Under the pieces are notes generated by a model. The model ran no database searches. It saw only the letters and a list, made by a program, of their open reading frames with translations, and was not told the DNA's origin. From a virus, in IMG/VR virus record IMGVR_UViG_3300021363_000002, positions 1 through 48,467 of that record: a DNA stretch of 48,467 bases; one strand, given 5' to 3'. Below are positions 1-48,467 of the stretch, piece after piece (positions within the stretch are counted from its first letter, which is position 1; each line of letters opens with the position of its first letter). The position numbers and the translations under genes were made by a program.

Positions 1-90
1 CGGGGTCCAACCCGAGTATTCCTAGAAATAGCACCTGAGAAAGCTATTCATCATCTACTCGATGAACAACTGAAGGAGTGGCTACAATGA
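1..90 (+). CDS. 3' end of wrap-around CDS (duplicate copy of 48341..48430)
   Basis: Lies inside the duplication; stop TGA at 88..90. Confidence 0.6.
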   Translation, partial: RGPTRVFLEIAPEKAIHHLLDEQLKEWLQ

Positions 91-127
91 AAGCATACTT
101 TGGTAATACAGCTACTGTCGTAGAAGT
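1..127. repeat. Terminal 127-bp duplication, identical to 48341..48467 (contig closes on itself; unique length 48340 bp)
   Basis: Compared base by base; ORFs read straight through the junction. Confidence 0.95.
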
Positions 128-230
128 CGTTGGTTATGTTTATGATGGTACTGAGACGCTTGCCATCGTCAAGTTTAGTAATGGTGGACTCAAGTCAGTT
201 CCTCTACATAAACTGGTAGTACAAAAATGA
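87..230 (+). CDS. hypothetical protein, 47 aa (MKAYFGNTATVVEVVGYVYDG...)
   Basis: Hand-translated, below the ORF-track cutoff. ATGA overlap with the upstream stop and ATGA overlap with the polymerase start. Confidence 0.5.
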   Translation: MKAYFGNTATVVEVVGYVYDGTETLAIVKFSNGGLKSVPLHKLVVQK

Positions 231-2707
231 TCATCGAACCAACCTCATTTAAGAACACAGCCCACTTGAACGAACATATGCGTCAGAAGTGTCATGACCT
301 CAACGTTCGTTATCAGGTCGGCGGTGATGGAGATATCAATGCCCAATACGCCATTATCGGTGAGGGACCGGGCCAACAGGAAGTCAACTCCGAACTCCCA
401 TTTGTTGGTGCATCCGGAGCCCTCTTGTGGAACGGTTTACGCCCACACGGCCTTCTTCGCACCCACTTTTATAGCACTAACGTTTGTAAGCGACAGATAT
501 CAACCGTCAAGAATACAAGATATCCCGTCGCGGCGGATGAATGGGTTAAGTGGAAACATCTGCTCCAATGGGAACTTGATCAGCTGCCTAATCTACGATA
601 TATCATCTGCACTGGCAATGCTGGTCTCTCAACCCTCTTTGGAGAGACAGGTGTTTCGAAGTTCAGAGGGTCTGTATACGACTACAAGGAAGCCCGTGCA
701 CTTGTTACATACAATCCAGCAGCTCTTATACACGAGCCGAAGAACCATATAGTCTTCCTTCTAGACTTAAAGCGTTTCAATACACTACGCAATGGAGATT
801 GGATCGACTACAGTGTCAATCACATCATCAATCCTAGTTATAAAGACGCTCGCGAGTGGATCGCAGCCATGCGTAATAGTCCACGCGACGTGGCATATGA
901 CATTGAAACCATCAGTCGGGAGACTGCTTGCTTTGGTCTTGCGGATCAAGGCCATGAGGCCATGTGTATCAATGTTCGTGATCATCTTCACAACCGCTAC
1001 ACTAGAGAAGAAGAGCTACAATTGTTGTATGACCTACAGGAACTCTTCGACGCCAAACTTCTTATCACGCAGAATGGCAATTTTGACGCGCATTGGGGGG
1101 GATATAAAGACCTTCTCCATGTCCGAAATGGCTTTGATACACTTCTTGCGCATCATACCCTATACCCGGTCCTGCCGCATAATCTAGGCTTCCTTACTTC
1201 ACAATATACCACTCATCCGTTCTACAAAGACGACGCTGACGAATACCATGAAGGCGGGGACATCGACTCCTTTTGGCGATACAACTGCAAAGATGCATGT
1301 ATCACTTGGGAGATAGCACAACATCTTAAACGAGAACTAGAGGAGCAATCCCTTGACCACTTCTTCTATAGTCACGTTATGCATCTTGACCCTCATCTTG
1401 TCCGCTCCACTGTGGATGGTGTGGCTGTCGATATATCTGTTAAGTCTGAGATTGCTGCTGCAATGGCTCTGGACGTACAGAAGATCGAGGATGAGTTTCT
1501 CGAAATGGTCAGAGAAGAACTTGGCCTCGATGAAACGTACCACCCAAATATCCGATCTACACCCCAAATGCGGCATTTATTCTTGGACAGACTCAAACTT
1601 CGAAGTCCGTCTGGCTCAATTGATAAAGAGGTTAGACAAGATCTCCTAGATGATGTTCGGACTTCACAGTCTGTTAAGGACATAATCATCAAGTATGACT
1701 ACTATCAACAGGAGTATAAGTTCTACTCCACCTATGCTGAGTCAAGGGTTGATCCTGATGAACGCTTCCGTATGCAGTGGAAACAGCAAGGTGTCGTCAA
1801 GGCACCGGGTAGGCTCTCATCCTCGGGCAATCTTTGGGGCACGGCATCTAATGCACAGAACCAATCGGGTCGCTCTAAGAAGTTCTTCATCTCTGACCCC
1901 GGTACTGTGTTCATCAAGGTTGATGGAGCCCAAGCCGAGGCAAGAGTCGTGGCTTATGACGCGGATATTGACAAGTGGAAAGAAGACTTTGAGCGGGCAA
2001 GACTTAATCCCGGTTCATTTGATGCCCACTGCTCTCTCGCTTCTGATATGTATAAGATACCATATGATGAAGTCCCAACCGATGATTGGGAGTTGGATGA
2101 GCGAACGGGACTTGAGATACCAACAATCCGCTACAAGGCTAAACGGTGTCGTCATGGACTCAACTATCGAATGCAATACGTCCGTCTGGCTGCAACTGCA
2201 CACCTAACCCTCTTCGATGCGAAGAAGGCATTCATCTTCTATCACAATACAACTCCAGAGATAAAGAAGTGGTGGGAAGAACTTGAACGGCTTGCAAAGA
2301 AACATCGTGAACTATGGACGCCGCTCGGTAGGAGATATCGTATCATTCAGAGAATTGACGAAGATGCTCTCGAAAGCATTGTCGCGTTCAGACCTCAATC
2401 GACTATCGGCGATAAGGTTAAAAAGGTGTGGTATCAATCCGCAGAAGATGACGAGTGGGACAACCGTAAGATGCGTATCAAACTTAACGAGCATGATGCT
2501 CTCATTGGATATGCAACGCCGGAGAAGGCGGAGACAGCACTACGAATTATAAAACGACATATGGAGGAGCCCATCCTGATAGAGAACGTCTATAAGACGA
2601 AGGTAGAAGAATGCATAATCCCCGGTGATGTTTACTTATCACAGCCAGATGAAACTGGTATACATCGCTGGTCAACCTTGGAGAAGTTGAAAGGGTTCAC
2701 GCTATGA
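227..2707 (+). CDS. Family A DNA polymerase with N-terminal uracil-DNA-glycosylase-like domain and 3'-5' exonuclease domain
   Basis: UDG family-4-like motif GEGPGQQE..PFVGASG; exo motif DIET; polymerase motifs VDGAQAEARV (A), RYKAKRCRHGLNY (B), EHDAL (C). Confidence 0.85.
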   Translation: MIIEPTSFKNTAHLNEHMRQKCHDLNVRYQVGGDGDINAQYAIIGEGPGQQEVNSELPFVGASGALLWNGLRPHGLLRTHFYSTNVCKRQISTVKNTRYPVAADEWVKWKHLLQWELDQLPNLRYIICTGNAGLSTLFGETGVSKFRGSVYDYKEARALVTYNPAALIHEPKNHIVFLLDLKRFNTLRNGDWIDYSVNHIINPSYKDAREWIAAMRNSPRDVAYDIETISRETACFGLADQGHEAMCINVRDHLHNRYTREEELQLLYDLQELFDAKLLITQNGNFDAHWGGYKDLLHVRNGFDTLLAHHTLYPVLPHNLGFLTSQYTTHPFYKDDADEYHEGGDIDSFWRYNCKDACITWEIAQHLKRELEEQSLDHFFYSHVMHLDPHLVRSTVDGVAVDISVKSEIAAAMALDVQKIEDEFLEMVREELGLDETYHPNIRSTPQMRHLFLDRLKLRSPSGSIDKEVRQDLLDDVRTSQSVKDIIIKYDYYQQEYKFYSTYAESRVDPDERFRMQWKQQGVVKAPGRLSSSGNLWGTASNAQNQSGRSKKFFISDPGTVFIKVDGAQAEARVVAYDADIDKWKEDFERARLNPGSFDAHCSLASDMYKIPYDEVPTDDWELDERTGLEIPTIRYKAKRCRHGLNYRMQYVRLAATAHLTLFDAKKAFIFYHNTTPEIKKWWEELERLAKKHRELWTPLGRRYRIIQRIDEDALESIVAFRPQSTIGDKVKKVWYQSAEDDEWDNRKMRIKLNEHDALIGYATPEKAETALRIIKRHMEEPILIENVYKTKVEECIIPGDVYLSQPDETGIHRWSTLEKLKGFTL

Positions 2708-2925
2708 TACCCTATGCTGGCAAAGACGAGACTGAATACACAGTAAAAGGTGAGTATGGGAAACGAATATGGGAGTTCCATGATAGGAAAATCCGTAAAT
2801 ACTTCTCAACTCACCTTTGTGCAAAAGGAACAGAGTGCGCGAAAGCGCTTCATATCTCAGCGACTACAGTAAGCAAGCACGTCGTAAAGATACGAGGCGA
2901 ATGGGTAGAGTGGAGATTACTATGA
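2704..2925 (+). CDS. small putative helix-turn-helix DNA-binding protein
   Basis: TECAKALHISATTVSKHVVKI looks like an HTH; ATGA coupling to the polymerase stop. Confidence 0.4.
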   Translation: MIPYAGKDETEYTVKGEYGKRIWEFHDRKIRKYFSTHLCAKGTECAKALHISATTVSKHVVKIRGEWVEWRLL

Positions 2926-3131
2926 TGCACATAACAGATAAACAAAAGAAGATGCTTGGAGTAGTACTCAAGTATGGGCGTATAAACATCGGCTTGGCAG
3001 AGATGATCGATGATGACTTTAATGAACTGGTCCATAATGATCTGCTTCTTATTCGTAAGTCATATGATACTGTCGAGGTAACAATCATGCCTATCAAGTT
3101 GAACGATGTTAAGGACATGATCAATGTCTAG
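2922..3131 (+). CDS. hypothetical protein, 69 aa (possible winged-helix)
   Basis: In-frame ATG at 2922 overlaps the upstream stop (ATGA). The longer track ORF from 2817 would overlap the previous gene. Confidence 0.45.
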   Translation: MMHITDKQKKMLGVVLKYGRINIGLAEMIDDDFNELVHNDLLLIRKSYDTVEVTIMPIKLNDVKDMINV

Positions 3132-3339
3132 AGAAGTTCGTATGTGTGACGTGGAGATTAAAATCCACCATGAAAGCCTTGATGCTTTCTACGTAACCAA
3201 TGATGTATGCACAGAGAAGACATGGATACCCAAGAGAATACGCAGAGATGAAGAGGAGTATCCAGTTGACGAAGGGGATAAAGGATGGGCAGTGATCACT
3301 GTCCCTGAATGGTGGGCGGCAGATAAAGGATTAGTCTAA
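3124..3339 (+). CDS. hypothetical protein
   Basis: Track ORF tightly packed in a same-strand operon. Confidence 0.5.
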   Translation: MSREVRMCDVEIKIHHESLDAFYVTNDVCTEKTWIPKRIRRDEEEYPVDEGDKGWAVITVPEWWAADKGLV

Positions 3340-3635
3340 TGCGTTGGTTTCTTGTTCTTACACTACTCGCAACTACAACTTCTGTAGCTGCACACGATGC
3401 CCCCCTAGGATGGGCATATGATGGTGCTTGTTGCTCTGGCTATGACTGTTCACAGTCTATCGCAGGAGCTGTTTTGGAAACTAAAGGTGGCTATGTGATA
3501 AATAAGACACAAGAACTTATACCGTATGGTGACAAGCGCATCAGGCGGTCTCATGATGAGTTCTTCCATCAGTGTGTAATGAATAGCAATCCAAAGCATT
3601 CCCTCTGTTTATACGTGCCAGATAGAGGCTTCTGA
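3339..3635 (+). CDS. secreted Cys-rich protein
   Basis: Signal peptide MRWFLVLTLLATTTSVAA; WAYDGACCSGYDC motif; TAATG overlap. Confidence 0.55.
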   Translation: MRWFLVLTLLATTTSVAAHDAPLGWAYDGACCSGYDCSQSIAGAVLETKGGYVINKTQELIPYGDKRIRRSHDEFFHQCVMNSNPKHSLCLYVPDRGF

Positions 3636-4255
3636 TGAAGCAAGCATGGTTCTGCTATGTCCTGATACACGGCTATATACCTGCACCACGAATATATTAT
3701 GACATTCTACCACTCGACAAGTATATAGACCGTGTACAGTTGACAAACGTCTCTGATTTGGCAGAGAGAACTCCTAAGCACTTCACGCTTGATCTACTCG
3801 CTGCCATGTATCCTTACATACCGCCCTTGAAAGAGGAGAGTTCTGATGCTACAATTGCTACAAAGGAGAAACAAATGACCCGCCCTGTCACAGGGTTTCA
3901 GACTTCGCAAGGGAACTTCTTCGAAACTGAAGCCGAAGCGAACCTCTTTGAAGCGTCTTACGAACTACACGAAGCAACTACAACTGCTGTACATAACTTT
4001 GAACCGAGACCTGCTGATGACCAATCATTCGAGGACAGCCTTGTCGAAGGTATTAAAGCATTCATCGCAAGTCATGAAAGGATTATCCGAAAGTACCTCG
4101 ACGCCCGTGCAACTCTCACACCAAAGGGATTGTCAGATACTGTTTCGGTGGATGGACCGCCAGCCAAAGCTGATCCGTCTAATGATCCATCAGTACGAAG
4201 CAAAGATAATCCACGATTGGATGAGAAGGCCACTACCAAAGGAAAGCCTACGTGA
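3635..4255 (+). CDS. hypothetical protein
   Basis: Track ORF; TGATG overlap with the upstream gene. Confidence 0.55.
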   Translation: MKQAWFCYVLIHGYIPAPRIYYDILPLDKYIDRVQLTNVSDLAERTPKHFTLDLLAAMYPYIPPLKEESSDATIATKEKQMTRPVTGFQTSQGNFFETEAEANLFEASYELHEATTTAVHNFEPRPADDQSFEDSLVEGIKAFIASHERIIRKYLDARATLTPKGLSDTVSVDGPPAKADPSNDPSVRSKDNPRLDEKATTKGKPT

Positions 4256-4551
4256 CCTCGAACGATCAATCCGAAAAGACGGAACTTCGCCGGTTGTTGA
4301 CGGGTACGAGGCTACCCAATAATCATCACCATGTCCAACACGCCTTAGACTTCCCTGATGTAACATACAAGTTCATGCCGAATAGCAGGCGTGTCTTCGT
4401 ATATGACAACCGTGCTATCTACCATGGCCAGATGCCTCTTGGCCGTGTCATCAATGGTGAACTGTTTGTTAAAGGCAAGCCCGTCTTTAAAGGAACAATG
4501 AAACAGATATTAAGCTACTGCTGCGATCATCTGTTGGAGAAAAAGAGATGA
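4252..4551 (+). CDS. hypothetical protein (GTG start; could start later at about 4375)
   Basis: Track ORF; GTGA overlap with the upstream stop. Confidence 0.45.
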   Translation: MTSNDQSEKTELRRLLTGTRLPNNHHHVQHALDFPDVTYKFMPNSRRVFVYDNRAIYHGQMPLGRVINGELFVKGKPVFKGTMKQILSYCCDHLLEKKR

Positions 4552-4976
4552 ACCAAGTCATTTACAAGCCCCGTATATCCGTCGATTTCGACGGCGTGAT
4601 CTACAACCGCCCCAAGACTGAACGAGGCAACTTAGTTTACAGTGCTGCCCCTAATCCCGGTGCAATGAACTTCATCCGCCATGCTGTATCAGCATTTGAA
4701 GTTGTCATCTGCTCATCTCGCTTTGCTGGTTCTGATGGTGAAGCGAGTCAAGCCCTCTGTGAAGTATGGTTTGAGAAGCAACTTCGTGAGGAGCGCCGCC
4801 TTCAAGTCCTTCGTAAGAAGCCCCCATTCGATGTCAATACAGTCATGTCTAGACTAACCTTCACAGCTACAAAACCTGTAGCTAGAGTATACATTGACGA
4901 TCGTTCCTTTCTTTTCACTGGCGAGTGGCCAACTATACCTCAACTCCTAGCATTTCGTACATGGAAAGGACTATGA
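4548..4976 (+). CDS. HAD-superfamily phosphatase/nucleotidase-like protein
   Basis: HAD motif I SVDFDGVIY and a late YIDDR motif; ATGA coupling. Confidence 0.5.
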   Translation: MNQVIYKPRISVDFDGVIYNRPKTERGNLVYSAAPNPGAMNFIRHAVSAFEVVICSSRFAGSDGEASQALCEVWFEKQLREERRLQVLRKKPPFDVNTVMSRLTFTATKPVARVYIDDRSFLFTGEWPTIPQLLAFRTWKGL

Positions 4977-5197
4977 TGAAACCTACACTAAGTGATGAAT
5001 TCTGGGCGTATCTCGCTGAGAAGGCTATGAGCCATCGTCAGTTCCCAGCTGGTGATGAACAGATAAACCAAGGCAAGACAGACAACAGTCGTCACCAGAT
5101 GGAGACAGACCTGACGATGGATAAGCTGCCTCACACTGATAAGAAGCGATCCACCATCGATGAAATCCTTGCTAAAATCCTAGGAACTCGCAAATGA
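4973..5197 (+). CDS. hypothetical protein, 74 aa
   Basis: In-frame ATG at 4973 gives an ATGA overlap with the upstream stop. Confidence 0.5.
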   Translation: MMKPTLSDEFWAYLAEKAMSHRQFPAGDEQINQGKTDNSRHQMETDLTMDKLPHTDKKRSTIDEILAKILGTRK

Positions 5198-5508
5198 AGT
5201 ATGCCAATCACGGACAGTATCTCTCAAAGCTGCGACATGTACTCCTCTCTGCGGGTACACAAGGCTTGTCACAACATATGCTTAACCAATTAACTCGTAC
5301 CAAGATATTCCAGACAGACGATATGATGGAAGCTCTCAATGAATGGGAGAACCGTTATTGGGTACAGTCATTCAAGGTAAAGGGGCTCAGCAAACATCCT
5401 AAGACTATGTGGCGTGCTACTACGAAGCTGCGTGACGAATGGTCATCGTTAGTCATCGATGGTGAGCTACCGACTATTGCTGAACCCCATGAGGTGCCTG
5501 ATTTGTGA
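5194..5508 (+). CDS. hypothetical protein (last gene of the plus arm)
   Basis: Track ORF; ATGA coupling. Its 3' end overlaps the convergent gene by 35 bp. Confidence 0.55.
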   Translation: MKYANHGQYLSKLRHVLLSAGTQGLSQHMLNQLTRTKIFQTDDMMEALNEWENRYWVQSFKVKGLSKHPKTMWRATTKLRDEWSSLVIDGELPTIAEPHEVPDL

Positions 5509-8500
5509 GGTGTTTGGTAATATCAAACTTAAAGCCGGGAGGTACCTCTCTATTCTTTATTAGCTGCTCTGTTACATGGCTCTCTACACGAGCAATCAGC
5601 TTTAGTTGCTGCTTGATCATCTCAATTCTTTCTCTTTCTAGCACGGCGATTAGTTTCATAACATCGCCACGCTTGCCCATATCAAGGTTCATGCTCTTGT
5701 ACAGACGTTCAACCTTAGCAGCCTCGCCAATGCTGTTGTTTATATTACTAGCCTGCGTCTTCCATACCTTCTTGTTAGTCGCCTTCTCTACTGGACCTAG
5801 CTCCTCAATAGCCTTCTTGTACTTTGCATCTGAGCCTACAATATCTGCTTGCCAGTCACGGAAGCCTTGCTTTCTGCCTGACGTGTAGGCTCTTAAACTC
5901 TTCACCTGTTTACTGAACAGGCTATCTCTAGCCAACAGACCAGTCATACCGATCTCGTTGGTTTCCAAGAAGCTATGTATCATCGGTCCATACTTCATGA
6001 TGATAGGATTGCTAGTAGGGATAGTCACTGGATTAGGACTCATCCTATACTTGCTCATCAAGTCGGTATCTGTGACTATATTACCACCGGGGTTATCCTT
6101 CGAGGCACCCGTGTTTGGTAGAGCCGTCTCCCTGAACTGCTCCTGTTTGGCAATCTGATTGCTGTATATCTCCTCGAACTTCTTCAGCGCATCTATCTTC
6201 GTGTTCTTCAACTGTGACAGCGGAGTGAAGTTTGATACAGGTGTTGTAGTTGCCGCCTTCAGTATCGGGGTACCCTTCAAAACCTGCTGACCGAACTCCT
6301 CGAAGAATGCTTTTGGTCCACCGTCATAGAATGCAGCAGCAGTCTGTAGAGCGGTAGTACCAACGCTAGCGAAGATGGCACGGAACACCATCTCCATGTT
6401 CTGTGGAAGCAGGCCAATGTTATCCTCTGATACCGTATATACCTCGTCCTGCCAGTTCTGTGGTGACAGCAAACTATCCGGTGCCTTTATACCAGCTACA
6501 GCCGCACCCAATGTCACGATCTGAGGAAAGCCCACCATCGCAGTGTTCTCTAAGTTCTGCCCTGCGATATGCATCATTGCGGCTTTGGTATCCTCACCAC
6601 TATCACCACGTAGCATACTGTACAAGCCAGTCGTGAACGGACTATTGAACATAGTCAGTTCTAACGGCATGGGTATCTGTATACCCTGTTCCGGTGGTAG
6701 TCCCGGCATACCAAAGTACATGTTTGTACTGATGTCTCTACTGCTACGTGTCTCGAATGCATGGCGGTTATACTCCTCACCAAGCATCTCATTCCAACCA
6801 ATGCTAATAAGTCCCGGTAGCCCGACAGCAGTCCAAGCTCTAATGTTTGCACCAAGCGGGTCATCTATGAATGCCTTCCCCATCTTTCGCATGGACTGCA
6901 CCATGGGATTGAAGTATGGAGTAGCCTCACGTGTGAACTCTAATGGCCGACCAAGGACACCAGCAAGAGTAGCCATGCCTTTATTCGATGCATCGGCTTG
7001 TATCCTCTTGCCGCTAGGAGCATATACACGACCACTGCGCATTGTGTCGCCAGTCAACTCTCTGGCATTACGTGCAGCCTCAGCCGGGTCCATACCAGCC
7101 CGAGTATTCCGTATGAATGAACTGAACCTCGGCGCCTCAGAGATAGCATCGAAGACGTTACCCAACCCATGTAGCATAGCCTTGACGTTCCGACCAAGGA
7201 ACCTTGCACCGGGTATCTGTCCGCCTGAGGCATCAATAGATTTCATTACCTCTCGCATCACACCCTTGCCAGACTGGATGCTACCCTTCATGAGAGATGC
7301 GTCTGTTCCACCTTGAGTGTTAGCAAGATGATAATAACTATTCATATAGCTGTGACTCATCTGCTGAGCCAACTGATCCCTTGACTGCTGTGGCAGGAAG
7401 GGGATTGTCTTCATGTTGTTCTGAAGAGCTTCGATCATTGCTAGCTGTGTCTTGGCCCACACGGTTTTGCTAGCCGCAGCTACAACACTTGTAGGGCCAC
7501 CGGGACCAAGCACTCCCGGCTCTTTCATGACAAATCCACCAATGCTGTCTCTGATAGCCGTAGTAACAGCAAACGGGCCAGACAACAATGTAGCAGGACC
7601 AGTCATGAACTGCTCAGCACCACGCTTCACAAAGAATGTGACAGGGAACTTCGCAATGTATGGGTCGAACCGTAATAGGTTAGCTTGCAACTTAGAAGTA
7701 AGATAACTCTTCCGCTTGCCATTCTCATAGATGGTGATGACGCGATCGGGATACTTCATCATATCGTCGCCAGTTGCGGGGCGTATCGTTTCACTACCGA
7801 TCTCGCTGTTCTTCACACCCTTGACGAACGCACCACGAACGTCATGCTCTAGTTTGGACTTCAGCGTATTCCGAGTATAGTCAGTGAGCATCTCGATGGC
7901 GTTAGGTTGACCATCCATGTTCTCGGCTATATCTTCTGGCTTTTGTCTATACCAGTTATCTATAGCCTTCTGATCAGTAGGGGCAGCGGCATCCTTTATC
8001 CTCTTGATGATGCCATCAGCAGGATTAACAGTCAACGTATCGGGTGGTACAAAGTTTGTCCCGTGTGTATTCTGATGCAGCAGGCTCTGCTGCGATATCA
8101 TAGCATTGTCACCAGTGGCAAGGAAGTTTCTCGTCGCCGCAGTGATATGCTTATATGCAGCGGAGAACTCCTTAACTACAGGAGTCCTCTGTTCTATCAT
8201 ATAGATGTTCTGATTAACCTGTCTCAACTTAGCTGGAGCATCAGGTGCTGGCTTACCCCTTGGACGCCGACTAGCAAGTATCCTTTGCTGTAGCAGATCA
8301 GCATAGTTCTTGTGCTTGAGATACATATCTACGTCAGCTTGCATAGCTGGTGGTAAACGAGCATTCTCTTGGAACAGTTGATTAGGCGTGATATCAACCT
8401 TCCAGACACCAGCCTTAGTAGCTAGTTGACCAGTTCTCATGCTCTCGTTGACACGCATCAAGGCAGTCATCTGACTATCCTGATCGATCATCTTCGCTAC

Positions 8501-9634
8501 GCTATCAAAGTCACCCGTCCCTGCTCGTTTATATAAGTCCTGCAATACCTGTTTCTCATCAACGAAGTAGGTCTTCGTTAGATCGCTGGCTCGTTCCAAC
8601 GTCTTCAGGCCGGGAGGGCCATACATGTCTATATCAGTGATGTTAACTGCTGGCCTGTCTCTATAGGCACCACTCATTCTTATTGCCTTAGACACGGCAG
8701 GCACAACAATACCAGCACCAGCTAGAGCAGCCATACCCATACCGACCCACTTGGCCGCTTCAGGGAATGCCTTATCCTCCTTTGGATTAGTCAGCCCTGC
8801 CTGATCAAACACAGTCTTATACTGCGTATCCGCTGTATCTGTTATCTCTCTTAGTACTTGATCAGCTACAGCAGCTGTAGCGAAGTTGGCAAGTATCCTC
8901 TTCGGACCACTACCTATCACCAATGGTGTGACTATCTCAGCAAGGTTCTTGATAACCCCTGTTGGATTGGTCGTACCGGGTATAGGAGTTACGCTGGCAA
9001 CAAGACCTGCAAGGCTTTCCGTGACGTTCCTCGGGTCGCTGATGCCGACCGCTTGGCGTACCCCTTGTCGTATATGCTCTGCAGCGAGGAGTGTTGCATC
9101 TGCGCCAAGATTAGCGCCTGTTGCCAATTCTCCGCCTTTAGCCAGTAATCCAGCAAGGCCGATTGGACCGCTAGTGGGAAGCTCTGCCGCACCGCCAACG
9201 ACATTTCCGGCGTCACGGAGCAGGTCTTTAGAAGCATCTCCGAGACTGAGCATTCCACCCTGATCAATCCTCTTGCGACTTGCGACTTCCTCCGGTGCTC
9301 CCGGATTGACCGTGTTTGCGCTAGGGTTTTCGATAATGGCTGCAAGGTCCTCATCGCTGAAACTCTCCATTCTGTTGGGAGTGAGTATGCGATCGCCTCG
9401 GTTAGCTTCATCGATTAGTTGTTGCTTCTCGTTTGCGTTCTCAATAGTCGGCTGTTGTGATGTGTCAGCTACAGGTGTTGTAGCTACAGGTTTCTTGATG
9501 ATATCAGTAGTTGCTGCTCTCGCTGGCGTAGTACCAATGATAGACTGCATGATTTCAGCCTGCCGACGTTCCCGTTCAGCAGGGTCTTTGATAGTAGCGA
9601 GTTCAGCCAGTAAGGCTCTAATATCTTTTACCAT
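5474..9634 (-). CDS. large internal virion / DNA-ejection protein (gp16-like by size and position)
   Basis: 1386 aa, last gene of the late operon, following a run of Gly/Asn/Gln-rich virion-type proteins. Confidence 0.4.
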   Translation of the reverse strand: MVKDIRALLAELATIKDPAERERRQAEIMQSIIGTTPARAATTDIIKKPVATTPVADTSQQPTIENANEKQQLIDEANRGDRILTPNRMESFSDEDLAAIIENPSANTVNPGAPEEVASRKRIDQGGMLSLGDASKDLLRDAGNVVGGAAELPTSGPIGLAGLLAKGGELATGANLGADATLLAAEHIRQGVRQAVGISDPRNVTESLAGLVASVTPIPGTTNPTGVIKNLAEIVTPLVIGSGPKRILANFATAAVADQVLREITDTADTQYKTVFDQAGLTNPKEDKAFPEAAKWVGMGMAALAGAGIVVPAVSKAIRMSGAYRDRPAVNITDIDMYGPPGLKTLERASDLTKTYFVDEKQVLQDLYKRAGTGDFDSVAKMIDQDSQMTALMRVNESMRTGQLATKAGVWKVDITPNQLFQENARLPPAMQADVDMYLKHKNYADLLQQRILASRRPRGKPAPDAPAKLRQVNQNIYMIEQRTPVVKEFSAAYKHITAATRNFLATGDNAMISQQSLLHQNTHGTNFVPPDTLTVNPADGIIKRIKDAAAPTDQKAIDNWYRQKPEDIAENMDGQPNAIEMLTDYTRNTLKSKLEHDVRGAFVKGVKNSEIGSETIRPATGDDMMKYPDRVITIYENGKRKSYLTSKLQANLLRFDPYIAKFPVTFFVKRGAEQFMTGPATLLSGPFAVTTAIRDSIGGFVMKEPGVLGPGGPTSVVAAASKTVWAKTQLAMIEALQNNMKTIPFLPQQSRDQLAQQMSHSYMNSYYHLANTQGGTDASLMKGSIQSGKGVMREVMKSIDASGGQIPGARFLGRNVKAMLHGLGNVFDAISEAPRFSSFIRNTRAGMDPAEAARNARELTGDTMRSGRVYAPSGKRIQADASNKGMATLAGVLGRPLEFTREATPYFNPMVQSMRKMGKAFIDDPLGANIRAWTAVGLPGLISIGWNEMLGEEYNRHAFETRSSRDISTNMYFGMPGLPPEQGIQIPMPLELTMFNSPFTTGLYSMLRGDSGEDTKAAMMHIAGQNLENTAMVGFPQIVTLGAAVAGIKAPDSLLSPQNWQDEVYTVSEDNIGLLPQNMEMVFRAIFASVGTTALQTAAAFYDGGPKAFFEEFGQQVLKGTPILKAATTTPVSNFTPLSQLKNTKIDALKKFEEIYSNQIAKQEQFRETALPNTGASKDNPGGNIVTDTDLMSKYRMSPNPVTIPTSNPIIMKYGPMIHSFLETNEIGMTGLLARDSLFSKQVKSLRAYTSGRKQGFRDWQADIVGSDAKYKKAIEELGPVEKATNKKVWKTQASNINNSIGEAAKVERLYKSMNLDMGKRGDVMKLIAVLERERIEMIKQQLKLIARVESHVTEQLIKNREVPPGFKFDITKHLTNQAPHGVQQ

Positions 9635-10623
9635 AGGCCGTTAGTTGGGTTCTTGATCAGCTTAGGTGCTTTCGGGAAGGTGTACTGATTAATCTCATCA
9701 GTCTTATCACCCCCACCAAAGTCAAGCCTACCTAATATAGATGCCAGTCCATTGGTATCCATACCAGAATTACCAACGCCTTGCGCTAGTTGTGCTGCGG
9801 CATTCTGATTACTGCCAATGCTACGCTGCATGGCCTGCACAAGCTGTTGCAGTGCTGCATCGCTTCTGCCAGTTAATGCTTGGTTCATCTGGCCACCGGG
9901 ATTGCCTACAGGTGTTGTAGCTGTATCGTCAGCGATACCTTGAAGCAGCTTCAACTCACCACCCATGTTGCTGAGGTCGTTGGCATTCCGCTCTCTATTT
10001 CGAGCACTACCAAGTCGCTTGCCTTCAAGCATGGCGTCTTGCAAAGTCTTGGCATAGTTGTCATCGGCTGACTTATACATGCCTGCCAACTCACTGCTAC
10101 CACCTGTACGTATAAGCTGTCGTGCCAACAAGGAGCTAGCCTCATCCATGCCTTTGCGTCTAGCCGACAACAGTGTATTCGTAGTGTCTGAGATGTCTTC
10201 ACTTTCACTGACCTTAGGCCGGAAGCGGAACTCGTTAAACTTCTTCTGGAACTCCTCTGCACCCATCTTACTACGAGTGTCTAGACGTTCAGCAGCAGCC
10301 CTATTCCTAGGTGCATCCTCACGTAAATTCCTCAACTCTTCATTCTGCTGACTGCCGAGTATAGCCTCAGTCATAGGTGTGGTGTCTATCTCCCACCCTA
10401 CACCGGGAGTGTACTTCAGCAGATTGCCATAAGCATCCCTTCGGCTGCTCTTGGCCATATTCTCTGTTGCCCTGTTTGCTCGTTTAGTCTCAAACAGGCT
10501 GGCCCAATTGATGTTATTGGCGTCCTGCTTAGCCTTGTTATCTGAGAACATGCCAAGAGCAGAGACACCAGCACCAATAAGGGGAGCAATTGGAAACATA
10601 TTAGTACCCGCCTTGTCCGCCAC
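9628..10623 (-). CDS. putative internal virion protein (GTG 10623, or ATG 10599)
   Basis: Track ORF; position inside the internal-protein block. Confidence 0.4.
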   Translation of the reverse strand: MADKAGTNMFPIAPLIGAGVSALGMFSDNKAKQDANNINWASLFETKRANRATENMAKSSRRDAYGNLLKYTPGVGWEIDTTPMTEAILGSQQNEELRNLREDAPRNRAAAERLDTRSKMGAEEFQKKFNEFRFRPKVSESEDISDTTNTLLSARRKGMDEASSLLARQLIRTGGSSELAGMYKSADDNYAKTLQDAMLEGKRLGSARNRERNANDLSNMGGELKLLQGIADDTATTPVGNPGGQMNQALTGRSDAALQQLVQAMQRSIGSNQNAAAQLAQGVGNSGMDTNGLASILGRLDFGGGDKTDEINQYTFPKAPKLIKNPTNGLW

Positions 10624-10963
10624 CCATCATCTTTTGCAATATCATCTGCTTCGGGTCAGGCTGTTGGCCTCGTTGGGCAAGCTGCTCAACTTCCATCAGT
10701 TCAGCATCCGTAGCTGGTTCGCGACCGTTCTGGATCATCCACTCAGCTTTGGCTCTGATATAATCAGGATGGCCTGTTATATCTGGTCCCATAATGCCGC
10801 CATCTTCCCCAACGCCAACCTCTGCATCTGGTGCAATCTCACCACCTTCTTCTGGATTGCGTGGTTGTACTGCTGGACCTGTAGGCCCTTTAGCTGGATT
10901 GCCCCCACCAGCCTGCATTGATTGTTGTATGAGTTGGTTAATGTCTATTGGTCCTTGCATCAC
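10601..10963 (-). CDS. hypothetical virion-associated protein, Gly/Pro-rich
   Basis: Track ORF; ATGA overlap with the upstream gene. Confidence 0.4.
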   Translation of the reverse strand: MMQGPIDINQLIQQSMQAGGGNPAKGPTGPAVQPRNPEEGGEIAPDAEVGVGEDGGIMGPDITGHPDYIRAKAEWMIQNGREPATDAELMEVEQLAQRGQQPDPKQMILQKMMGGGQGGY

Positions 10964-11625
10964 TGATCTCCTAACATCTCTTTAAGTATTTGTGCCTTGA
11001 TATCATCTTGTGGCACCAACTCAGGATCACGATTTGTAGCTACAGGTGTTGTAGCTGCCCTCACTTCGTTGAGTATATCTATCGGAGCCCGTTTCATGTC
11101 TTGTGCAGCACTTGTCCAGAAGCTACTTTTCTGATTAGGCTTCAGGGTAGCATATGCGTTTTCATCCATGCCACCTTTAATACCAAGTATCTCTGCGGCT
11201 TGAGTATATGGCATCTTGAGAAATGTATCTCTACCAATCTGGTTTATCGTCTCTTCGGCTAGCTTTGGATAGGCTTGTGCATCAGGAAAGTCTTTTCTCT
11301 TTTCCTTCTTGACGACGTTCTCATTATAGAGATTTCTGTATCTTGAACTAGGCCCTTCTTCTGGATGGGTGCCAACACCACTATCTAATTGATCCCGCAA
11401 TGTCTCAGACTTATACCGCCCACCACGAGGGTTGATTGGTCCACCAGCTTCACGGCCTCGTTTCATTACAGTCTTCTTCATCATGCTGCGAGGCTGAGCA
11501 GGATCACCACTCTTCAATGTTCGTGTACTAGCCACCATCATCTTGTCCTTGCCAAGTATCTGGTCAAGGATAAAATCCGGTATCGTCCTCGACATAGGTC
11601 GGGACTTTTTATAAATATCACTCAT
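10960..11625 (-). CDS. hypothetical virion-associated protein
   Basis: Track ORF; TAATG overlap with the upstream gene. Confidence 0.4.
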   Translation of the reverse strand: MSDIYKKSRPMSRTIPDFILDQILGKDKMMVASTRTLKSGDPAQPRSMMKKTVMKRGREAGGPINPRGGRYKSETLRDQLDSGVGTHPEEGPSSRYRNLYNENVVKKEKRKDFPDAQAYPKLAEETINQIGRDTFLKMPYTQAAEILGIKGGMDENAYATLKPNQKSSFWTSAAQDMKRAPIDILNEVRAATTPVATNRDPELVPQDDIKAQILKEMLGDQ

Positions 11626-12536
11626 TAGAATGGATTTGTGGTTGCGAGTTCATCATCTTTGTTCGTTGGTTCACCGAACATACCAGAGACAGCCATAGGA
11701 TTGAACGCAGTGTTCTGACTACCTTGTGCAGCACCAGCGATGTTCGCTAGACCACTAGTATCAAACAAGTTTGTCGGGGCTTGCCCACGTACCTTGTCAC
11801 CAAGACCACTGAAGAACGAACTAAAGAAATCATTCAGCTTCGCACCTGTATCAGCGAAGGGGTCAAAGCTATCACCAAGGTTCAAATTACTTGCCCTACT
11901 TCTCGCTGTGTTAGCGATGTTCTCAGCACCACCACGACCAGAGTTCAGTATCCCCATACCGAGTTCTGACAGCCTACCTTGAGCACCGGGCTTTTGGCTT
12001 TGCAGGTTCTTCATAGCTGCCTGAAAACCACTGTCAGTAACAACGCCCCTGTCTCTTAGGTTGGTGACATATTGATTAGCATTGCCTTCTTGCTCACCAA
12101 GGATGGCAGCAATCGTAGCATCATCAGCGGTATCACCGATACGGTTAGTTGCGAAGCCTTCAGGAGCAACTTGGTTAACGCCACGTAATGCCTTACCACG
12201 AGCACCTTCTTGCTCCTGATTGAATACATTCTCGCCAAGACCAGCAAAGTAGCTACCGGGATCACCCGCTAAGTTAGGAACGCTACCTCTAATCTGATTA
12301 GCTTTGTTACTGATCTGCCCACTATACAGCTTTGGGTCTAGACCTCTGCTAGTGAAGTAATCATTAGCTGAGTTTATCCCACTGCCGAATGAACTATTCA
12401 TTCGTGCATCGAATTGAGCCTGTTGAGCAGCCTGATCCTTCGATGCTTGATCCCTTGCCTCACGTTGTGCCTGCGCTTCAATCGCAGCTACTTTATCACT
12501 ATTATCTTGGGGTGCTTTGCTACCGCCACCACACAT
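11625..12536 (-). CDS. putative internal virion protein, Gly/Asn/Gln-rich
   Basis: Track ORF; GGAGA RBS upstream of the ATG. Confidence 0.4.
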   Translation of the reverse strand: MCGGGSKAPQDNSDKVAAIEAQAQREARDQASKDQAAQQAQFDARMNSSFGSGINSANDYFTSRGLDPKLYSGQISNKANQIRGSVPNLAGDPGSYFAGLGENVFNQEQEGARGKALRGVNQVAPEGFATNRIGDTADDATIAAILGEQEGNANQYVTNLRDRGVVTDSGFQAAMKNLQSQKPGAQGRLSELGMGILNSGRGGAENIANTARSRASNLNLGDSFDPFADTGAKLNDFFSSFFSGLGDKVRGQAPTNLFDTSGLANIAGAAQGSQNTAFNPMAVSGMFGEPTNKDDELATTNPF

Positions 12537-12538
12537 CT

Positions 12539-12985
12539 CTAAATCTCCATAGAGTGAATTGTGCCATCTTGTTCAAATCCAAGGCGAGTAGCCAAGCGAG
12601 CGAATGTATCCACATTTCGTCTCATGCTATTGCTTAGCACAACTCTGCGCACTTTTCTTTCTTTCGCCCATTCGATGTAACCAGCTACAAGTGCTGTAGC
12701 TACTCCGAGTGAACGTTTGTCTGGAACGACATAGAAAAAGTGGTCATATGCAATGACTTCGTAACTGAACATCGGAGCGACTACTGTTGCCACTAGCCCT
12801 CCGATGATCTTCTCCTCTTCGACAGCGAGGTTGCCGAAGAACTGTGTATTACCTACGTTCCCTCGCAGTGTATCACCAAGTTTGGTATGGCTGAACTTCA
12901 TGTCACGATAGATTGTATCCTTCAAGTCTGTTTCCAGAATTGTCAGCATTGGTTCAATGTCGTTCAAGCCATACCGTCTAATCAT
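12539..12985 (-). CDS. GNAT-family N-acetyltransferase
   Basis: Acetyl-CoA motif A-like KRSLGVATALVAGYIEWAKERKVRRVVL; 148 aa, a typical GNAT size. Confidence 0.7.
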   Translation of the reverse strand: MIRRYGLNDIEPMLTILETDLKDTIYRDMKFSHTKLGDTLRGNVGNTQFFGNLAVEEEKIIGGLVATVVAPMFSYEVIAYDHFFYVVPDKRSLGVATALVAGYIEWAKERKVRRVVLSNSMRRNVDTFARLATRLGFEQDGTIHSMEI

Positions 12986-12987
12986 GG

Positions 12988-13308
12988 TTATGCATTCGGA
13001 TCGACTGCTGCAGGTGGTGTGTTCTCGACAACGGCGTCAGCAATTTCCTTGCTGTCAGCGTCCATCTCGTCAGCGATTGCCGTCAGTGCAGCCGGATCGG
13101 TAGCATTATCACGGATCAGTTGTGCCAAGTCTTTCACGAGCTTCACCAATGACTTCTCAGCCGTGGTCAGTGCAGCAACGGAAGCCTTAATTCTGTCCAT
13201 TTCAGCAGACATAGTTAACATTCCTTCTATCAGTTGATGTAGTAGTTCATGAATGTGATCAAGTTTTCTGTGCATGGTCACATTTCGGTCTCTCCATGTT
13301 GCAGGCAT
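12988..13308 (-). CDS. coiled-coil hypothetical protein
   Basis: Track ORF; heptad-like, acidic C-terminus. Confidence 0.45.
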   Translation of the reverse strand: MPATWRDRNVTMHRKLDHIHELLHQLIEGMLTMSAEMDRIKASVAALTTAEKSLVKLVKDLAQLIRDNATDPAALTAIADEMDADSKEIADAVVENTPPAAVDPNA

Positions 13309-13317
13309 CTTCCTTCC

Positions 13318-13476
13318 TTAAATCCTGCCCAAGAGGAACAAGATTAGCACGATTACCAATACGACACCTACGATGCCGGACGGACCATAGCCCCAATTGC
13401 CACTGTATCCCCATGTGGGGAACGCACCAAGTAAGACTAAGATTAGAATGATAACAAGAATTGTTCCAATGCTCAT
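13318..13476 (-). CDS. DUF3309-like double-TM micro-protein, 52 aa (MSIGTILVIILILVLLGAFPTWGYSGNWGYGPSGIVGVVLVIVLILFLLGRI)
   Basis: Hand-translated, below the track cutoff. ATGA overlap with the upstream stop at 13473..13476. Sequence pattern matches my memory of the DUF3309 family. Confidence 0.55.
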   Translation of the reverse strand: MSIGTILVIILILVLLGAFPTWGYSGNWGYGPSGIVGVVLVIVLILFLLGRI

Positions 13477-13700
13477 TCGGACCTTTCCTTTTCATCCTTC
13501 ATACCCGCAGCATGTGCTGACTGCTCTGTCAGTTTAAGCAGGTCATCCATGCGAGAGTTTATCATCAGATGCACTTCTGCAATCTTCGCAGCATTTCGAC
13601 GCGATGCCCATACACCTATAACTGCTGTAGCTAATGTCATAGCTTGTGCTGCAAGGATGAGTACCGCGCCGAATGTTATTGTGTCAAGAGTGCCCGACAT
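13473..13700 (-). CDS. single-TM membrane protein (holin/spanin-type lysis accessory candidate)
   Basis: N-terminal TM segment FGAVLILAAQAMTLATAVIGVWA followed by a charged tail; lies in the lysis cluster. Confidence 0.4.
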   Translation of the reverse strand: MSGTLDTITFGAVLILAAQAMTLATAVIGVWASRRNAAKIAEVHLMINSRMDDLLKLTEQSAHAAGMKDEKERSE

Positions 13701-14004
13701 TCGTGTTAGCCGTCTTGATTACAAGGTTAGGTACATTAGAAGGAGTCTCTACAATCGCCTCCCTCTTCACACCAGCCATCACCTTATCAGCCTCTACAGC
13801 TGCATCCATTGCAGCATTAGAAGGACGGAAGATGAGGTTCCAAGCAGGTGGTCCAAATGTGATTATACCCATGACACCAGCGAGCAACCAATCAGATAGC
13901 TTGCCTGTCTGAATAGCATCAAGACCTAGCTGTGTACCAACGCCAGACGATATGATGCTGATTGCATACCGGAGTACGGTTGCAGAGCGCCACCAGTTGT
14001 TCAT
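13684..14004 (-). CDS. membrane protein, holin candidate
   Basis: Two hydrophobic segments; lies between the lipoprotein and the TM protein, downstream of the endolysin. Confidence 0.35.
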   Translation of the reverse strand: MNNWWRSATVLRYAISIISSGVGTQLGLDAIQTGKLSDWLLAGVMGIITFGPPAWNLIFRPSNAAMDAAVEADKVMAGVKREAIVETPSNVPNLVIKTANTNVGHS

Positions 14005-14285
14005 TTCATCAACTTCTTCATGGCATAGGCCTGTGCGATCACGATAGCAATCTCTTGCGAAGTGATCGACTCAGGGTCCATGCACAGGTCATGGATGTTC
14101 TGGTAGTAGGCATTGACCTTTGCCAACTGCTTTGGTGCAGGATCAGTTGCAACATACACCTGATAAGCCCGTGAGGCATTGTTACATGCTTGCACCGCAT
14201 GGTTCTTGATGAAGAGGTCGAGGCTAACCGTGTTGCAGCCAGCTACAAGTGCTGTAGCCATAAGAGAAGCAATGATAATCTTCAT
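14001..14285 (-). CDS. lipoprotein
   Basis: Signal peptide plus lipobox MKIIIASLMATALVAGC; ATGA-type overlap with the endolysin gene. Confidence 0.6.
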   Translation of the reverse strand: MKIIIASLMATALVAGCNTVSLDLFIKNHAVQACNNASRAYQVYVATDPAPKQLAKVNAYYQNIHDLCMDPESITSQEIAIVIAQAYAMKKLMK

Positions 14286-14848
14286 TTCATTATCCTTAAT
14301 TGCTGAACGGCGAAAGCACGGATCGCCTTCGTGGTTAATTCACCCTCTTTACCGTCTTCAGTAAGAGTAGCACCGTGCTTGTTCAATTCTCTCTGTATCC
14401 AGAGAGTTGTACCTTCCACTACAGGTGGTTCTACCACGGCACCTGTTATATTCCAAGGGGTGATATCATCATAGAACTGATCAGGACTCCGGACTGAAAT
14501 ATGCACATGATGCCTATGAGCGTTAACACCTGTATAACTGCGCCATGTCCATGGTGATGGTCCACCTATACCAGAACATATCTGTGCATTAGAGATGATA
14601 TACTTTATCCTTACGTCACGAGAAGCAACTAGCATGTCAGCTAGCTGTCTAGCTACAGGTCCTGTAGTTGGATCGTTCGTGACATCCAACGCACAGACGA
14701 CGCCAAATTCATTAGGATTGTGGTCACTCTTAGTCTTGGCATGAGCGGCGTCACCAATCGTACCATCAGACAACTTACTCCGATTTGGCCACTTCGCATT
14801 GATTTGCTTAAGCAACTGCTCAAGTGACTTCGCTTCACGCCATTTCAT
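14282..14848 (-). CDS. endolysin: metallopeptidase-like cell-wall hydrolase with C-terminal peptidoglycan-binding domain
   Basis: SDGTIGDAAH..SDH..ALDVT..HRHHVHIS (His/Asp metal-site pattern). The C-terminus LWIQRELNKHGATLTEDGKEGELTTKAIRAF looks like PG_binding_1. Confidence 0.6.
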   Translation of the reverse strand: MKWREAKSLEQLLKQINAKWPNRSKLSDGTIGDAAHAKTKSDHNPNEFGVVCALDVTNDPTTGPVARQLADMLVASRDVRIKYIISNAQICSGIGGPSPWTWRSYTGVNAHRHHVHISVRSPDQFYDDITPWNITGAVVEPPVVEGTTLWIQRELNKHGATLTEDGKEGELTTKAIRAFAVQQLRIMK

Positions 14849-15168
14849 CTCATTTCCGCTTTCAGCAGTGCTTTAAACTGCGTTAAGGTTAATGCTGCAT
14901 TTCTACTCTTCATGTCCTTAAACACAACAGTAGCTAATGCCCTTACCACCGACCCCGGCTGTAGCAACTGACGGTTAATCTCCGCATCATCTATAGCACT
15001 CAGATCAACTACAGGTTCCACATATGGGTCAATTGTATCACCAGCAGCTAAACGATCGAGTATCTGTAGCCAATCCTTATTATCATTGTCCACAGGTATC
15101 GTGGTAACTTTTCCAGCTAGCTCGATACAGACACTACCATCTTTATTAAACCGACCAATGACGGCCAT
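14845..15168 (-). CDS. hypothetical protein downstream of the tail fibre gene
   Basis: Track ORF; overlapping start and stop. Confidence 0.45.
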   Translation of the reverse strand: MAVIGRFNKDGSVCIELAGKVTTIPVDNDNKDWLQILDRLAAGDTIDPYVEPVVDLSAIDDAEINRQLLQPGSVVRALATVVFKDMKSRNAALTLTQFKALLKAEMR

Positions 15169-16886
15169 TACTGCAACCTCGCATTAGCTTCCCAAGTCTC
15201 TGTATATGCACCACCACCTGTACCAGTTGCTGTTCGTTGTGACTGGAAACTAGTCGTAGTATTACTGCCAGCGAAAATGCCGGGAGTTGCCCCAAAGTTC
15301 GTGTTACTAACATTTACCTGTGCGATTGTTGGCGCGGCCCGCATTGCTACAGGAAAGAAGGCCATTACACCATAGGCCACTGTGTTCGTAGTATCGCCAG
15401 TAAACTTAAGGAAGGAGTTGTTTACATAATATCTTTGACACCTTGCTAATACCTCATTGACTAGTGGGGATACCCATCTAGAGACACCAGCAATACCTTC
15501 AAAGTCACCATATGCACTGACATCGAACAGTTCAAAAACGTTAGTGTTCACAGCTAGTCCATTACTACTAGCAGCAGTCCCAAAGAAGCTGCCTGCCTGC
15601 CATGCATTCGGCGTTGTTTGGAATGTCGAGCCAGTAGCAAGAGCAAAGATTAGTTGTATCCCTATACCATTCGTATTTAACCATGTCCCCGCTGTATCAC
15701 CGGGGAACGTTAGTGATTGCTCTGTATCAGTATTAGCCTGTCCACCAGATATGGTAAATTCACGAACGTATGCACGATCGTTAGCACTATTTCTGACTGC
15801 TACTGTATATGTTCCAGCAGGCCCTTTGAAACCGAAGCGAAGCCTTAAAGTCTTGGCACTTGCTGTACCCCATTGAAGGGCAGCAACAGTATATCCTTCC
15901 ATCATCTGACGGATATATAAAAATTCACCAGCCGCAAGTGCTGCATCAGCCGTTGTTACCGACAGACGAACACGATTTCTTTCACCATTCGGTGTGACAG
16001 ATACTACATTCTGAAAAGATAACACACCAGCCGATGTTGAGAAGAACATGGCCCATTCATCAGCAGCATGATATCCAGTTGTACCACCGGCTACTGTGCT
16101 ATTCTCCTGACTAATCTGCATAGACGGATTAGTAATCAGGTTTCGCCTTGCTTGCACTTCGCACTTGTTATCTACATATGCTGTAGTTGCAACCGACGTG
16201 TCATCACTTGTAATAGCAGGAGTAGGTGCAACAGGACTGCCTGTCATTGTAGGTGAGACAATCGTAGGTGCATTGAATATCGCAGCAAGCATCTGTGTAT
16301 AAGTAAACTTAACTAAGTTATTGCTATCAGCACTGTTAGCATAGCCAAACTGATCAGCACCTACAGGTGTAGCTTTCGCTGTAGCAGCATTAATTGATTG
16401 CCCAATGCCACCAGTGACATAAGCAGTCATGTCAATCAGTGTTGTGATATTACCATTGGCAACATCAACGTTGTAGCTAGCACCACTAGTATAAGCCGTC
16501 TTCACAACACCAAAGCGATTGTTGTCAGACAGGAAATCGTTAACATTATAATTCGTGGCAGTGACCCATGCACCACGGTTATTCACAGCAGCCGTAAACA
16601 ACGTCCAGTATGTAGGATGAGCAACTCTATCCTGTGCAAAGGTTGTAGGGGCAGCAGCTGAAGTATGATTAGCACTAACAGTCCAGATGTTGCCTGTGAC
16701 ATTATCAATGGCACGTTGTCCAATCGTATAGACTGTATTGTTCAGCCAGATGCCCTGCGTGACTAGACCTGTCAATGCTCTGAATGCTGCATCAAGGATG
16801 GTGAAGTTACCATTGACAGCATCGTGCCAAGTAACAATGTTGAAGTCTTTCAACTCTAGATGCAGACTGGTTGTGAAGACGCTCAT
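15168..16886 (-). CDS. tail fibre protein
   Basis: 572 aa. N-terminus (W..AVNGNF..LD) resembles a conserved fibre N-terminal module. Thr/Ala/Asn-rich beta-type C-terminal region. Sits after the tail genes. Confidence 0.5.
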   Translation of the reverse strand: MSVFTTSLHLELKDFNIVTWHDAVNGNFTILDAAFRALTGLVTQGIWLNNTVYTIGQRAIDNVTGNIWTVSANHTSAAAPTTFAQDRVAHPTYWTLFTAAVNNRGAWVTATNYNVNDFLSDNNRFGVVKTAYTSGASYNVDVANGNITTLIDMTAYVTGGIGQSINAATAKATPVGADQFGYANSADSNNLVKFTYTQMLAAIFNAPTIVSPTMTGSPVAPTPAITSDDTSVATTAYVDNKCEVQARRNLITNPSMQISQENSTVAGGTTGYHAADEWAMFFSTSAGVLSFQNVVSVTPNGERNRVRLSVTTADAALAAGEFLYIRQMMEGYTVAALQWGTASAKTLRLRFGFKGPAGTYTVAVRNSANDRAYVREFTISGGQANTDTEQSLTFPGDTAGTWLNTNGIGIQLIFALATGSTFQTTPNAWQAGSFFGTAASSNGLAVNTNVFELFDVSAYGDFEGIAGVSRWVSPLVNEVLARCQRYYVNNSFLKFTGDTTNTVAYGVMAFFPVAMRAAPTIAQVNVSNTNFGATPGIFAGSNTTTSFQSQRTATGTGGGAYTETWEANARLQ

Positions 16887-18754
16887 CGCTTGAATGTTCC
16901 TTTAGCAATCAACAGTGAGATAGCTAGTATCTGCAATCTCTCTTTCGTAGAGCCGAGTATTCTCAGCTTCGCTATCTTGAACTCTACAGGGAAGCCCCAC
17001 AAGCGTTCGTCAGCAGCACGTCTACCACCGCCATATGGCTGGTCACCCCCACCATATCCGGGACTGTCACCTGCAACGAACTCCATCTCTAGCATTGGGT
17101 CATCAAAACCGAGGGCATCTACACGTATCTTGTCTACATATACTTGCAGTGTAAACGTCGCCATGCCAAGAGTATCGAGAGCAATAAAGCTGACACGCTT
17201 CTTACGCATACGGTTATTTGTGTCAGTCCAAGGCATCTCCCAATCGAAGCTGATAGGCTGTCCTACATATACTTCCCAAAAGTTAGCAGCGAGGTCAGCG
17301 GCGAACGTTCCAGATGTATGACTTATCAACACTTGATAAACTATGCCAGCTTGCCGACGGCGGTCCCCAACTACATATGCTGTAGCTGTCACCCAATTTC
17401 CATCATCCTCATCGATATCGTCTGCTGTGTAATCCTCATCAGCAAAGATGCCATTTCCGTACTGGAACATCTTTGTGCCTCTGGCCAAGAACACACGCCC
17501 TTTGGTAGTTACCAAGCCACTTGTATATGACCAGCCGTCTTTCTTACTCCAAGCAACCTTCTTCACACCCTCATTGTATGTGGCCGTGTATATTTTATAA
17601 GCTGTGCCAGAGAACAGGAAGTACATAACCCTATTCTCACTCTTATTATGCACAGCGAATGTCTTTAGCCGATTAGCCGAGTCAGGCATGACATCAGCAA
17701 CGAACTCCTTCTGTACTCGGAGTGATATCTTCTCACTCTCAAGAGCATTACCGAAGGTGTTACGCCTTGCTTTATGCACACCGAGTTCATCAGCGTACAA
17801 GATGTCATTCTCTAGAATGATCGTTGTACGATGACTGATAATTCCATGCTCAGGGATGGTATCGAGAACTCTAGGCTTGTGAACAGCAGATACATACTCA
17901 CCAAGGACCATGATGACTGAAGTCGTAGCAAAGTGAATGATAAGGAAGTTCCTGAAACTCGATAACCCTCGTATATCACCGCCTTGTTGTGCCGTATAAC
18001 TCGCTATGTTGATAGACAATGCATCATTTGGTGCGGGATCGCCGGGCCAAGTTCCAGATGTGCCAGCACTAGATATGTAAATAACATCAGGAGTAGCAGC
18101 GACGCCAGCCATAACGCAGTAGTTACCCACAGTAGTAACGTACTTAGCGATTGGGACATTTACATTACTCCCTGTTGGTAAGTCATTCAAATACGTAACA
18201 GTGTGTGTCTTACTGATTAATATAGGCTTATCTATACCATTCACCACGACGAGTTCATTCTTGAACTCTGTTGTGTCTATCTGTGTCAGGCCATTAGTCC
18301 AGAAACCCGGTGCCCCCGGTAGAGCCGCAGCGATAGCAGCAGTCCATATAGCCGTTTTGACACCAGCTTCAGTGACAGTAGCGATCTGACCAGTAGTCAT
18401 GAAGTCTATTAGCTTGTCTCTGAAGTATACCATCTCTAGTATGGTGCCAGTGACAGTGCCAGCAACATCGAATTTAAACTTTGTACCCCAACGAACAGAT
18501 TTAGTTCCGTCTACGTCACGGTGTACGTTACGTTCTACCTTACTGAAATTACTCTTCAGCTTGAGGTCATTCTCAGACAAGTCTAAGCCACCAGAGAAGT
18601 CATCAAGTGTGACCTCTTCTGGTCTAGGCTGAGCCTTGCGAGCAATCTTTAGCTTAAATCGTCCGAATGGTGAGAGGAGCATGTGTACTTCCGCCACCGT
18701 AACCAACCACGTCTTCGGAGAGGGACGAGATATAGTCACTGTAGAGTATTTCAT
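16883..18754 (-). CDS. tail tubular protein B / nozzle-like protein (start probably ATG 18682)
   Basis: About 600 aa gene after an adaptor-size gene, as in T7-like order. Starting at 18754 would overlap the upstream gene by 100 nt. Confidence 0.35.
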   Translation of the reverse strand: MKYSTVTISRPSPKTWLVTVAEVHMLLSPFGRFKLKIARKAQPRPEEVTLDDFSGGLDLSENDLKLKSNFSKVERNVHRDVDGTKSVRWGTKFKFDVAGTVTGTILEMVYFRDKLIDFMTTGQIATVTEAGVKTAIWTAAIAAALPGAPGFWTNGLTQIDTTEFKNELVVVNGIDKPILISKTHTVTYLNDLPTGSNVNVPIAKYVTTVGNYCVMAGVAATPDVIYISSAGTSGTWPGDPAPNDALSINIASYTAQQGGDIRGLSSFRNFLIIHFATTSVIMVLGEYVSAVHKPRVLDTIPEHGIISHRTTIILENDILYADELGVHKARRNTFGNALESEKISLRVQKEFVADVMPDSANRLKTFAVHNKSENRVMYFLFSGTAYKIYTATYNEGVKKVAWSKKDGWSYTSGLVTTKGRVFLARGTKMFQYGNGIFADEDYTADDIDEDDGNWVTATAYVVGDRRRQAGIVYQVLISHTSGTFAADLAANFWEVYVGQPISFDWEMPWTDTNNRMRKKRVSFIALDTLGMATFTLQVYVDKIRVDALGFDDPMLEMEFVAGDSPGYGGGDQPYGGGRRAADERLWGFPVEFKIAKLRILGSTKERLQILAISLLIAKGTFKR

Positions 18755-19328
18755 ACATCTGCTGCGAGAGTTGTGCAGCAGCCGGATTTATCCCATCGCT
18801 TTCGAGCAGCTTCCAAGCCGCCCCCATTGCTATTATGTCTGATGGGAAAGGAACGATATCCTGTGGTACGAAATCGATTGGCTTCGTCCTGCACCGTAGG
18901 GCTACAACACTTGTAGCTGCGAGCGGCCAGAACTGAATTACCTTCTTTGTGAACAAATCTGGAGCAGCGGCATCGTACACGATAGGTGTATAATACATAG
19001 CTGCACTGCCATTGATTATCTTATAACTCATATCATACGGCTTTACGAGTTGTCTGGAAAAGTCACTAAGATATATACATTCAATATCCTCGAAGCCTTT
19101 ACAGAAGGCATCGATATCAGTAGTCAGCAGCCCCGTGGTTCCATTGACTGTTACCGTATGCCAATCGGTCAGGTGATCCCAAAACCGCTTACGGAACATC
19201 ATGTCGAATATGACTTGAATAGCCTGATAGATCAGCGGTTCAGTGTATGTCTGAACCGCTGTTCCATTGACAAGGCCCACATCCTTTTGCACGTCTAGCA
19301 TTAACAGTTGTGCAGATTTGTAGGCCAT
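18654..19328 (-). CDS. head-tail adaptor / tail tubular protein A-like
   Basis: 224 aa; position between the capsid block and the large tail gene. Confidence 0.35.
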   Translation of the reverse strand: MAYKSAQLLMLDVQKDVGLVNGTAVQTYTEPLIYQAIQVIFDMMFRKRFWDHLTDWHTVTVNGTTGLLTTDIDAFCKGFEDIECIYLSDFSRQLVKPYDMSYKIINGSAAMYYTPIVYDAAAPDLFTKKVIQFWPLAATSVVALRCRTKPIDFVPQDIVPFPSDIIAMGAAWKLLESDGINPAAAQLSQQMYEILYSDYISSLSEDVVGYGGGSTHAPLTIRTI

Positions 19329-19339
19329 GTCATTACCTC

Positions 19340-20020
19340 TTACACATTAAACTGCTGAATACCATGAAGGCCACCACGTCCGGCAGCATTCACACCAGCA
19401 TCGATTTCTGCATCGATTTCCAGCACCTTCACGGCATCAGGTGTCGTAGTCGGCACATATGTACCGCGTGGATCACCTGTCGTGGTAGTTTGCGGATCAG
19501 TTAATACTGGTGCAGCAAGTGTACCTGCGGCTGCAACAACTTGATCCACATACTCACGATAGACTGCTCTCGTCTTCCATGGGAGGCCGAACTTGGTCCC
19601 CCATCCAAGGTTGATTGTCGTACCAGCCGTCAGGCCAGCCGTGACACGATCGATGTACTTGAAAGCTTTCAGGCCAACTACAGGAGTTGTACCATTCAGG
19701 GTGAAACTTTCACGCATCGGTTGACCAAGGTAATCTCTACCTATCACCGTAACGTTACTTGTTGCAGCACCGGAAGCCACCACGGTCAAATTACGTCCGA
19801 ATGGCCCCATTTTAGCGTTCGTATATAGTACATTGAATGTAGTCGTGTCAACGGCAGCAGCAATAGACTGTGCCGACAATATACCAGTAGCAAGAACATC
19901 AGGAGGAGCACCGAAGCTTATCCTTGTCTTGCGTAGCTGACCGAGATCACTCCCAGCCTGCATCGAAGGGACGTAGTAATTGAACCCTTCGATGAAGTTT
20001 CCTCTAACTTGTGATGCCAT
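19340..20020 (-). CDS. structural protein (capsid-associated?), 226 aa
   Basis: ATG 20020 is preceded by GGAGA. The track start at 20032 is TTG. Confidence 0.4.
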   Translation of the reverse strand: MASQVRGNFIEGFNYYVPSMQAGSDLGQLRKTRISFGAPPDVLATGILSAQSIAAAVDTTTFNVLYTNAKMGPFGRNLTVVASGAATSNVTVIGRDYLGQPMRESFTLNGTTPVVGLKAFKYIDRVTAGLTAGTTINLGWGTKFGLPWKTRAVYREYVDQVVAAAGTLAAPVLTDPQTTTTGDPRGTYVPTTTPDAVKVLEIDAEIDAGVNAAGRGGLHGIQQFNV

Positions 20021-20402
20021 CTTCGTCTCCAACGGTCACAGGACCGTGACGGCGTTGACAGGCTTTGATAACCTGTTGTTCCATCTCGGCCCAAGCGACT
20101 TTTCGTTGCTTGTCATCCATTGCGAACTTATACCTACCGACTGGAGTCTTGGTATCGTTCACAGTCTCAAAGCTAATTATAGTCGGTTGTTTGTCAAAAC
20201 CGTGATGAAGAAGCTGCTTGTGCGTCAGGTGGTAACTCGTGCCATTTGGCATATAGACAATGTAACCAGCTGCTTCTTTCTCCAAGCTAGTCTCAATCTT
20301 CTTCTTCACGATCTTGTGCTTCGGCCGATTAAAGTTGCCTTTGATCGGACGGACCACGAACGCCAATCGTGGTCCTTTCATACCTTCACTATTCAGTGCC
20401 AT
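20004..20402 (-). CDS. hypothetical structural-module protein
   Basis: Track ORF immediately after the capsid gene. Confidence 0.45.
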   Translation of the reverse strand: MALNSEGMKGPRLAFVVRPIKGNFNRPKHKIVKKKIETSLEKEAAGYIVYMPNGTSYHLTHKQLLHHGFDKQPTIISFETVNDTKTPVGRYKFAMDDKQRKVAWAEMEQQVIKACQRRHGPVTVGDEDGITS

Positions 20403-20410
20403 TGTTCACC

Positions 20411-21364
20411 TTATGTGTTGGTGCCGTAGGCGTGGGTACGATAGTTCTTCCAGCTGCAAAGCTGGTATTCCATGATGTACCGTCTACCTATAGCGTCTTG
20501 GTTCCATGGCGCCACGAGTTTCTTCACCTTCATGTTAGCTGACGATAGTACATGAATACACATATACTGATCATCCACGAAGTAGAAGTCATCAGGTGCC
20601 ATTGCTTCATCGTAGATCATTGGAATGCCCTGATGGGTCGTCCCTTTAATCCCGAGGTTGATAAGCTGCTTTCCAAAGCCAGATGCACCAAGACTAATCT
20701 GTGTCTTGTCACGAGCAGCCGCACGATGCAGCCTGAAGATATTTCGTCCCACGAAGATGACATTGGGGCTTTCGTCATCGTGAGTGAGGTCGAGGAGAAT
20801 ATCATCAAACGCTTCTTCGATGTTGTTCTCGTCGAGGCCACCATCGAAGTCATACGCCGACGGACGGAACATCATCTCATTTGCGAGGTTCAGACCGCCA
20901 ATCGTACCACTTGTCGGATCAGCAGGAAGGAGATTAGGCAGACCATTCGGGTCAGAGCCGGTATTCAGGCTAGCTGCCTTGGTCCGCTGGAACTTCTTCA
21001 CAGCTTGTTCGAGAGCAGTGATCTTGCCCTCAAGGATTTTGATGATCACCGCGTCACCTTGGTTTTCATCACTTTCCTGTTCAGACATAATCAGTGTGCC
21101 AACCATGCGAGTCATGTTGTACAGCACTGTGTCGAATTCCGACGTTTCATCTACAGGTACTGTATCGTAGTACGTTGCAGTCGTAACGTTCGGATTTGAG
21201 CCGGTGATCAGCGGATTTTCGATTTCGGGTCCGCCATCTTCCATCTTAATCTTACCCTTAGCGGCGAGGTAGGTATAGATGCCGCCAGAGAGGGTAGCCG
21301 CAAGGATAAGCTTCTTGCGACTACGGTTAGCCATCGCATGTGCGATTGTTTCAGGAGTAGCCAT
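20411..21364 (-). CDS. major capsid protein
   Basis: 317 aa gene directly after the scaffold and portal genes; called on size and position. Confidence 0.6.
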   Translation of the reverse strand: MATPETIAHAMANRSRKKLILAATLSGGIYTYLAAKGKIKMEDGGPEIENPLITGSNPNVTTATYYDTVPVDETSEFDTVLYNMTRMVGTLIMSEQESDENQGDAVIIKILEGKITALEQAVKKFQRTKAASLNTGSDPNGLPNLLPADPTSGTIGGLNLANEMMFRPSAYDFDGGLDENNIEEAFDDILLDLTHDDESPNVIFVGRNIFRLHRAAARDKTQISLGASGFGKQLINLGIKGTTHQGIPMIYDEAMAPDDFYFVDDQYMCIHVLSSANMKVKKLVAPWNQDAIGRRYIMEYQLCSWKNYRTHAYGTNT

Positions 21365-22453
21365 TTATCTTTCCAGTGCATTAAGGTCGCGTAACAAATC
21401 GCGACCGATCTGGCTAAAACTCTGCGAAGGGTCTACAGATTTGAGTGACAGCTTTTTACCTCTGTCAGCTACAACACCTGTAGCACGGTTCGAGTTCCTA
21501 GGAAATGTTCTTCCGGGAGGGCGTTGACCCTCATCTGCACCGTTGGACTGCTGTTGCTGACCACGTTGCTTCGCATGAAGCAATAGCTGATACCATATCT
21601 CGTCATACGTCATCACTGGAAAGCGTCTCTTCGCTTCTGCAAGCGCTCCTACATACTGCCTTGCACTCGGATGCCGTTCGAGAAATGCGTTCGCTATCTC
21701 TGCTGCCTTGTCCTCTTCGGACTTCTCTTTGGGTCGCTTCGCCTCCTGTATGGCAACAACGTGCTCTGCTACAGTCTTGGCGTCTAACGGACCCGTAACG
21801 CCAATTTCAGACAAATCTGTGCCACCTAGGTGCAGCATTGTCAATATCTTCCTGACACCAGCCTTCGGGTCAAGCTTGATCAACGCATGTACTTCGGCAG
21901 CAGTCTTTGCCTCGTCTTCGGACAAGCCGACGCTCTCAGCAAAGTTCTTGGTAGCCTTCAGTTCATTATATCTTTTGAGAAGTAACTTCGCAGCGGAGAC
22001 AGTCTCCTGAAAGTCCTGCGATATCTTCTCGACCTTACCACGTTCTGTATTATAAGCTTTCTTGATCTTGACGAACAGATCACGCTGCTTACCCTTACGG
22101 ACAACGATGTTCCCATCTTTGTCGATGAAATTCCCTTCACGATCCTGCTTGAACTTGAACTGTTCATTCTTACGCGTGTCATCGTCAACTACAGGTGCTG
22201 TAGCTAATTCGTCTTCATTATCATCTACATCATCATCGCCTGTATCGTCGTCACGAACTTCCTCTGGCGGTTCATTATCATCAACGTCATCCTCGAAGAT
22301 GCTCTCTTCATTGGCACCAGTTCGCAGATCATCGTCATCCGCATCGTCTGGATCAGCGAAGTTCTTCAGAATGTCGTTATGAGCACTCTCTGTCTCATTT
22401 AATTGCCGTTGGGGGCGCTGCGGGGGGTTGTTGTTGTCCTGTTGGCGGGCCAC
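21365..22453 (-). CDS. scaffolding protein
   Basis: Extremely acidic N-terminus (DDADDDD..DDVDDNE..) plus long helical Lys/Glu region, between portal and capsid. GTG start with a GGAG 9 nt upstream. Confidence 0.6.
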   Translation of the reverse strand: MARQQDNNNPPQRPQRQLNETESAHNDILKNFADPDDADDDDLRTGANEESIFEDDVDDNEPPEEVRDDDTGDDDVDDNEDELATAPVVDDDTRKNEQFKFKQDREGNFIDKDGNIVVRKGKQRDLFVKIKKAYNTERGKVEKISQDFQETVSAAKLLLKRYNELKATKNFAESVGLSEDEAKTAAEVHALIKLDPKAGVRKILTMLHLGGTDLSEIGVTGPLDAKTVAEHVVAIQEAKRPKEKSEEDKAAEIANAFLERHPSARQYVGALAEAKRRFPVMTYDEIWYQLLLHAKQRGQQQQSNGADEGQRPPGRTFPRNSNRATGVVADRGKKLSLKSVDPSQSFSQIGRDLLRDLNALER

Positions 22454-24398
22454 TTGTGCTTACTCCTTTCGTTAGGTTCGCTGTGATCTCCGTATCGAGT
22501 GTCGCCCAATCTTCCTTCTTCACCAGAAGGTTGCTAAAGGCCGCCTCAAACATACGAAGCATCAGTTTCATGGTAGTACCGGGTGCAGCTTGACCAACCT
22601 GACCAAGTGCTTGTGCAATTGTCAAAGCCTCCTTCTTCTTAAACTCAGAGCTTGGCTTCTCTATACTACCGGCTGCTAACTCCATCCGGTATTTCTGGTT
22701 GAACTCTATCACAGACATGGGTTCAAAACCCTCTGCCTTAATTGGTCCAACGATTTCTGTTATCTCTTCCTTGCTGTACTTCGATACAAGCACTTCGCTA
22801 ATTGCCCAACCAAGGGCTTCAAATGCTTCTTCGATGACATCAATGAGGACGCCAGTCGTTTCTTGTCTATTGTTCTGGTAATACTGTACCTGCTCATTGG
22901 TGGTATTTGTTTTAAACTGTTCACCTTTTTCTATCGCTCCAACTGATGCAGCACGATCAATAGTTGCACGTAGCTGCGTGGTGTCGAATACTTCCTTATG
23001 TTCAAACGCCGGTGGGACCAATGCTTCAAGGATTTCGGATATCTTCCTCCCCTCTGCATCGTCTGCAATGCCAAACGCACGAACCATGTTCGGGTTTCTC
23101 AAGTGCCGAACTAGCTTGTTCACTTCCTTGACATCAACACTCTTACGATTGAACACAAGTGTATTGAATATTGTATTCCTTATCTGTGCAGCTTTTCTGT
23201 TAACCTGATTGATCTGGTTCACTTGCCCAATGTAATATGATATCTCACCGGGCTGAACGACTCCCTCGATGGGCTCCCCAAAGGAGATAATGAAATGCCT
23301 GAAGAACCGCGACAAGCCCATATCGTCATCTTCAACCCACAGTGGATGCGTCCAGTCTTCAGTATTGAACAGACTGATCCTGCGAAGCAGCTTATCGTAG
23401 AAGTATACACAGAGAACGGTATCCTTCTTCTTCAACTCTCGTTGCTCCTGCGTCATCGTGTTCATGACTGTATCAACGATGTTTGTTTCAATAGCTTTTA
23501 TGCCATCCTCATCAGCTACAACTTCTGTAGTTGCTTTAGGATGTGACCTCATCCTATATGTACCGTCACGCTTCTTCTCATAGTATGTCTGAAGCATGTA
23601 CGTGCGATCCATGTCGAAGTCTTCCATTAGCCATGGAGCATCACACAGATCGATGAAGTTACAGCCTACAGGAACCCATACCCTATGAGGCATAACATTA
23701 GTCATAGATAAACCCTTTGCCTCTGAAAGCGGCAACTGTTTATGCAGCCTCTCCAAGTGTGCATAGATGTCCTTAACATCCTGAGGGTTCTTAGCCGTAC
23801 GCAGCTTGTCTTCCAGTTTGTGCAACTCATCAACTGCCTGTTGCTGACTCCCCTCATGTTTCTGATAGTCCAATCGGATGACGCCGAAGTTCGTCAACTG
23901 ACCGTGCAATATCCATTTGCGAGCCTTCATCTTCATGTTCAAGCCGGGATAGGTCTGCTTATTCAACATGTAGTCTATGAGATATTCCAAGCTTTCGGCA
24001 AGTAAGTCCTGCGTAACGTCGGTAAACTCGATATGTGGGTTCTGCATATACGTTGAACGCATGATGGTTCGAACGTTGTTGCGTATGATGTTCTCATCAG
24101 CCTCGTTCTCAAGATGGAATTTGTATTCGGTATCGTCATCAAGACGAAGCCCTTCATCCCCACACTGGCGATAGAGTTCAAAGGCTCTGTCCCATTTCTG
24201 GTGATCAACACGATATGCTTCCCGTGTCTCATCGAAGAGCTTATGAACATATTTACCGAAGCTCTTCGGTACAGGTATCGACATACCCTTGGCAGGTAGA
24301 TAACTTGCTTCATCATCCGCCTCAACTACAGCAGCTGTATCTGGTTCGTTATCGTTCTCTAGGACAGTATCGAGAACTTGTTGCTGAGGGTTAGCCAT
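22395..24398 (-). CDS. portal protein
   Basis: 667 aa gene overlapping the TerL stop by 8 nt; called on position. Confidence 0.7.
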   Translation of the reverse strand: MANPQQQVLDTVLENDNEPDTAAVVEADDEASYLPAKGMSIPVPKSFGKYVHKLFDETREAYRVDHQKWDRAFELYRQCGDEGLRLDDDTEYKFHLENEADENIIRNNVRTIMRSTYMQNPHIEFTDVTQDLLAESLEYLIDYMLNKQTYPGLNMKMKARKWILHGQLTNFGVIRLDYQKHEGSQQQAVDELHKLEDKLRTAKNPQDVKDIYAHLERLHKQLPLSEAKGLSMTNVMPHRVWVPVGCNFIDLCDAPWLMEDFDMDRTYMLQTYYEKKRDGTYRMRSHPKATTEVVADEDGIKAIETNIVDTVMNTMTQEQRELKKKDTVLCVYFYDKLLRRISLFNTEDWTHPLWVEDDDMGLSRFFRHFIISFGEPIEGVVQPGEISYYIGQVNQINQVNRKAAQIRNTIFNTLVFNRKSVDVKEVNKLVRHLRNPNMVRAFGIADDAEGRKISEILEALVPPAFEHKEVFDTTQLRATIDRAASVGAIEKGEQFKTNTTNEQVQYYQNNRQETTGVLIDVIEEAFEALGWAISEVLVSKYSKEEITEIVGPIKAEGFEPMSVIEFNQKYRMELAAGSIEKPSSEFKKKEALTIAQALGQVGQAAPGTTMKLMLRMFEAAFSNLLVKKEDWATLDTEITANLTKGVSTSGPPTGQQQPPAAPPTAIK

Positions 24399-25902
24399 GT
24401 CTGTCTCTTTCGTCTATCTCTTGCCACTTCATCCACTCAGGGATGCTCTTAGGCTTCATGAAGTGTAAAGAAGATGCCTCTGGCAGTTTAGATACTCCAT
24501 ATTTCAGAGCATCCATAGCGTGATCATTACCATCTTTAGGCTCGTCTAATCTCTCACCTTCGGTACTTACCTTCCAGAAGTACGCGACAATCTCATCTTC
24601 AAACCATGTCAGTTCAGAGTTAATGTAGATCATCGGCCCCTCTTTTTCTTCTGGTTTGTAATGCATACCGACCCGTGGGATGATATACTCTGTAACCTTT
24701 GTAATCCCTTGCAATTTATCGTTCTGCCCCGCTCTAATCGATAGCCCCTCAAACTTAGACATGAGTAGCCGTGCAATGGTATCCGTCCCCTTACCTGTGC
24801 CATTAACAACGGTTCGCTTAAAGATAACTGGATCGGCCCATATAGGATTTGTGAAGTCGATAACATGATCATACTTCTCCCTACGGATGGCTATGGCATC
24901 TACAATGTCATCCATAGACATGTGAGCCTTATAGAAACCATCTACGATAAAGACACGACCCATATGGTCAGTAAAGCCAAGCATATAACACGAAGGGTTA
25001 ACCATGCCAAAATCAAAGCATTCAAAGTTCTCTACTGTCTCATGATGATTAAATATATCTTCGAGTACCTCTTCGATATCCTTACGAGGTACCATATGCA
25101 TAGGTGCAGAGAAATCAGGATATATTAAACCTTCATAGGCTGCCCACTCACCCATCAGGAAGCGAGAACGCATCTGGCCTTTATAGCTAGCCTCTAGACC
25201 TTGAATGAAGTCCTCTTCTAGGTTGTGAGCATTCTCATACGTAGAACCTTCAAAGACCTCCATTAGAGGCTCTAGAGTAACAGGATTATGTATCAAGTCT
25301 TCTGTTACAAGACCTGTAGCTCGCCAGCGATGGTAAGGTTTGATTAGTTTCTTATAGAACCAGTTGGCTGTCGGATTGGCAGTTAACATCATCCAACGAG
25401 GGCCACTCATTGGGAAAGAAGGGTCACTACCTTTGTAAGGTGTTGATCCACGGAGACGACCGAGTAAGTCCAACATGTCTTTATGTTGGATTTGTGGGTC
25501 TTCCATCTGGTCAACGATGACCCAATCATAGGTTGCGGATAGTAGGTTAGATGTGACTTGCCCATCAACTGATTGCTTACCCCTTTGTGAGATATATCTG
25601 AAGTTAACAGTCGAGCCGTTCTTGAAGATGAGCGTGTTGTCGTCTTTCGTAGGCCACCTTTTAACCGCATCAATGGGGCACCATTTATAGAATTCGCGAC
25701 GAATGGTATCGTTGAGTTTCGGATACGTTTCACGGGCGATCAATCCATTACAGCCGGGGTAGTCCTTGCATAGCTGTAGAGCCTTGATGCATACGGCGGC
25801 TGTCTTACCGTTGCCAAAGCCTCCAGCGATCACTTGCAGCTTCTTCGTACAGCGAAGAAACTGATGATGCATATTCCCTTCAATGATATTGTATCTAGGC
25901 AT
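24391..25902 (-). CDS. terL: terminase large subunit
   Basis: Walker A GGFGNGKT and Walker B DWVIVDQMED; 503 aa, with room for a C-terminal nuclease domain. Confidence 0.85.
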   Translation of the reverse strand: MPRYNIIEGNMHHQFLRCTKKLQVIAGGFGNGKTAAVCIKALQLCKDYPGCNGLIARETYPKLNDTIRREFYKWCPIDAVKRWPTKDDNTLIFKNGSTVNFRYISQRGKQSVDGQVTSNLLSATYDWVIVDQMEDPQIQHKDMLDLLGRLRGSTPYKGSDPSFPMSGPRWMMLTANPTANWFYKKLIKPYHRWRATGLVTEDLIHNPVTLEPLMEVFEGSTYENAHNLEEDFIQGLEASYKGQMRSRFLMGEWAAYEGLIYPDFSAPMHMVPRKDIEEVLEDIFNHHETVENFECFDFGMVNPSCYMLGFTDHMGRVFIVDGFYKAHMSMDDIVDAIAIRREKYDHVIDFTNPIWADPVIFKRTVVNGTGKGTDTIARLLMSKFEGLSIRAGQNDKLQGITKVTEYIIPRVGMHYKPEEKEGPMIYINSELTWFEDEIVAYFWKVSTEGERLDEPKDGNDHAMDALKYGVSKLPEASSLHFMKPKSIPEWMKWQEIDERDRHG

Positions 25903-27410
25903 TAACGGCGGTTCCTACGAGTATGACGCTGCCAATCGTTGATGATCGGCACGCCTCCTCCACCTCCGCTAACATTAGCCACAGCAGATGCAAAGAACTG
26001 ACTGTTATTCGTGAATTTATGTCCGTCGATCGTCTGAAGCAAACTAGCTACAACTGCTGTAGCGAAAGTCTGTGCATTCGTGAATTTAACACCACTGATG
26101 TTGGCTACGCCTCGACCGATAGTTGCCACACCAAATGCCTGTGAGTTTGTAAACTTTGTACCAATGATTGCGCTGGCACCAGATGAAACGACTGCAACCT
26201 TAAAGCTCTGTAGATTAGTAAACTTGACACCGCTTATACTATACGTTGACCTTAATATAGCTGTCCCACTCGCATTAGGATTATTGAACTTAACACCAAG
26301 TATACGAGCGATACTAGAGATACTAGCAGCACCAAACGTGGTTGCGTTGTTAAATCGAACAGCAGCGATATTAACGCTACCACGACCCACGATAGCAGCC
26401 CCAAATGTATTATTGTTAGTATACTTAACGCCAGTAACATTTCGAACTCCTCTGCCAATGGTGGCTACACCAAAGGTCTGGTTGTTAGTAAACTTAGTCC
26501 CTACAATGTTGAGACTAAGTTTCGCAACACCGAATGACTGCAAATTGGTGAATTTCACACCTGTTATATTAACTGCCCCACGTCCAACGGTAGCAACACC
26601 GAATGTCTGTGTATTATTATACTTAACTCCAGTGATGTTCTGTGTAGTAACAGTTGGAACTATAAAATCAGCATCAAGCCAACCTCGGAGTGAGGCATCA
26701 CTGCCCCACCACTCCTTGATCTGTGTAGTCTCACTAATCCATCCGCTCTCATCATCCGCAGGTTGAACTATGGGCTTCATAATTATCGGATTAGCAGCCA
26801 TAAAGCATGTCGCTACTATACCCCAAACACCTGCAGGAGATTGTGTATAAGCTACAGCCTGTGTAGCCCTCTTCCCTTGAATAAGATACTCAGCATAGTT
26901 CCCGTTAGCAATTGTACCAACGCCAGTCCAAGGACTGTCTGCGGATGTTATAGAACCAGCACAAGTATTAAAAAGTATCTCACCATCAGCATTAGGAGAC
27001 AGTGTCGGGTCATTTATGTTTGTTTGTGAGGCAGCATTATTATGCGCCCCCTCCGTATCAACTACAGAGGAGAACCTTTCCGCACCCGAGAATTCTGCTG
27101 CATTCACAGTAGTATCCGTAGATGCACTAAGTGTTACTGTGATGGTTTTGCTCGCGTTTGGCGGTGCATCCTGCAAGTAGAAATTATACATCCTTGCAAA
27201 TGGATCAAGTGTTACTGGAGACAATGGAGTGGGCTTATAAACGTTCCCGGCACTGTCAGCCACAGTGGCAGTTATTGTAACACCGCCATGAACTACGCCA
27301 ACAACTACAAGACTTCCCCTTGTAGGATTGTTGGTGAGAACAACATTTACGCTAGCGCCAGCTCCATTAAATGCACTGGCAGTTTGGCCGGGAACGAGAG
27401 CAGCAGTCAT
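25902..27410 (-). CDS. tail fibre-like protein with about 10 tandem repeats of about 22 aa (..GVKFTNxQxFGVA..)
   Basis: Repeats read directly from the translation: NITGVKYNNTQTFGVATVGRGAV, NITGVKFTNLQSFGVAKLSL, NIVGTKFTNNQTFGVATIGRGVR and so on. Confidence 0.5.
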   Translation of the reverse strand: MTAALVPGQTASAFNGAGASVNVVLTNNPTRGSLVVVGVVHGGVTITATVADSAGNVYKPTPLSPVTLDPFARMYNFYLQDAPPNASKTITVTLSASTDTTVNAAEFSGAERFSSVVDTEGAHNNAASQTNINDPTLSPNADGEILFNTCAGSITSADSPWTGVGTIANGNYAEYLIQGKRATQAVAYTQSPAGVWGIVATCFMAANPIIMKPIVQPADDESGWISETTQIKEWWGSDASLRGWLDADFIVPTVTTQNITGVKYNNTQTFGVATVGRGAVNITGVKFTNLQSFGVAKLSLNIVGTKFTNNQTFGVATIGRGVRNVTGVKYTNNNTFGAAIVGRGSVNIAAVRFNNATTFGAASISSIARILGVKFNNPNASGTAILRSTYSISGVKFTNLQSFKVAVVSSGASAIIGTKFTNSQAFGVATIGRGVANISGVKFTNAQTFATAVVASLLQTIDGHKFTNNSQFFASAVANVSGGGGGVPIINDWQRHTRRNRR

Positions 27411-27704
27411 TTACCCAATCTTCTTTCCGTCGTCTTTCCAATTTGCACGATTGGAGCGATCTGTAGGAATATCTGCAAAGTCGATAAGACGATACTTCGT
27501 TGGCTTTGCTTTCGAGCCAGCGTAAGTCCTTTCAATCTCATCATCCACAGCTTCCTTCGACGGCTTACGAGTCCACGTACCACCAGTGTCATCCCACACT
27601 GCTCCACGTGGAAGTGTATCTGATCGGCCATCTAAGAAGAAGGACATGATTTCGAGTGAGCCATTATCAAGTGTTATGGCGATGTGTTGAACTGCATTTC
27701 CCAT
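27411..27704 (-). CDS. hypothetical protein, 97 aa
   Basis: ATG 27704 follows the upstream TAA (27706..27708) and has a GGAGA 8 nt upstream. The longer track ORF overlaps the upstream gene out of frame. Confidence 0.45.
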   Translation of the reverse strand: MGNAVQHIAITLDNGSLEIMSFFLDGRSDTLPRGAVWDDTGGTWTRKPSKEAVDDEIERTYAGSKAKPTKYRLIDFADIPTDRSNRANWKDDGKKIG

Positions 27705-27705
27705 T

Positions 27706-28473
27706 TTACTGATCTCCATATCCGGCAACGTGCCATGAGGTTGGGTCGGCGAGAAGTTGTGTAGCTGTAGCATCCACAGCGAAGACAATAACAGTAGACG
27801 CCGTTTGAGTGAATGTAGCAGAACCTCTCCACGCGGCGACAGTTGCAGCAGAGCACTCACAGTTTGTCACACAGCACCAGTTTGCACTAGAGAACGCTGT
27901 TGCGAGGGTAATAGTCGCCTGTGTAGTACCATCAGTAATGCTGGTGACATTGTAGCTGGCAAGGATGGTAGTCGAGTTGCCTGTGAACTTCACCCAAAAC
28001 TTAGCTGCGGCAGGATGCCACTTCAAGTTCGCAGGAGTGACTGCTACTACATTGCTACTTACTGCCTCCATTTCAGCCTGCGATGCGGCAGGGTATATAG
28101 AAGCTTTCACGTTGCCAGTTGCATCATAATAGGTCCACCGACCACCTTGGTCGAGAACAAGGCTCTCACCAGCAAGGAGCGTCCCCTTCCATAGTTGCTC
28201 AGCCGTAGTACCATCGAAGTGTTCAATGGTTATTAAGTTTGATGTAGTGGCATGGTTATTAAATATGTTCAGATGCCGACAGTTTCTTTGTGTAGAGGCA
28301 GCAGGCGAACCAACTACAGTAGTTGTAGTGGCCGTGGATATACTCGCAGTATTAGTACGGCCTACTGTGATTGTACCAGCATTATTATCTATCCAAGAAG
28401 CATGAGCCCTAATATCGCCTGTCGAACCTGTGATAATGCGAATAAGGTCACTAGTAGAACCAAGAATGATCAT
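27706..28473 (-). CDS. tail fibre/collar-like structural protein, 255 aa
   Basis: ATG 28473 with AAGGAA upstream (track start 28491 is TTG). Thr/Ala/Ser-rich beta-type sequence between two fibre genes. Confidence 0.4.
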   Translation of the reverse strand: MIILGSTSDLIRIITGSTGDIRAHASWIDNNAGTITVGRTNTASISTATTTTVVGSPAASTQRNCRHLNIFNNHATTSNLITIEHFDGTTAEQLWKGTLLAGESLVLDQGGRWTYYDATGNVKASIYPAASQAEMEAVSSNVVAVTPANLKWHPAAAKFWVKFTGNSTTILASYNVTSITDGTTQATITLATAFSSANWCCVTNCECSAATVAAWRGSATFTQTASTVIVFAVDATATQLLADPTSWHVAGYGDQ

Positions 28474-28484
28474 GGCTATATTCC

Positions 28485-30002
28485 TTACCAATTGTTGAAG
28501 TTAGCTGCTCGTATTCTAGAAGAAGCAGCGACGTTGCCGAAGATGTTACCCCTTGTCCTGATATAACAGTTGTTGAACGTCTTACCTGTGCAGGTGATAT
28601 CCATGTTGAGTGGCATACTGATAGCAACATCGTTCATGTCGGATACAAGGTTATCAATCAACTTATTTGTCATAGGCTCAATGTATATGCCTTGAGGCAT
28701 AGCTAAGCCATTAATCGTTCCCCCATTGATGACACGGATCATCGGAGTTGTATGAGACATTCCACCGCCTATGAATACACCAAAGTCAGCCATGGTCAGC
28801 ATAAAGACGCCTTGACCTTGGTTTAGTCCATCCACGATAACGACAGGAATACCAGCCCAAGTAACTCCTTTGTTGGTTTCAGTTCTACCACCACCACATA
28901 TCTTGATGCGACGTGAGGAAGTCCAACCATTAAGAGCAGTAAAGCCGGGCTCGAATAGGAAGTGACACTTACCAACGGCGTTCATGTAAGTGCCATTTAC
29001 TTGTACGTCTTCAACTTGGCCCTTCATAAGCATCATTGTCTGATTGCTATTCGCCATATCAGCACCAAACTGACAGTTCTCAAAGATGATAGCTGATGTA
29101 CTCTGCTGATGAGTGTTCGGCTGCGTATAAGCCCATGGAACACCCCAATAGTCAGCATTGCCCATAGTCACAGTACTCTGATGACCAGCCCAAGGACTAT
29201 CACCTTTACCACCTTGGTTCAGTTTGCAGTTCTCGTATATGCAAACCTCTGCCGCAATGTGAATAACAACGCCAACACCCCAATGGCCTTGTGACTCAAT
29301 ATTAGAGAGTGGTTTGTTAGAACCCTGTTGTGTACCACTAGAGTTACTGGACAGCAGCAATAAACAACTTGGCGTCTGAACAGCATTGCCTTGGAAGAAA
29401 CCACCATCTATGTTGAAGTTCCTGCAATTCAGTTCACTTGCTTCGAACACAGGCTTATTATTCGTCTTACAATCGATGAATTGAGGATAACGCTCGGAGA
29501 ACCGAAGCGTCATAGAGTGATGCATTCTAATAGGAGTGCTTATAACTAAACCAGCACTATTCGGAACAAAGATGTCAAAGTTACCAGCATCATATGCAGC
29601 GTTAATCTTTGCACCAAGGTCAGCACCGGGAAAGCTCAGAGCATTGACACCTAGATTGGAACCAGCACCAGATACAGGAAAGTTAACGTCTAGGAATTGC
29701 TGTGGCAGATTAGCAGGATCATCAACAATAGCAACGCTACCAACGCTACCTGATGTAGTTACATTCCTAACCTTCACACGATATGGCGGTGCAGGCGGTA
29801 TAGCTACAACACTTGTAGCAAATGACTGTTGATTAACAAACTTCGTACCAATGATGTTCTGTATTGGAGGAGGTTCACCAACCGCCGCCACCTTAAAGCT
29901 CTGTTGATTAGTGAACATGGCAGCATTGATGAACTGCGATGATGGAATGACAGCAGGCCCAACAAAGTCGGGATCAAACCAACTACGCAACAATAAATCC
30001 AT
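28485..30002 (-). CDS. tailspike with probable right-handed beta-helix (pectate-lyase-like) domain
   Basis: N-terminus shares the FTNQQSF repeat module with 25902..27410. The body has recurring xxNCxF/L rungs (YENCKL, FENCQF, NNCYI). Confidence 0.5.
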   Translation of the reverse strand: MDLLLRSWFDPDFVGPAVIPSSQFINAAMFTNQQSFKVAAVGEPPPIQNIIGTKFVNQQSFATSVVAIPPAPPYRVKVRNVTTSGSVGSVAIVDDPANLPQQFLDVNFPVSGAGSNLGVNALSFPGADLGAKINAAYDAGNFDIFVPNSAGLVISTPIRMHHSMTLRFSERYPQFIDCKTNNKPVFEASELNCRNFNIDGGFFQGNAVQTPSCLLLLSSNSSGTQQGSNKPLSNIESQGHWGVGVVIHIAAEVCIYENCKLNQGGKGDSPWAGHQSTVTMGNADYWGVPWAYTQPNTHQQSTSAIIFENCQFGADMANSNQTMMLMKGQVEDVQVNGTYMNAVGKCHFLFEPGFTALNGWTSSRRIKICGGGRTETNKGVTWAGIPVVIVDGLNQGQGVFMLTMADFGVFIGGGMSHTTPMIRVINGGTINGLAMPQGIYIEPMTNKLIDNLVSDMNDVAISMPLNMDITCTGKTFNNCYIRTRGNIFGNVAASSRIRAANFNNW

Positions 30003-30313
30003 TACTTCCAGCCTTTTTGCCTGAAGTCTATCTTACTCATGTCGATTGTCTGATCAAATGGAAAGACACCCCGTTTACGACCTAGGATATCATAATGATC
30101 CATGAGAACAGCCTTAGTTTTACCGAGCAGTTCATCGAAATGCTTCTCGGCCTCATCACGAGATGAATATGTCTGCCGAATTCCATTGATGACGAGATTA
30201 AGTGCTGCTCCAACTACATCTTCTGTAGCAAAGCCGTTAGCTTGTTGACCAAAGCGAGTAAACAACTCACGAGCGTTGTCTGTACTCGCTGTCAAGAGAG
30301 GATCATGACTCAT
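30002..30313 (-). CDS. hypothetical protein, 103 aa
   Basis: ATG 30313 gives an ATGA overlap with the upstream stop. Confidence 0.45.
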   Translation of the reverse strand: MSHDPLLTASTDNARELFTRFGQQANGFATEDVVGAALNLVINGIRQTYSSRDEAEKHFDELLGKTKAVLMDHYDILGRKRGVFPFDQTIDMSKIDFRQKGWK

Positions 30314-30729
30314 AACTGGAATATTCCTGCTGCATCCCATGTTATAGTGATATCACCACCATTAGGCGTAACTGGAAGGCCAGTCTGTCCTGTATCGATG
30401 TAAGCAACAAGTCGCCAAGTCGTATTAGCACCTGCATTATGTCGATAGAGGTCAAGTGCTTCAACGGATGCACCTACAACTGCTGTATAGGTGAGGTTGT
30501 CACCATCAAACAGGCCAGTAACAACAGTAGGTGTCGAGATACGCTGCGATGTACCTACAATACGAGCTACAATGTCATCATAGAAGTCATGTGCAGCACT
30601 GTATGCAGAGACACCAGTGTCAGAAAGCTGACAGAAGACACCATCCTGTGCGGTATTAATGTTTAGTGAGATGTCAGCAGAGCCAGAGAGCCATGCCTGC
30701 TTCATTATGGGGTAAAGTGCATTAGCCAT
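30310..30729 (-). CDS. hypothetical structural-module protein
   Basis: Track ORF. Confidence 0.45.
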   Translation of the reverse strand: MANALYPIMKQAWLSGSADISLNINTAQDGVFCQLSDTGVSAYSAAHDFYDDIVARIVGTSQRISTPTVVTGLFDGDNLTYTAVVGASVEALDLYRHNAGANTTWRLVAYIDTGQTGLPVTPNGGDITITWDAAGIFQL

Positions 30730-30738
30730 ATCAAATCC

Positions 30739-31212
30739 TCACGCGAATTTCTGTTTCAAGACCAGAAGTGATGCATCAAGAGACTTCTTATATGCCTCAA
30801 GGTCAGCAATTTGACGCTGTAGATCAGCAATTCGCTTGCTTGCCTCGTCTTGTTCCTTCGCGGCTTCGATTTTGATGCTCGCTACACGCTGTCTTGCCTT
30901 ATCGATGATCTCAACAGCCTTGTTTTCACCATCTTTGACGATGATGTTGGCCTTCTCAGTAGCTTCATCGAACTTTCTGTTGATGTCCTTCTGAACTTGC
31001 TCCAATTGGACCTTATGAGCCGACATCGCAATCGTAATCTGATCCACTTGATACTTCTTCTGACCTAAGGAGGCCTCAAGCAGTGAGATTTCGGACTTCA
31101 AATTCTTCGCTTTCTCCTCATCGTGCCCTTCAGCTACAAGTGCTGTAGCGAATTCGGTCAAAGCAGAATACTGTTGTGCGAAATTAAACGCAGTTTCATG
31201 AAGCTTGCTCAT
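30739..31212 (-). CDS. coiled-coil protein
   Basis: Track ORF; long heptad-like Lys/Glu/Ala sequence. Confidence 0.45.
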   Translation of the reverse strand: MSKLHETAFNFAQQYSALTEFATALVAEGHDEEKAKNLKSEISLLEASLGQKKYQVDQITIAMSAHKVQLEQVQKDINRKFDEATEKANIIVKDGENKAVEIIDKARQRVASIKIEAAKEQDEASKRIADLQRQIADLEAYKKSLDASLLVLKQKFA

Positions 31213-31571
31213 GCGTTGAAGCCTTTATTGCAGATTGTTACCTTCACAGCAGCAGCACCAACTGTGCCAGTCATGATCGCCCTAATGAACAGAGGGTTTT
31301 CCATGATTGCATCAATCCTTGCCGTCGTGAACGTTAATACTGTCCCAAGAGGATTATGTAGTGTATCCCACTGAGTAGGGATATCCTTCTTAGGATCATC
31401 GTTCGTACCCTGAATAGTCACCGTACCAGAGTTAAATGTGCCTCCGACCTGTACAGTCTTATCAGGAGCGAGTGATCTGTTCATGGGCAGACCAGTGCCA
31501 TCTGTATCCGTAAGCCTCCATATAATTACACCCGGTGAGGCATAACCTGATTTATTAGTCGGTACGGCCAT
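31209..31571 (-). CDS. hypothetical beta-rich protein
   Basis: Track ORF; overlapping start and stop. Confidence 0.45.
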   Translation of the reverse strand: MAVPTNKSGYASPGVIIWRLTDTDGTGLPMNRSLAPDKTVQVGGTFNSGTVTIQGTNDDPKKDIPTQWDTLHNPLGTVLTFTTARIDAIMENPLFIRAIMTGTVGAAAVKVTICNKGFNA

Positions 31572-32175
31572 TTGATCGCTTCCTTAAGTCTATGTCTACT
31601 TTAGTCTGTTCATCCTTACTATCAGAGATGACAATCTTCAGACTATCAAAGCCGTCTTCCTGTTTGTTCTTACCAAACAAGGTTTCAGGATGTAGACCAG
31701 CACGGTCAAGTATATCCTGATTAGCTTTGAGTTTCGCTAGCTGATGTTCAGAGTTTTCAGCGATGTACATGACATTATCGAGAGCATCACTGGCAAACGA
31801 GGCGATCTTCGCCTGAAGAGAGTTGGTATTAACACCAATCATCTCATGAAAGAGGATTTCGAACGTCTCCTGATAGGCTTCAAGACGACGTATCTTCTGT
31901 ATATCTTCCACAGCTATGTGGGTAATAAACGACATCTCATTATCAGTCATACCTAAAAGCTGATAAACAATAACAGCATTGATGGCGGTTTGAGTATTCG
32001 GATCGCCAGATGGAAGTTCCTTTACAGTCCTTCTCTGTTTACTAACTATATTCCTAGCAATCGGTGCCCCAAGAACACTATTCGCATGAGGAAGAGCATT
32101 CTCAGGGTTATCACCGGGTAGGAGAACTTGTCCCTTGTCTGTGACATAGGGATCACCGGGTCTGGCTAACGGCAT
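31555..32175 (-). CDS. possible terminase small subunit
   Basis: 206 aa near the start of the late operon. HTH-like DNEMSFITHIAVEDIQKIR and a TerS-like ..NQDILDRAGLHPE motif. Weak, from memory only. Confidence 0.3.
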   Translation of the reverse strand: MPLARPGDPYVTDKGQVLLPGDNPENALPHANSVLGAPIARNIVSKQRRTVKELPSGDPNTQTAINAVIVYQLLGMTDNEMSFITHIAVEDIQKIRRLEAYQETFEILFHEMIGVNTNSLQAKIASFASDALDNVMYIAENSEHQLAKLKANQDILDRAGLHPETLFGKNKQEDGFDSLKIVISDSKDEQTKVDIDLRKRSNGRTD

Positions 32176-32309
32176 TGCTTCTCTTTCAGTTCACGGATGA
32201 TTAACTCTTTAAGATATACCAACTTAGCAGCTATCATCCGCTCTATGTCTTGAGGAGTTGTGTTCTTCCGAACTTCCTCCTCAGATATCTTCACAGTTCC
32301 TATGATCAT
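32166..32309 (-). CDS. hypothetical micro-protein, 47 aa (MIIGTVKISEEEVRKNTTPQDIERMIAAKLVYLKELIIRELKEKQCR)
   Basis: Hand-translated. Its ATG lies 3 nt after a motif copy whose AGGTG serves as the RBS. Its stop overlaps the next start. Confidence 0.4.
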   Translation of the reverse strand: MIIGTVKISEEEVRKNTTPQDIERMIAAKLVYLKELIIRELKEKQCR

Positions 32310-32312
32310 CAA

Positions 32313-32327
32313 CTACAACACCTGTAG
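32313..32327. repeat. motif copy ACTACAACACCTGTAGC filling an 18-nt intergenic gap (stop TAG - motif - TTG - ATG on the minus strand)
   Basis: Read directly. On the sense strand the loop is AGGTG, 9 nt before ATG 32309. Confidence 0.9.
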
Positions 32328-32672
32328 CTAGGCCCAAGTCTGACGATTAGGCCAACCCTTGTTCACTGGAGTAGCAATCTTGCTATCTTCAGAGAACATA
32401 TTACGTAGGATGGTCATATCACCAGCAACCGTAACACGCGACAAGTCTGTAATGAGAACAGGCTTACGAACACCACCTTGTTCAGTCTGCGAATTAGGAA
32501 TACGCTTGTGTGTAAGAAGAGCAGCACCACCTGCAACAGCACCAATCGATGCATCAAGTAGAGCGCGTATCTTCCTTGTCCGTCGTGCAAGACGGAAGTA
32601 CCGACGAAGGTTTCCCGATGTAGTTACTTTACGGAGAGTATACACTCCCCATAGAGGGCTGTAAGCAGGCAT
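32328..32672 (-). CDS. hypothetical basic protein
   Basis: Track ORF; TAATG-type junction with the upstream gene. Confidence 0.5.
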   Translation of the reverse strand: MPAYSPLWGVYTLRKVTTSGNLRRYFRLARRTRKIRALLDASIGAVAGGAALLTHKRIPNSQTEQGGVRKPVLITDLSRVTVAGDMTILRNMFSEDSKIATPVNKGWPNRQTWA

Positions 32673-32860
32673 TAGGATCGTTCTCCTTCTTCAACAATCA
32701 GACGACGTGTCTGATGAACATAGATATCAGCCGTCCCCATAGCCGGAACAACTTGTGTTTCTACAGTCGTCCACTCTGTAGACTTCGCATCTTTTCTGTT
32801 CTGCAGTTGAACATTAACTGGCCAACCTGCATGAGCATCAACTGTAACCTTGGTTGTCAT
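32672..32860 (-). CDS. first late-operon protein, 62 aa (MTTKVTVDAHAGWPVNV...)
   Basis: ATG 32860 is preceded by ACAGGAGTT. The track ORF N-terminal extension runs into the AT-rich promoter region. Confidence 0.5.
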   Translation of the reverse strand: MTTKVTVDAHAGWPVNVQLQNRKDAKSTEWTTVETQVVPAMGTADIYVHQTRRLIVEEGERS

Positions 32861-32888
32861 GTGAACTCCTGTTATTCGCAAGTTCACG

Positions 32889-32903
32889 CTACAGGTGTTG
32901 TAG
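32889..32903. repeat. motif copy in the 5' leader of the late operon
   Basis: GCTACAGGTGTTGTAGT, between the candidate late promoter and ATG 32860. Confidence 0.9.
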
Positions 32904-32926
32904 TGGAATGTAAATATGTATAAAAC

Positions 32927-32955
32927 AATATAAAATATATATTGCATAAGAACAA
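32927..32955 (-). promoter_or_regulatory. candidate sigma70 promoter of the late (minus) operon: TTGTTC-N17-TATATT
   Basis: Read on the minus strand in the AT-rich block, about 65 nt upstream of ATG 32860. Confidence 0.4.
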
Positions 32956-33031
32956 AAAATATGTTATGGAATGTTATTCCCATTCAATAACACGGTGGTC
33001 GGTGCAGGCGTTACTTATGTGGGAGTCCGTC

Positions 33032-33060
33032 TTGACTTCTAGCTACAACTTCTGTAGTGT
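33032..33060 (+). promoter_or_regulatory. candidate promoter TTGACT-N17-TAGTGT with a motif copy filling the spacer
   Basis: Hexamers and 17-nt spacing read directly. The -10 keeps only the T1, A2 and T6 positions. Confidence 0.3.
33043..33057. repeat. motif copy inside a candidate promoter spacer
   Basis: GCTACAACTTCTGTAGT between TTGACT and TAGTGT. Confidence 0.9.
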
Positions 33061-33390
33061 ACTTATAGCAGGTTGGTTGGACACAACTTGCTAGAGCGCG
33101 GTTCTTCCATACCTGTGCTCCAAGTGTGCAGTTCTAGGATAAGGCGGCCTATTACTGCACACTAGTTATTAGATGGCAGTTGCGATGGGTCACTCATCGG
33201 CGGAACTTCTGCTATCTAGGCGGGTGTGATTTTCCCTCCGTTGGTCACACTCGCCACCAATTCTAGATAGATTATCCCCCCAGTCTATCTAGAAAGTGGG
33301 CGCAGTCTGGTAGTCCCCCCTCCCCTGTGGCTGCGCTCACACTCTTCCCCCATAGAAGAAAGATCATACGCCGTCAGGCGCGATGTTAAC

Positions 33391-33451
33391 CCCCAACAAA
33401 TACCCTTATTGCTAATCACACTACCCTCCCCATCAAATATCCCTATTGCTA
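33391..33451 (+). repeat. two 24-nt direct repeats (CCCCAWCAAATAYCCYTATTGCTA), 21/24 identical, 37-nt period
   Basis: 33391..33414 and 33428..33451 aligned by eye. Confidence 0.7.
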
Positions 33452-33506
33452 TTTAACAACATATAGCGCAACTATATCTGATTAGTTACTACTCCTCCCA
33501 ATGACT

Positions 33507-33541
33507 GCGGCTGGTTGATTTATCAACTGGCCGCTTTTTTG
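33507..33541 (+). terminator. intrinsic terminator
   Basis: 12-bp stem GCGGCTGGTTGA/TCAACTGGCCGC (two G-U pairs), TTTA loop, then TTTTTT. Confidence 0.65.
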
Positions 33542-33549
33542 TATTCTGA

Positions 33550-33564
33550 CTACAGGAGTTGTAG
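33550..33564. repeat. motif copy (loop GGAGT) just after the ncRNA terminator
   Basis: ACTACAGGAGTTGTAGT followed by GT, the same TGTAGTGT as at 33053..33060. Confidence 0.9.
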
Positions 33565-33815
33565 TGTCTTTTGTTATAGCAAGCTATAGGGGATACCGGG
33601 GGATAAGGCTTATCTCGCTCCCGCTCGCCGGCGACTTTTCTACAACCCCCGATTGTACTCTTTTACAACCTAGGGGGGTAGGGGGGCAGCTATTATATTT
33701 GTCTGATAAATCAGACAATACGAATACAACCTCCAGTTGCTTGCACATTAACGTAAATGCGCGCATACTTCCTTCGAACTCACTAGAACTGTGCCTGCAA
33801 CCCAAGGAGACCAAC

Positions 33816-34118
33816 ATGACCGCTACCAAGAATACCAATACTGCAAGAATACTTGATGATCTCTCAACTACAACACCTGTAGTTGAAGGCGCTATACCAG
33901 AAGACGAAAGCAAGGCTGAGACATTCGCAAGGTTAACGCCATTGCGTGTTAACAACGCGCTCGACAAGATACGCATCGTCGGCAATCTGGCAAATAGAAG
34001 TCAGTACGAATACACTGACGCGCAAGTAGACAAGATTGAAGCCGCTCTTATGTGGGCAGTGCAAGATATCATGCGCAAGTTCCGCAATGTAAAGATACGG
34101 AACACGTTCGAACTATAG
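33816..34118 (+). CDS. hypothetical protein, 100 aa (first early protein)
   Basis: ATG 33816 is preceded by AAGGAGA. In frame with track ORF 33564..34118. Confidence 0.55.
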   Translation: MTATKNTNTARILDDLSTTTPVVEGAIPEDESKAETFARLTPLRVNNALDKIRIVGNLANRSQYEYTDAQVDKIEAALMWAVQDIMRKFRNVKIRNTFEL

Positions 34119-34192
34119 CAAGTGTAGTCAAGATGTCGCGAGGTCGCATCAAACCACAAACGCCCTCGCGATATCTGATAACTAAACACCAA

Positions 34193-34207
34193 CTACAAGA
34201 CTTGTAG
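34193..34207. repeat. intergenic motif copy flanked by ATATCTG/CAGATAT
   Basis: ACTACAAGACTTGTAGC. Confidence 0.9.
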
Positions 34208-34272
34208 CAGATATATAGGATTATTTCAGCCAATAGTTGCACAGATAAGTGACTAATGCCTTAAGTAATCTA

Positions 34273-34301
34273 TTGTAAATGTAGGTATTATCCCATATAA
34301 T
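34273..34301 (+). promoter_or_regulatory. sigma70 promoter TTGTAA-N17-TATAAT
   Basis: Read directly; 45 nt upstream of the 34348 start. Confidence 0.6.
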
Positions 34302-34330
34302 CTGTGGAATAAAGAGGGATTTACCACCAA

Positions 34331-34345
34331 CTACAGGAGTTGTAG
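34331..34345. repeat. motif copy carrying the RBS (AGGAG) in its loop
   Basis: ACTACAGGAGTTGTAGTGATG. Confidence 0.9.
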
Positions 34346-34347
34346 TG

Positions 34348-34530
34348 ATGTCCAAGCTAACATTAGAACAATTCATTGATGCTAATTGGGTGGTTGGCGT
34401 TTCAGCAGTTGAGTTGATGGATAATATAGATAAGACATTCTGGATAGTTATTCAGAAGAGATATCTATATCTGGATAATAAACTAGAAACTAACAGCAAG
34501 AAGATAACTCATGAAAGGGGTTCAAGGTGA
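34348..34530 (+). CDS. hypothetical protein (ATG 34348, or GTG 34345)
   Basis: Track ORF. The AGGAG in the motif loop lies 8 nt upstream of the ATG. Confidence 0.55.
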   Translation: MSKLTLEQFIDANWVVGVSAVELMDNIDKTFWIVIQKRYLYLDNKLETNSKKITHERGSR

Positions 34531-34739
34531 TGAAACAGGTATATTGGTGTAGTGATGTAGCAGATTGCGATATATGCAATCAACCTGCACAGAATATCAT
34601 GCATGATGCAGCTACTCATCGTGGATGGGGTTGGTTATGTACTAAGTGTTTCGATGGTGAGGGTTGTTCTTTAGGCTTAGGTCGAGGACAACGATATGAA
34701 AAGCAGACCGATGGCAGATACCTTAAGATAGGAGGCTGA
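34527..34739 (+). CDS. Cys-rich zinc-ribbon-like protein
   Basis: CDICNQ...CTKC pattern; overlaps the upstream stop. Confidence 0.5.
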   Translation: MMKQVYWCSDVADCDICNQPAQNIMHDAATHRGWGWLCTKCFDGEGCSLGLGRGQRYEKQTDGRYLKIGG

Positions 34740-34740
34740 T

Positions 34741-34839
34741 ATGGACTGGTATGATGTAACTCAATGGCTGTCTGAGTATGGTGCTACAGCCTTCATAGTT
34801 GGAGGGTTATACTTTTATCTCATGCTCGCTGGTAACTAA
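34741..34839 (+). CDS. small membrane protein, 32 aa (MDWYDVTQWLSEYGATAFIVGGLYFYLMLAGN)
   Basis: Hand-translated; strong TAGGAGG RBS 6 nt upstream. Confidence 0.5.
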   Translation: MDWYDVTQWLSEYGATAFIVGGLYFYLMLAGN

Positions 34840-34848
34840 TTACAGCCC

Positions 34849-34888
34849 TATATGGCTGGCTCTGCTGGCCATATATAGAAGTAATTGG
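34849..34888 (+). repeat. conserved hairpin plus AGAAGTAATTGG tail (copy A)
   Basis: 12-bp stem TATATGGCTGGC/GCTGGCCATATA with two G-U pairs; paralogue at 35526..35563. Confidence 0.6.
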
Positions 34889-34931
34889 TAGTTGATCATT
34901 CGGTCAACATTACTTCAAAACGGAGATTATC

Positions 34932-35177
34932 ATGCGTAAGTCCTTATTCACCACGCTCGTCGTGTTGTCTTTCCTCAATATATCTACATCATTCGCCGAT
35001 GTTATCGACGATAACGTGGCCAAGGCTGTCAAGTCGGTCGCGACGGCTACCAAGCGGCTTGAAGTTGCAAAACAATGTCAAGCTGACCGTGTTGCCTGCA
35101 AGGCCAAGATGACTGCCAGTGCTACAAAGTCTCTTGCTAATGCACAGAAGCGGCTGGCTGCTTTGTCGGCACAGTAA
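34932..35177 (+). CDS. small secreted protein
   Basis: Signal peptide MRKSLFTTLVVLSFLNISTSFA; GGAG RBS. Confidence 0.55.
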   Translation: MRKSLFTTLVVLSFLNISTSFADVIDDNVAKAVKSVATATKRLEVAKQCQADRVACKAKMTASATKSLANAQKRLAALSAQ

Positions 35178-35191
35178 TATCAAATACCATG

Positions 35192-35224
35192 GGCGCGAGT
35201 AATATCGCGCCTTTGGCGTTTTTC
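35192..35224 (+). terminator. intrinsic terminator
   Basis: GGCGCGA-GTAATA-TCGCGCC followed by TTTGGCGTTTTT. Confidence 0.6.
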
Positions 35225-35237
35225 GTCTTCATCCCAA

Positions 35238-35252
35238 ATACAGGAGTTGTAG
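35238..35252. repeat. one-mismatch motif copy carrying the RBS in its loop
   Basis: ATACAGGAGTTGTAGTTATG. Confidence 0.8.
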
Positions 35253-35254
35253 TT

Positions 35255-35515
35255 ATGGCTGGTATACGTATTGCAGTGGTTACATGGAAGCATGAGCCTC
35301 TGGAGATCAGTGAACAGGGTGTTGAGTCTATTGGTGATGCTGTCAACAGCTTCATCGATATGGAATTGAAGGAAGGTAATCTGGTATCACAGGTTGCTTT
35401 GGAGTTCGATGAGGGTGAACAGTACAAGATGCGCGAGTGGCATCTTAAGCGGCATAATGGTGATGGTGAGTACAAGCCTACAACTAAGGCTGGTAAGTCT
35501 AAGTCTGCTTACTGA
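35255..35515 (+). CDS. hypothetical protein, 86 aa
   Basis: ATG 35255 lies 2 nt after a motif copy (loop AGGAG). The track ORF start at 35189 lies inside the terminator. Confidence 0.55.
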   Translation: MAGIRIAVVTWKHEPLEISEQGVESIGDAVNSFIDMELKEGNLVSQVALEFDEGEQYKMREWHLKRHNGDGEYKPTTKAGKSKSAY

Positions 35516-35525
35516 TTGCAGCTTC

Positions 35526-35563
35526 ATATGGCCGCTTCGGTGGCCATATTGAGAAGCAATTGG
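35526..35563 (+). repeat. conserved hairpin plus AGAAGCAATTGG tail (copy B)
   Basis: 10-bp stem ATATGGCCGC/GTGGCCATAT closing a TTCG tetraloop; compensatory changes relative to copy A. Confidence 0.6.
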
Positions 35564-35574
35564 CTTCATTCTAA

Positions 35575-35589
35575 CTACAGGAGTTGTAG
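35575..35589. repeat. motif copy carrying the RBS in its loop
   Basis: ACTACAGGAGTTGTAGTCGTG. Confidence 0.9.
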
Positions 35590-35591
35590 TC

Positions 35592-35777
35592 GTGGTTAAA
35601 GTGTTCGTCCTTGTAGGACAATTCATCGTCTTGCCGCCATGTGTATCGGAAGATGCACATAACTGTTATTGGGATGCGCAGAGCATGAGGAACCATGTAG
35701 GCAAGTCTTTCATCGATATAGATGGAGAAGTCTTGTATGATATCCCATCATTTAATATGCCAATAGAGGAGAAGTAA
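35592..35777 (+). CDS. hypothetical protein
   Basis: GTG start 2 nt after a motif copy with AGGAG in its loop. Confidence 0.5.
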   Translation: MVKVFVLVGQFIVLPPCVSEDAHNCYWDAQSMRNHVGKSFIDIDGEVLYDIPSFNMPIEEK

Positions 35778-35778
35778 C

Positions 35779-36096
35779 ATGCTTATACAATCTGAAGAGT
35801 ATCACAAGTTCACACGCTGGTATCGTAGGCGTATTACGCGATCGCCGATACCCCTGCCAGTGAATAACCCTCGCTTGCAACTGTGGGTGAGAATGGAGTC
35901 GCAGGGTTATGTTGAAGTTGATATCCCTGTTCATCTACGCAATGCGACTAGCCTTACCAAGTTTGGCCATCGTGATATGATCAACCACAAATCATCGAGG
36001 GCGGCTGAGAAGTATCAGCGTGATGTCAAGTCTGCTCGGTATACTGATGTCATCATCAGGCAGAGCGACGATAACATGGGGGTTGCAACCCAATGA
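35779..36096 (+). CDS. hypothetical basic protein
   Basis: Track ORF. Confidence 0.5.
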   Translation: MLIQSEEYHKFTRWYRRRITRSPIPLPVNNPRLQLWVRMESQGYVEVDIPVHLRNATSLTKFGHRDMINHKSSRAAEKYQRDVKSARYTDVIIRQSDDNMGVATQ

Positions 36097-36266
36097 CCCA
36101 TGAGTACACTGTAGTCTTCTATCGTCAGTATGGTCAGTGGTATGTTACCATACCATTTTATGGACGTCGTGATGCAGAGCGTCATGCTCGTTTGTATCTC
36201 GATGATCCTAAGAAGGATTATATCAAGGATATCGTATACCATGCTGTAGAATTGCCTGAAGACTGA
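36093..36266 (+). CDS. hypothetical protein, 57 aa (MTHEYTVVFYRQYGQWYVTIPFYGRRDAERH...)
   Basis: Hand-translated; ATGA overlap. Confidence 0.45.
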   Translation: MTHEYTVVFYRQYGQWYVTIPFYGRRDAERHARLYLDDPKKDYIKDIVYHAVELPED

Positions 36267-36277
36267 CATTTCCAGTT

Positions 36278-36300
36278 ACGGCTACAACACTTGTAGCCGT
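36278..36300. repeat. motif copy extended to a 10-bp stem with a 3-nt loop
   Basis: ACGGCTACAA-CAC-TTGTAGCCGT. Confidence 0.9.
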
Positions 36301-36331
36301 ATCTAGAACTGCCAGAAGAGGAGTAAATAGC

Positions 36332-36511
36332 ATGAACAACAAGCCTTGTCCTTGTGGAAGTGGTCATCACTCATGGTGGGCTAAGGATGCTCGTGGCATC
36401 GAATTAGCTCGTGTATGTGAGATATGCCAAGATGAGAAGCTTGCAGCATATCGTACTGATGTCCTGACTGATAACAACTATTGGCATGATGAGGAGATTG
36501 ATGATGACTAG
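36332..36511 (+). CDS. small Cys-rich protein, 59 aa, with SEC-C-like CPCGSG motif
   Basis: Hand-translated; GAGGAG RBS. Confidence 0.45.
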   Translation: MNNKPCPCGSGHHSWWAKDARGIELARVCEICQDEKLAAYRTDVLTDNNYWHDEEIDDD

Positions 36512-36698
36512 CTCTTACTTATCTGAACATGCAGAGACACAACGTCTCGTCGCTATGTTGGAGCGTATCTCTAAGGAAGCCGTTCCCTTTGGGCGCGGCT
36601 TCAATACATTCCCACAAGGCAGTGACTTTTGGAAACTGCCTCATTCGTTGCAACTGGATATACTAAACTATCTAATGGAAGGAGGTTCAGGATCATGA
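36501..36698 (+). CDS. hypothetical protein
   Basis: In-frame ATG 36501/36504 after GAGGAG; track ORF starts at 36486. Confidence 0.45.
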   Translation: MMTSSYLSEHAETQRLVAMLERISKEAVPFGRGFNTFPQGSDFWKLPHSLQLDILNYLMEGGSGS

Positions 36699-36913
36699 CC
36701 ATTGATAGTGATATTAAGAGATTGGAAACATCTATTGTCTATTTCCAGAAGAGTGCAGCAAATCGTCATGAGACAATGACAATCCTGCGTGACAGGAATG
36801 CCGATCCTAATCTCATTATAGCATGGCAATTGTTGTCTGAATTTGCTTCACGCAACGCAATGGAAGCATTGTTTGTCTACAATGCTTTCTTCTCTAATAG
36901 GAGGCAACCATGA
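36695..36913 (+). CDS. hypothetical protein, 72 aa
   Basis: ATGA overlap with the upstream stop. Confidence 0.45.
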   Translation: MTIDSDIKRLETSIVYFQKSAANRHETMTILRDRNADPNLIIAWQLLSEFASRNAMEALFVYNAFFSNRRQP

Positions 36914-37083
36914 TTAAGGCGTTCATAATCTTACATCAACTCTATACACTTCCACCGTGCGATGCTGACACTCATGTCAATTGCTACATATCTCTGCAAC
37001 TTCCTGAAGATACTGTAATGGAAGCTGTAACACTGGATAATGGGAAGCATTATGTTGGTCAGACAAAGGAGTTCGCATCATGA
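36910..37083 (+). CDS. hypothetical protein, 57 aa
   Basis: Hand-translated; AGGAGG RBS; ATGA overlap. Confidence 0.45.
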   Translation: MIKAFIILHQLYTLPPCDADTHVNCYISLQLPEDTVMEAVTLDNGKHYVGQTKEFAS

Positions 37084-37178
37084 AGCCCGGTATGAACCCC
37101 AAAACACTTATCCTTGCCACCATTCTGGCAATCCCCTTTTGGGCATGGCTTCTGTATACGGCGATTTATTACCTATGA
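37080..37178 (+). CDS. small membrane protein, 32 aa (MKPGMNPKTLILATILAIPFWAWLLYTAIYYL)
   Basis: Hand-translated; ATGA overlaps on both sides. Confidence 0.4.
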   Translation: MKPGMNPKTLILATILAIPFWAWLLYTAIYYL

Positions 37179-37402
37179 GTTACCATGCTGGCCCTGAATT
37201 TACTGCTCCTGATGAGTATCGTTGTGAAGCACTAGTCAAGGGCCGGCCTTCTAATTACTACCGATGGACACAAGTTGACCATCGTTGTCCTAAAACAGCT
37301 AATCAGATGCGTGGATCAATGGCAGTGTGTCATGTTCATGCACAAACGAAGGGGATTATTAGATATGGCCAGCTTCATGTATGTACATATCCCTGCTCAT
37401 AA
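37175..37402 (+). CDS. Cys/His-rich hypothetical protein, 75 aa
   Basis: In-frame ATG with ATGA overlap. Confidence 0.45.
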   Translation: MSYHAGPEFTAPDEYRCEALVKGRPSNYYRWTQVDHRCPKTANQMRGSMAVCHVHAQTKGIIRYGQLHVCTYPCS

Positions 37403-37463
37403 CACCTTACATAAGCATTTTGCCTTTGTTAGCGAGGAAATTGTCTTGACAAAGGAGGGTGTT

Positions 37464-37646
37464 ATGCCTTATGATGAGAGAGTAATACCAGTTGAGTTTC
37501 AAAAGACTCTCAACGCAGGGGTTTATGGGTTCCGTGACAAGGAGACACGGGACACATTCATCAGTATGATTAACAAATCTAGTGATATTGAACGAGCATT
37601 CATTGCTAAGTTTGGTAGCCCTCCTGACTACAGCACTTGTAGTTAG
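37464..37646 (+). CDS. hypothetical protein, 60 aa
   Basis: ATG 37464 is preceded by AAGGAGGG. Its C-terminal codons carry the only out-of-frame motif copy. Confidence 0.45.
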   Translation: MPYDERVIPVEFQKTLNAGVYGFRDKETRDTFISMINKSSDIERAFIAKFGSPPDYSTCS

Positions 37647-37692
37647 GTGGGGTATCAAAGGAAAGCGATACCTAACCCCACAGGAGTATATT

Positions 37693-38799
37693 ATGCCAAA
37701 TAAGAACAAGCCAGTATCTAGGAATGCACCATCCGCCGCTGATCAAGCTATCCCTGCTCTAGCTGCTGCTAAGGCCGCGGCTGAAAAGGAAGCTGCTGAT
37801 CAAGCTGCTAAGGCTGCGGCTGCTGCTAAGGCTGCGGCTGCTGAAAAGCCTAAGCCTAAGCCTATCGTTCCTGTCACGCCTGAGAAGCTTGGTACACTCT
37901 CGCTTACGCCTTACAAGCCTAATGAAGTTGCTCAATTTGGCAACACGTTCCTCATTTCTCTTGTAATGCAAGCTGGCGCCGAAGAGGATGCACAGAGGGC
38001 ACTCAATGCGGCTGGTGAAGCTAAGACGTTTCTTCAGTTCGAAATGACCCGTGCTGTATTCGACCTTTCTATCAAGTATGAAGATGGCAAGGATGCAGTC
38101 GATATCTATGCCATCTTTGGTGAAGGCAAGGATGTCGAGAAGCTTAACCGTAATGTGCTCATCCGTATGGGTGTGCTCAAGCGTGAGATTGGTGAGGATG
38201 ATACCGTCAAGTATGTTTGGACGGACAAGAAGGTCGAAGAAACCTATGCCTATACCAAGCAACTGAAAGAGGACAACGAGGCTGAGTATACTCGTAGGTT
38301 CAACAATCGTAAGCGGCTTAATCAAAGATTAAGTGATGCATTCAAGGCCGCTTGTGTTCTACGTGATCAAGGGCTGACAACCAATGATCTCTTCTACTCT
38401 GAAGACGAGAAAGGTATTCTCGTTCCTACCATCAAGAATGCTCCTAAGGCTATTGGTGGTGAACTCGGTGTTCTGCAAATGAACAGTCGTACTCCTGTCA
38501 AGGGAGCAACGATGTCGCCAACTATGTCGTCTTTGGTCAAGCTGGCCACAGATCATCATAAGGCACCGAAGGGTGACCGCACTGACAAGGGTGAGAAGCG
38601 TCAGGGTGAAGCTAAGATGGGTATCAGTGATGAAGACTTTGGCCGCATGGTCAATACTCTTCGTCAAGCCATCACGGCACAAGAGGGCTCATTTACCGAA
38701 GACATGATTAAGCATGTCAAGGCATTGTACGAGTTCCTCGAACCCGTCACCAAGGCTACTCCTAAGAAGGAAGAGGAGAAGAAGGAAGCAGCCGAATAA
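37693..38799 (+). CDS. hypothetical abundant early protein with Ala/Lys/Pro-rich histone-tail-like N-terminus
   Basis: ATG 37693 after CAGGAG. N-terminus AAKAAAEKEAADQAAKAAAAAKAAAAEKPKPKP. Followed by a strong terminator. Confidence 0.55.
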   Translation: MPNKNKPVSRNAPSAADQAIPALAAAKAAAEKEAADQAAKAAAAAKAAAAEKPKPKPIVPVTPEKLGTLSLTPYKPNEVAQFGNTFLISLVMQAGAEEDAQRALNAAGEAKTFLQFEMTRAVFDLSIKYEDGKDAVDIYAIFGEGKDVEKLNRNVLIRMGVLKREIGEDDTVKYVWTDKKVEETYAYTKQLKEDNEAEYTRRFNNRKRLNQRLSDAFKAACVLRDQGLTTNDLFYSEDEKGILVPTIKNAPKAIGGELGVLQMNSRTPVKGATMSPTMSSLVKLATDHHKAPKGDRTDKGEKRQGEAKMGISDEDFGRMVNTLRQAITAQEGSFTEDMIKHVKALYEFLEPVTKATPKKEEEKKEAAE

Positions 38800-38805
38800 T
38801 AAACA

Positions 38806-38840
38806 AAGGGCCATGCTGTGAAAAGCGTGGCCCTTATTTT
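38806..38840 (+). terminator. intrinsic terminator
   Basis: AAGGGCCA..TGGCCCTT stem followed by ATTTTG. Confidence 0.65.
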
Positions 38841-38842
38841 GA

Positions 38843-38857
38843 CTACAACACTTGTAG
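38843..38857. repeat. motif copy between a terminator and the next RBS
   Basis: ACTACAACACTTGTAGC. Confidence 0.9.
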
Positions 38858-38875
38858 CTCATGGAGGTTAAGCGA

Positions 38876-39058
38876 ATGCCCGGATCATTCCTTTCAAGAC
38901 ATAGAACAGTCTGTGAAGTCTTACATCTAATTCGTAACCGACATAAGGATGATGCTAGAACTATCGCTCTCTGTGATGAGGCAATCCGATACTGTCGGCG
39001 TATGAGTATCCGATTAACCGAATACAAACTGGAGAAGAAAGATGAAACCATTCGTTAA
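38876..39058 (+). CDS. hypothetical basic protein, 60 aa
   Basis: ATG 38876 lies 8 nt after GGAGG. Confidence 0.45.
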   Translation: MPGSFLSRHRTVCEVLHLIRNRHKDDARTIALCDEAIRYCRRMSIRLTEYKLEKKDETIR

Positions 39059-39212
39059 ACTGACAGGCGAAGACGCCGAGGCTTTCTTGCGACAAGTTGA
39101 AGTTGGGCCGACGGAAGAGCAGCAGCGTATTATTGCCGAAGCAATAAAGCGTGGCTGGGAACTGATCGTAGAAATAGCCAGTAATGGCTCAGTTCAGGTT
39201 AAAGAGAAATGA
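39042..39212 (+). CDS. hypothetical protein, 56 aa (MKPFVKLTGEDAEAFLRQVEVGPTEEQQRII...)
   Basis: Hand-translated; GGAGAAG RBS. Confidence 0.4.
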   Translation: MKPFVKLTGEDAEAFLRQVEVGPTEEQQRIIAEAIKRGWELIVEIASNGSVQVKEK

Positions 39213-39406
39213 AACCATTCAACGTTGATATCTTCGTAGCACTGAAGAAGAAACACGGACGACTTGCCTATTATAACACAGAAGAGGAAGGAGAGTGGCA
39301 GGTTTGGAAGCATGAATACGGATGGCCTAAAGAATTCTTTGCCCTCATGTTTGTTGATGGCAAATCATGGAATAGAAAAGATGCAGAACAGGAGGAAGTA
39401 TTCTAG
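39209..39406 (+). CDS. hypothetical protein
   Basis: Track ORF; ATGA overlap. Confidence 0.5.
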   Translation: MKPFNVDIFVALKKKHGRLAYYNTEEEGEWQVWKHEYGWPKEFFALMFVDGKSWNRKDAEQEEVF

Positions 39407-39738
39407 TGAACATGATCGTCATTGAAGTCCTGAATAAGGATTATCCTGCATCCGCTGTCATTGAAGCAATGGGTTACATACCAGAGTTCCTTGATGGACG
39501 TGACCCACGCCCTGCTAAGGTACAGCTTCACACTAACTACAGTCATGGAGGAGGGTGGTTCCCCTTTGATGGCTTCACTATGAATTTAAGTAATCATTCT
39601 CTTAAGTATTCGGGTGATCCTCCTTATCATCCTCTTGCCGTTATACATATGCGTGATGAGGATATCTACGTTTACAATCATGCATGGGTAGCAATCGTAC
39701 AGAAGGATGGAAAGTATGAAGTCGCACGGATGGACTGA
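39406..39738 (+). CDS. hypothetical protein
   Basis: Track ORF; GTG start after AGGAGG. Confidence 0.5.
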   Translation: MNMIVIEVLNKDYPASAVIEAMGYIPEFLDGRDPRPAKVQLHTNYSHGGGWFPFDGFTMNLSNHSLKYSGDPPYHPLAVIHMRDEDIYVYNHAWVAIVQKDGKYEVARMD

Positions 39739-39850
39739 AGTTATTGTATTCATCTTCTCTTTCTTGTTTGTCGCGTTCGTTGCATCTTGTGTCCATAACG
39801 ACGATGACAAGTATTGGAAGGAAATCACCAACCAAATGAAGGATAAGTGA
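39716..39850 (+). CDS. small lipoprotein-like membrane peptide, 44 aa
   Basis: Hand-translated: MKSHGWTEVIVFIFSFLFVAFVASC..., lipobox-like VASC. Confidence 0.35.
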   Translation: MKSHGWTEVIVFIFSFLFVAFVASCVHNDDDKYWKEITNQMKDK

Positions 39851-39914
39851 TATGCTCATGGAAAGGGAAGCCATATTAAACAGAGTACTCCCTTCCGAGA
39901 GGTAATATTAGCTA

Positions 39915-39943
39915 TTGACAATGTTCCAAAACGGCGTTATAAT
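39915..39943 (+). promoter_or_regulatory. perfect-consensus sigma70 promoter TTGACA-N17-TATAAT
   Basis: Read directly. Confidence 0.7.
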
Positions 39944-40004
39944 AAGATTATATCACACGGGAGGTAGGTAATGAAGTAAAAGACTATTTTGTTTCTTATG
40001 CCAA

Positions 40005-40019
40005 CTACAGGACTTGTAG
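40005..40019. repeat. motif copy in the leader downstream of the consensus promoter
   Basis: ACTACAGGACTTGTAGC, then GAGGAG and ATG 40038. Confidence 0.9.
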
Positions 40020-40037
40020 CTACAGAGGAGTAATAAC

Positions 40038-40433
40038 ATGCAAACTCTCATAGAACAGTTCGAAGCATTCGCCAAGCAGCATGATCCATATGAGCCCTAC
40101 AACTATAAGGATGGCTATGTTTGTGCTAATTCCCGATTTGCCGCATCACTCGGCATAGCCTACTCTGGTATTAGCACGCCCGGTCTTGCTGATACTGAAA
40201 CCATTGCGGCTGAACGGCCTTGGACATGGGGTGGTGTCGTCAGGCGTTGTCAGAAGGCAAGGAAAGACCCTAGGTACATTGAACATCTTAGGTATGGTCG
40301 TCCCTCATACAGTTCATGCAGTTGTCAAGATTGTATGTATGTACATGGTCTTCATTCTCAACGTTATGCAGAACCCCCTATAACCTATCAACGGATACCA
40401 ATGGATTATGTTGATATGGATTATGTTGAATAA
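40038..40433 (+). CDS. hypothetical protein in its own promoter-to-terminator unit
   Basis: Track ORF; GAGGAG RBS. Confidence 0.55.
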   Translation: MQTLIEQFEAFAKQHDPYEPYNYKDGYVCANSRFAASLGIAYSGISTPGLADTETIAAERPWTWGGVVRRCQKARKDPRYIEHLRYGRPSYSSCSCQDCMYVHGLHSQRYAEPPITYQRIPMDYVDMDYVE

Positions 40434-40442
40434 CTGACTTCG

Positions 40443-40480
40443 ATAGCCAGTCGTATTTGTTGCGGCTGGCTATTCTTTTG
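40443..40480 (+). terminator. intrinsic terminator
   Basis: 11-bp stem ATAGCCAGTCG/CGGCTGGCTAT followed by TCTTTTG. Confidence 0.7.
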
Positions 40481-40481
40481 A

Positions 40482-40557
40482 TGGAAAGTAGCTCAGTTGG
40501 TAGAGCAGCGGTCTCCAAAACCGCAGGTCGTAGGTTCAAGCCCTGCCTTTCCAGCCA
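40482..40557 (+). tRNA. tRNA-Trp: tRNA-Trp (anticodon CCA), CCA end encoded
   Basis: Cloverleaf folded by hand. Acceptor TGGAAAG/CTTTCCA. D arm GCTC-AGTTGGTA-GAGC. Anticodon arm GCGGT-CTCCAAA-ACCGC. Variable loop AGGTC. T arm GTAGG-TTCAAGC-CCTGC. Discriminator G, then CCA. Confidence 0.85.
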
Positions 40558-40571
40558 CAAGGATATAAACA

Positions 40572-40790
40572 ATGACCGCTATAATGCGAGGTAAGTTTAC
40601 TTCTCGAATTGCGAGTAGGAGACAAGGTAAGTCTCCTAAGGAGTACATATATACCGTTGTACTCAACAATGGGCCAATACCGATGACAACTGTCACAGAA
40701 AGGACCACGCTCACACGAAACATCAATGATGAGTATGTCGTAGCTCTCTACGATGATCCACGCTTCAACGTCTTTGAGAAAAGACTATGA
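40572..40790 (+). CDS. hypothetical protein
   Basis: Track ORF. Confidence 0.5.
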   Translation: MTAIMRGKFTSRIASRRQGKSPKEYIYTVVLNNGPIPMTTVTERTTLTRNINDEYVVALYDDPRFNVFEKRL

Positions 40791-41284
40791 TGGGATTGTA
40801 CGATCCGTATTATCCTTATCATCCCTATGGAAGGAAGAAAATTCTAGTCCTTCAACACAAAGTAACCGGCGACTTCATGTCGTTCAGTTTAGGAGATGTA
40901 GCCATGCCCAAGCCCAATAAACAACAAATCCGTGATGCAGTTGAAGAGCAACGTGATACCAACCCTCATCTTGGTTTGGAATTTCATATCCATACCGTCA
41001 TGGATATGTATGATATCTCTGGCCTCGATGTCGCGATGGCATTCATTGATGAAGCTGAAGAGAAGGAGCCAGCCGAAGTTAAAACTGGTGACTCTACTTC
41101 AACTACAGCAGCTGTAGCTGATGATGAAGCCGAGAAGCGTCGCAAGGACGTTGAAGAGAACAATGATGGCGTGGTCGAACAAAAGAAGATTGACCACGAT
41201 ATCGATGAGAAGTTTGCAGCTACTAAAGCTGCGATGACTAAATCTACCGTCTCATCTAAGGTTGCTACGAACAAGAAGAGATGA
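40787..41284 (+). CDS. hypothetical acidic protein
   Basis: Track ORF; ATGA overlap. Confidence 0.5.
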   Translation: MMGLYDPYYPYHPYGRKKILVLQHKVTGDFMSFSLGDVAMPKPNKQQIRDAVEEQRDTNPHLGLEFHIHTVMDMYDISGLDVAMAFIDEAEEKEPAEVKTGDSTSTTAAVADDEAEKRRKDVEENNDGVVEQKKIDHDIDEKFAATKAAMTKSTVSSKVATNKKR

Positions 41285-41481
41285 GTAAGCGTATTGGCAT
41301 ATTCTCCGTTCATCAAAGGCAGCAGCCGTTTGCTGTCTTTGGTGATCATATATGGAGGATTTGGATATCATATAACAACGATGTTACATCTGGTACTTAT
41401 CTAGAACTATATCCTGATGGACAGGTGGACAGAGTAACTGTTAACAACAACGATATAATGGAGGTAGTACGGATATGTTAA
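41281..41481 (+). CDS. hypothetical protein
   Basis: Track ORF; ATGA overlap. Confidence 0.5.
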   Translation: MSKRIGIFSVHQRQQPFAVFGDHIWRIWISYNNDVTSGTYLELYPDGQVDRVTVNNNDIMEVVRIC

Positions 41482-41582
41482 AGATAGCTAAGTTTAAATA
41501 TCGTGGTAAGATTTATACAAGTCTTACTGAACTCGCTGCAGCAATGCTTGCTCATACATTGGAGAAGTCCAATGTTAAATGA
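41475..41582 (+). CDS. hypothetical micro-protein, 35 aa (MLKIAKFKYRGKIYTSLTELAAAMLAHTLEKSNVK), HTH-like
   Basis: Hand-translated; GGAGG 10 nt upstream. Confidence 0.35.
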   Translation: MLKIAKFKYRGKIYTSLTELAAAMLAHTLEKSNVK

Positions 41583-41955
41583 TCTCATCGCCTTACGTAA
41601 CAAGAAGACGCCTAAGAATATCTCGAACACTGACGCCCTGATGTTCGACTACAAGTTCTGGACAGAAGCCGAAAGTGTCATCAAGAAGACACGAGAAGCA
41701 TCTAAGTCTACAATGCTCTCTGCTTCTGATAAGCCTGACAAGCCCGGCATTGTCCTCGCCTCACAGAAATACAAATGCGTCCTCGAACAGTCCTCTCCTA
41801 TTCGTGCGTTCGATTTGGAAGTCTTCATCATGAGTGTCCTTGATTACTACCCACTTTGCTCCAAGCCGAAGCTGCGTGAACTGGCTACAGCTGCTGTAGT
41901 TCCCACCAAGCCACGTAACACATACAAGGTAATGGAGATTACAGATGTCGAGTAG
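41572..41955 (+). CDS. hypothetical protein, 127 aa
   Basis: ATG 41572 after GGAGAAG; in frame with the track ORF starting at 41503. Confidence 0.5.
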   Translation: MLNDLIALRNKKTPKNISNTDALMFDYKFWTEAESVIKKTREASKSTMLSASDKPDKPGIVLASQKYKCVLEQSSPIRAFDLEVFIMSVLDYYPLCSKPKLRELATAAVVPTKPRNTYKVMEITDVE

Positions 41956-42259
41956 TATATCCGTCAGTGAACCATCGAATGCTGTTGCTGCTGATATGCA
42001 GCTTGATGAGGCAAAACGTATCCTCGCCGAGCATGGCTACAGTATCTCACCTAAGCCTATCGAGTGGCATGAGTTCAATATCCTTGTCACCATCAAAGTC
42101 CAAAGTCGTGTATATACACAGACTGACTTCCGTCGCTTCGTAGAGGATATCCTCGTTGCTGATGCTCCTCGATTGGCTATTCATAGTGGCAAGGAGATAC
42201 TTGCTACTCATGCTCCTGTGATTAAGGAGTACAACAAACCAATACCGGAAAAGCCATGA
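41945..42259 (+). CDS. hypothetical protein
   Basis: Track ORF. Confidence 0.5.
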   Translation: MSSSISVSEPSNAVAADMQLDEAKRILAEHGYSISPKPIEWHEFNILVTIKVQSRVYTQTDFRRFVEDILVADAPRLAIHSGKEILATHAPVIKEYNKPIPEKP

Positions 42260-42579
42260 CTGATGACCCCTATGAAGACCCTGATGAAGCATCTCCCATT
42301 TATACTCATCCTGATATTCGTAGCTCTAAGCATGAGTGGCTATTAGCCCGCCTCCAGAACATTCGTGATCGGCGGCTCGTATCCGCGGTTCTATATGAAA
42401 GAGAACGAGTTAGTAAGGTGCATAAGCTTGGCTCAAAGCTACAACTGCAATGGGAGAAGCTGAATGAGAGTAACCGCCTGAAACTTCACAAGATAGACGA
42501 GGCCATTGACGCACTTGATCGTGCAGTGGATAAACAAGTCATGATCAGCCATCAACTCGCTCTCGTTGAGGAGGAATGA
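42256..42579 (+). CDS. hypothetical coiled-coil protein
   Basis: Track ORF; ATGA overlap. Confidence 0.5.
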   Translation: MTDDPYEDPDEASPIYTHPDIRSSKHEWLLARLQNIRDRRLVSAVLYERERVSKVHKLGSKLQLQWEKLNESNRLKLHKIDEAIDALDRAVDKQVMISHQLALVEEE

Positions 42580-42722
42580 TGGATAAGTTCACTTGGTTTG
42601 TCATGGCGTTGACTATCTGTATCAACGCTTACAATACACGCTGCAACTGGTTGCTCTATGATCAACTTCGTCGTGAAGATGATCAACGTGCCAAGATGCG
42701 TAAGGAGCATCCTGATGTCTGA
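42576..42722 (+). CDS. small membrane protein, 48 aa (MMDKFTWFVMALTICINAYNTRC...)
   Basis: Hand-translated; GAGGAGG RBS; ATGA overlap. Confidence 0.4.
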   Translation: MMDKFTWFVMALTICINAYNTRCNWLLYDQLRREDDQRAKMRKEHPDV

Positions 42723-42936
42723 AGACAGTGATGAGTTCCAACGTATTGTAATCGCTCGCGAGTTAGTGCGTCGCCCTGAAATCAAATTCTTGGCCGGTGT
42801 ACTCTACAATCTGACTACAGGTGTTGTAGACAAAAACGAAATCCCGCCGATCTACATCACCATCGCGTACAAACTAATCACACAGAAACACGCAAGGGAA
42901 TTACTCCTTGCAGCGATAGGAGCAGCCACACCATGA
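42715..42936 (+). CDS. hypothetical protein, 73 aa
   Basis: In-frame ATG 42715 overlapping the upstream stop. Confidence 0.45.
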   Translation: MSEDSDEFQRIVIARELVRRPEIKFLAGVLYNLTTGVVDKNEIPPIYITIAYKLITQKHARELLLAAIGAATP

Positions 42937-43217
42937 GCATCAACGTTGTCACTGTATTCGGTGAGGAAATCGAGAAAATCTGGCGTAACCAAGTCTCTCG
43001 TGAAGCAGTCTTCCAACTTCGTTTAATGGGTGAACAACTCATGACTATGGAGAAGGCTATCAACACTCAACAGAGGATGATTGAAAAGCTTCTTCACTTC
43101 TCTGTCCTTGAAGGGAAGGCGTTACAAGAACTGAAGCAACTTCAGAAACGATTTGATGCTGAGTTCGATAAATCTAATATCGAGACGGAGAAGATCGATG
43201 ACGAAAAACCCAACTGA
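42933..43217 (+). CDS. hypothetical coiled-coil protein
   Basis: Track ORF; ATGA overlap. Confidence 0.5.
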   Translation: MSINVVTVFGEEIEKIWRNQVSREAVFQLRLMGEQLMTMEKAINTQQRMIEKLLHFSVLEGKALQELKQLQKRFDAEFDKSNIETEKIDDEKPN

Positions 43218-43422
43218 ACAAACTGTCCTTATCGACAGTAGTGAAGTAGCAGCCCACATTCCTGACTACGATGATAACATCCGCTGTCCGGATCATCCTA
43301 CAGCGAAAGTTGTCTCATCATTTGGTCTTGCTGGTGGTGGCTACGGTCCATACACATACTGCGACATATGTTGCAGGATACTATCTAAGACAAGTGAACC
43401 TATGGAAGACAGTTCTACATGA
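43198..43422 (+). CDS. zinc-ribbon-like protein, 74 aa
   Basis: ATG 43198 after GGAGAAG; CPDH...CDICC pattern. Confidence 0.45.
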   Translation: MTKNPTEQTVLIDSSEVAAHIPDYDDNIRCPDHPTAKVVSSFGLAGGGYGPYTYCDICCRILSKTSEPMEDSST

Positions 43423-44492
43423 AATTCCGTCTAGCCGATATCAAGTTTGATGACCAAGGTCGTCGCATAGACGAAGACTTCCGTCTTCCATACTATAGTT
43501 TCTCAATCATGGAGGCAATTCTCACCTGTCCTAAGTGGGGATTGATAAGATATCGTGACAGAAAGTACTTCAAATCTAACTATCGAGCGCTCGCACTCGA
43601 AGCTGGCTCGGCGATGCATGAAGTATTTGGAGCCTTACGTCTTTGGCAACTCAAACGAGTTCAAGGCTTGCCAGATCACTTTAACCATCACGGAACTAGA
43701 CTGTACGGTAAGAACCGTTTGGACACTTGCTGGTGGGACAAGAGTGATCCACGAGACGAAGCACTCTCCTTTTGTTTTGAAATTCTAAACTCTGGTGAGT
43801 ACTACGACGATCCAAAGGACCGCATCCGGACGATGGCCCATATGGAAGAAACGACTATTCGGTATGTAGACGAGATGATGAAGGTTATGGATCGTAACTC
43901 TATCTGGATTGCTGACCCCAAAGACCCTACAGCACCTGTAGGTATAGAGTACACATTTGATATGGTGGTAGATAATGCGATCCGATACATCGGAACTATT
44001 GATGGTATCACTATCCATACTCCTCGCGGCGTTACCAGAAACGAGGAGAACAAGACCGCTAGCCGTCTTGATGAGGCATGGCGTGAAAGTTACAGAGTTA
44101 AGTTCCAGCCTACTGGATACACAATCGCGTCTCGTCTACTTACAGGCGAAGAGATCATCGAGAACAAAATCATAGGCATCAAGGTAAAACAGACAAGAAG
44201 TAGTGAAGACTTCCTAATGTTTGTGGAGCACAGAGATGTCGATACGTGGTCAGACTTTTATAACACACTTCTTTATACGCATAAGCTTGCTCTTGAGTAT
44301 GCTGGTAATAACCTCAATGCTCCTATGTTTACTCACTCTTGTAATCGATACTTCCGACCATGTGGGTTCATTGACTTATGCTGCGCATCACAAGACGATC
44401 AGCAAACTATGTATGATGCAATGGAGAGAACTCAATTGTCACCTAGTGAGAGAGCAATACTAGGTACACAGGAGGATGATGATGTTACATAA
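43419..44492 (+). CDS. PD-(D/E)XK exonuclease, Cas4/RecB-like, with Fe-S Cys cluster
   Basis: N-terminal Cys (ILTCPKWG); GTIDGITIH; E-x-K (EENK); QPTGY; C-terminal CNRYFRPCGFIDLCC. Confidence 0.65.
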   Translation: MKFRLADIKFDDQGRRIDEDFRLPYYSFSIMEAILTCPKWGLIRYRDRKYFKSNYRALALEAGSAMHEVFGALRLWQLKRVQGLPDHFNHHGTRLYGKNRLDTCWWDKSDPRDEALSFCFEILNSGEYYDDPKDRIRTMAHMEETTIRYVDEMMKVMDRNSIWIADPKDPTAPVGIEYTFDMVVDNAIRYIGTIDGITIHTPRGVTRNEENKTASRLDEAWRESYRVKFQPTGYTIASRLLTGEEIIENKIIGIKVKQTRSSEDFLMFVEHRDVDTWSDFYNTLLYTHKLALEYAGNNLNAPMFTHSCNRYFRPCGFIDLCCASQDDQQTMYDAMERTQLSPSERAILGTQEDDDVT

Positions 44493-44667
44493 GACACACC
44501 GCTACACACATACAGTTAAGTTTGATCAAGACAAAATAGATCGTCTTGCTCACATTGAGGAAATCTATCAAAACACGAATGGTTGGACAAAGCAGCTATT
44601 CAATCTCTATGAAGAACGCAAGCAGTTGCAAATGCTCTGCAAGCGTATGAGGCCAGAAAAGTCATGA
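44476..44667 (+). CDS. hypothetical protein
   Basis: Track ORF; CAGGAGG RBS. Confidence 0.45.
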   Translation: MMMLHKTHRYTHTVKFDQDKIDRLAHIEEIYQNTNGWTKQLFNLYEERKQLQMLCKRMRPEKS

Positions 44668-45470
44668 CTGAAATCGTCATCGAACAACCGGATGAAGTAA
44701 TCAGCCGATCGACTGGCCTCCTTTGGGGAATGCCCGGTTGTGGGAAGACAACTTTTCTCTCTTCCCTGCCACCACCTATCCTCTATGTCATGATAGACCC
44801 TGATGGTAAGGACTCCATTCCCTCTGACACGGATTACACGCTTCTTGACCTGTCCATGCAAGATGACGATGTAACAGTCCGCTATTGTAAAGACAAACTG
44901 CCTACCCTAATCAAACGCCTCGATTGGACTACAGGTTCTGTAGCGTTCGATAGCTTAACCATCTTCTCGAACCGTGCTCTCAATTATGCTGTGCAGCAGA
45001 AAGTTGGTGCTGGTAAGAAGGGCTTCGAACCAACCATCGAAGAACCCGGCCAAACCGCCTATGGTGCCCGTCGTCAATACATCACTCATACTGTCAGCAA
45101 TGTCCTTCGTGCGACTGCACAGAAGGGTTACAACTGTTGGTTCACTACCCATCAAGGTGATGCAGAGATGGACGAGAAGGGCAACATCATTCGTTACACA
45201 ATGATGCTCGGTGGCAAGGCTACCAACGATGCTGCTATACAAATATCCGAATGCTGGTGGATGCGTGAGTATGATGGCAAACGTTCCATCGCTGTTCGCA
45301 ATTGCCGCAATAGAGAACCGATGAAGACGCGTATGTTTGATGCGTCTAAGTCGCCAGAGTTCGAACTCAAGTTCAATCCATCGCTTGGGTTCGATCAGCC
45401 ACATAGCATTGCAACGTGGCACAAACAGTGGTTAGATGGAGGAAGAAAGAAAATGCCACTGCCTACGTAG
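44664..45470 (+). CDS. RecA-fold ATPase, Sak4/AAA_24-like (recombination)
   Basis: Walker A GMPGCGKTT; size and position directly upstream of a DUF669-like gene. Confidence 0.6.
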   Translation: MTEIVIEQPDEVISRSTGLLWGMPGCGKTTFLSSLPPPILYVMIDPDGKDSIPSDTDYTLLDLSMQDDDVTVRYCKDKLPTLIKRLDWTTGSVAFDSLTIFSNRALNYAVQQKVGAGKKGFEPTIEEPGQTAYGARRQYITHTVSNVLRATAQKGYNCWFTTHQGDAEMDEKGNIIRYTMMLGGKATNDAAIQISECWWMREYDGKRSIAVRNCRNREPMKTRMFDASKSPEFELKFNPSLGFDQPHSIATWHKQWLDGGRKKMPLPT

Positions 45471-45496
45471 GAAGTAGTAACAAATAGGAGAATACT

Positions 45497-46000
45497 ATGG
45501 CAAAGAATGCAATTAAAGCAGACTTGGAACAGACAGAACTGGAAGAGAACCGAAAGCTCTCTGCTGGCGCTGGTAAGGAACGATCCGGTATCCTCGAACT
45601 CGATATGAACCTTGAGGATTACGAAGACTTCGAACCACTGCCTGACGCCTTCTATCCCGGCACAGTTACACTCGCTGAGATGCGTACGTCTGCAAAGGGT
45701 AACGATTATTATTACGTTACCTTCCAAGTGCATCCTGATGACTTTCCTCCGGATTACTCTATCGACAACGCTCCGGAAGGTATCAACCTTGTCTACGCTC
45801 GTGTCCAGAAGCCGACGCCTAGAAACCGTCGTTCTATCACTGGCGTCAAGAACTTCCTTCGTGCCCTTGGCATGTCGCTGAAGTCATCTGTCATCAACCC
45901 CGGTGAGTGGGAAGGCCATCGTGCTAACCTTCTCCTCGGCCACCAAGACTGGAATGGCATCGATATCAATACCATCGATGGCATCGAGGCTTTGGACTAA
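45497..46000 (+). CDS. DUF669-like protein (putative ssDNA-binding partner of Sak4)
   Basis: Hallmark FEPLPDAFYPGTVTLAEMRTSAKGNDYYYVTFQV; synteny with the AAA_24-like gene. Confidence 0.6.
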   Translation: MAKNAIKADLEQTELEENRKLSAGAGKERSGILELDMNLEDYEDFEPLPDAFYPGTVTLAEMRTSAKGNDYYYVTFQVHPDDFPPDYSIDNAPEGINLVYARVQKPTPRNRRSITGVKNFLRALGMSLKSSVINPGEWEGHRANLLLGHQDWNGIDINTIDGIEALD

Positions 46001-46015
46001 CTACAACACCTGTAG
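46001..46015. repeat. motif copy abutting a stop codon and fused to a terminator stem
   Basis: TAA-CTACAACACCTGTAGC-TGGTG... Confidence 0.9.
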
Positions 46016-46045
46016 CTGGTGGCGCAAATGTCACCAGCTACTTTT
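46013..46045 (+). terminator. weak intrinsic terminator / hairpin sharing bases with a motif copy
   Basis: 9-bp stem TAGCTGGTG/CACCAGCTA followed by CTTTT. Confidence 0.45.
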
Positions 46046-46056
46046 AGGAGGATCAC

Positions 46057-47217
46057 TTGAACTACTCTGAAGAACAACATGAAGCTATCGACTTAGGCAC
46101 CGATAAGTCCAAACGCCTAGTCGGTATTACCGGTCCGGCCGGTACAGGCAAAACAACTATAATCGGGGAGATGATCCACAGTGGTGAGTTCAACATGCCT
46201 GCTCTCGTGGCCCCCACTGGAAGGGCTGCCAAGAGAATACAAGAAGCGACTGGTATCCCTGCTAAGACAATCCACCGCTTCATGCGCTATTCGATGCCAG
46301 CCGATGACGAAGAGGCAGGCTTCCCCTCCTATGATAAACAAAACCGATTTCCACATGACGCGATCTTCGTTGACGAGTCCTCTATGGTATCTGAAGAACT
46401 GTATCGTGCCCTTGTAGATGCTATGCCGCCTCGTGCATGTATCCGCTTCATTGGTGATGCCAATCAGCTACCGCCTGTTGAAAGCATCAGTCCTTTCGTC
46501 AAACTATTAGAGAAGTGGCCATCTATTCGCCTTACCAAGAACTTCCGAAGTGGAGATGGCATTGTCACAGCAGCTAATCAGATCATCGCTAATCGCGTAC
46601 CTGAGCCGAACGAGAAGTTCCGTATGCTTAATCCGGGCAACGGGAACATCTTACCTGCGCTTGATGAGTTCGTCGACGACACATTTCGTGGTCTCAACGG
46701 ACAAGTCATCACCCCAACAAGAGTGGGCAAATACGGAACGCAACAGCTCAATAATTACTTCCAGCAACGACTCAACCCCTCTGGCCCCCGTATAGCTATC
46801 CGTGTCAACGATGAGGAGATACGCAAGTTCCGTGAGGGTGACAAGATCATCCAAACGAAGAATGACTACAAACTGAATGTCTTCAATGGTGAGATAGGTT
46901 GGGTAGTCGCAATCGAAGATGATGATATAATCATCAGTATTGATGATCGTGACATTCGCCTCCCACCACACATGGAAAGCTATGATCCATACACCAACAA
47001 GACTATCGGTCACTATGACCCCCGCCGTAACCTCGACCTTGCCTATGCTGTTACGACACATAAGGCTCAGGGGAGTGAATTTGATCGTGTTGTCATCCTC
47101 ATTCAACGAAGCTACGTGCTCAACCGCGCAAACTTTTACACGGCTGTCACCAGAGCCAAGGAGCAATGCACAGTAATCTGTGGACCGGGAGCGCTGCATC
47201 AGGCATTAAAGAAATGA
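46057..47217 (+). CDS. SF1 RecD-like DNA helicase
   Basis: Walker A GPAGTGKTT; Walker B IFVDESSMV; C-terminal AVTTHKAQGSEFDRVVI; TTG start after TAGGAGG. Confidence 0.8.
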   Translation: MNYSEEQHEAIDLGTDKSKRLVGITGPAGTGKTTIIGEMIHSGEFNMPALVAPTGRAAKRIQEATGIPAKTIHRFMRYSMPADDEEAGFPSYDKQNRFPHDAIFVDESSMVSEELYRALVDAMPPRACIRFIGDANQLPPVESISPFVKLLEKWPSIRLTKNFRSGDGIVTAANQIIANRVPEPNEKFRMLNPGNGNILPALDEFVDDTFRGLNGQVITPTRVGKYGTQQLNNYFQQRLNPSGPRIAIRVNDEEIRKFREGDKIIQTKNDYKLNVFNGEIGWVVAIEDDDIIISIDDRDIRLPPHMESYDPYTNKTIGHYDPRRNLDLAYAVTTHKAQGSEFDRVVILIQRSYVLNRANFYTAVTRAKEQCTVICGPGALHQALKK

Positions 47218-47561
47218 GTAGAGAAATGATATACCTTGCTTCACCTTACTCTCACCCCGATCGTAACCTTGTCAATGAACGTGTTGGCATTACTCGTCAG
47301 TGTTGTGCTGCACTTATCAATAAGAAGTTCTGTGTCTGGTCGCCGATATTGATGACTCACGGTATTGCCTATGGCTTACCAACCGATGCTAAGTTCTGGA
47401 TGGAGTATAACTTCGATTTCATCCGTCGGTGTGAGTATATCTTTGTCCTCAAAATCCCCGGATGGGATACAAGTGTTGGAGTTGCAGAAGAAATCGCTGT
47501 AGCTAAATCACTGTTCATCCCTGTTCGCTTCGTTGACGCTTTTGGAGATTTCATAGAATGA
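47214..47561 (+). CDS. DUF1937 / nucleoside 2-deoxyribosyltransferase-like protein, 115 aa
   Basis: IYLASPYSHPD N-terminal signature; ATGA overlap with the helicase stop. Confidence 0.5.
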   Translation: MSREMIYLASPYSHPDRNLVNERVGITRQCCAALINKKFCVWSPILMTHGIAYGLPTDAKFWMEYNFDFIRRCEYIFVLKIPGWDTSVGVAEEIAVAKSLFIPVRFVDAFGDFIE

Positions 47562-47767
47562 GAGCGCATCCTGTTAGAGACGTACAAATCATCTTCACTG
47601 TCGAACTCTCCGATAAGAAGTTCTACAGTCAAGTATCTATCCCTCTTGAGTCATCAGATGAGGATAAACATGAAGCTGTTACTAACTGGCTACAGATGAT
47701 GGAGATGGGTTTGAAGTGGAACCTATCTGAAATGAGGGCCACCTTCAAGGAGAAGGATGATGGCTGA
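47558..47767 (+). CDS. hypothetical protein
   Basis: Track ORF; ATGA overlap. Confidence 0.5.
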   Translation: MRAHPVRDVQIIFTVELSDKKFYSQVSIPLESSDEDKHEAVTNWLQMMEMGLKWNLSEMRATFKEKDDG

Positions 47768-47954
47768 CTTCTGTAAGAAGTGCTCAATAAAGACTTTTGG
47801 TAAAGACTATGGTGACTTTGCTAATATCGTGTCACCAGAGGAAGAGGCTAGGGGTCTTGTAGTAACTGTCCTATGTGAAGGCTGTGGCCCAATTGATGTC
47901 AATCACAGGGGCGAATGTGTCTCACCTGATTGTGAGGAGTGCAAACGTGCTTGA
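47757..47954 (+). CDS. Cys-rich zinc-binding-like protein
   Basis: CKKC...CEGC...CVSPDCEEC pattern. Confidence 0.5.
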   Translation: MMADFCKKCSIKTFGKDYGDFANIVSPEEEARGLVVTVLCEGCGPIDVNHRGECVSPDCEECKRA

Positions 47955-48138
47955 CGGTTTATATCGTGTCCGCACACCGTATCTATGTGCAGGGTTTGTA
48001 GTCAAGAATGGTCGTGTTGTCTACTGTGCACCAGTACTTCGCAATCGTCTCCCATACTGGAAGACAGTCGCTCAACGAATGGATAAGAATGATGACCCGT
48101 ATACGTATCTTGCAGCTAGCAAAGAAACTAATCACTGA
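47947..48138 (+). CDS. hypothetical protein, 63 aa (GTG start)
   Basis: GTG 47947 lies 9 nt after GAGGAG. The track ATG at 47875 would overlap the previous gene by 80 nt. Confidence 0.4.
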   Translation: MLDGLYRVRTPYLCAGFVVKNGRVVYCAPVLRNRLPYWKTVAQRMDKNDDPYTYLAASKETNH

Positions 48139-48430
48139 ACACTACCTGCCTTTGAGCCACCACCGTCTAGCTACAACTGCTGTAGGTGAAAACGTTGCCT
48201 ACTGCCACCCCGATGCAGTCAACTTCTCACTAGTTGGTGCAATTGAACGTGCCATCTATAATAGTACGGGTGATGACTACAATCTCCGCGGTGATTTATA
48301 CGAAGCTTCAATCGGTCCTCTTATCACCCGCCTTGGTGGTCGGGGTCCAACCCGAGTATTCCTAGAAATAGCACCTGAGAAAGCTATTCATCATCTACTC
48401 GATGAACAACTGAAGGAGTGGCTACAATGA
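48089..48430 (+). CDS. hypothetical protein (DUF6197-like?), 113 aa; wraps into 1..90
   Basis: In-frame ATG 48089. The family resemblance (..HPDAVNFSLVGAIERA..) is from memory only. Confidence 0.4.
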   Translation: MMTRIRILQLAKKLITEHYLPLSHHRLATTAVGENVAYCHPDAVNFSLVGAIERAIYNSTGDDYNLRGDLYEASIGPLITRLGGRGPTRVFLEIAPEKAIHHLLDEQLKEWLQ

Positions 48431-48467
48431 AAGCATACTTTGGTAATACAGCTACTGTCGTAGAAGT
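48341..48467. repeat. second copy of the 127-bp terminal duplication
   Basis: Identical to 1..127. Confidence 0.95.
48427..48467 (+). CDS. 5' part of the 87..230 CDS (duplicate copy, truncated by the window end)
   Basis: Lies inside the 127-bp duplication. Confidence 0.5.
   Translation, partial: MKAYFGNTATVVE

Follow-up and report, generated by a model that had tools for sequence, protein, structure and literature searches.

A palindrome repeated along the genome of an uncultured phage and its lineage-specific counterparts in related phages

Why a phage should carry one short palindrome along its whole chromosome, inside genes as well as between them, is the question raised by the DNA stretch analysed here (the window, IMG/VR record IMGVR_UViG_3300021363_000002, 48,467 nt). 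The window represents the full 48.3-kb genome of a member of a large uncultured phage family: 127 bp are repeated identically at either end, leaving a unique genome of 48,340 bp, and this terminal duplication holds no motif copy. The family, with at least 349 relatives in IMG/VR, is defined, together with its clades, through a UDG-domain/family A DNA polymerase (PolA), encoded here at 227..2707 (+).

Abundance and form of the motif

The palindrome CTACA-N5-TGTAG is found in 41 exact copies, whereas 100 dinucleotide-preserving shuffles yield 0.04 on average and never more than 1, which bears out the genome-wide enrichment of at least 41 perfect copies claimed in an earlier note on this DNA; forty of the positions given there are right and one, 26047, truly starts at 26048. 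Allowing up to one mismatch raises the number to 54 (1.73 expected, maximum 6), including 13 one-mismatch copies, ten of them already listed and those at 1016, 34113 and 47690 previously missed. The distance between the arms is fixed: in a scan of spacings from 0 to 30, N5 is found 41 times and every other spacing at most twice. The N11 variants reported before, at 27305..27325 and 32761..32781, are both present as matches to CTACA-N11-TGTAG (2 seen, 0.10 expected), and may be due to chance. Isolated half-sites, described as many, do occur, in mild excess only (134 versus about 94 expected).

The half-site symmetry reaches into the flanks, yielding the extended form Y-A-R-CTACA-RSWSY-TGTAG-Y-T-R. 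The base before the arms is a purine in 38/41 copies and the base after them a pyrimidine in 37/41, a preference that had been recognised with slightly lower counts (37 and 36). The spacer had been read as R-NNN-Y with a variable centre, but its consensus is actually R-S-W-S-Y, the central base being A or T in 40 of the 41 copies; the count of 20/41 for a CAC or GTG centre was correct. Mismatches are tolerated mostly at the outermost arm base.

Concerning how such a site could be read, a dimeric duplex site and a hairpin had both been put forward. Within the spacer, the symmetry is one of base class (R/Y at positions 6/10, S/S at 7/9), with Watson-Crick complementarity below chance (13 versus 18.5 expected at 6/10, 8 versus 16.5 at 7/9). 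As these pairs are complementary less often than expected, a hairpin would be limited to five pairs, and the stems are weak, at -3 to -6.6 kcal/mol with flanks included. We therefore favour, on the basis of the fixed spacing and the non-complementary spacer bases, a symmetric protein dimer bound to duplex DNA, which fits better than the hairpin. A model based on single-strand recognition may still apply, because the central base is strand-biased, being C in 11/11 copies of relative L006, G in 32 versus C in 14 copies of clade B, and A in all nine intergenic copies of the rightward arm of the present genome.

Placement of the sites along the chromosome

Copies occur at a density of about one per kb, genes included. 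The 29 coding copies compare with 0.69 +/- 0.84 (maximum 5) in 1000 synonymous-codon shuffles, and the enrichment thus stands under both the codon-preserving and the dinucleotide-preserving controls that had been proposed as checks. All 29 share a single codon phase, xCT ACA NNN NNT GTA Gxx (x-Thr-x-x-Val-x), and 29 of the 35 motif-compatible hexapeptides (83%) bear the motif.

The perfect sites, 15 nt long, given without strand and resting on exact matches, start with the coding copies 3373..3387 in g3339-3635 (+; in the above phase) and 4867..4881 in g4548-4976 (+). The 1386-aa gene 5474-9634 (-) holds 7480..7494, 8866..8880 (kept at the orthologous codon in L003) and 9469..9483, as well as the one-mismatch copy 6235..6249, which fills the gap from 4867 to 7480. 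Further coding copies, all in genes on the - strand, are 9906..9920 in g9628-10599 (kept in L003, L004, L020, L030 and L032), 11040..11054 in g10960-11625, 12685..12699 in the GNAT acetyltransferase gene g12539-12985 (where four relatives share the arms but not the spacer), 14243..14257 in g14001-14285, 14653..14667 in g14282-14848, 16172..16186 in g15168-16886, 17371..17385 in g16883-18682 and 18902..18916 in g18654-19328 (both kept in L002), 21469..21483 and 22189..22203 in g21365-22453, 23516..23530 in the 667-aa putative portal gene g22395-24398 (kept in L001), 26048..26062 and 26852..26866 in g25902-27410, 28314..28328 in g27706-28473, 29804..29818 in g28485-30002, 30214..30228 in g30002-30313 and 31134..31148 in g30739-31212.

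From there on intergenic sites appear. Copy 32313..32327 adjoins the stop codon of g32328-32672 (-), 32889..32903 precedes the start of g32672-32860 (-) by 29 nt and sits on the border of a gene-free region of about 950 bp, and 33043..33057 lies within that region. A terminator-like hairpin (33507-33534) is followed after 16 nt by 33550..33564, whose spacer holds GGAG. Coding copy 33868..33882 (g33816-34118, +) precedes the intergenic 34193..34207 and 34331..34345, the latter with a Shine-Dalgarno GGAG in its spacer and an ATG at 34348; a promoter-like site (34273-34301) is seen 30 nt upstream of it. GGAG is also found in the spacer of 35575..35589, ahead of a GTG-initiated ORF at 35592. The remaining intergenic copies are 36282..36296, 37628..37642 (upstream of g37693-38799), 38843..38857 (8 nt past a terminator-like hairpin at 38806-38835, with g38876 19 nt on), 40005..40019 (g40038 begins 19 nt on; a consensus sigma-70 promoter at 39915-39943 lies about 60 nt upstream) and 46001..46015, directly past the stop of g45497-46000 and upstream of a RecD/Dda-like helicase gene. 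Genes on the + strand carry 41103..41117 (g40904-41284), 41885..41899 (g41572-41955; kept in L003, L030 and L032), 42815..42829 (g42715-42936), 43927..43941 (PD-(D/E)XK exonuclease gene g43419-44492; arms kept in 5/5 aligned relatives), 44929..44943 (Sak4-like AAA_24 gene g44664-45470, whose relatives have a copy at another codon and none at this one) and 48171..48185 (g48089-48430).

Most one-mismatch copies deviate at the outermost base. These are 1016..1030 (PolA residue 266, with a perfect TACA-N5-TGTA core and orthologous copies in L003 and L004), the above 6235, 3978..3992 in g3635-4255, 19678..19692 and 19828..19842 in g19340-20020, 21151..21165 in the major capsid gene 20411-21364, 24326..24340 in g22395-24398 (orthologous copy in L001), 25305..25319 (TerL residue 197; orthologous copies in L001 and L002), 30474..30488 in g30310-30729 and the intergenic 35238..35252, with GGAG in its spacer and an ATG at 35255. 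CTATA arms are found at 13616..13630 (g13473-13700) and 34113..34127, overlapping the stop of g33816-34118. The weakest candidate, 47690..47704 in g47558-47767 (TGGAG), is possibly a chance match.

The sites are more evenly spaced than random placement would give (CV 0.60 versus 0.97, P=3e-4), the more so once one-mismatch copies, which fill the largest gaps between perfect ones, are added (CV 0.53, P<5e-5). Relatives show CVs of 0.37-0.67 in 12 of the 13 sources tested. In clade B, gene junctions house most copies, some junctions having none, and internal copies are found only in long genes (PolA and the giant gene).

Conservation across the family

The motif and many individual sites are conserved among related phages, and the enrichment stands in this comparison, suggested in the earlier note, as well. 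At orthologous codons of proteins 35-67% identical, all ten arm bases are kept in 18/33 comparisons (55%), versus 0.66% of control comparisons; the spacer changes while the arms stay at the conserved sites, and the non-conserved comparisons match at just 1-5 of the ten arm bases. The enrichment is real, selected at the DNA level and probably phage-specific.

Lineages across the family bear differing palindromes of 12-17 bp, e.g. GTGTGA-N-TCACAC, some with hybrid half-sites such as GTTTGA-C-TCACAC, and the classes track the PolA tree, while GC content inside one class spans 43-55%. That the motif is instead a feature derived from the host is indirectly argued against by this agreement with phage phylogeny, and by metagenome stretches seeded with a 14-base version of the motif, of which 116 out of 119 hold the seeded copy alone.

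Candidate readers and a possible role

Precomputed Pfam hits on called genes (about 95% of the genome) and direct scans reveal no methyltransferase or nickase, as observed before, and no restriction enzyme either. The small binder candidates suggested then at 2704..2925, 2922..3131 and 41475..41582 are poor ones, since even among the nearest relatives with the motif they are unconserved, being found at 1/11, 1/11 and 0/11 loci of clade A; the fourth, 37693..38799, falls beyond the covered stretch for most relatives, and the single one that covers it shows 69% identity. A first candidate is a free-standing winged-helix protein of 104 aa (5194..5508, +), found at every clade A and clade B locus and homologous to the C-terminal domain of the DUF3987 primase/helicase-like proteins of related phages. 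Both high-density clades are without the DUF3987 P-loop domain, and its C-terminal winged helix is there a separate protein of 80-110 aa. The predicted structure resembles MarR/PadR, but its third helix is acidic and the putative contact segment varies inside one motif class, which count against it as reader. The candidate partner or second reader, g3635 (3635..4255, +; 206 aa, fold unassigned), has its gene between those of PolA and the winged helix, and is found only in the two high-density clades (11/11 clade A, 31/40 clade B and 0/20 clade M loci). Weaker candidates are a coiled-coil-like protein (42933..43217, +; 7/11 clade A loci) and a 73-aa helical protein (42715..42936, +; 5/11), both found in 0 loci elsewhere; a ribbon-helix-helix protein is a further candidate in one clade.

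The PolA tree is compatible with one single DUF3987 loss event. The association with DUF3987 does not hold throughout, because some DUF3987-positive clade M phages (L068, L073, L084, L063 and L089) bear palindromes of their own, at 0.25-0.6 per kb. No primase was detected, which together with the pattern of g3635, the MarR/PadR-like winged helix and DUF3987 ties the motif to replication circumstantially.

We tentatively propose, with somewhat less than even confidence, that the motif is recognised by a sequence-specific protein which the phage itself encodes and which would read it on duplex DNA as a symmetric dimer and co-diversify with it, the sites forming a distributed array for replication or recombination loading. 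Selection would maintain about one site per kb over the whole chromosome; a translatable palindrome (x-Thr-x-x-Val-x) would be written into genes in the sole tolerated codon phase, an untranslatable one, such as the relatives' motif with TGA, would be wedged between stop and start codons, and each lineage would come to have its own 12-17-bp palindrome. The even spacing suggests that a process with kb-scale reach is loaded or anchored at these points, preferably replication or recombination, in which the RecD/Dda-type helicase and PolA machinery would be re-loaded or initiated in phages where neither a primase nor a replicative helicase nor a loader can be recognised. The main rival is that the sites act as genome-wide transcriptional roadblocks, over which we favour distributed loading; some placements would suit control of transcription or translation just as well, as in relatives numerous copies are found 0-20 nt ahead of a start codon and four intergenic sites (three perfect, one one-mismatch) have a Shine-Dalgarno in the spacer. 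The closest analogues of such dispersed sites are the 17-bp repeats of Cluster O mycobacteriophages and stoperators; it speaks against the proposal that no phage is known to employ origin-like or loading sites scattered by the dozen.

Decisive beyond the earlier note are the single codon phase, the even site spacing and the family-wide, lineage-specific motifs, and these lineage-specific palindromes point to an undescribed genome-wide DNA-recognition system.

The palindrome and its placement in the window

CTACA-N5-TGTAG occurs 41 times in the window, against a mean of 0.04 copies and a maximum of 1 in 100 dinucleotide-preserving shuffles, which upholds the over-representation claimed in the earlier note. 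Allowing up to one mismatch raises the number to 54, versus 1.73 expected. The 13 imperfect copies are mostly altered at the outermost base, hence the strict core can be taken as TACA-N5-TGTA, of which there are 51 copies. The spacing of the arms is rigid, being N5 in 41 cases, with each other spacing from 0 to 30 found at most twice; the two N11 variants listed before do exist, but could be chance. That first list of copies was right at nearly all positions, having one coordinate off by one and missing three one-mismatch copies, and the purine and pyrimidine bias of the flanks is real, with counts of 38 and 37 in place of 37 and 36. The arms and flank symmetry described earlier are retained in a fuller consensus, Y-A-R-CTACA-R-S-W-S-Y-TGTAG-Y-T-R with a central A or T in 40/41 copies, which is wider and more structured than had been seen.

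The spacer shows a symmetry of base classes (R/Y and S/S) without complementary bases. Spacer positions 6 and 10 form Watson-Crick pairs in 13 copies, compared with 18.5 expected under independence, and positions 7 and 9 pair in 8 copies, compared with 16.5. Any hairpin is therefore limited to the five arm pairs, and its stem energy as single-stranded DNA, flanks included, is weak (-3 to -6.6 kcal/mol). Of the two modes of recognition proposed at the outset, the duplex dimer fits the rigid spacing, whereas a hairpin extended beyond five pairs is ruled out by the non-complementary spacer. A symmetric dimer on duplex DNA would give rise to rigid spacing, independent half-sites and tolerance restricted to the outermost base. 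Half-sites show no origin-like clustering in the gene-free region of the genome.

Gene calls were taken from two public assemblies of the same phage and checked by translation. Coding copies amount to 29/41, and the other 12 fall in non-coding DNA, which makes up 6.5% of the genome. All 29 coding copies share a single codon phase, xCT ACA NNN NNT GTA Gxx, so that the motif writes the peptide [A/T/P/S]-T-x-x-V-[A/V/G/D]; one of the two other phases holds a TAG stop and the other would force Tyr-x-x-Cys. A within-gene synonymous shuffle, which keeps both the protein and the codon usage, yields 0.69 +/- 0.84 coding copies (at most 5 in 1000 shuffles) against the 29 real ones, so the enrichment holds, and the motif is present in 29 of the 35 motif-compatible hexapeptides of the proteome (83%). 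Chance and artefacts of dinucleotide composition or codon usage are thus ruled out by the dinucleotide and synonymous-codon shuffles together with the one-mismatch counts.

Four intergenic copies, three perfect (33550, 34331 and 35575) and one with one mismatch (35238), carry a GGAG Shine-Dalgarno sequence in the spacer with the start codon just beyond. Terminator-like hairpins precede two intergenic copies and promoter-like sites lie a short way upstream of two copies (34273-34301 and 39915-39943), but no consistent relation to such sites emerges, and an identity of the motif as promoter or terminator was rejected. Genuine terminator-like hairpins are present separately at 33507-33534 and 38806-38835. 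Intrinsic terminators or REP-like palindromes were discarded as well, since the stems consist of five AT-rich pairs with no T-run and 29/41 copies lie within ORFs, and so were N4-type hairpin promoters, given that no RNA polymerase domain was detected and that most copies sit within ORFs with no fixed relation to gene ends.

Around the circular genome, the 41 copies are separated by gaps whose coefficient of variation (CV) is 0.60, as opposed to 0.97 under random placement (P=3e-4). The largest gaps are where the one-mismatch copies fall; adding these lowers the CV to 0.53 (P<5e-5) and leaves a largest gap of 2.4 kb. About one evenly spaced site per kilobase points to a process with a kilobase reach.

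Lineage-specific palindromes in the phage family

A polymerase search of IMG/VR yielded at least 349 relatives, most of them represented only by stretches of 6-22 kb surrounding the polymerase gene; the analysis covered 80 loci, the longest being 22 kb. In a neighbour-joining tree of 89 polymerases three clades, here named A, B and M, are recovered with bootstrap values of 92, 98 and 78, their mutual order not being settled by the tree. The 13 loci of clade A, the window among them, have TACA-type palindromes at a density of 0.7-1.7 per kb, namely CTACA-N5-TGTAG, CTACAG-N3-CTGTAG, TTACAT-N3-ATGTAA, TTACAA-N3-TTGTAA and TTAAA-N5-TTTAA. Clade B (48 loci) shows GT[G/T/A]TGA-N-TCA[C/A/T]AC, GTTGTG-N3-CACAAC or ACTTTAA-N-TTAAAGT, with hybrid half-sites in some lineages. 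Clade M (25 loci) is mixed: some lineages have palindromes of their own at 0.25-0.6 per kb (ACACGTGT, TTATACGTATAA, CTTACYGCRGTAAG, TAGCCAA-N6-TTGGCTA and TAACA-NN-TGTTA), in other lineages no palindrome is detectable, and the more distant outgroup phages have no such arrays. Even spacing recurs in the relatives, with a CV of 0.37-0.67 in 12 of the 13 sources tested and a median of 0.47 for clade A loci, the clade B figures being noisy owing to simple 4-mer-arm patterns and degenerate half-sites.

Several side observations concern the motifs themselves. All classes are rich in flexible pyrimidine-purine steps (TG/CA and TA). The core TGA[C/G]TCA of clade B (for example in loci L047, L054 and L021) equals the eukaryotic AP-1/GCN4 site, and GTATGACTCATAC holds a perfect GCN4 site, probably by coincidence. 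The Desulfofustis phage LS06-2018-MD01 (OP947158; locus L025), a distant outgroup, lacks the array and has 5-6 copies of GTCCCAA-N-TTGGGAC in 44 kb, with a ParB-like protein adjoining its polymerase; these repeats may represent the same theme on a small scale.

Selection on individual sites was assessed by placing sites of the window beside their orthologous codons in clade A relatives, where protein identity is 35-67%. Among 33 comparisons, all ten arm bases are kept with a different spacer in 18 (55%), as against perfect agreement in 0.66% of controls in the same codon phase, while the remaining 15/33 match at 1-5 of the 10 bases. Sites are therefore retained or lost whole, new ones arising elsewhere. 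Conserved examples include residue 172 of the exonuclease (in all relatives), residue 266 of the polymerase PolA, residue 197 of the terminase TerL and residue 229 of the product of the 9628-10599 gene.

Placement differs among the motif classes. The GTGTGA-type motif of clade B holds a TGA and translates poorly, and in locus L021 gene junctions host 11/13 copies. The late operon layout of this clade is TAA-CY-GTGTGAGTCACAC-A(0-3)-ATG, which has no space for a Shine-Dalgarno sequence; in the early operon a Shine-Dalgarno sequence and ATG follow within about 20 nt after the copy. Some junctions are without a copy, and runs of short genes share one. Long clade B genes, such as PolA and a giant gene, have internal copies at conserved codons; the one at PolA residue 275 was present in 5/5 members of the GTGTGA class then sampled. 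Copies of the ACTTTAA class lie 12-22 nt upstream of start codons. What the classes share is coverage per kilobase, placed wherever the word costs least.

The array could in principle be a host-derived or drive-generated compositional feature, that is a word of the host genome or an outcome of biased repair, and serve no purpose in the phage itself. Cyanobacterial HIP1 and the uptake sequences of Pasteurellaceae and Neisseriaceae offer the parallel, since they occur about once per kb in preferred frames and as lineage 'dialects', and uptake sequences are evenly spaced though not palindromic. However, those words consist of 8-12 contiguous bases in cellular chromosomes, whereas here a split palindrome of 15-17 bp is confined to phage genomes and tracks phage phylogeny. 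One motif class spans 43-55% GC, sister lineages of similar GC differ in motif, and some family members have none at all. That the class follows the polymerase phylogeny across such a GC range favours a phage-encoded binding protein over a host feature, and all-or-none conservation at orthologous codons indicates selection on the phage. Among the matches listed, 116 of 119 metagenome stretches seeded with a 14-base version of the motif hold that one copy only, contigs of 160-530 kb included, which counts as weak evidence. A scan of bacterial genomes with the polymerase found one family member, motif-less, in a Thioalkalispiraceae MAG. Given the polymerase phylogeny, the GC range and the conservation at orthologous codons, together with the seeded stretches, a host origin is very improbable.

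Gene content, strand asymmetry and candidate binding proteins

The ends of the window (1-127 and 48341-48467) are identical over 127 bp, and the sequence is thus a complete genome of 48,340 unique bases, assembled as a circle; this repeat carries no information on the physical termini. By megablast there is no nucleotide match among deposited phages, and only distant protein matches to cultured phages were found, in the polymerase and the capsid at 20-30% identity. Recognisable genes comprise a family A DNA polymerase with an N-terminal UDG-superfamily domain (227-2707), a fusion conserved across the whole family and its outgroups, a PD-(D/E)XK exonuclease (43419-44492), a Sak4-like AAA_24 protein (44664-45470), a DUF669-like protein (45497-46000), a RecD/Dda-like helicase (46057-47217), the large terminase (24391-25902), a weakly matching small terminase (31555-32175) and the major capsid protein (20411-21364). 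Downstream of the helicase, 47214-47561 encodes a DUF1937/nucleoside 2-deoxyribosyltransferase-like protein, which among the sampled clade A loci is present in this genome only. A tRNA-Trp (CCA; 40482-40557) lies in the early region directly after a terminator-like hairpin (40442-40474), and is the only RNA that Rfam found in the window. Domain scans and precomputed Pfam assignments detected no primase, replicative helicase, integrase, partition protein or RNA polymerase in the window, and no ParB/Srx-like domain was found there or in the family loci.

Two proteins of about 500 aa encoded upstream of the terminase (25902-27410 and 28485-30002) contain many tandem 'GVKFTN-QSFGVA'-like repeats and match no family; the repeats point to proteins of the beta-helix or fibre type, for which this would be an unusual place. 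The 368-aa product of 37693-38799, whose N-terminus resembles histone H1 and is rich in Ala, Lys and Pro, matches no family and is 69% identical to its counterpart in the closest relative; it may be a non-specific DNA-binding protein. A GNAT acetyltransferase gene (12539-12985) sits inside the virion/tail operon and is conserved in relatives of several clades, the arms of its motif copy being kept in four relatives. Strong sigma-70-type promoter-like sites are found at 39915-39943, 37446-37475 and 34273-34301, one of them a perfect TTGACA-17-TATAAT, which suggests that the early genes are read by the unmodified polymerase of a host with canonical promoters. The replication modules of relatives encode Acb2/Tad1-like and Tad2-like proteins, known as anti-CBASS and anti-Thoeris sponges (L020 3426-3683, L022 4213-4461 and L021 8980-9279).

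A gene-free region (32861-33815, about 950 bp) separates two divergently transcribed arms, and the cumulative GC skew is at its minimum there. C-rich tracts, a block rich in AT (~32900-32990) and, at 33507-33534, a strong terminator-like hairpin lie within it. Rfam found nothing in this region, which could hold the replication origin and/or an unannotated non-coding RNA.

Relative to these arms the motif is oriented by its central base only. On the sense strand of the window this base is A in 26 copies versus T in 12, and A in 9/9 intergenic copies of the rightward arm; in L006, a locus of a related phage, it is C in 11/11 copies, and in the GTGTGA class of clade B it is G in 32 versus C in 14. 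Most of the bias of the window comes from the early region (33.5-41 kb) and from 9-17 kb, with no simple switch at the convergence point. Purine loading cannot account for a bias towards C, and a perfectly symmetric duplex reading predicts no strand bias, so either the complex is functionally asymmetric, as with the stoperators of mycobacteriophages, or a single-stranded form matters. It should be noted that a replication start in the gene-free region would make transcription and replication co-directional in both arms, so these data cannot separate the two.

The strand bias, predicted only by an asymmetric or single-stranded reading, is one argument for short hairpins in single strands, acting either as signals for lagging-strand priming or primosomes, or in mRNA as sites for a phage RNA-binding protein affecting translation, stability or processing. 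Every motif class can form a stem of 5-7 bp with a loop of 1-5 nt, the element in relatives occupies the exact junction of stop and start codons or precedes the start by 12-22 nt, a primase gene is not detectable, and bacterial Okazaki fragments have, like the site spacing, a length of about a kilobase. Nevertheless, the arms are invariant instead of covarying, the spacer positions that would extend the stem are complementary less often than by chance, the sense strand has no preference for G-T over A-C at positions 6 and 10 (13 vs 9, counted by hand), stems of the AT-rich classes reach about -3 kcal/mol, RNA processing at ORF-internal copies would be of no use or do harm, and the strand bias of clade A is mostly confined to intergenic copies of the early region. 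On balance we give the hairpin a minor chance.

Target sites of a site-specific DNA modification or nicking enzyme, including a base mark that labels phage DNA as self, are an improbable alternative. Palindromes of 13-17 bp with an unspecified centre do resemble the targets of homodimeric restriction/modification enzymes, T5-like and some Pseudomonas phages have nicked DNA, lineage-specific specificities with even coverage would suit self-marking, and many genes of the window have no assigned function. On the other hand, no methyltransferase, HNH, GIY-YIG or restriction-type nuclease, nickase or base-exchange enzyme is conserved with the motif. In agreement with the earlier note, which had seen neither a methyltransferase nor a nickase gene, scans with Pfam, PHROGs, NCBIfam and PADLOC plus precomputed Pfam assignments for called genes covering ~95% of the genome returned no methyltransferase or restriction-type nuclease, and known phage nick consensus sequences are asymmetric.

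Regarding proteins that could bind the motif, every locus of clades A and B encodes a winged-helix protein (104 aa; 5194-5508 in the window). It belongs to no Pfam family, has 109 homologues in metagenomes and is MarR/PadR-like in its AlphaFold model (pLDDT 79). In clade M and the outgroups this domain makes up the C-terminal ~70 residues of a DUF3987 protein of 380-420 aa (e.g. 4896-6167 in L026, a motif-less relative), labelled primase or helicase in PHROGs and encoded just after the polymerase; in clades A and B the P-loop part is lost and the winged helix stands alone as a separate gene. The winged helix has an acidic third helix; next to this helix is a putative contact segment that is consistent within motif classes only in clade A (RT[KR]xF), being variable and acidic in the GTGTGA class. 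Since this is a core gene of the family, found also in motif-less members, and the putative contact segment varies, it was not accepted as the established binder.

A 206-aa protein (3635-4255) is the only one whose gene is distributed like the high-density clades (11/11 in A, 31/40 in B and 0/20 in M). It lies in the replication module and has a conserved core, RPV-GF-T--G-FF---EA, with no detectable family or PDB relative; its AlphaFold model is poor (pLDDT 57) and the Foldseek matches are meaningless. A ribbon-helix-helix protein with TacA1- and NikA-like Pfam hits occurs in 44/48 clade B loci, and in 8/8 GTGTGA-class loci of the first sample. It was rejected as a general binder, because it is missing from clade A, has a weak look-alike in L026 and does not adjoin a motif copy. 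The genes starting at 42715 and 42933 are found in clade A only. PDB sequence searches with the DUF3987 protein, the winged helix and the 206-aa protein gave no useful match, NCBIfam and PADLOC scans of the candidates nothing useful, and a viral scan with the DUF3987 protein of L026 no match. The winged helix, the 206-aa protein, the ribbon-helix-helix protein and the products of the 42715 and 42933 genes are candidate binders only.

A strict rule by which the DUF3987 P-loop excludes the palindrome was at first perfect (17 loci versus about 55) and was then falsified: the DUF3987-positive loci L068, L073, L084, L063 and L089 have lower-density palindromes of their own, and the DUF3987-negative clade M loci L093, L085 and L099 have palindromes too. 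What survives is that both high-density clades are without the DUF3987 P-loop domain, for which the polymerase tree allows a single event; phylogeny is a confounder of such associations between genes and motif, which may go back to one or two events.

Known systems and functional interpretation

Searches of the literature for the motif sequences in a phage context returned papers on Cluster O mycobacteriophages alone, and none of the motifs. Corndog and its relatives have a 17-bp repeat, 5'-TGTTCGG-N3-CCGAACA, in more than 30 copies, 34 of them invariant in Corndog, both intergenic and coding (PMC4351075). The sites are mostly conserved in position among relatives, sometimes lost by single base changes, and absent from the host genome; a dimeric binding protein was proposed and promoter-type regulation thought unlikely, the role of the repeat being left unexplained (PMC4351075). 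Our array shares with it the invariant inverted repeats, the short and partly variable spacer, the number above 30 and the presence in both intergenic and coding DNA, but differs in sequence and belongs to an unrelated family, Cluster O phages being actinobacterial siphoviruses. The 34 Corndog sites are clustered in one arm and not evenly spaced (CV 1.06, P=0.78). One consensus serves five Cluster O genomes, as opposed to a dozen or more clade-specific motifs in this family, and that paper reports neither a single codon phase nor near-saturated compatible peptides (PMC4351075). Hence, given the uneven Corndog sites and the single Cluster O consensus, the array is a known but unexplained kind of feature in a new form, set apart by lineage-specific motif switching, even spacing, single-phase near-saturated coding and the link to remodelling of the replication module.

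The main rival to a role in replication or recombination is a stoperator-like array, in which a phage repressor on dispersed sites would block RNA polymerase genome-wide, so that the whole phage would be silenced while dormant or in a carrier state, or be shut off at a set time; the motifs would then define immunity groups. Its best precedent is given by the Cluster A mycobacteriophages L5 and Bxb1, with 20-30 repressor sites across the genome, mostly away from promoters (PMC6550527, PMC9283540), which are oriented with transcription and whose specificity co-diverges with that of the repressor by lineage (PMC6550527). The density is similar here, with 41 perfect and 13 near-perfect sites over 48.3 kb and few near promoter-like sequences, and the preference for intergenic DNA (12/41 in 6.5% of the genome; 11/13 in junctions in clade B) and copies just 3' of promoter-like sites and overlapping ribosome-binding sites argue in the same direction, as may the bias of the central base, which in the window stems mainly from intergenic copies of the early region. 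A possible repressor would be the ribbon-helix-helix protein, a typical operator-binding fold found in 44/48 clade B loci. Nonetheless, this protein is missing from clade A and has a weak look-alike in motif-less L026. Stoperators are asymmetric 13-14-bp sites of a monomeric repressor, unlike the strict palindrome with symmetric flanks seen here, and stoperator phages are temperate, with an integrase or parABS and an identified repressor, whereas the called genes of the window and four relatives, where many ORFs carry no annotation, revealed neither an integrase nor ParA/ParB nor a recognisable repressor. Early and late operons are covered alike, and neither even spacing nor the many copies at conserved codons deep inside long genes would be needed by operators. 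We consider this reading unlikely.

Conserved inverted repeats bound by the repressor of phiC31 and the KorB-bound OB sites of RK2 are further examples in which a small dimeric protein binds a dozen or more palindromes across a 40-60-kb replicon. Those sites are fewer (about 12-20), lie between genes close to promoters and have known binding proteins; unlike in these systems, no ParB-family protein or phiC31-like repressor was found here.

Taken together, the sites are probably duplex binding sites of a phage-encoded symmetric protein. A fuller statement, that such dispersed sites would serve as distributed points of loading or initiation for replication or recombination, is put forward tentatively, at somewhat short of an even chance, and the assignment of that specific process is in itself doubtful. 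It is suggested by the kilobase-scale spacing with enforced coverage, by the array being densest where the DUF3987 helicase/primase-like domain is missing and its DNA-binding domain kept, by the position of the clade-restricted 206-aa protein gene in the replication module, and by the fact that no primase or helicase loader is detectable. A more speculative and rather unlikely version would see the evenly spaced, lineage-specific palindromes as a new replication organisation, with distributed initiation, priming or re-loading sites read by the winged helix, as an origin-binding protein, and the 206-aa protein in replacement of the DUF3987 protein of sister lineages. If true, each lineage would have a private replication code and could shut out or out-compete relatives that infect the same cell.

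A few phage groups were already known to have dispersed dyad-symmetric repeats, as unexplained curiosities only. With hundreds of relatives and a dozen or more palindromes following phylogeny, the present family is a large natural experiment in which dozens of sites appear to have been rewritten in concert with the specificity of the protein that reads them, under selection strong enough to shape coding sequence, as seen in the single codon phase and the 83% of compatible peptides. The number of motif classes makes that protein identifiable by covariation analysis and simple binding assays. Should the array act in global silencing, stoperator-type control would extend beyond actinobacteriophages; should it act in replication or self-recognition, it would represent a new principle of phage chromosome biology and a source of orthogonal pairs of protein and DNA site.

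Follow-up and report, generated by a model that had tools for sequence, protein, structure and literature searches.

The window, that is, the whole 48,467-nt stretch of DNA analysed here (IMG/VR record IMGVR_UViG_3300021363_000002), is a phage genome of 48 kb that carries 41 perfect copies of the palindrome CTACA-N5-TGTAG between positions 3373 and 48185, or about one copy per kilobase, mostly, within protein genes. Dinucleotide shuffles yield 0.04 expected copies, with a maximum of 1. Three gene calls were corrected for this analysis: 18654-19328(-) is a conserved gene that holds the copy at 18902; the gene at 32672 begins at the ATG at 32862, so that the copy at 32889 falls in its 5'UTR; and homologs of the 405-aa ORF begin near 37690. 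The perfect copies, with the peptides read from them, are the following (L numbers denote relatives):

3373-3387: CDS 3339-3635(+), ATTTSVA
4867-4881: CDS 4548-4976(+), TATKPVA; L007 homolog AIKPIA, without motif
7480-7494: 1386-aa gene 5474-9634(-), PTSVVA
8866-8880: same gene, ATAAVA; site kept in L006
9469-9483: same gene, ATTPVA
9906-9920: CDS 9628-10623(-), ATTPVG
11040-11054: CDS 10960-11625(-), ATTPVA
12685-12699: CDS 12539-12985(-), ATALVA; site kept in L007
14243-14257: CDS 14001-14285(-), ATALVA, within lipoprotein signal peptide (LVAGC)
14653-14667: CDS 14282-14848(-), TTGPVA
16172-16186: tail-fibre-like CDS 15168-16886(-), TTAYVD
17371-17385: CDS 16883-18754(-), ATAYVV; site kept in L002
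18902-18916: conserved CDS 18654-19328(-), ATSVVA
21469-21483: CDS 21365-22453(-), ATGVVA
22189-22203: same CDS, ATAPVV
23516-23530: portal-position CDS 22395-24398(-), TTEVVA
26048-26062: lineage-unique CDS 25902-27410(-), ATAVVA
26852-26866: same CDS, ATQAVA; centre GCCTG
28314-28328: CDS 27706-28491(-), TTTTVV
29804-29818: CDS 28485-30002(-), ATSVVA
30214-30228: CDS 30002-30340(-), ATEDVV
31134-31148: CDS 30739-31212(-), ATALVA
32313-32327: non-coding, placed exactly between the 32328-32672(-) stop codon and the following start codon
32889-32903: 5'UTR of the first late-block gene (ATG 32862, - strand), AT-rich promoter-like stretch upstream
33043-33057: non-coding, between the divergent blocks
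33550-33564: non-coding, 15 nt past terminator-like hairpin 33507-33534
33868-33882: CDS 33816-34118(+), TTTPVV
34193-34207: intergenic
34331-34345: 5'UTR; the -10 element of TTGTAA-17-TATAAT (34273-34301) lies 30 nt upstream; centre GGAGT provides a Shine-Dalgarno sequence
35575-35589: intergenic, ahead of start codon 35592; centre GGAGT
36282-36296: intergenic; palindrome extends to 25 nt
37628-37642: upstream of the conserved 405-aa ORF start, in a small ORF
38843-38857: intergenic, past a terminator-like hairpin
40005-40019: 5'UTR, ~60 nt downstream of consensus promoter TTGACA-17-TATAAT (39915-39943)
41103-41117: CDS 40787-41284(+), TTAAVA
41885-41899: CDS 41503-41955(+), ATAAVV; site kept in L006
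42815-42829: CDS 42658-42936(+), TTGVVD
43927-43941: exonuclease-like CDS 43419-44492(+), PTAPVG; kept in L006 and L007, missing in other-motif lineages
44929-44943: AAA_24/Sak4-like CDS 44664-45470(+), TTGSVA
46001-46015: intergenic, flanked by the SSB-position gene and the gene for the RecD-like helicase
48171-48185: CDS 48008-48430(+), ATTAVG

A further 13 copies, against 1.7 expected, differ from the motif by one base, usually, the outermost C or G:

1016-1030: TGTAT, DNA polymerase gene; no perfect copy in this gene
3978-3992
6235-6249: inside the 2.6-kb gap 4867-7480
13616-13630
19678-19692: inside gap 18902-21469
19828-19842: inside gap 18902-21469
21151-21165: major capsid gene; no perfect copy in this gene
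24326-24340: inside gap 23516-26048
25305-25319: large terminase gene; no perfect copy in this gene
30474-30488
34113-34127
35238-35252
47690-47704: TGGAG, may be a chance match

Anatomy and reading of the palindrome

The preliminary description held that the two codons between the invariant arms vary, but they do not do so freely. The five central bases are restricted to R-S-W-S-Y, in the non-coding copies as well, with the centre at 26852 as the sole departure, and therefore the entire 15-mer is a degenerate palindrome. Across 164 sites, the half-sites vary independently of each other, and covariation of the kind seen in hairpins is absent: Watson-Crick complementarity at the degenerate positions (48, 68, and 32) does not exceed that of independent half-sites (52.5, 81, and 46.5, respectively). 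In relatives with palindromes of the 6-N1-6 type, the innermost bases are invariant even though they could not pair in a hairpin. Given the independence of the half-sites and the lack of pairing covariation, we lean toward the element acting as duplex DNA rather than as RNA, a choice that the preliminary description did not make.

Within genes, 29 of 30 copies are read as xCT-ACA-NNN-NNT-GTA-Gxx, on both strands; this count had been reported before and was reproduced with the corrected gene calls. The exception is the copy at 37628, the only one in the Y..C frame, which encodes Y-S-T-C where a small ORF comes to its end at 37646. The other eleven copies are non-coding. The third frame, as previously pointed out, would create a TAG stop and, indeed, is used neither here nor in any of 164 copies with this motif type, drawn from 8 genomes or loci. 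However, the single frame, which had been taken as evidence of selection, is not informative in this respect: TAG closes one frame, and codon usage outside the motif favours T..V over Y..C by 15:1, so that 29 of 30 is what composition alone predicts (binomial p = 0.44). Lineages whose motif is similarly costly in either open frame use both, and in the GTGTGA-N-TCACAC lineages, the two open frames are used 24 and 25 times.

The broader claim of the preliminary description, that selection acts at the nucleotide level and the proteins accommodate it, is supported by comparisons of codons, peptide excess, and homologs. ACA accounts for 34% of the Thr codons and GTA for 25% of the Val codons, so neither is dominant, and the ACA...GTA combination encodes 45 of 107 T-x-x-V peptides where about 9 would be expected. 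The T-x-x-V count (108, against about 80 for other spacings) is in excess by approximately the number of motif copies. At the aligned positions, homologs from lineages with other motifs show other residues; for example, DPTAPVG in the nuclease corresponds to DPNCLVG, DPEKPIG, DPKSFLG, and DPHAAVG. The term 'dual coding' is nevertheless too strong for a palindrome the size of a binding site that is tolerated within coding sequence, a tolerance resembling that of uptake sequences.

Placement along the chromosome and forms in relatives

The copies are spaced more evenly than expected by chance (CV = 0.60 vs 0.97 under random placement; P = 2e-4), and the one-mismatch copies fall in the gaps between the perfect ones (P = 0.008). 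Every module carries sites, including the lineage-unique cassette at 25.9-31.6 kb. Copy density is highest in the early and non-coding region, with 12 of the 41 copies falling within the non-coding 6% of the genome. Some copies follow sigma70-like promoters (34273-34301 and 39915-39943) at a distance of 30-60 nt, and others come directly after terminator-like hairpins. The copies cluster at the divergent early/late junction, where they are denser still in relatives (1.8 kb of L024 holds 11 sites). No integrase was found in the phage and no prophage relative among 185,579 species genomes; the phage thus appears to be lytic, and lysogenic immunity, the setting of known stoperators, is not applicable.

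In hundreds of uncultured relatives, the place of this motif is taken by other odd-length palindromes, with 0.2-1.5 copies per kb, such as TACAG-N3-CTGTA, TTACAA-N3-TTGTAA, GTGTGA-N-TCACAC, GTTTGA-N-TCAAAC, GTATGA-N-TCATAC, and CTTTAA-N-TTAAAG. The motif type tracks phage phylogeny, with at least 10 variants mapping onto the TerL and DNA polymerase trees, and changes stepwise, by single bases (TTACA, TTAAA, CTACA; and GTGTGA, GTTTGA, GTATGA). Nearly all copies have disappeared from some sub-lineages, L061 and L063 among them. Genomes with the same motif range in GC content from 41% to 54%, an observation that speaks against the host as the determinant of the motif. With each relative carrying its own version, the palindrome looks like a fast-evolving set of sites for a putative DNA-binding protein.

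A putative dimeric reader and competing explanations

The explanation we favour, at about even odds (probability roughly 0.5), holds that duplex-DNA sites for a homodimeric protein, probably encoded by the phage, form an array over the whole genome, with an operator or roadblock function similar to that of stoperators. The closest analogs are the 17-bp palindrome of Cluster O mycobacteriophages and the Cluster A stoperators; in Cluster O genomes, the sequence TGTTCGG-N3-CCGAACA recurs 34 times without variation, both within genes and between them, and a dimeric protein has been proposed to bind it (PMC4351075). In the phage analysed here, CTACA-RSWSY-TGTAG would be a high-affinity site for a sequence-specific homodimer reading each half-site, (R)CTACA(R), independently, with the half-site centres one helical turn apart. 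Most likely, the protein would be encoded by the phage and co-evolve with its sites, and selection would maintain about one site per kilobase across the entire chromosome; in coding DNA, the site would occupy the cheapest frame (Thr-x-x-Val), so that the peptide would be a by-product. A single regulator could act through the array on all transcription units of its own genome, with the strongest control in the early region and in promoter-proximal 5'UTRs, and the lineage-specific site sequences would insulate the phage from the regulators of its relatives. A roadblock function is awkward in one respect, namely, that it poorly explains the sites throughout the highly expressed late operon.

The clade does encode possible DNA-binding readers, an RHH protein in the 6-N1-6 lineages and a winged-helix protein in the present genome. 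Two candidates were considered in this genome:

5194-5508(+): candidate DNA-binding protein, 104-aa winged-helix protein, present across the clade
33816-34118(+): weak candidate, 100-aa protein adjoining a dense site cluster, only in lineages with 5-N5-5 motifs

The AlphaFold model of the winged-helix protein (pLDDT 73; topology H-H-H-beta-beta) resembles PadR, MarR, and TFE-like structures at TM 0.5-0.6; its conserved residues do not follow the motif type, and neither does the TerS HTH. The 100-aa protein, modelled with low confidence as two helices, is missing from the complete genome L024+L113, which carries the motif. The RHH protein (TacA1, NikA or CopG-like) adjoins the helicase gene in every 6-N1-6 lineage and is absent from this genome, where most early proteins lack a detectable family. 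All correlations of motif type with gene families are confounded by shared ancestry.

Alternatively, the sites might mark the chromosome as 'self', allowing a phage protein to coat, compact, protect or preferentially process phage DNA over that of the host or competitors, with transcription not being the target. Such a phage counterpart of uptake sequences or Chi would fit the even spacing with degenerate copies in the gaps, the sites in every module down to the lineage-unique cassette, the rapid diversification of site sequences among lineages, and the apparently lytic lifestyle; the densest arrays lie in a non-coding stretch that might enter, or be handled, ahead of the rest of the DNA. However, no effector (a nuclease with such specificity, ParB-like or SMC-like) was recognized among the scanned proteins, sub-lineages such as L061 and L063 do without nearly all copies, and the tags of this sort that are known (Chi, DUS, USS, and KOPS) are asymmetric and read on one strand. 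We consider this explanation unlikely, although it ranks next after the operator array.

Arms this strict would likewise fit an enzyme that nicks or modifies DNA, and the palindrome could be the recognition site of a restriction-like dimeric enzyme that the phage directs at its own DNA, either a site-specific nickase or a base-modifying enzyme. The ratio of 41 perfect to 13 one-off copies, the latter mostly changed at the outer base, and the single-base specificity steps, as in restriction-modification systems, are compatible with such a target; furthermore, no primase was recognized among the scanned proteins, so that nick-primed synthesis is conceivable. Localised nicks occur in the genomes of T5, phiKMV, and tf. 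Known nick consensus sequences, though, lack symmetry and lie on one strand only, and an enzyme that cut the palindrome on both strands would fragment the genome. The scanned proteins included no recognizable methyltransferase and no HNH, GIY-YIG or other site-specific nuclease, the only nuclease being an exonuclease-type PD-(D/E)xK protein shared with motif-free relatives, which makes an enzyme target distinctly improbable.

The element can fold into a modest hairpin as RNA or single-stranded DNA. A functional stem-loop, either in mRNA (affecting stability, processing or, via an RNA-binding protein, translation) or in single-stranded DNA during replication, would be consistent with an inverted repeat that is identical in transcripts of either strand, with predicted RNA stems of -4 to -15 kcal/mol, with the location of several copies in 5'UTRs, and with GGAG in the loop directly ahead of the start codon in three copies. 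Nevertheless, it appears very improbable: the arms never change in a compensatory manner, flanking and inner degenerate positions pair at chance level, conservation in the 6-N1-6 lineages is highest at the innermost bases, which cannot pair, stability differs about threefold among copies, five base pairs, two of them G-C, make a weak stem, and there is no Rfam match.

Finally, a mobile mini-element inserted in frame (REP/MITE-like, possibly GTAG-tagged and RAYT-driven), or an artefact of favoured peptides or codons, is scarcely credible and largely refuted already: the GTAG/CTAC ends recall GTAG-tagged REPs (PMC3733652), 15 bp is divisible by three, and a few sites coincide with indels in homologs, but these indels span 3, 4 or 6 residues and never 5, no transposase was found, most sites align without gaps with homologous residues and thus originated by substitution in place, the codon and peptide controls leave the excess unexplained, and the non-coding copies do not differ in their arms or in the constraint on their centre.

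A palindrome selected at the nucleotide level

The window carries a strictly conserved palindrome that is under selection at the nucleotide level, recurs at roughly regular intervals and is concentrated in early and non-coding DNA near promoters. This motif, CTACA-N5-TGTAG, is its own reverse complement and is present in 41 perfect copies (both arms exact), against a mean of 0.04 and a maximum of 1 in 100 dinucleotide-preserving shuffles, that is, an enrichment of about 1000-fold. A further 13 copies differ at one specified base, usually the outermost C or G, with 1.7 expected. Positions 1-127 are identical to 48341-48467 (127 bp), indicating a circularly assembled complete genome with a unique length of 48,340 bp. 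The genes form two convergent blocks, and three automatic gene calls were revised before the reading frames of the motif were counted.

Features of the window (coordinates, strand, description)
~33.8 kb through the genome end to 5.5 kb, +, early and replication genes
33.0 kb down to 5.5 kb, -, structural and lysis genes
18654-19328, -, conserved gene (revised call)
32862, -, start ATG of the first late gene, behind AGGAG (revised call)
near 37690, point at which homologues of a 405-aa ORF begin (revised call)
227-2707 and 43419-47217, replication module: family A DNA polymerase, PD-(D/E)xK exonuclease, AAA_24 (Sak4-like) ATPase, 167-aa SSB-position protein, RecD/Dda-like helicase
40482-40557, +, tRNA-Trp (anticodon CCA) in the early block, the sole Rfam or ARAGORN match
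47166-47561, +, DUF1937 / nucleoside 2-deoxyribosyltransferase-like protein, not common to relatives
33000-33815, 0.8-kb non-coding stretch between the divergent late and early blocks
34273-34301, +, near-consensus sigma70-like promoter TTGTAA-17-TATAAT, motif copy within 30-60 nt
39915-39943, +, perfect sigma70 consensus TTGACA-17-TATAAT, motif copy within 30-60 nt

No primase was recognised in the replication module, and most of the early proteins have no detectable family. With the revised gene calls, the frame count of the preliminary description was reproduced: the 29 copies inside genes of both blocks are all read xCT-ACA-NNN-NNT-GTA-Gxx (Thr-x-x-Val). The copy at 37628, at the end of a small ORF, is read Y-S-T-C, and 11 more copies are non-coding.

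The same description had proposed that selection acts on the nucleotide sequence and overrides the protein sequence, and this holds on the evidence of codons, peptides and homologues alike. ACA accounts for 34% of the Thr codons and GTA for 25% of the Val codons, so neither is dominant, and ACA...GTA encodes 45 of 107 T-x-x-V peptides where about 9 are expected. T-x-x-V occurs 108 times, compared with about 80 for T-V pairs at other spacings, a surplus that approximates the number of motif copies. A favoured peptide or an artefact of codon usage is ruled out because the codons are not dominant and the peptide surplus goes no further than the motif copies. Homologues from lineages with different motifs have other residues at the same positions; for example, DPTAPVG of the exonuclease-like protein aligns with DPNCLVG, DPEKPIG, DPKSFLG and DPHAAVG. 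The motif peptides mostly lie in ungapped alignment with homologues, and about one-third of the aligned sites are common to relatives with the same motif type, the remainder having turned over. Given the ungapped alignments and the other residues in lineages with other motifs, the sites arose by substitution in place, altering the proteins. Insertion of a 15-bp cassette is ruled out, since the sites align without five-residue gaps. Strong selection on DNA can thus overwrite protein sequence, with Thr and Val imposed on nucleases and on portal, tail and lysis proteins.

The single reading frame itself, which had been counted as a separate signal, turned out to be ordinary: 29 of 30 is just the proportion expected from composition (p = 0.44). 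From codon frequencies outside the motif, the Thr-x-x-Val frame should be favoured 15:1, or 32:1 when the constrained centre is included; among the three frames, one contains TAG and another needs Tyr-x-x-Cys. Relatives in which the motif has a similar cost in both open frames use both, GTGTGA-N-TCACAC being read CVTHT or LCDSH (24 versus 25), and the stop-containing frame is not used in any lineage examined. Since composition predicts the observed frame and motifs of equal cost use both frames, the frame follows the cheapest placement and is not separate evidence. The analysis cautions against counting "one frame only" as a signal in its own right.

Copies are spaced more evenly than under random placement (CV 0.60 versus 0.97, P = 2e-4). 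One-mismatch copies tend to be distant from perfect ones (646 versus 401 bp, P = 0.008), filling large gaps at the most conserved genes, namely those for the DNA polymerase, major capsid protein and large terminase, which contain no perfect copy. Of the 41 copies, 29 or 30 are intragenic (71%), and 12 lie in non-coding DNA, which makes up 6% of the genome. Seven fall within 2 kb at the divergent junction of the two blocks, and several follow sigma70-like promoters at a distance of 30-60 nt or come directly after hairpins resembling terminators; in three copies, the motif centre supplies a Shine-Dalgarno GGAG. The consensus and near-consensus promoters at 39915-39943 and 34273-34301 suggest that the early genes are transcribed by host RNA polymerase. 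The non-coding stretch at 33000-33815 has runs of C and of G (about 33270-33330 and 33660-33690) and, at 33507-33534, a strong hairpin resembling a terminator; it may be an origin or a packaging site, or may mark the genome ends. A similar stretch in one relative (L024, 4000-5000) holds about nine motif copies 100-150 bp apart. The early region is more crowded in relatives, the same locus having eleven sites in 1.8 kb, largely non-coding.

A probable duplex site rather than a hairpin

The five central bases, variable according to the preliminary description, are not free. In symmetrised counts the first position is R, the second S and the middle one W, and the 11 clearly non-coding copies obey the same rule, so that the element with its flanks reads R-CTACA-R-S-W-S-Y-TGTAG-Y, a fully degenerate palindrome. 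Pairing of the degenerate positions was assessed over 164 sites from eight genomes or loci of the window's motif type; the halves are complementary no more often than expected from independent choice, that is, there is no pairing covariation.

Watson-Crick complementarity of the two halves at degenerate positions (164 sites)
Flanks: observed 48, expected 52.5
N1/N5: observed 68, expected 81
N2/N4: observed 32, expected 46.5

Predicted hairpins are modest and very unequal, from -2.5 to -10.6 kcal/mol as DNA and from -4.3 to -14.8 kcal/mol as RNA. An Rfam search of the window returned only the tRNA-Trp. The centres of the half-sites are ten base pairs apart, and the central base shows a weak sense-strand bias. 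Given the lack of covariation, the modest and unequal hairpins, the absence of an Rfam match and the half-site spacing, two identical protein subunits on duplex DNA fit better than a selected stem-loop, and a hairpin formed in RNA or single-stranded DNA is much less likely. The element does not behave as a structured RNA or intrinsic terminator: besides the missing covariation and Rfam match, each stem has two G-C pairs and no T-run follows the copies. We infer that a homodimeric protein encoded by the phage would bind the sites as duplex DNA.

Lineage-specific palindromes and candidate readers

No close relatives were found among cultured phages, the best matches being at about 25% identity, to the DNA polymerase or capsid. 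Among IMG/VR sequences, a TerL profile matched 394 and a DNA polymerase profile 241, and 80 loci from each set were kept; relatives are numbered with the prefix L. In an unbiased census of gapped palindromes, almost all lineages proved to have an over-represented odd-length palindrome of their own, at 0.2-1.5 per kb. These fall into two families by the lengths of arm, spacer and arm. The first, with a 5-N5-5 layout, includes CTACA-N5-TGTAG, (C)TACAG-N3-CTGTA(G), TTACAA-N3-TTGTAA, TTACAT-N3-ATGTAA and TTAAA-N5-TTTAA. The second, 6-N1-6 or 7-N1-7, includes GTGTGA-N-TCACAC, GTTTGA-N-TCAAAC, GTATGA-N-TCATAC, CTTTAA-N-TTAAAG, GATAAA-N-TTTATC and TGATTAA-N-TTAATCA. Even-length palindromes, namely aTCTACA-N2-TGTAGAt, GTCAACACGTGTTGAC and TTATACGTATAA, occur at lower density in outlying lineages (L080, L086-L088, L092, L094, L143, L148 and L154), and thus the phenomenon may be older than the odd-length motifs.

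Motif type tracks the TerL and polymerase trees, with single-base differences between neighbouring types. Sites are nearly lost in some sub-lineages, for example, L061 and L063, and no sites were found in the more distant polymerase relatives L015-L020, which include the complete genome MW202489. One motif spans genomes of 41% to 54% G+C, which argues against a sequence dictated by the host. The motif is lineage-specific and co-evolves with some heritable component of the phage. The clade appears to be strictly lytic: when bacterial and archaeal species were scanned, one genome for each, no prophage relative turned up and the sole match was a mis-binned phage contig; neither an integrase nor a repressor was detected. 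With neither cultured relatives nor prophages found, no host link emerged from these sources. Literature searches yielded no description of the motif or the clade.

The search for a reader, that is, a DNA-binding protein recognising the motif, gave one natural candidate, confined to the 6-N1-6 lineages. In every one of these, the gene for a small ribbon-helix-helix (RHH) protein resembling TacA1, NikA or CopG separates the SSB-position gene from that of the RecD-like helicase.

RHH protein in relatives
L012, 7651-7926
L151, 1150-1377
L124, 8072-8311
about 35 other loci

Its candidacy rests on the fact that RHH dimers bind short palindromes of such size. When six members were searched against Pfam, one was above the cut-off, four were marginal and one had no match. 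The beta-strand differs by sub-lineage (FRC/S with GTGTGA, YRVS with GTATGA and VRIR with GTTTGA). The association of the RHH protein with 6-N1-6 motifs amounts to a single phylogenetic event, weaker homologues are present in motif-poor lineages, and the family is absent from the window.

Several other proteins were considered as readers and rejected. The small terminase TerS (31555-32175) is a bona fide terminase (PDB 7joq, 6w7t), its HTH is nearly identical in the GTGTGA and GTATGA lineages, and it is also present in motif-poor lineages. The 100-aa protein at 33816-34118 adjoins the window's site cluster and is found only in 5-N5-5 lineages, including the TTAAA variant, but the family is missing from a complete genome that carries the motif, and its structure model is of low confidence. 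The last gene of the early/middle block, at 5194-5508 (+), encodes a 104-aa protein predicted to form a winged helix (model pLDDT 73) with structural matches to PadR and MarR regulators and to the winged-helix domains of TFE and RPC34. However, this protein is conserved across the clade, motif-poor lineages included, its conserved (basic) residues do not differ between motif classes and its helix 3 is acidic. An early protein of about 300 aa (family of 37690-38799) occurs in motif-rich and motif-poor lineages alike. The large variable genes between TerS and TerL seemed tied to motif-rich lineages, as motif-linked enzymes would be, but are tail-fibre or tailspike cassettes. A comparison of gene families between motif-rich and motif-poor loci gave results confounded by phylogeny.

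Possible functions and comparison with known systems

The finding is real and striking, and what makes it most interesting is how the motif has diversified by lineage in a large clade of uncultured phages, together with the putative reader and function. The reading we favour, by analogy, is a genome-wide operator or roadblock array resembling the stoperators of Cluster A mycobacteriophages; it draws on the promoter-proximal and early-region bias and on that precedent. Stoperators are tens of copies of a strict 13-bp site through which one phage protein, a gp71-type repressor, blocks transcription. They are asymmetric, oriented with transcription and located mainly in short intergenic regions, and serve prophage immunity in temperate phages; their sequence varies between sub-lineages and co-evolves with the repressor. 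The term itself occurs in PMC4351075 and PMC3029335. The window's sites likewise are many, strict, genome-wide and sub-lineage-specific in sequence, but they are palindromic and mostly intragenic, in a clade with no sign of lysogeny and no detected immunity repressor. The operator or roadblock reading sits uneasily with the sites in the late operon and with a lytic lifestyle. Rival explanations are that the sites are a self-tag or nucleation point that would protect or organise the DNA or discriminate against that of the host or of competitors, or that they are the target of an enzyme that nicks or modifies them. Localised nicks of the T5, phiKMV and tf types are breaks in one strand of virion DNA at a consensus sequence.

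A more elaborate possibility, to which we give only about one chance in five, is that the uncultured lytic podophages of one large clade carry a "genomic barcode": a fast-diversifying lineage palindrome, placed about once per kb through every module and read by a co-evolving phage protein, which would tell the phage's own chromosome from the DNA of the host and of relatives that compete with it, in the service of protection or exclusion, or so that its own DNA is preferentially replicated or packaged. Such a system would be the viral equivalent of uptake sequences or Chi and would have two interchangeable reader architectures, the RHH protein for 6-N1-6 and another putative reader for 5-N5-5. 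If the motif is indeed read by a co-evolving phage protein, these lineages are a natural experiment in which about 40 sites in each genome have to keep up with a drifting protein-DNA recognition code.

The USS of Pasteurellaceae, the DUS of Neisseriaceae and Chi are cellular, asymmetric motifs of which one strand is read by uptake or recombination machinery. They resemble the window's motif in a density of about one per kilobase, lineage "dialects", substitution in place and many intragenic copies, in the least costly frames and in less conserved parts of proteins. The motif described here, in contrast, is a viral palindrome, and as its own reverse complement it is not a strand-specific tag with an orientation bias; no uptake or recombination machinery of that kind was recognised. 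Stoperators, uptake sequences and Chi are functional analogies; each has one or more defining features that the window's motif does not share.

The closest system on record is the 17-bp palindrome TGTTCGG-N3-CCGAACA of Cluster O mycobacteriophages (Corndog and relatives), with 34 invariant, partly intragenic copies, which its authors took to be bound by a dimeric protein; the host lacks this palindrome, and a single motif is found in five near-identical genomes (PMC4351075). Both repeats have invariant inverted arms, a short biased spacer, very few one-off variants and more than 30 copies per genome, inside and between genes; the Cluster O repeat is biased to short intergenic regions of one gene block, and the window's motif shows a non-coding excess. 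Those phages, however, are unrelated siphoviruses of Mycobacterium, and their copies are mostly intergenic or near gene 5' ends, whereas 71% are intragenic here, at about twice the density. Lineage diversification and reading-frame accommodation are not described for Cluster O; here there are hundreds of relatives and at least ten variants. Common descent is not indicated, as the motif differs and protein similarity to cultured phages is at most about 25% identity.

GTAG-tagged REPs are cellular, extragenic, imperfect palindromes of 20-40 bp associated with a RAYT gene (PMC3733652). They share with the motif a short palindromic repeat with a GTAG/CTAC tetranucleotide and nothing else; identity with REP/RAYT is ruled out, the element being 15 bp, perfect and mostly intragenic, with no transposase-like protein found. 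A host restriction site is ruled out as well, because such sites are avoided in phage genomes and the motif is enriched.

No function is established for a tag that is genome-wide, evenly spaced and private to each lineage in a lytic virus, and its sole close precedent, the Cluster O repeat, has lacked an explanation since 2015. The many lineage motifs provide independent test cases, and as a clean marker the motif allows metagenomic contigs to be assigned to these lineages.

Between the small and large terminase genes (25902-31571, -) lies a hot spot of lineage-specific large genes. The window's unique 5.6-kb cassette there carries motif copies at normal density, and in relatives the interval is occupied by tail-fibre or tailspike cassettes with a Peptidase_S74 chaperone or beta-helix.

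The same terminase interval in relatives
L001, 5225-10002
L022, 7530-9779
L024, 6149-8587
L048, 1934-7573
L055, 6928-9183

Follow-up and report, generated by a model that had tools for sequence, protein, structure and literature searches.

An apparent gene for a large non-coding RNA between the divergent gene blocks of an uncultured tailed phage

Layout of the control region

The window, that is, the whole stretch of DNA analysed (48,467 nt; IMG/VR record IMGVR_UViG_3300021363_000002), comes from an uncultured 48.5-kb phage that carries genes for small and large terminase subunits and for a family A DNA polymerase. Its closest protein matches among isolated phages are only ~25% identical, and the lineage has no cultured relative. 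Pfam and PHROG scans of 40 proteins recognised no regulator, repressor, antiterminator, integrase or palindrome-binding protein. Between two divergent gene blocks, with the small-terminase gene 900 bp away, lies what is apparently a gene for a non-coding RNA of ~476 nt with its own promoter and terminator (Table 1). The layout is common to eight related metagenomic lineages: the start of the late operon is followed by a sigma70-like promoter, a hairpin-rich region of 420-540 nt, an invariant small hairpin, a G-free C-rich tract, a terminator and the early genes. The 5' part of the RNA is a scaffold of seven hairpins (H1-H7), three of them with C-rich loops, and is specific to the clade of the window. 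The 3' part is the family-wide core, composed of the invariant hairpin H8, a C/U-rich, G-free single strand of ~100 nt ending in CUCCUCCC, and the terminator.

The relatives that mattered were obtained by exact-protein look-ups in ENA and Logan assemblies. The H8 core pattern retrieved one true relative, L185, from IMG/VR; in genome contigs the same pattern gave only chance hits in G+C-rich DNA, as did the exact pattern ATCTCGCT(N)CCGCTCGC in viral and metagenome contigs, both patterns being too short. The exact pattern TAGTTACTACTCCTCCC gave four chance hits. A DNA similarity search of 50,697 isolated phage genomes in near and distant modes produced no match, and IMG/VR searches seeded with the small terminase, the first early protein and a nine-sequence alignment of a 114-aa protein returned nothing.

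Table 1. Features of the control region (energies in kcal/mol, followed by those of the reverse complement)
Feature	Position	Strand	Description
Late-operon promoter-like element	32886..32914	-	TTTACA, 5 nt, CTACAACACCTG, TAGCGT; putative, from consensus
RNA promoter-like element	33032..33060	+	TTGACT (33032-33037), 17-nt spacer holding CTACAACTTCTGTAG (33043-33057), -10-like TAGTGT (33055-33060); putative, from conservation
Apparent RNA gene	33066..33541	+	~476 nt
H1	33066..33093	+	Minimum-free-energy fold; -13.3 vs -8.2
H2	33094..33120	+	Minimum-free-energy fold
H3	33123..33163	+	Minimum-free-energy fold
H4	33170..33216	+	Fold; -19.0 vs -9.3
H5	33219..33255	+	Loop CCCUCC; fold, covariance model; -19.9 vs -14.7
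H6	33261..33294	+	Loop CCCCCC; fold, covariance model
H7	33296..33340	+	Loop CCCCCCUCCCC; fold, covariance model; -21.3 vs -15.3
H8, invariant hairpin	33362..33387	+	Core ACGCCGUCAGGCGCGAUG (33368-33385), stem CGCC/GGCG, 3' flank CGAUGU
G-depleted C/U-rich tract	33381..33500	+	Predicted single-stranded; ends in conserved word UAGUUACUACUCCUCCC (33483-33499), 7 nt before terminator stem
Intrinsic terminator	33507..33541	+	12-bp stem (7 G-C), 4-nt loop, U6; stem-loop 33507-33534; -19.7 vs -13.7
Third promoter-like element	33539..33567	+	TTGTAT, 17 nt with CTACAGGAGTTGTAG (33550-33564), TAGTGT; overlaps terminator U-run; putative
Second hairpin and U-run	33641..33665		Downstream of RNA terminator
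G-run pair	33673..33686		G6-UA-G6, conserved; within the adjacent early leader
Further promoter-like element	33741..33769		Between RNA terminator and first early gene (33816); kept in four lineages

Promoters and terminator

The putative RNA promoter was missed by a consensus scan because its -10 in the window matches TATAAT at only three of six positions. In lineages L006, L309 and L181 the sequence TTGACA-17-TAGTTT occupies the same position relative to H1. The preliminary description had the RNA start at 33062; a start at about 33066-33067, 7 nt after the -10-like hexamer, is the better placement. In the late-operon element, the spacer is occupied by a copy of the palindrome CTACA-N5-TGTAG (32889-32903), which also contributes the opening 3 nt of the -10, and the arrangement TT(T/G)ACA-N5-motif-TAGnnn recurs upstream of the late genes in L006, L181, L309, L008 and L178. 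Elements like the third one are present in L008 and L010, with a weaker one elsewhere; it probably marks the downstream edge of the RNA unit.

The intrinsic terminator had been proposed before, and its 12 pairs, seven of them G-C, followed by TTTTTT, are indeed there. All lineages have a hairpin and a U-run at this position, with a different stem sequence each time. By computation, the predicted host-type promoter and the predicted intrinsic terminator are both conserved.

Coding potential

The statement that no ORF of at least 60 aa exists here is correct: the longest ORFs within 32984-33563 encode 50, 30, 31 and 44 aa. It is extremely improbable that the locus encodes a small protein or leader peptide, either from a 30-aa ORF at 33073-33165 or from a mini-ORF beginning at the AUG inside H8 (33383). 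An ORF of 30-31 codons does lie at the same position in the window, L006, L181 and L309, and the AUG within GCGCGAUGUUAC is invariant, the resulting peptides starting with ML(L/T) in most lineages and with MS in L008. Nevertheless, the two 30-31-aa ORFs are without similarity, start with TTG, ATG or GTG, have no ribosome site and are buried in strong helices. Likewise, the mini-ORFs from H8 are 4, 6, 10, 10, 32, 38, 45 and 66 codons long and unrelated in sequence, their AUG is paired, and many indels have lengths not divisible by three. Open frames arise here by chance, because two of the three stop codons are missing from G-poor sequence. A small conserved ORF, which could have explained the conservation, was looked for across the relatives and none was conserved. 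For the conserved block past the terminator, a coding reading (ORF 33564-34118, GTG start) was rejected, since the DNA is conserved even though 1-nt indels throw it out of frame.

Structure of the RNA and its conservation

The plus strand of 33062-33541 folds at -174.6 kcal/mol (z = -8.4), and no shuffled sequence folded equally well; the minus strand reaches z = -3.9. Plus-strand z-scores range from -5 to -12 in all eight lineages and are more negative than those of the minus strand in seven. The two long stems described earlier, 33123-32/33154-63 and 33261-71/33284-94, are both present. G-U pairs occur in H1, H4, H5, H6, H7 and the terminator, and are absent from H3; every hairpin of the window that contains them folds better than its own reverse complement (Table 1), as the earlier argument for a plus-strand RNA from G-T pairs in five helices and the terminator had it.

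Compensatory changes were assessed in four sequences that effectively represent two deep branches of the eight lineages, using an alignment (A6) fitted to the structure. Because an alignment of the window with the L006 clade based on sequence only puts many 3' helix arms out of register, we relied on helix-by-helix comparison and on covariance-model alignment. A covariance model built from three relatives only, with the window left out (R1), matched the window at 33216-33344 (30.7 bits, E = 1.5e-6) and nowhere else in it. In the R1 alignment 98.4% of cells pair, and 16 of the 32 pairs of H5-H7 have changed on both sides, as compared to 5.4 ± 1.8 in shuffles and at most two in slid controls. 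A separate count gave 17 pairs with double changes versus 5.0 ± 1.9 in shuffles. Between the window and L006, both sides differ in 21 of 43 pairs overall, in six of 10 pairs of H3, where pairing is kept, and in six of eight pairs of the terminator stem. Among the well-aligned helices, clear double changes are found in H5, H7 and the terminator, and all eight one-sided changes yield G-U pairs on the plus strand. The plus-strand fold is therefore maintained by compensatory change, well above the controls, which is what the preliminary description had asked of homologous regions. Fold asymmetry, compensatory changes, one-sided changes that give G-U only, the retained terminator and the lack of a conserved ORF all support its proposal of a functional plus-strand structured RNA rather than a DNA cruciform or an ORF.

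The sequence of the RNA is more conserved than that of the neighbouring gene. Within the L006 clade, identity is 92-97% for H1-H5 and 98% for H8, as compared to 79-84% for the 114-aa gene next to it and 60-79% for the non-coding DNA on its flanks. Searches with R1 indicate that the 5' hairpin domain is clade-specific and is not kept across the family. The suggested paralogy of helices 33220-54 and 33296-340 holds as far as a shared loop word is concerned (CCCUCC in the window, AAACCCCCCUC in the relatives), but the stems are only about half identical, so the case is weak.

As already suspected, the RNA matches no family in Rfam 15. In the whole window no model matched the RNA gene at gathering score, the sole match being a tRNA-Trp at 40482. 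With E-values up to 10, the 32800-33900 region gave four chance-level hits (SdsR, suhB, bxd and SMAD5-AS), all far under their gathering scores, and seven related loci gave nothing.

We also considered an origin-associated element, namely a replication primer or activator (as in ColE1 RNA II or T4 origin R-loops), a single-strand initiation site, or a packaging site near the terminase genes, and find it very unlikely. The cumulative GC skew has its minimum at 33-34 kb, an AT-rich stretch (32905-32990) adjoins, blocks of conserved non-coding DNA and G-runs follow directly downstream, the small-terminase gene is close by, and folded single-stranded DNA tolerates G-T wobble as well. However, the skew minimum is fully explained by the switch of transcription direction that coincides with it, there are no iterons, and H8 is single-copy in the window. 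Stable R-loops, as with ColE1 RNA II and T4, need a G-rich transcript, whereas this one contains 28% C and 20% G (the phage genome has 46% G+C). A conserved promoter and a conserved hairpin with U-run would have no role in an element acting only as DNA, and a double-stranded cruciform is contradicted by the eight of eight one-sided changes giving G-U on the plus strand. The packaging RNA of phi29, 120-174 nt long, belongs to protein-primed podoviruses without a small terminase. A packaging RNA of this type was rejected for the present phage, which has both terminase subunits and a family A DNA polymerase and whose RNA is three times longer.

The invariant hairpin and the G-free tract

H8 is found in all eight lineages in one to three copies, with a variable loop of 2-4 nt. 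In 7/8 lineages the most G-poor 60 nt begin 10-36 nt after it. In the window, no region other than 33381-33479 has, on either strand of the 48.5 kb, at most three G and at least 18 C per 60 nt; the best 60-nt stretch there has one G, 24 C and 17 YC dimers, and the tract as a whole has 13-21 YC dimers per 60 nt. The sequence following H8 drifts (60-88% identity) while its composition stays the same in seven of the eight lineages, so the constraint is on composition, not on sequence. The terminal word UAGUUACUACUCCUCCC is invariant in four lineages.

Such a tract brings Rho to mind, and the functional core of the RNA could be a Rho-loading (rut-like) platform, either an ordinary backup for the terminator or a decoy. 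This explanation seems unlikely to us. In its ordinary version, H8 and the G-free tract would form a Rho-dependent terminator backing the intrinsic one. The composition of 33381-33479, unmatched elsewhere in the genome, its predicted lack of structure and the recurrence of that composition after H8 in the relatives despite sequence drift all speak for it. By composition, the tract appears to qualify as a rut site, usually taken as a stretch of at least 60-80 nt of RNA that is rich in C, poor in G, free of structure and dense in YC dimers. It matches the textbook picture of such sites (reviewed in PMC12360218). On the other hand, a rut site leaves unexplained both the strongly conserved 5' hairpins and the invariant word CUCCUCCC. 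Alternatively, and with a slimmer chance, H8 and the tract, made in quantity from a strong promoter and released by the strong terminator, would be a decoy RNA for some host factor, Rho being the obvious candidate, that recognises C-rich RNA devoid of structure. In that case the phage would relax host termination, or another process dependent on C-rich RNA, by means of an RNA rather than a protein such as Psu of P4. We know of no RNA decoy of Rho.

Exposed C-rich loops and a possible role in trans

We read the locus as encoding a stand-alone regulatory RNA that probably uses its exposed C-rich sequence; the main rival is a cis-acting termination or antitermination leader. That 33066-33541 is a stand-alone non-coding RNA gene of a previously undescribed tailed-phage lineage, and that its product acts in trans through this exposed sequence, is a tentative conclusion to which we assign a probability of roughly 0.4.

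The C-tracts of the loops and linkers that were listed at the outset (from 33234 to 33492) are all present and predicted to be unpaired, with P(unpaired) of 0.67-1.0. Words of the type YCCUCY/CUCCUC occur five times, compared to 1.3 expected from dinucleotide shuffles (p ~0.005), an enrichment that may be a side effect of the G-free, C/U-rich tract. The loops of H5 and H7 carry CCCUCC and CCCCCCUCCCC in the window, and AAACCCCCCUC appears twice in L006, L181 and L309. Runs of at least four C are clade-specific, being missing from L178 and rare in L182 and L185. Hence the idea of anti-Shine-Dalgarno-like C-loops stands as to exposure and word enrichment, but it applies to the window and the L006 clade only, and the enrichment might reflect composition. 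The C-tracts were also said to be complementary to the G-runs just downstream: the H7 loop is complementary to 33676-33686 at 10 of 11 positions, but this is not demonstrably conserved in the relatives. Since C-runs are absent or rare in the three lineages just named and L006 has an altered G-run element, it could not be shown that C-loops and G-runs co-vary. An extended antisense target in the phage genome was rejected, as only 11-13-nt matches, at chance level, were found.

Were the RNA to act in trans, its exposed C-rich sequence would probably pair with G-rich RNA in the manner of 6C and RsaE/RoxS, candidate partners being Shine-Dalgarno regions (GGAGG) or the G-run pair of the early leader. 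The hairpin scaffold and H8 would provide stability and a protein-binding site. The putative RNA promoter is built like the late promoter, with the palindrome across spacer and -10, so that the RNA is probably switched along with the late genes by whatever binds CTACA-N5-TGTAG. A general Shine-Dalgarno sponge could not discriminate phage from host, because phage genes also use AGGAG ribosome sites. Moreover, judging from its length, a G-free tract of 60-100 nt exceeds what a pairing seed needs, and a protein-loading site, for example a Rho utilisation site, would fit at least as well.

Among known systems, 6C of Actinobacteria and RsaE/RoxS of Firmicutes are small RNAs whose C-rich loops or motifs pair with G-rich or Shine-Dalgarno sequences (PMC6486639, PMC2790875). 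Similarly to these, the phage RNA has unpaired C-rich hairpin words (CCCUCC, CCCCCC and CCCCCCUCCCC) and a C-rich strand beside an intrinsic terminator, apparently forms a stand-alone promoter-terminator unit and, like 6C, possesses two hairpins with cytosine loops (H5 and H7). In contrast to them, it is phage-encoded and five to eight times longer, has seven hairpins and a 100-nt G-free tail, and its C-runs are not family-wide. Neither family model matched at E-values up to 10; 6C measures 60-80 nt and resides in actinobacterial chromosomes, and RsaE/RoxS is a ~100-nt RNA with CCCC motifs in single strands that differs in length and architecture.

The immunity RNAs of phages P1 (c4) and P4 (CI) have loops complementary to downstream sites in their own control regions. 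The match between the H7 loop and the G-runs resembles this arrangement, but those RNAs are 70-80 nt long and processed from an operon transcript, and here the complementarity is not demonstrably conserved. With GOLLD, ROOL and HEARO the RNA shares a size class of ~0.5 kb, many covariation-supported helices and a phage location. It differs from them in having no model match, a simpler architecture in which local hairpins follow one another and neither multi-way junctions nor pseudoknots are in evidence, and a narrow distribution in a single phage lineage.

A cis-acting leader as the main rival

Alternatively, early transcription might start mainly at the putative RNA promoter, and the structured RNA would then form the 5' portion of a leader of 750 nt, with the 476-nt species a mere by-product of termination, like the 6S RNA of lambda from PR'. 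We regard this as a serious but somewhat unlikely explanation. Read-through of the terminator and of the second hairpin at 33641-33665 would be driven either by the nascent transcript, as with HK022 put, Tn916 canT or Bacillus EAR, or by a protein bound to H8, as with lambda N and boxB. The promoter has the best -35 of the region (TTGACT/TTGACA) and precedes the first early gene by 750 nt devoid of ORFs, and the two successive terminator-like hairpins are both conserved.

The family-wide order of an invariant small hairpin, a C-rich G-poor tract and terminators is that of lambda nutR-tR1, in which boxB is flanked by rut sequences. In both cases the hairpin and the unstructured tract precede termination and lie between an early-type promoter and downstream genes. 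A lambda-type nut site comprises a boxA word and a boxB hairpin whose conserved loop is bound by an arginine-rich N protein encoded close by. In the phage, H8 is a conserved promoter-proximal hairpin. Unlike in lambda, there is no boxA consensus, the H8 loop varies between 2 and 4 nt and is not a GNRA-like pentaloop as in boxB, an intrinsic terminator follows, and 300 nt of structured RNA rather than the cro gene precede. Pfam identified no N-like protein, although N proteins are hard to recognise by sequence, and among 30 proteins from the early and middle region no N-like, Q-like or otherwise recognisable regulator was found.

RNA-only antitermination has a precedent in Tn916, where canT, a multi-hairpin cis-acting antiterminator RNA of 341-452 nt, is positioned upstream of a terminator and a long replication operon (PMC11658703). 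Further large cis-acting antiterminator RNAs of mobile elements are pLS20 conAn2, HK022 put and Bacillus EAR (PMC9378689). The phage RNA is likewise a long multi-hairpin non-coding RNA just past a promoter and upstream of terminators and replication genes, but its 5' hairpin domain is clade-specific rather than conserved across the family, and the genes downstream have promoters and terminators of their own. In the early region we found perfect or near-perfect sigma70 promoters (39915-39943, matching the consensus at 12/12 positions, 37446 and 34273) and strong terminators (38806 and 40442), pointing to a genome organised in promoter/terminator units. The early genes thus need not depend on the element at 33032-33060, and the terminators seem to be real stops. 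In addition, the third and the further promoter-like elements lie between the RNA terminator and gene 33816. Judged by the order of promoter, structured RNA and terminators, mechanisms such as put, EAR and canT would be compatible with the locus by position alone, and the internal early promoters and terminators suggest that they would not be needed.

Both a stand-alone trans-acting RNA and a leader would be of interest. The RNA has a clear gene structure, covariation, conservation above that of the neighbouring protein gene and a simple core of hairpin, G-free tract and terminator, and it sits at the early/late gene switch of a lineage without cultured relatives. To our knowledge, phage non-coding RNAs of such size with comparative support are few, and almost none has a known role. 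If it targets G-rich RNA or a host factor in trans, the phage would have a novel type of RNA device for host takeover or timing; if it works in cis, the few large antiterminator RNAs on record would gain a phage member.

A genome-wide palindrome

The palindrome CTACA-N5-TGTAG (CTACAACACCTGTAG) is present in 41 copies throughout the genome. A mobile element with the inverted copies at 33043 and 33550 as its borders was rejected, since synteny is maintained here in all relatives and copies of the palindrome are found all over the genome. Stoperators of mycobacteriophages are asymmetric 13-17-bp sites, mostly intergenic, oriented with transcription and bound by the immunity repressor. Sites of this type were rejected as well: the motif is palindromic, it occurs under both directions of transcription, and 27 of its copies fall inside predicted ORFs, all 27 in one codon phase. 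The palindrome also overlaps all three promoter-like elements of the control region (32886-32914, 33032-33060 and 33539-33567), and its distribution has the look of a separate, global regulatory system.

Genomic setting

The genome, complete and circularly assembled, is that of an uncultured tailed phage, and contigs of 48.4-48.9 kb identical to it occur in a number of ENA, Logan and JGI samples. Genes of the - strand (5474 to 32860) encode packaging and structural functions, and those of the + strand (33816 onwards, around the circle to 5508) include a family A DNA polymerase, a RecD-like helicase and an AAA_24 protein. The RNA is located in the 955-bp gap separating these divergent blocks. 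No DNA-level match to isolated phage genomes was found; the nearest isolated phages show protein identity of ~25%, as do the closest isolated-phage homologues of the DNA polymerase. One 48.9-kb ENA contig (L002) is 100% identical to the window rightwards of 33031, and its positions 1-464 are only ~70% identical to window 32623-33031. The boundary, just upstream of the -35 of the RNA promoter, reflects either strain recombination or an assembly chimera.

Features of the window and their coordinates
Feature	Position	Strand	Details
DNA polymerase A gene	227-2707		826-aa protein; N-terminal uracil-DNA-glycosylase-superfamily (UDG-like) domain and 3'-5' exonuclease domain
Large terminase	24391-25902	-
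Small terminase	31555-32175	-
Late-operon promoter-like element	32886-32914	-	-35, 5 nt, palindrome, -10
RNA promoter-like element	33032-33060	+	TTGACT, 17 nt, TAGTGT
5' hairpins H1, H2, H3, H4	33066-33093, 33094-33120, 33123-33163, 33170-33216	+
C-rich-loop hairpins H5, H6, H7	33219-33255, 33261-33294, 33296-33340	+
Invariant hairpin H8	33362-33387	+
RNA terminator	33507-33541	+
Third promoter-like element	33539-33567	+	Overlaps U-run of RNA terminator; -35, 5 nt, palindrome, -10
G-run GGGGAUACCGGGGG	33589-33602
Block CTCGCTnCGCTCGCC	33613-33628
Small hairpin CAACC..GGTTG with U-run	33641-33665		Compensatory CAACT/AGTTG in L178
G-run G6-UA-G6	33673-33686
Palindrome CTACA-N5-TGTAG (examples)	3373, 9469, 21469, 32313, 32889, 33043, 33550, 33868, 46001
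CTACAGGAGTTGTAG with start codon 7-8 nt after AGGAG	33550-33566, 34331-34350, 35575-35594		GTG 33564, ATG 34348, GTG 35592

A predicted non-coding, strand-specific RNA

The comparisons show a non-coding unit, running from promoter to terminator, that is conserved, specific to one strand and constant in its fold. As the preliminary description had it, there is no ORF of at least 60 aa; the stems and terminator it described were recovered at their coordinates, and its C-tracts lie where they had been placed and are predicted to be unpaired. Many indels have lengths not divisible by three, and no small conserved ORF explains the conservation, the frames at the 5' end and in H8 being unrelated between lineages. 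The 5'-end ORFs of 30-31 codons in the window and in the clade of its relatives L006, L181 and L309 were rejected, being unrelated, devoid of ribosome sites and inside helices. So was a peptide from the invariant AUG in H8, since its frames range from 4 to 66 codons with unrelated sequences. This AUG (33383), conserved and partly paired, belongs to the invariant word GCGCGAUGUUAC; most of its frames start ML(L/T), that of the lineage L008 starts MS, and that of the window has 10 codons. It probably does not encode a peptide. Rfam 15 yielded no family for this RNA or its counterparts in relatives, in agreement with the initial failure to match a known family. The feature is real and represents a candidate new RNA family, so far confined to one uncultured phage lineage; comparison among lineages gives good support to its gene structure and its fold.

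The proposed + strand orientation was borne out by folding (-174.6 kcal/mol, z = -8.4 on the + strand versus z = -3.9 on the - strand), and reverse-complementing costs every G-U-containing hairpin 2-10 kcal/mol. The + strand region beats shuffles in all eight lineages (z -5 to -12), with z(+) more negative than z(-) in seven. Eight one-sided substitutions fall in well-aligned helices of the L006 clade; every one converts a Watson-Crick pair to a + strand G-U and none produces A-C, the change expected to be acceptable in a - strand RNA or a cruciform, which speaks for a + strand RNA. DNA-only roles, as well as origin or primer roles, are less likely. The terminator is a hairpin with U-run in every lineage, its stem sequence different each time, and such retention is meaningful only for a + strand transcript.

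Compensatory changes

Compensatory changes in homologous regions of relatives, proposed as a check of the fold, were found above both shuffles and slid controls. When helices of the window and L006 were matched by position and compared base by base, 21 of 43 pairs in four positionally homologous helices differed in both bases, 5 in a single base and 17 in neither, and all 43 remain standard pairs. Clear double compensations also occur within the L006 clade, in H5, H7 and the terminator. With four sequences, effectively two deep branches, behind the covariation tests, a sequence-only four-way alignment, which puts many 3' arms of the window in the wrong place, yielded 17 doubly changed pairs (5.0 +/- 1.9 in shuffles, at most 8 in slid controls). 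A covariance model of H5-H7, built solely from the three L006-clade sequences with the window left out, matches the window once only (33216-33344, 30.7 bits, E 1.5e-6). In the covariance-model alignment, itself fitted to structure, 98.4% of cells pair and, of 32 pairs, 16 show changes in both partners, compared with 5.4 +/- 1.8 in shuffles (0/500 reach 16) and no more than 2 in slid controls.

Relatives and shared layout

Protein look-ups located the same divergent gap in L006, L181, L309 (~80% identical to one another), L008, L178 (= L179) and L182, and a conserved-hairpin scan recovered L185 from IMG/VR. All lineages share one layout: in the window direction, the late-operon start, a palindrome copy, usually an AT-rich stretch, and a promoter-like element; then 420-540 nt of hairpin-rich sequence, the invariant word ACGCCGU(C)AGGCGCGAUG, a C/U-rich stretch and a hairpin with U-run; finally a palindrome copy, the conserved block, the small hairpin with U-run, the G-run pair and the first early gene. 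H8 (1-3 copies), a CCUCC-like word a few nt before the terminator, and the terminator are likewise common to all. The anti-SD-like C-rich loops initially emphasized hold in one clade and not family-wide: in L008, L178, L182 and L185 the H5-H7 model finds no match and C-runs of at least 4 are rare or absent, so these loops are a clade feature. CCUCC-like words exceed dinucleotide shuffles in 5/8 lineages, and part of the excess may be due to local composition.

Within the L006 clade, identity is 92-97% in H1-H5, 98% in the linker and H8, 87-92% in the final word and terminator, 79-84% in the adjacent 114-aa gene, 60-79% in flanking non-coding DNA and 60-88% in the C/U-rich tract, indicating that the 5' domain and H8 are constrained in sequence and the tract mostly in composition. 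A G-depleted C-rich stretch starts 10-36 nt after H8 in seven of the eight lineages, and window 33381-33479 is the sole stretch in 48.5 kb, on either strand, where 60 nt contain no more than 3 G and 18 C or more. A third reading of the region, behind the two weighed below, is that this G-free tract loads Rho, either to back up the terminator or, on a more speculative view, to act as a decoy.

Transcription units and possible function

The RNA promoter is predicted from conservation, because its -10 is weak and a simple consensus scan did not list it; L006, L181 and L309 have TTGACA-17-TAGTTT, equally far from H1. H1 would begin within 1-2 nt of the predicted 5' end, and stable RNAs usually have a hairpin there. 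In all three promoter-like elements the palindrome covers the spacer together with the leading half of the -10, which starts with the palindrome's last TAG. Judging from sequence, the first would serve the late operon, the second the RNA and the third a transcript beginning directly after the RNA terminator; the TTG of the third -35 comes from the U-run of that terminator. The late and RNA promoter pattern is kept in several relatives. Sigma70-type promoters that fit the consensus perfectly or nearly so are present in the early region (34273-34301, 37446-37475 and 39915-39943, the last being TTGACA-17-TATAAT with 12/12 matches) along with strong + strand intrinsic terminators (38806-38835, 40442-40474), one directly preceding tRNA-Trp (40482-40557). 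The phage seems to rely on host polymerase and discrete promoter/terminator units.

Beyond the RNA terminator, a run of elements (33589-33686) is kept in all lineages; a protein-coding basis was rejected, as 1-nt indels shift the frame. The GC-rich block, which lies near the terminase genes, may serve as a site for packaging or regulation.

We favour a stand-alone RNA that would act in trans, its exposed C-rich sequence binding G-rich RNA; this proposed use of C-rich sequence is the likeness to 6C and RsaE/RoxS RNAs. In its favour are the construction of the genome from promoter/terminator units, the promoter-like elements that follow the RNA terminator and precede the first early gene, and the complementarity (10/11) of the H7 loop to the G-run pair at 33676-33686. 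Against it, C-loop/G-run co-variation was not found among relatives, the G-runs are altered in L006, and the phage genome holds no extended target. The main rival is a cis-acting leader controlling read-through into the early genes, to which the order of elements (small invariant hairpin, rut-like tract, terminators), resembling lambda nutR-tR1, lends weight. Tn916 offers a precedent, a documented large multi-hairpin cis-acting antiterminator RNA of 341-452 nt (PMC11658703).

A genome-wide palindrome

The 15-bp palindrome occurs 41 times in the window versus 0.04 expected, ~1 per 1.1 kb and under both transcription directions, and every relative carries it, at 0.8-3.6 per kb. All 27 intragenic copies share one codon phase, nCT-ACA-NNN-NNT-GTA-Gnn (Thr-x-x-Val), which points to selection on a DNA or RNA word that the proteins accommodate. 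Its symmetry continues into the flanks (yaR...Ytr), and it resembles the target of a dimeric protein that would bind DNA throughout the genome. Whatever binds it probably controls the RNA jointly with the late genes; no such binder was recognised among the 40 proteins scanned. The variant CTACAGGAGTTGTAG includes the Shine-Dalgarno word AGGAG. At these three places the palindrome overlaps a site for ribosome binding, so that it may have an additional role in the RNA.
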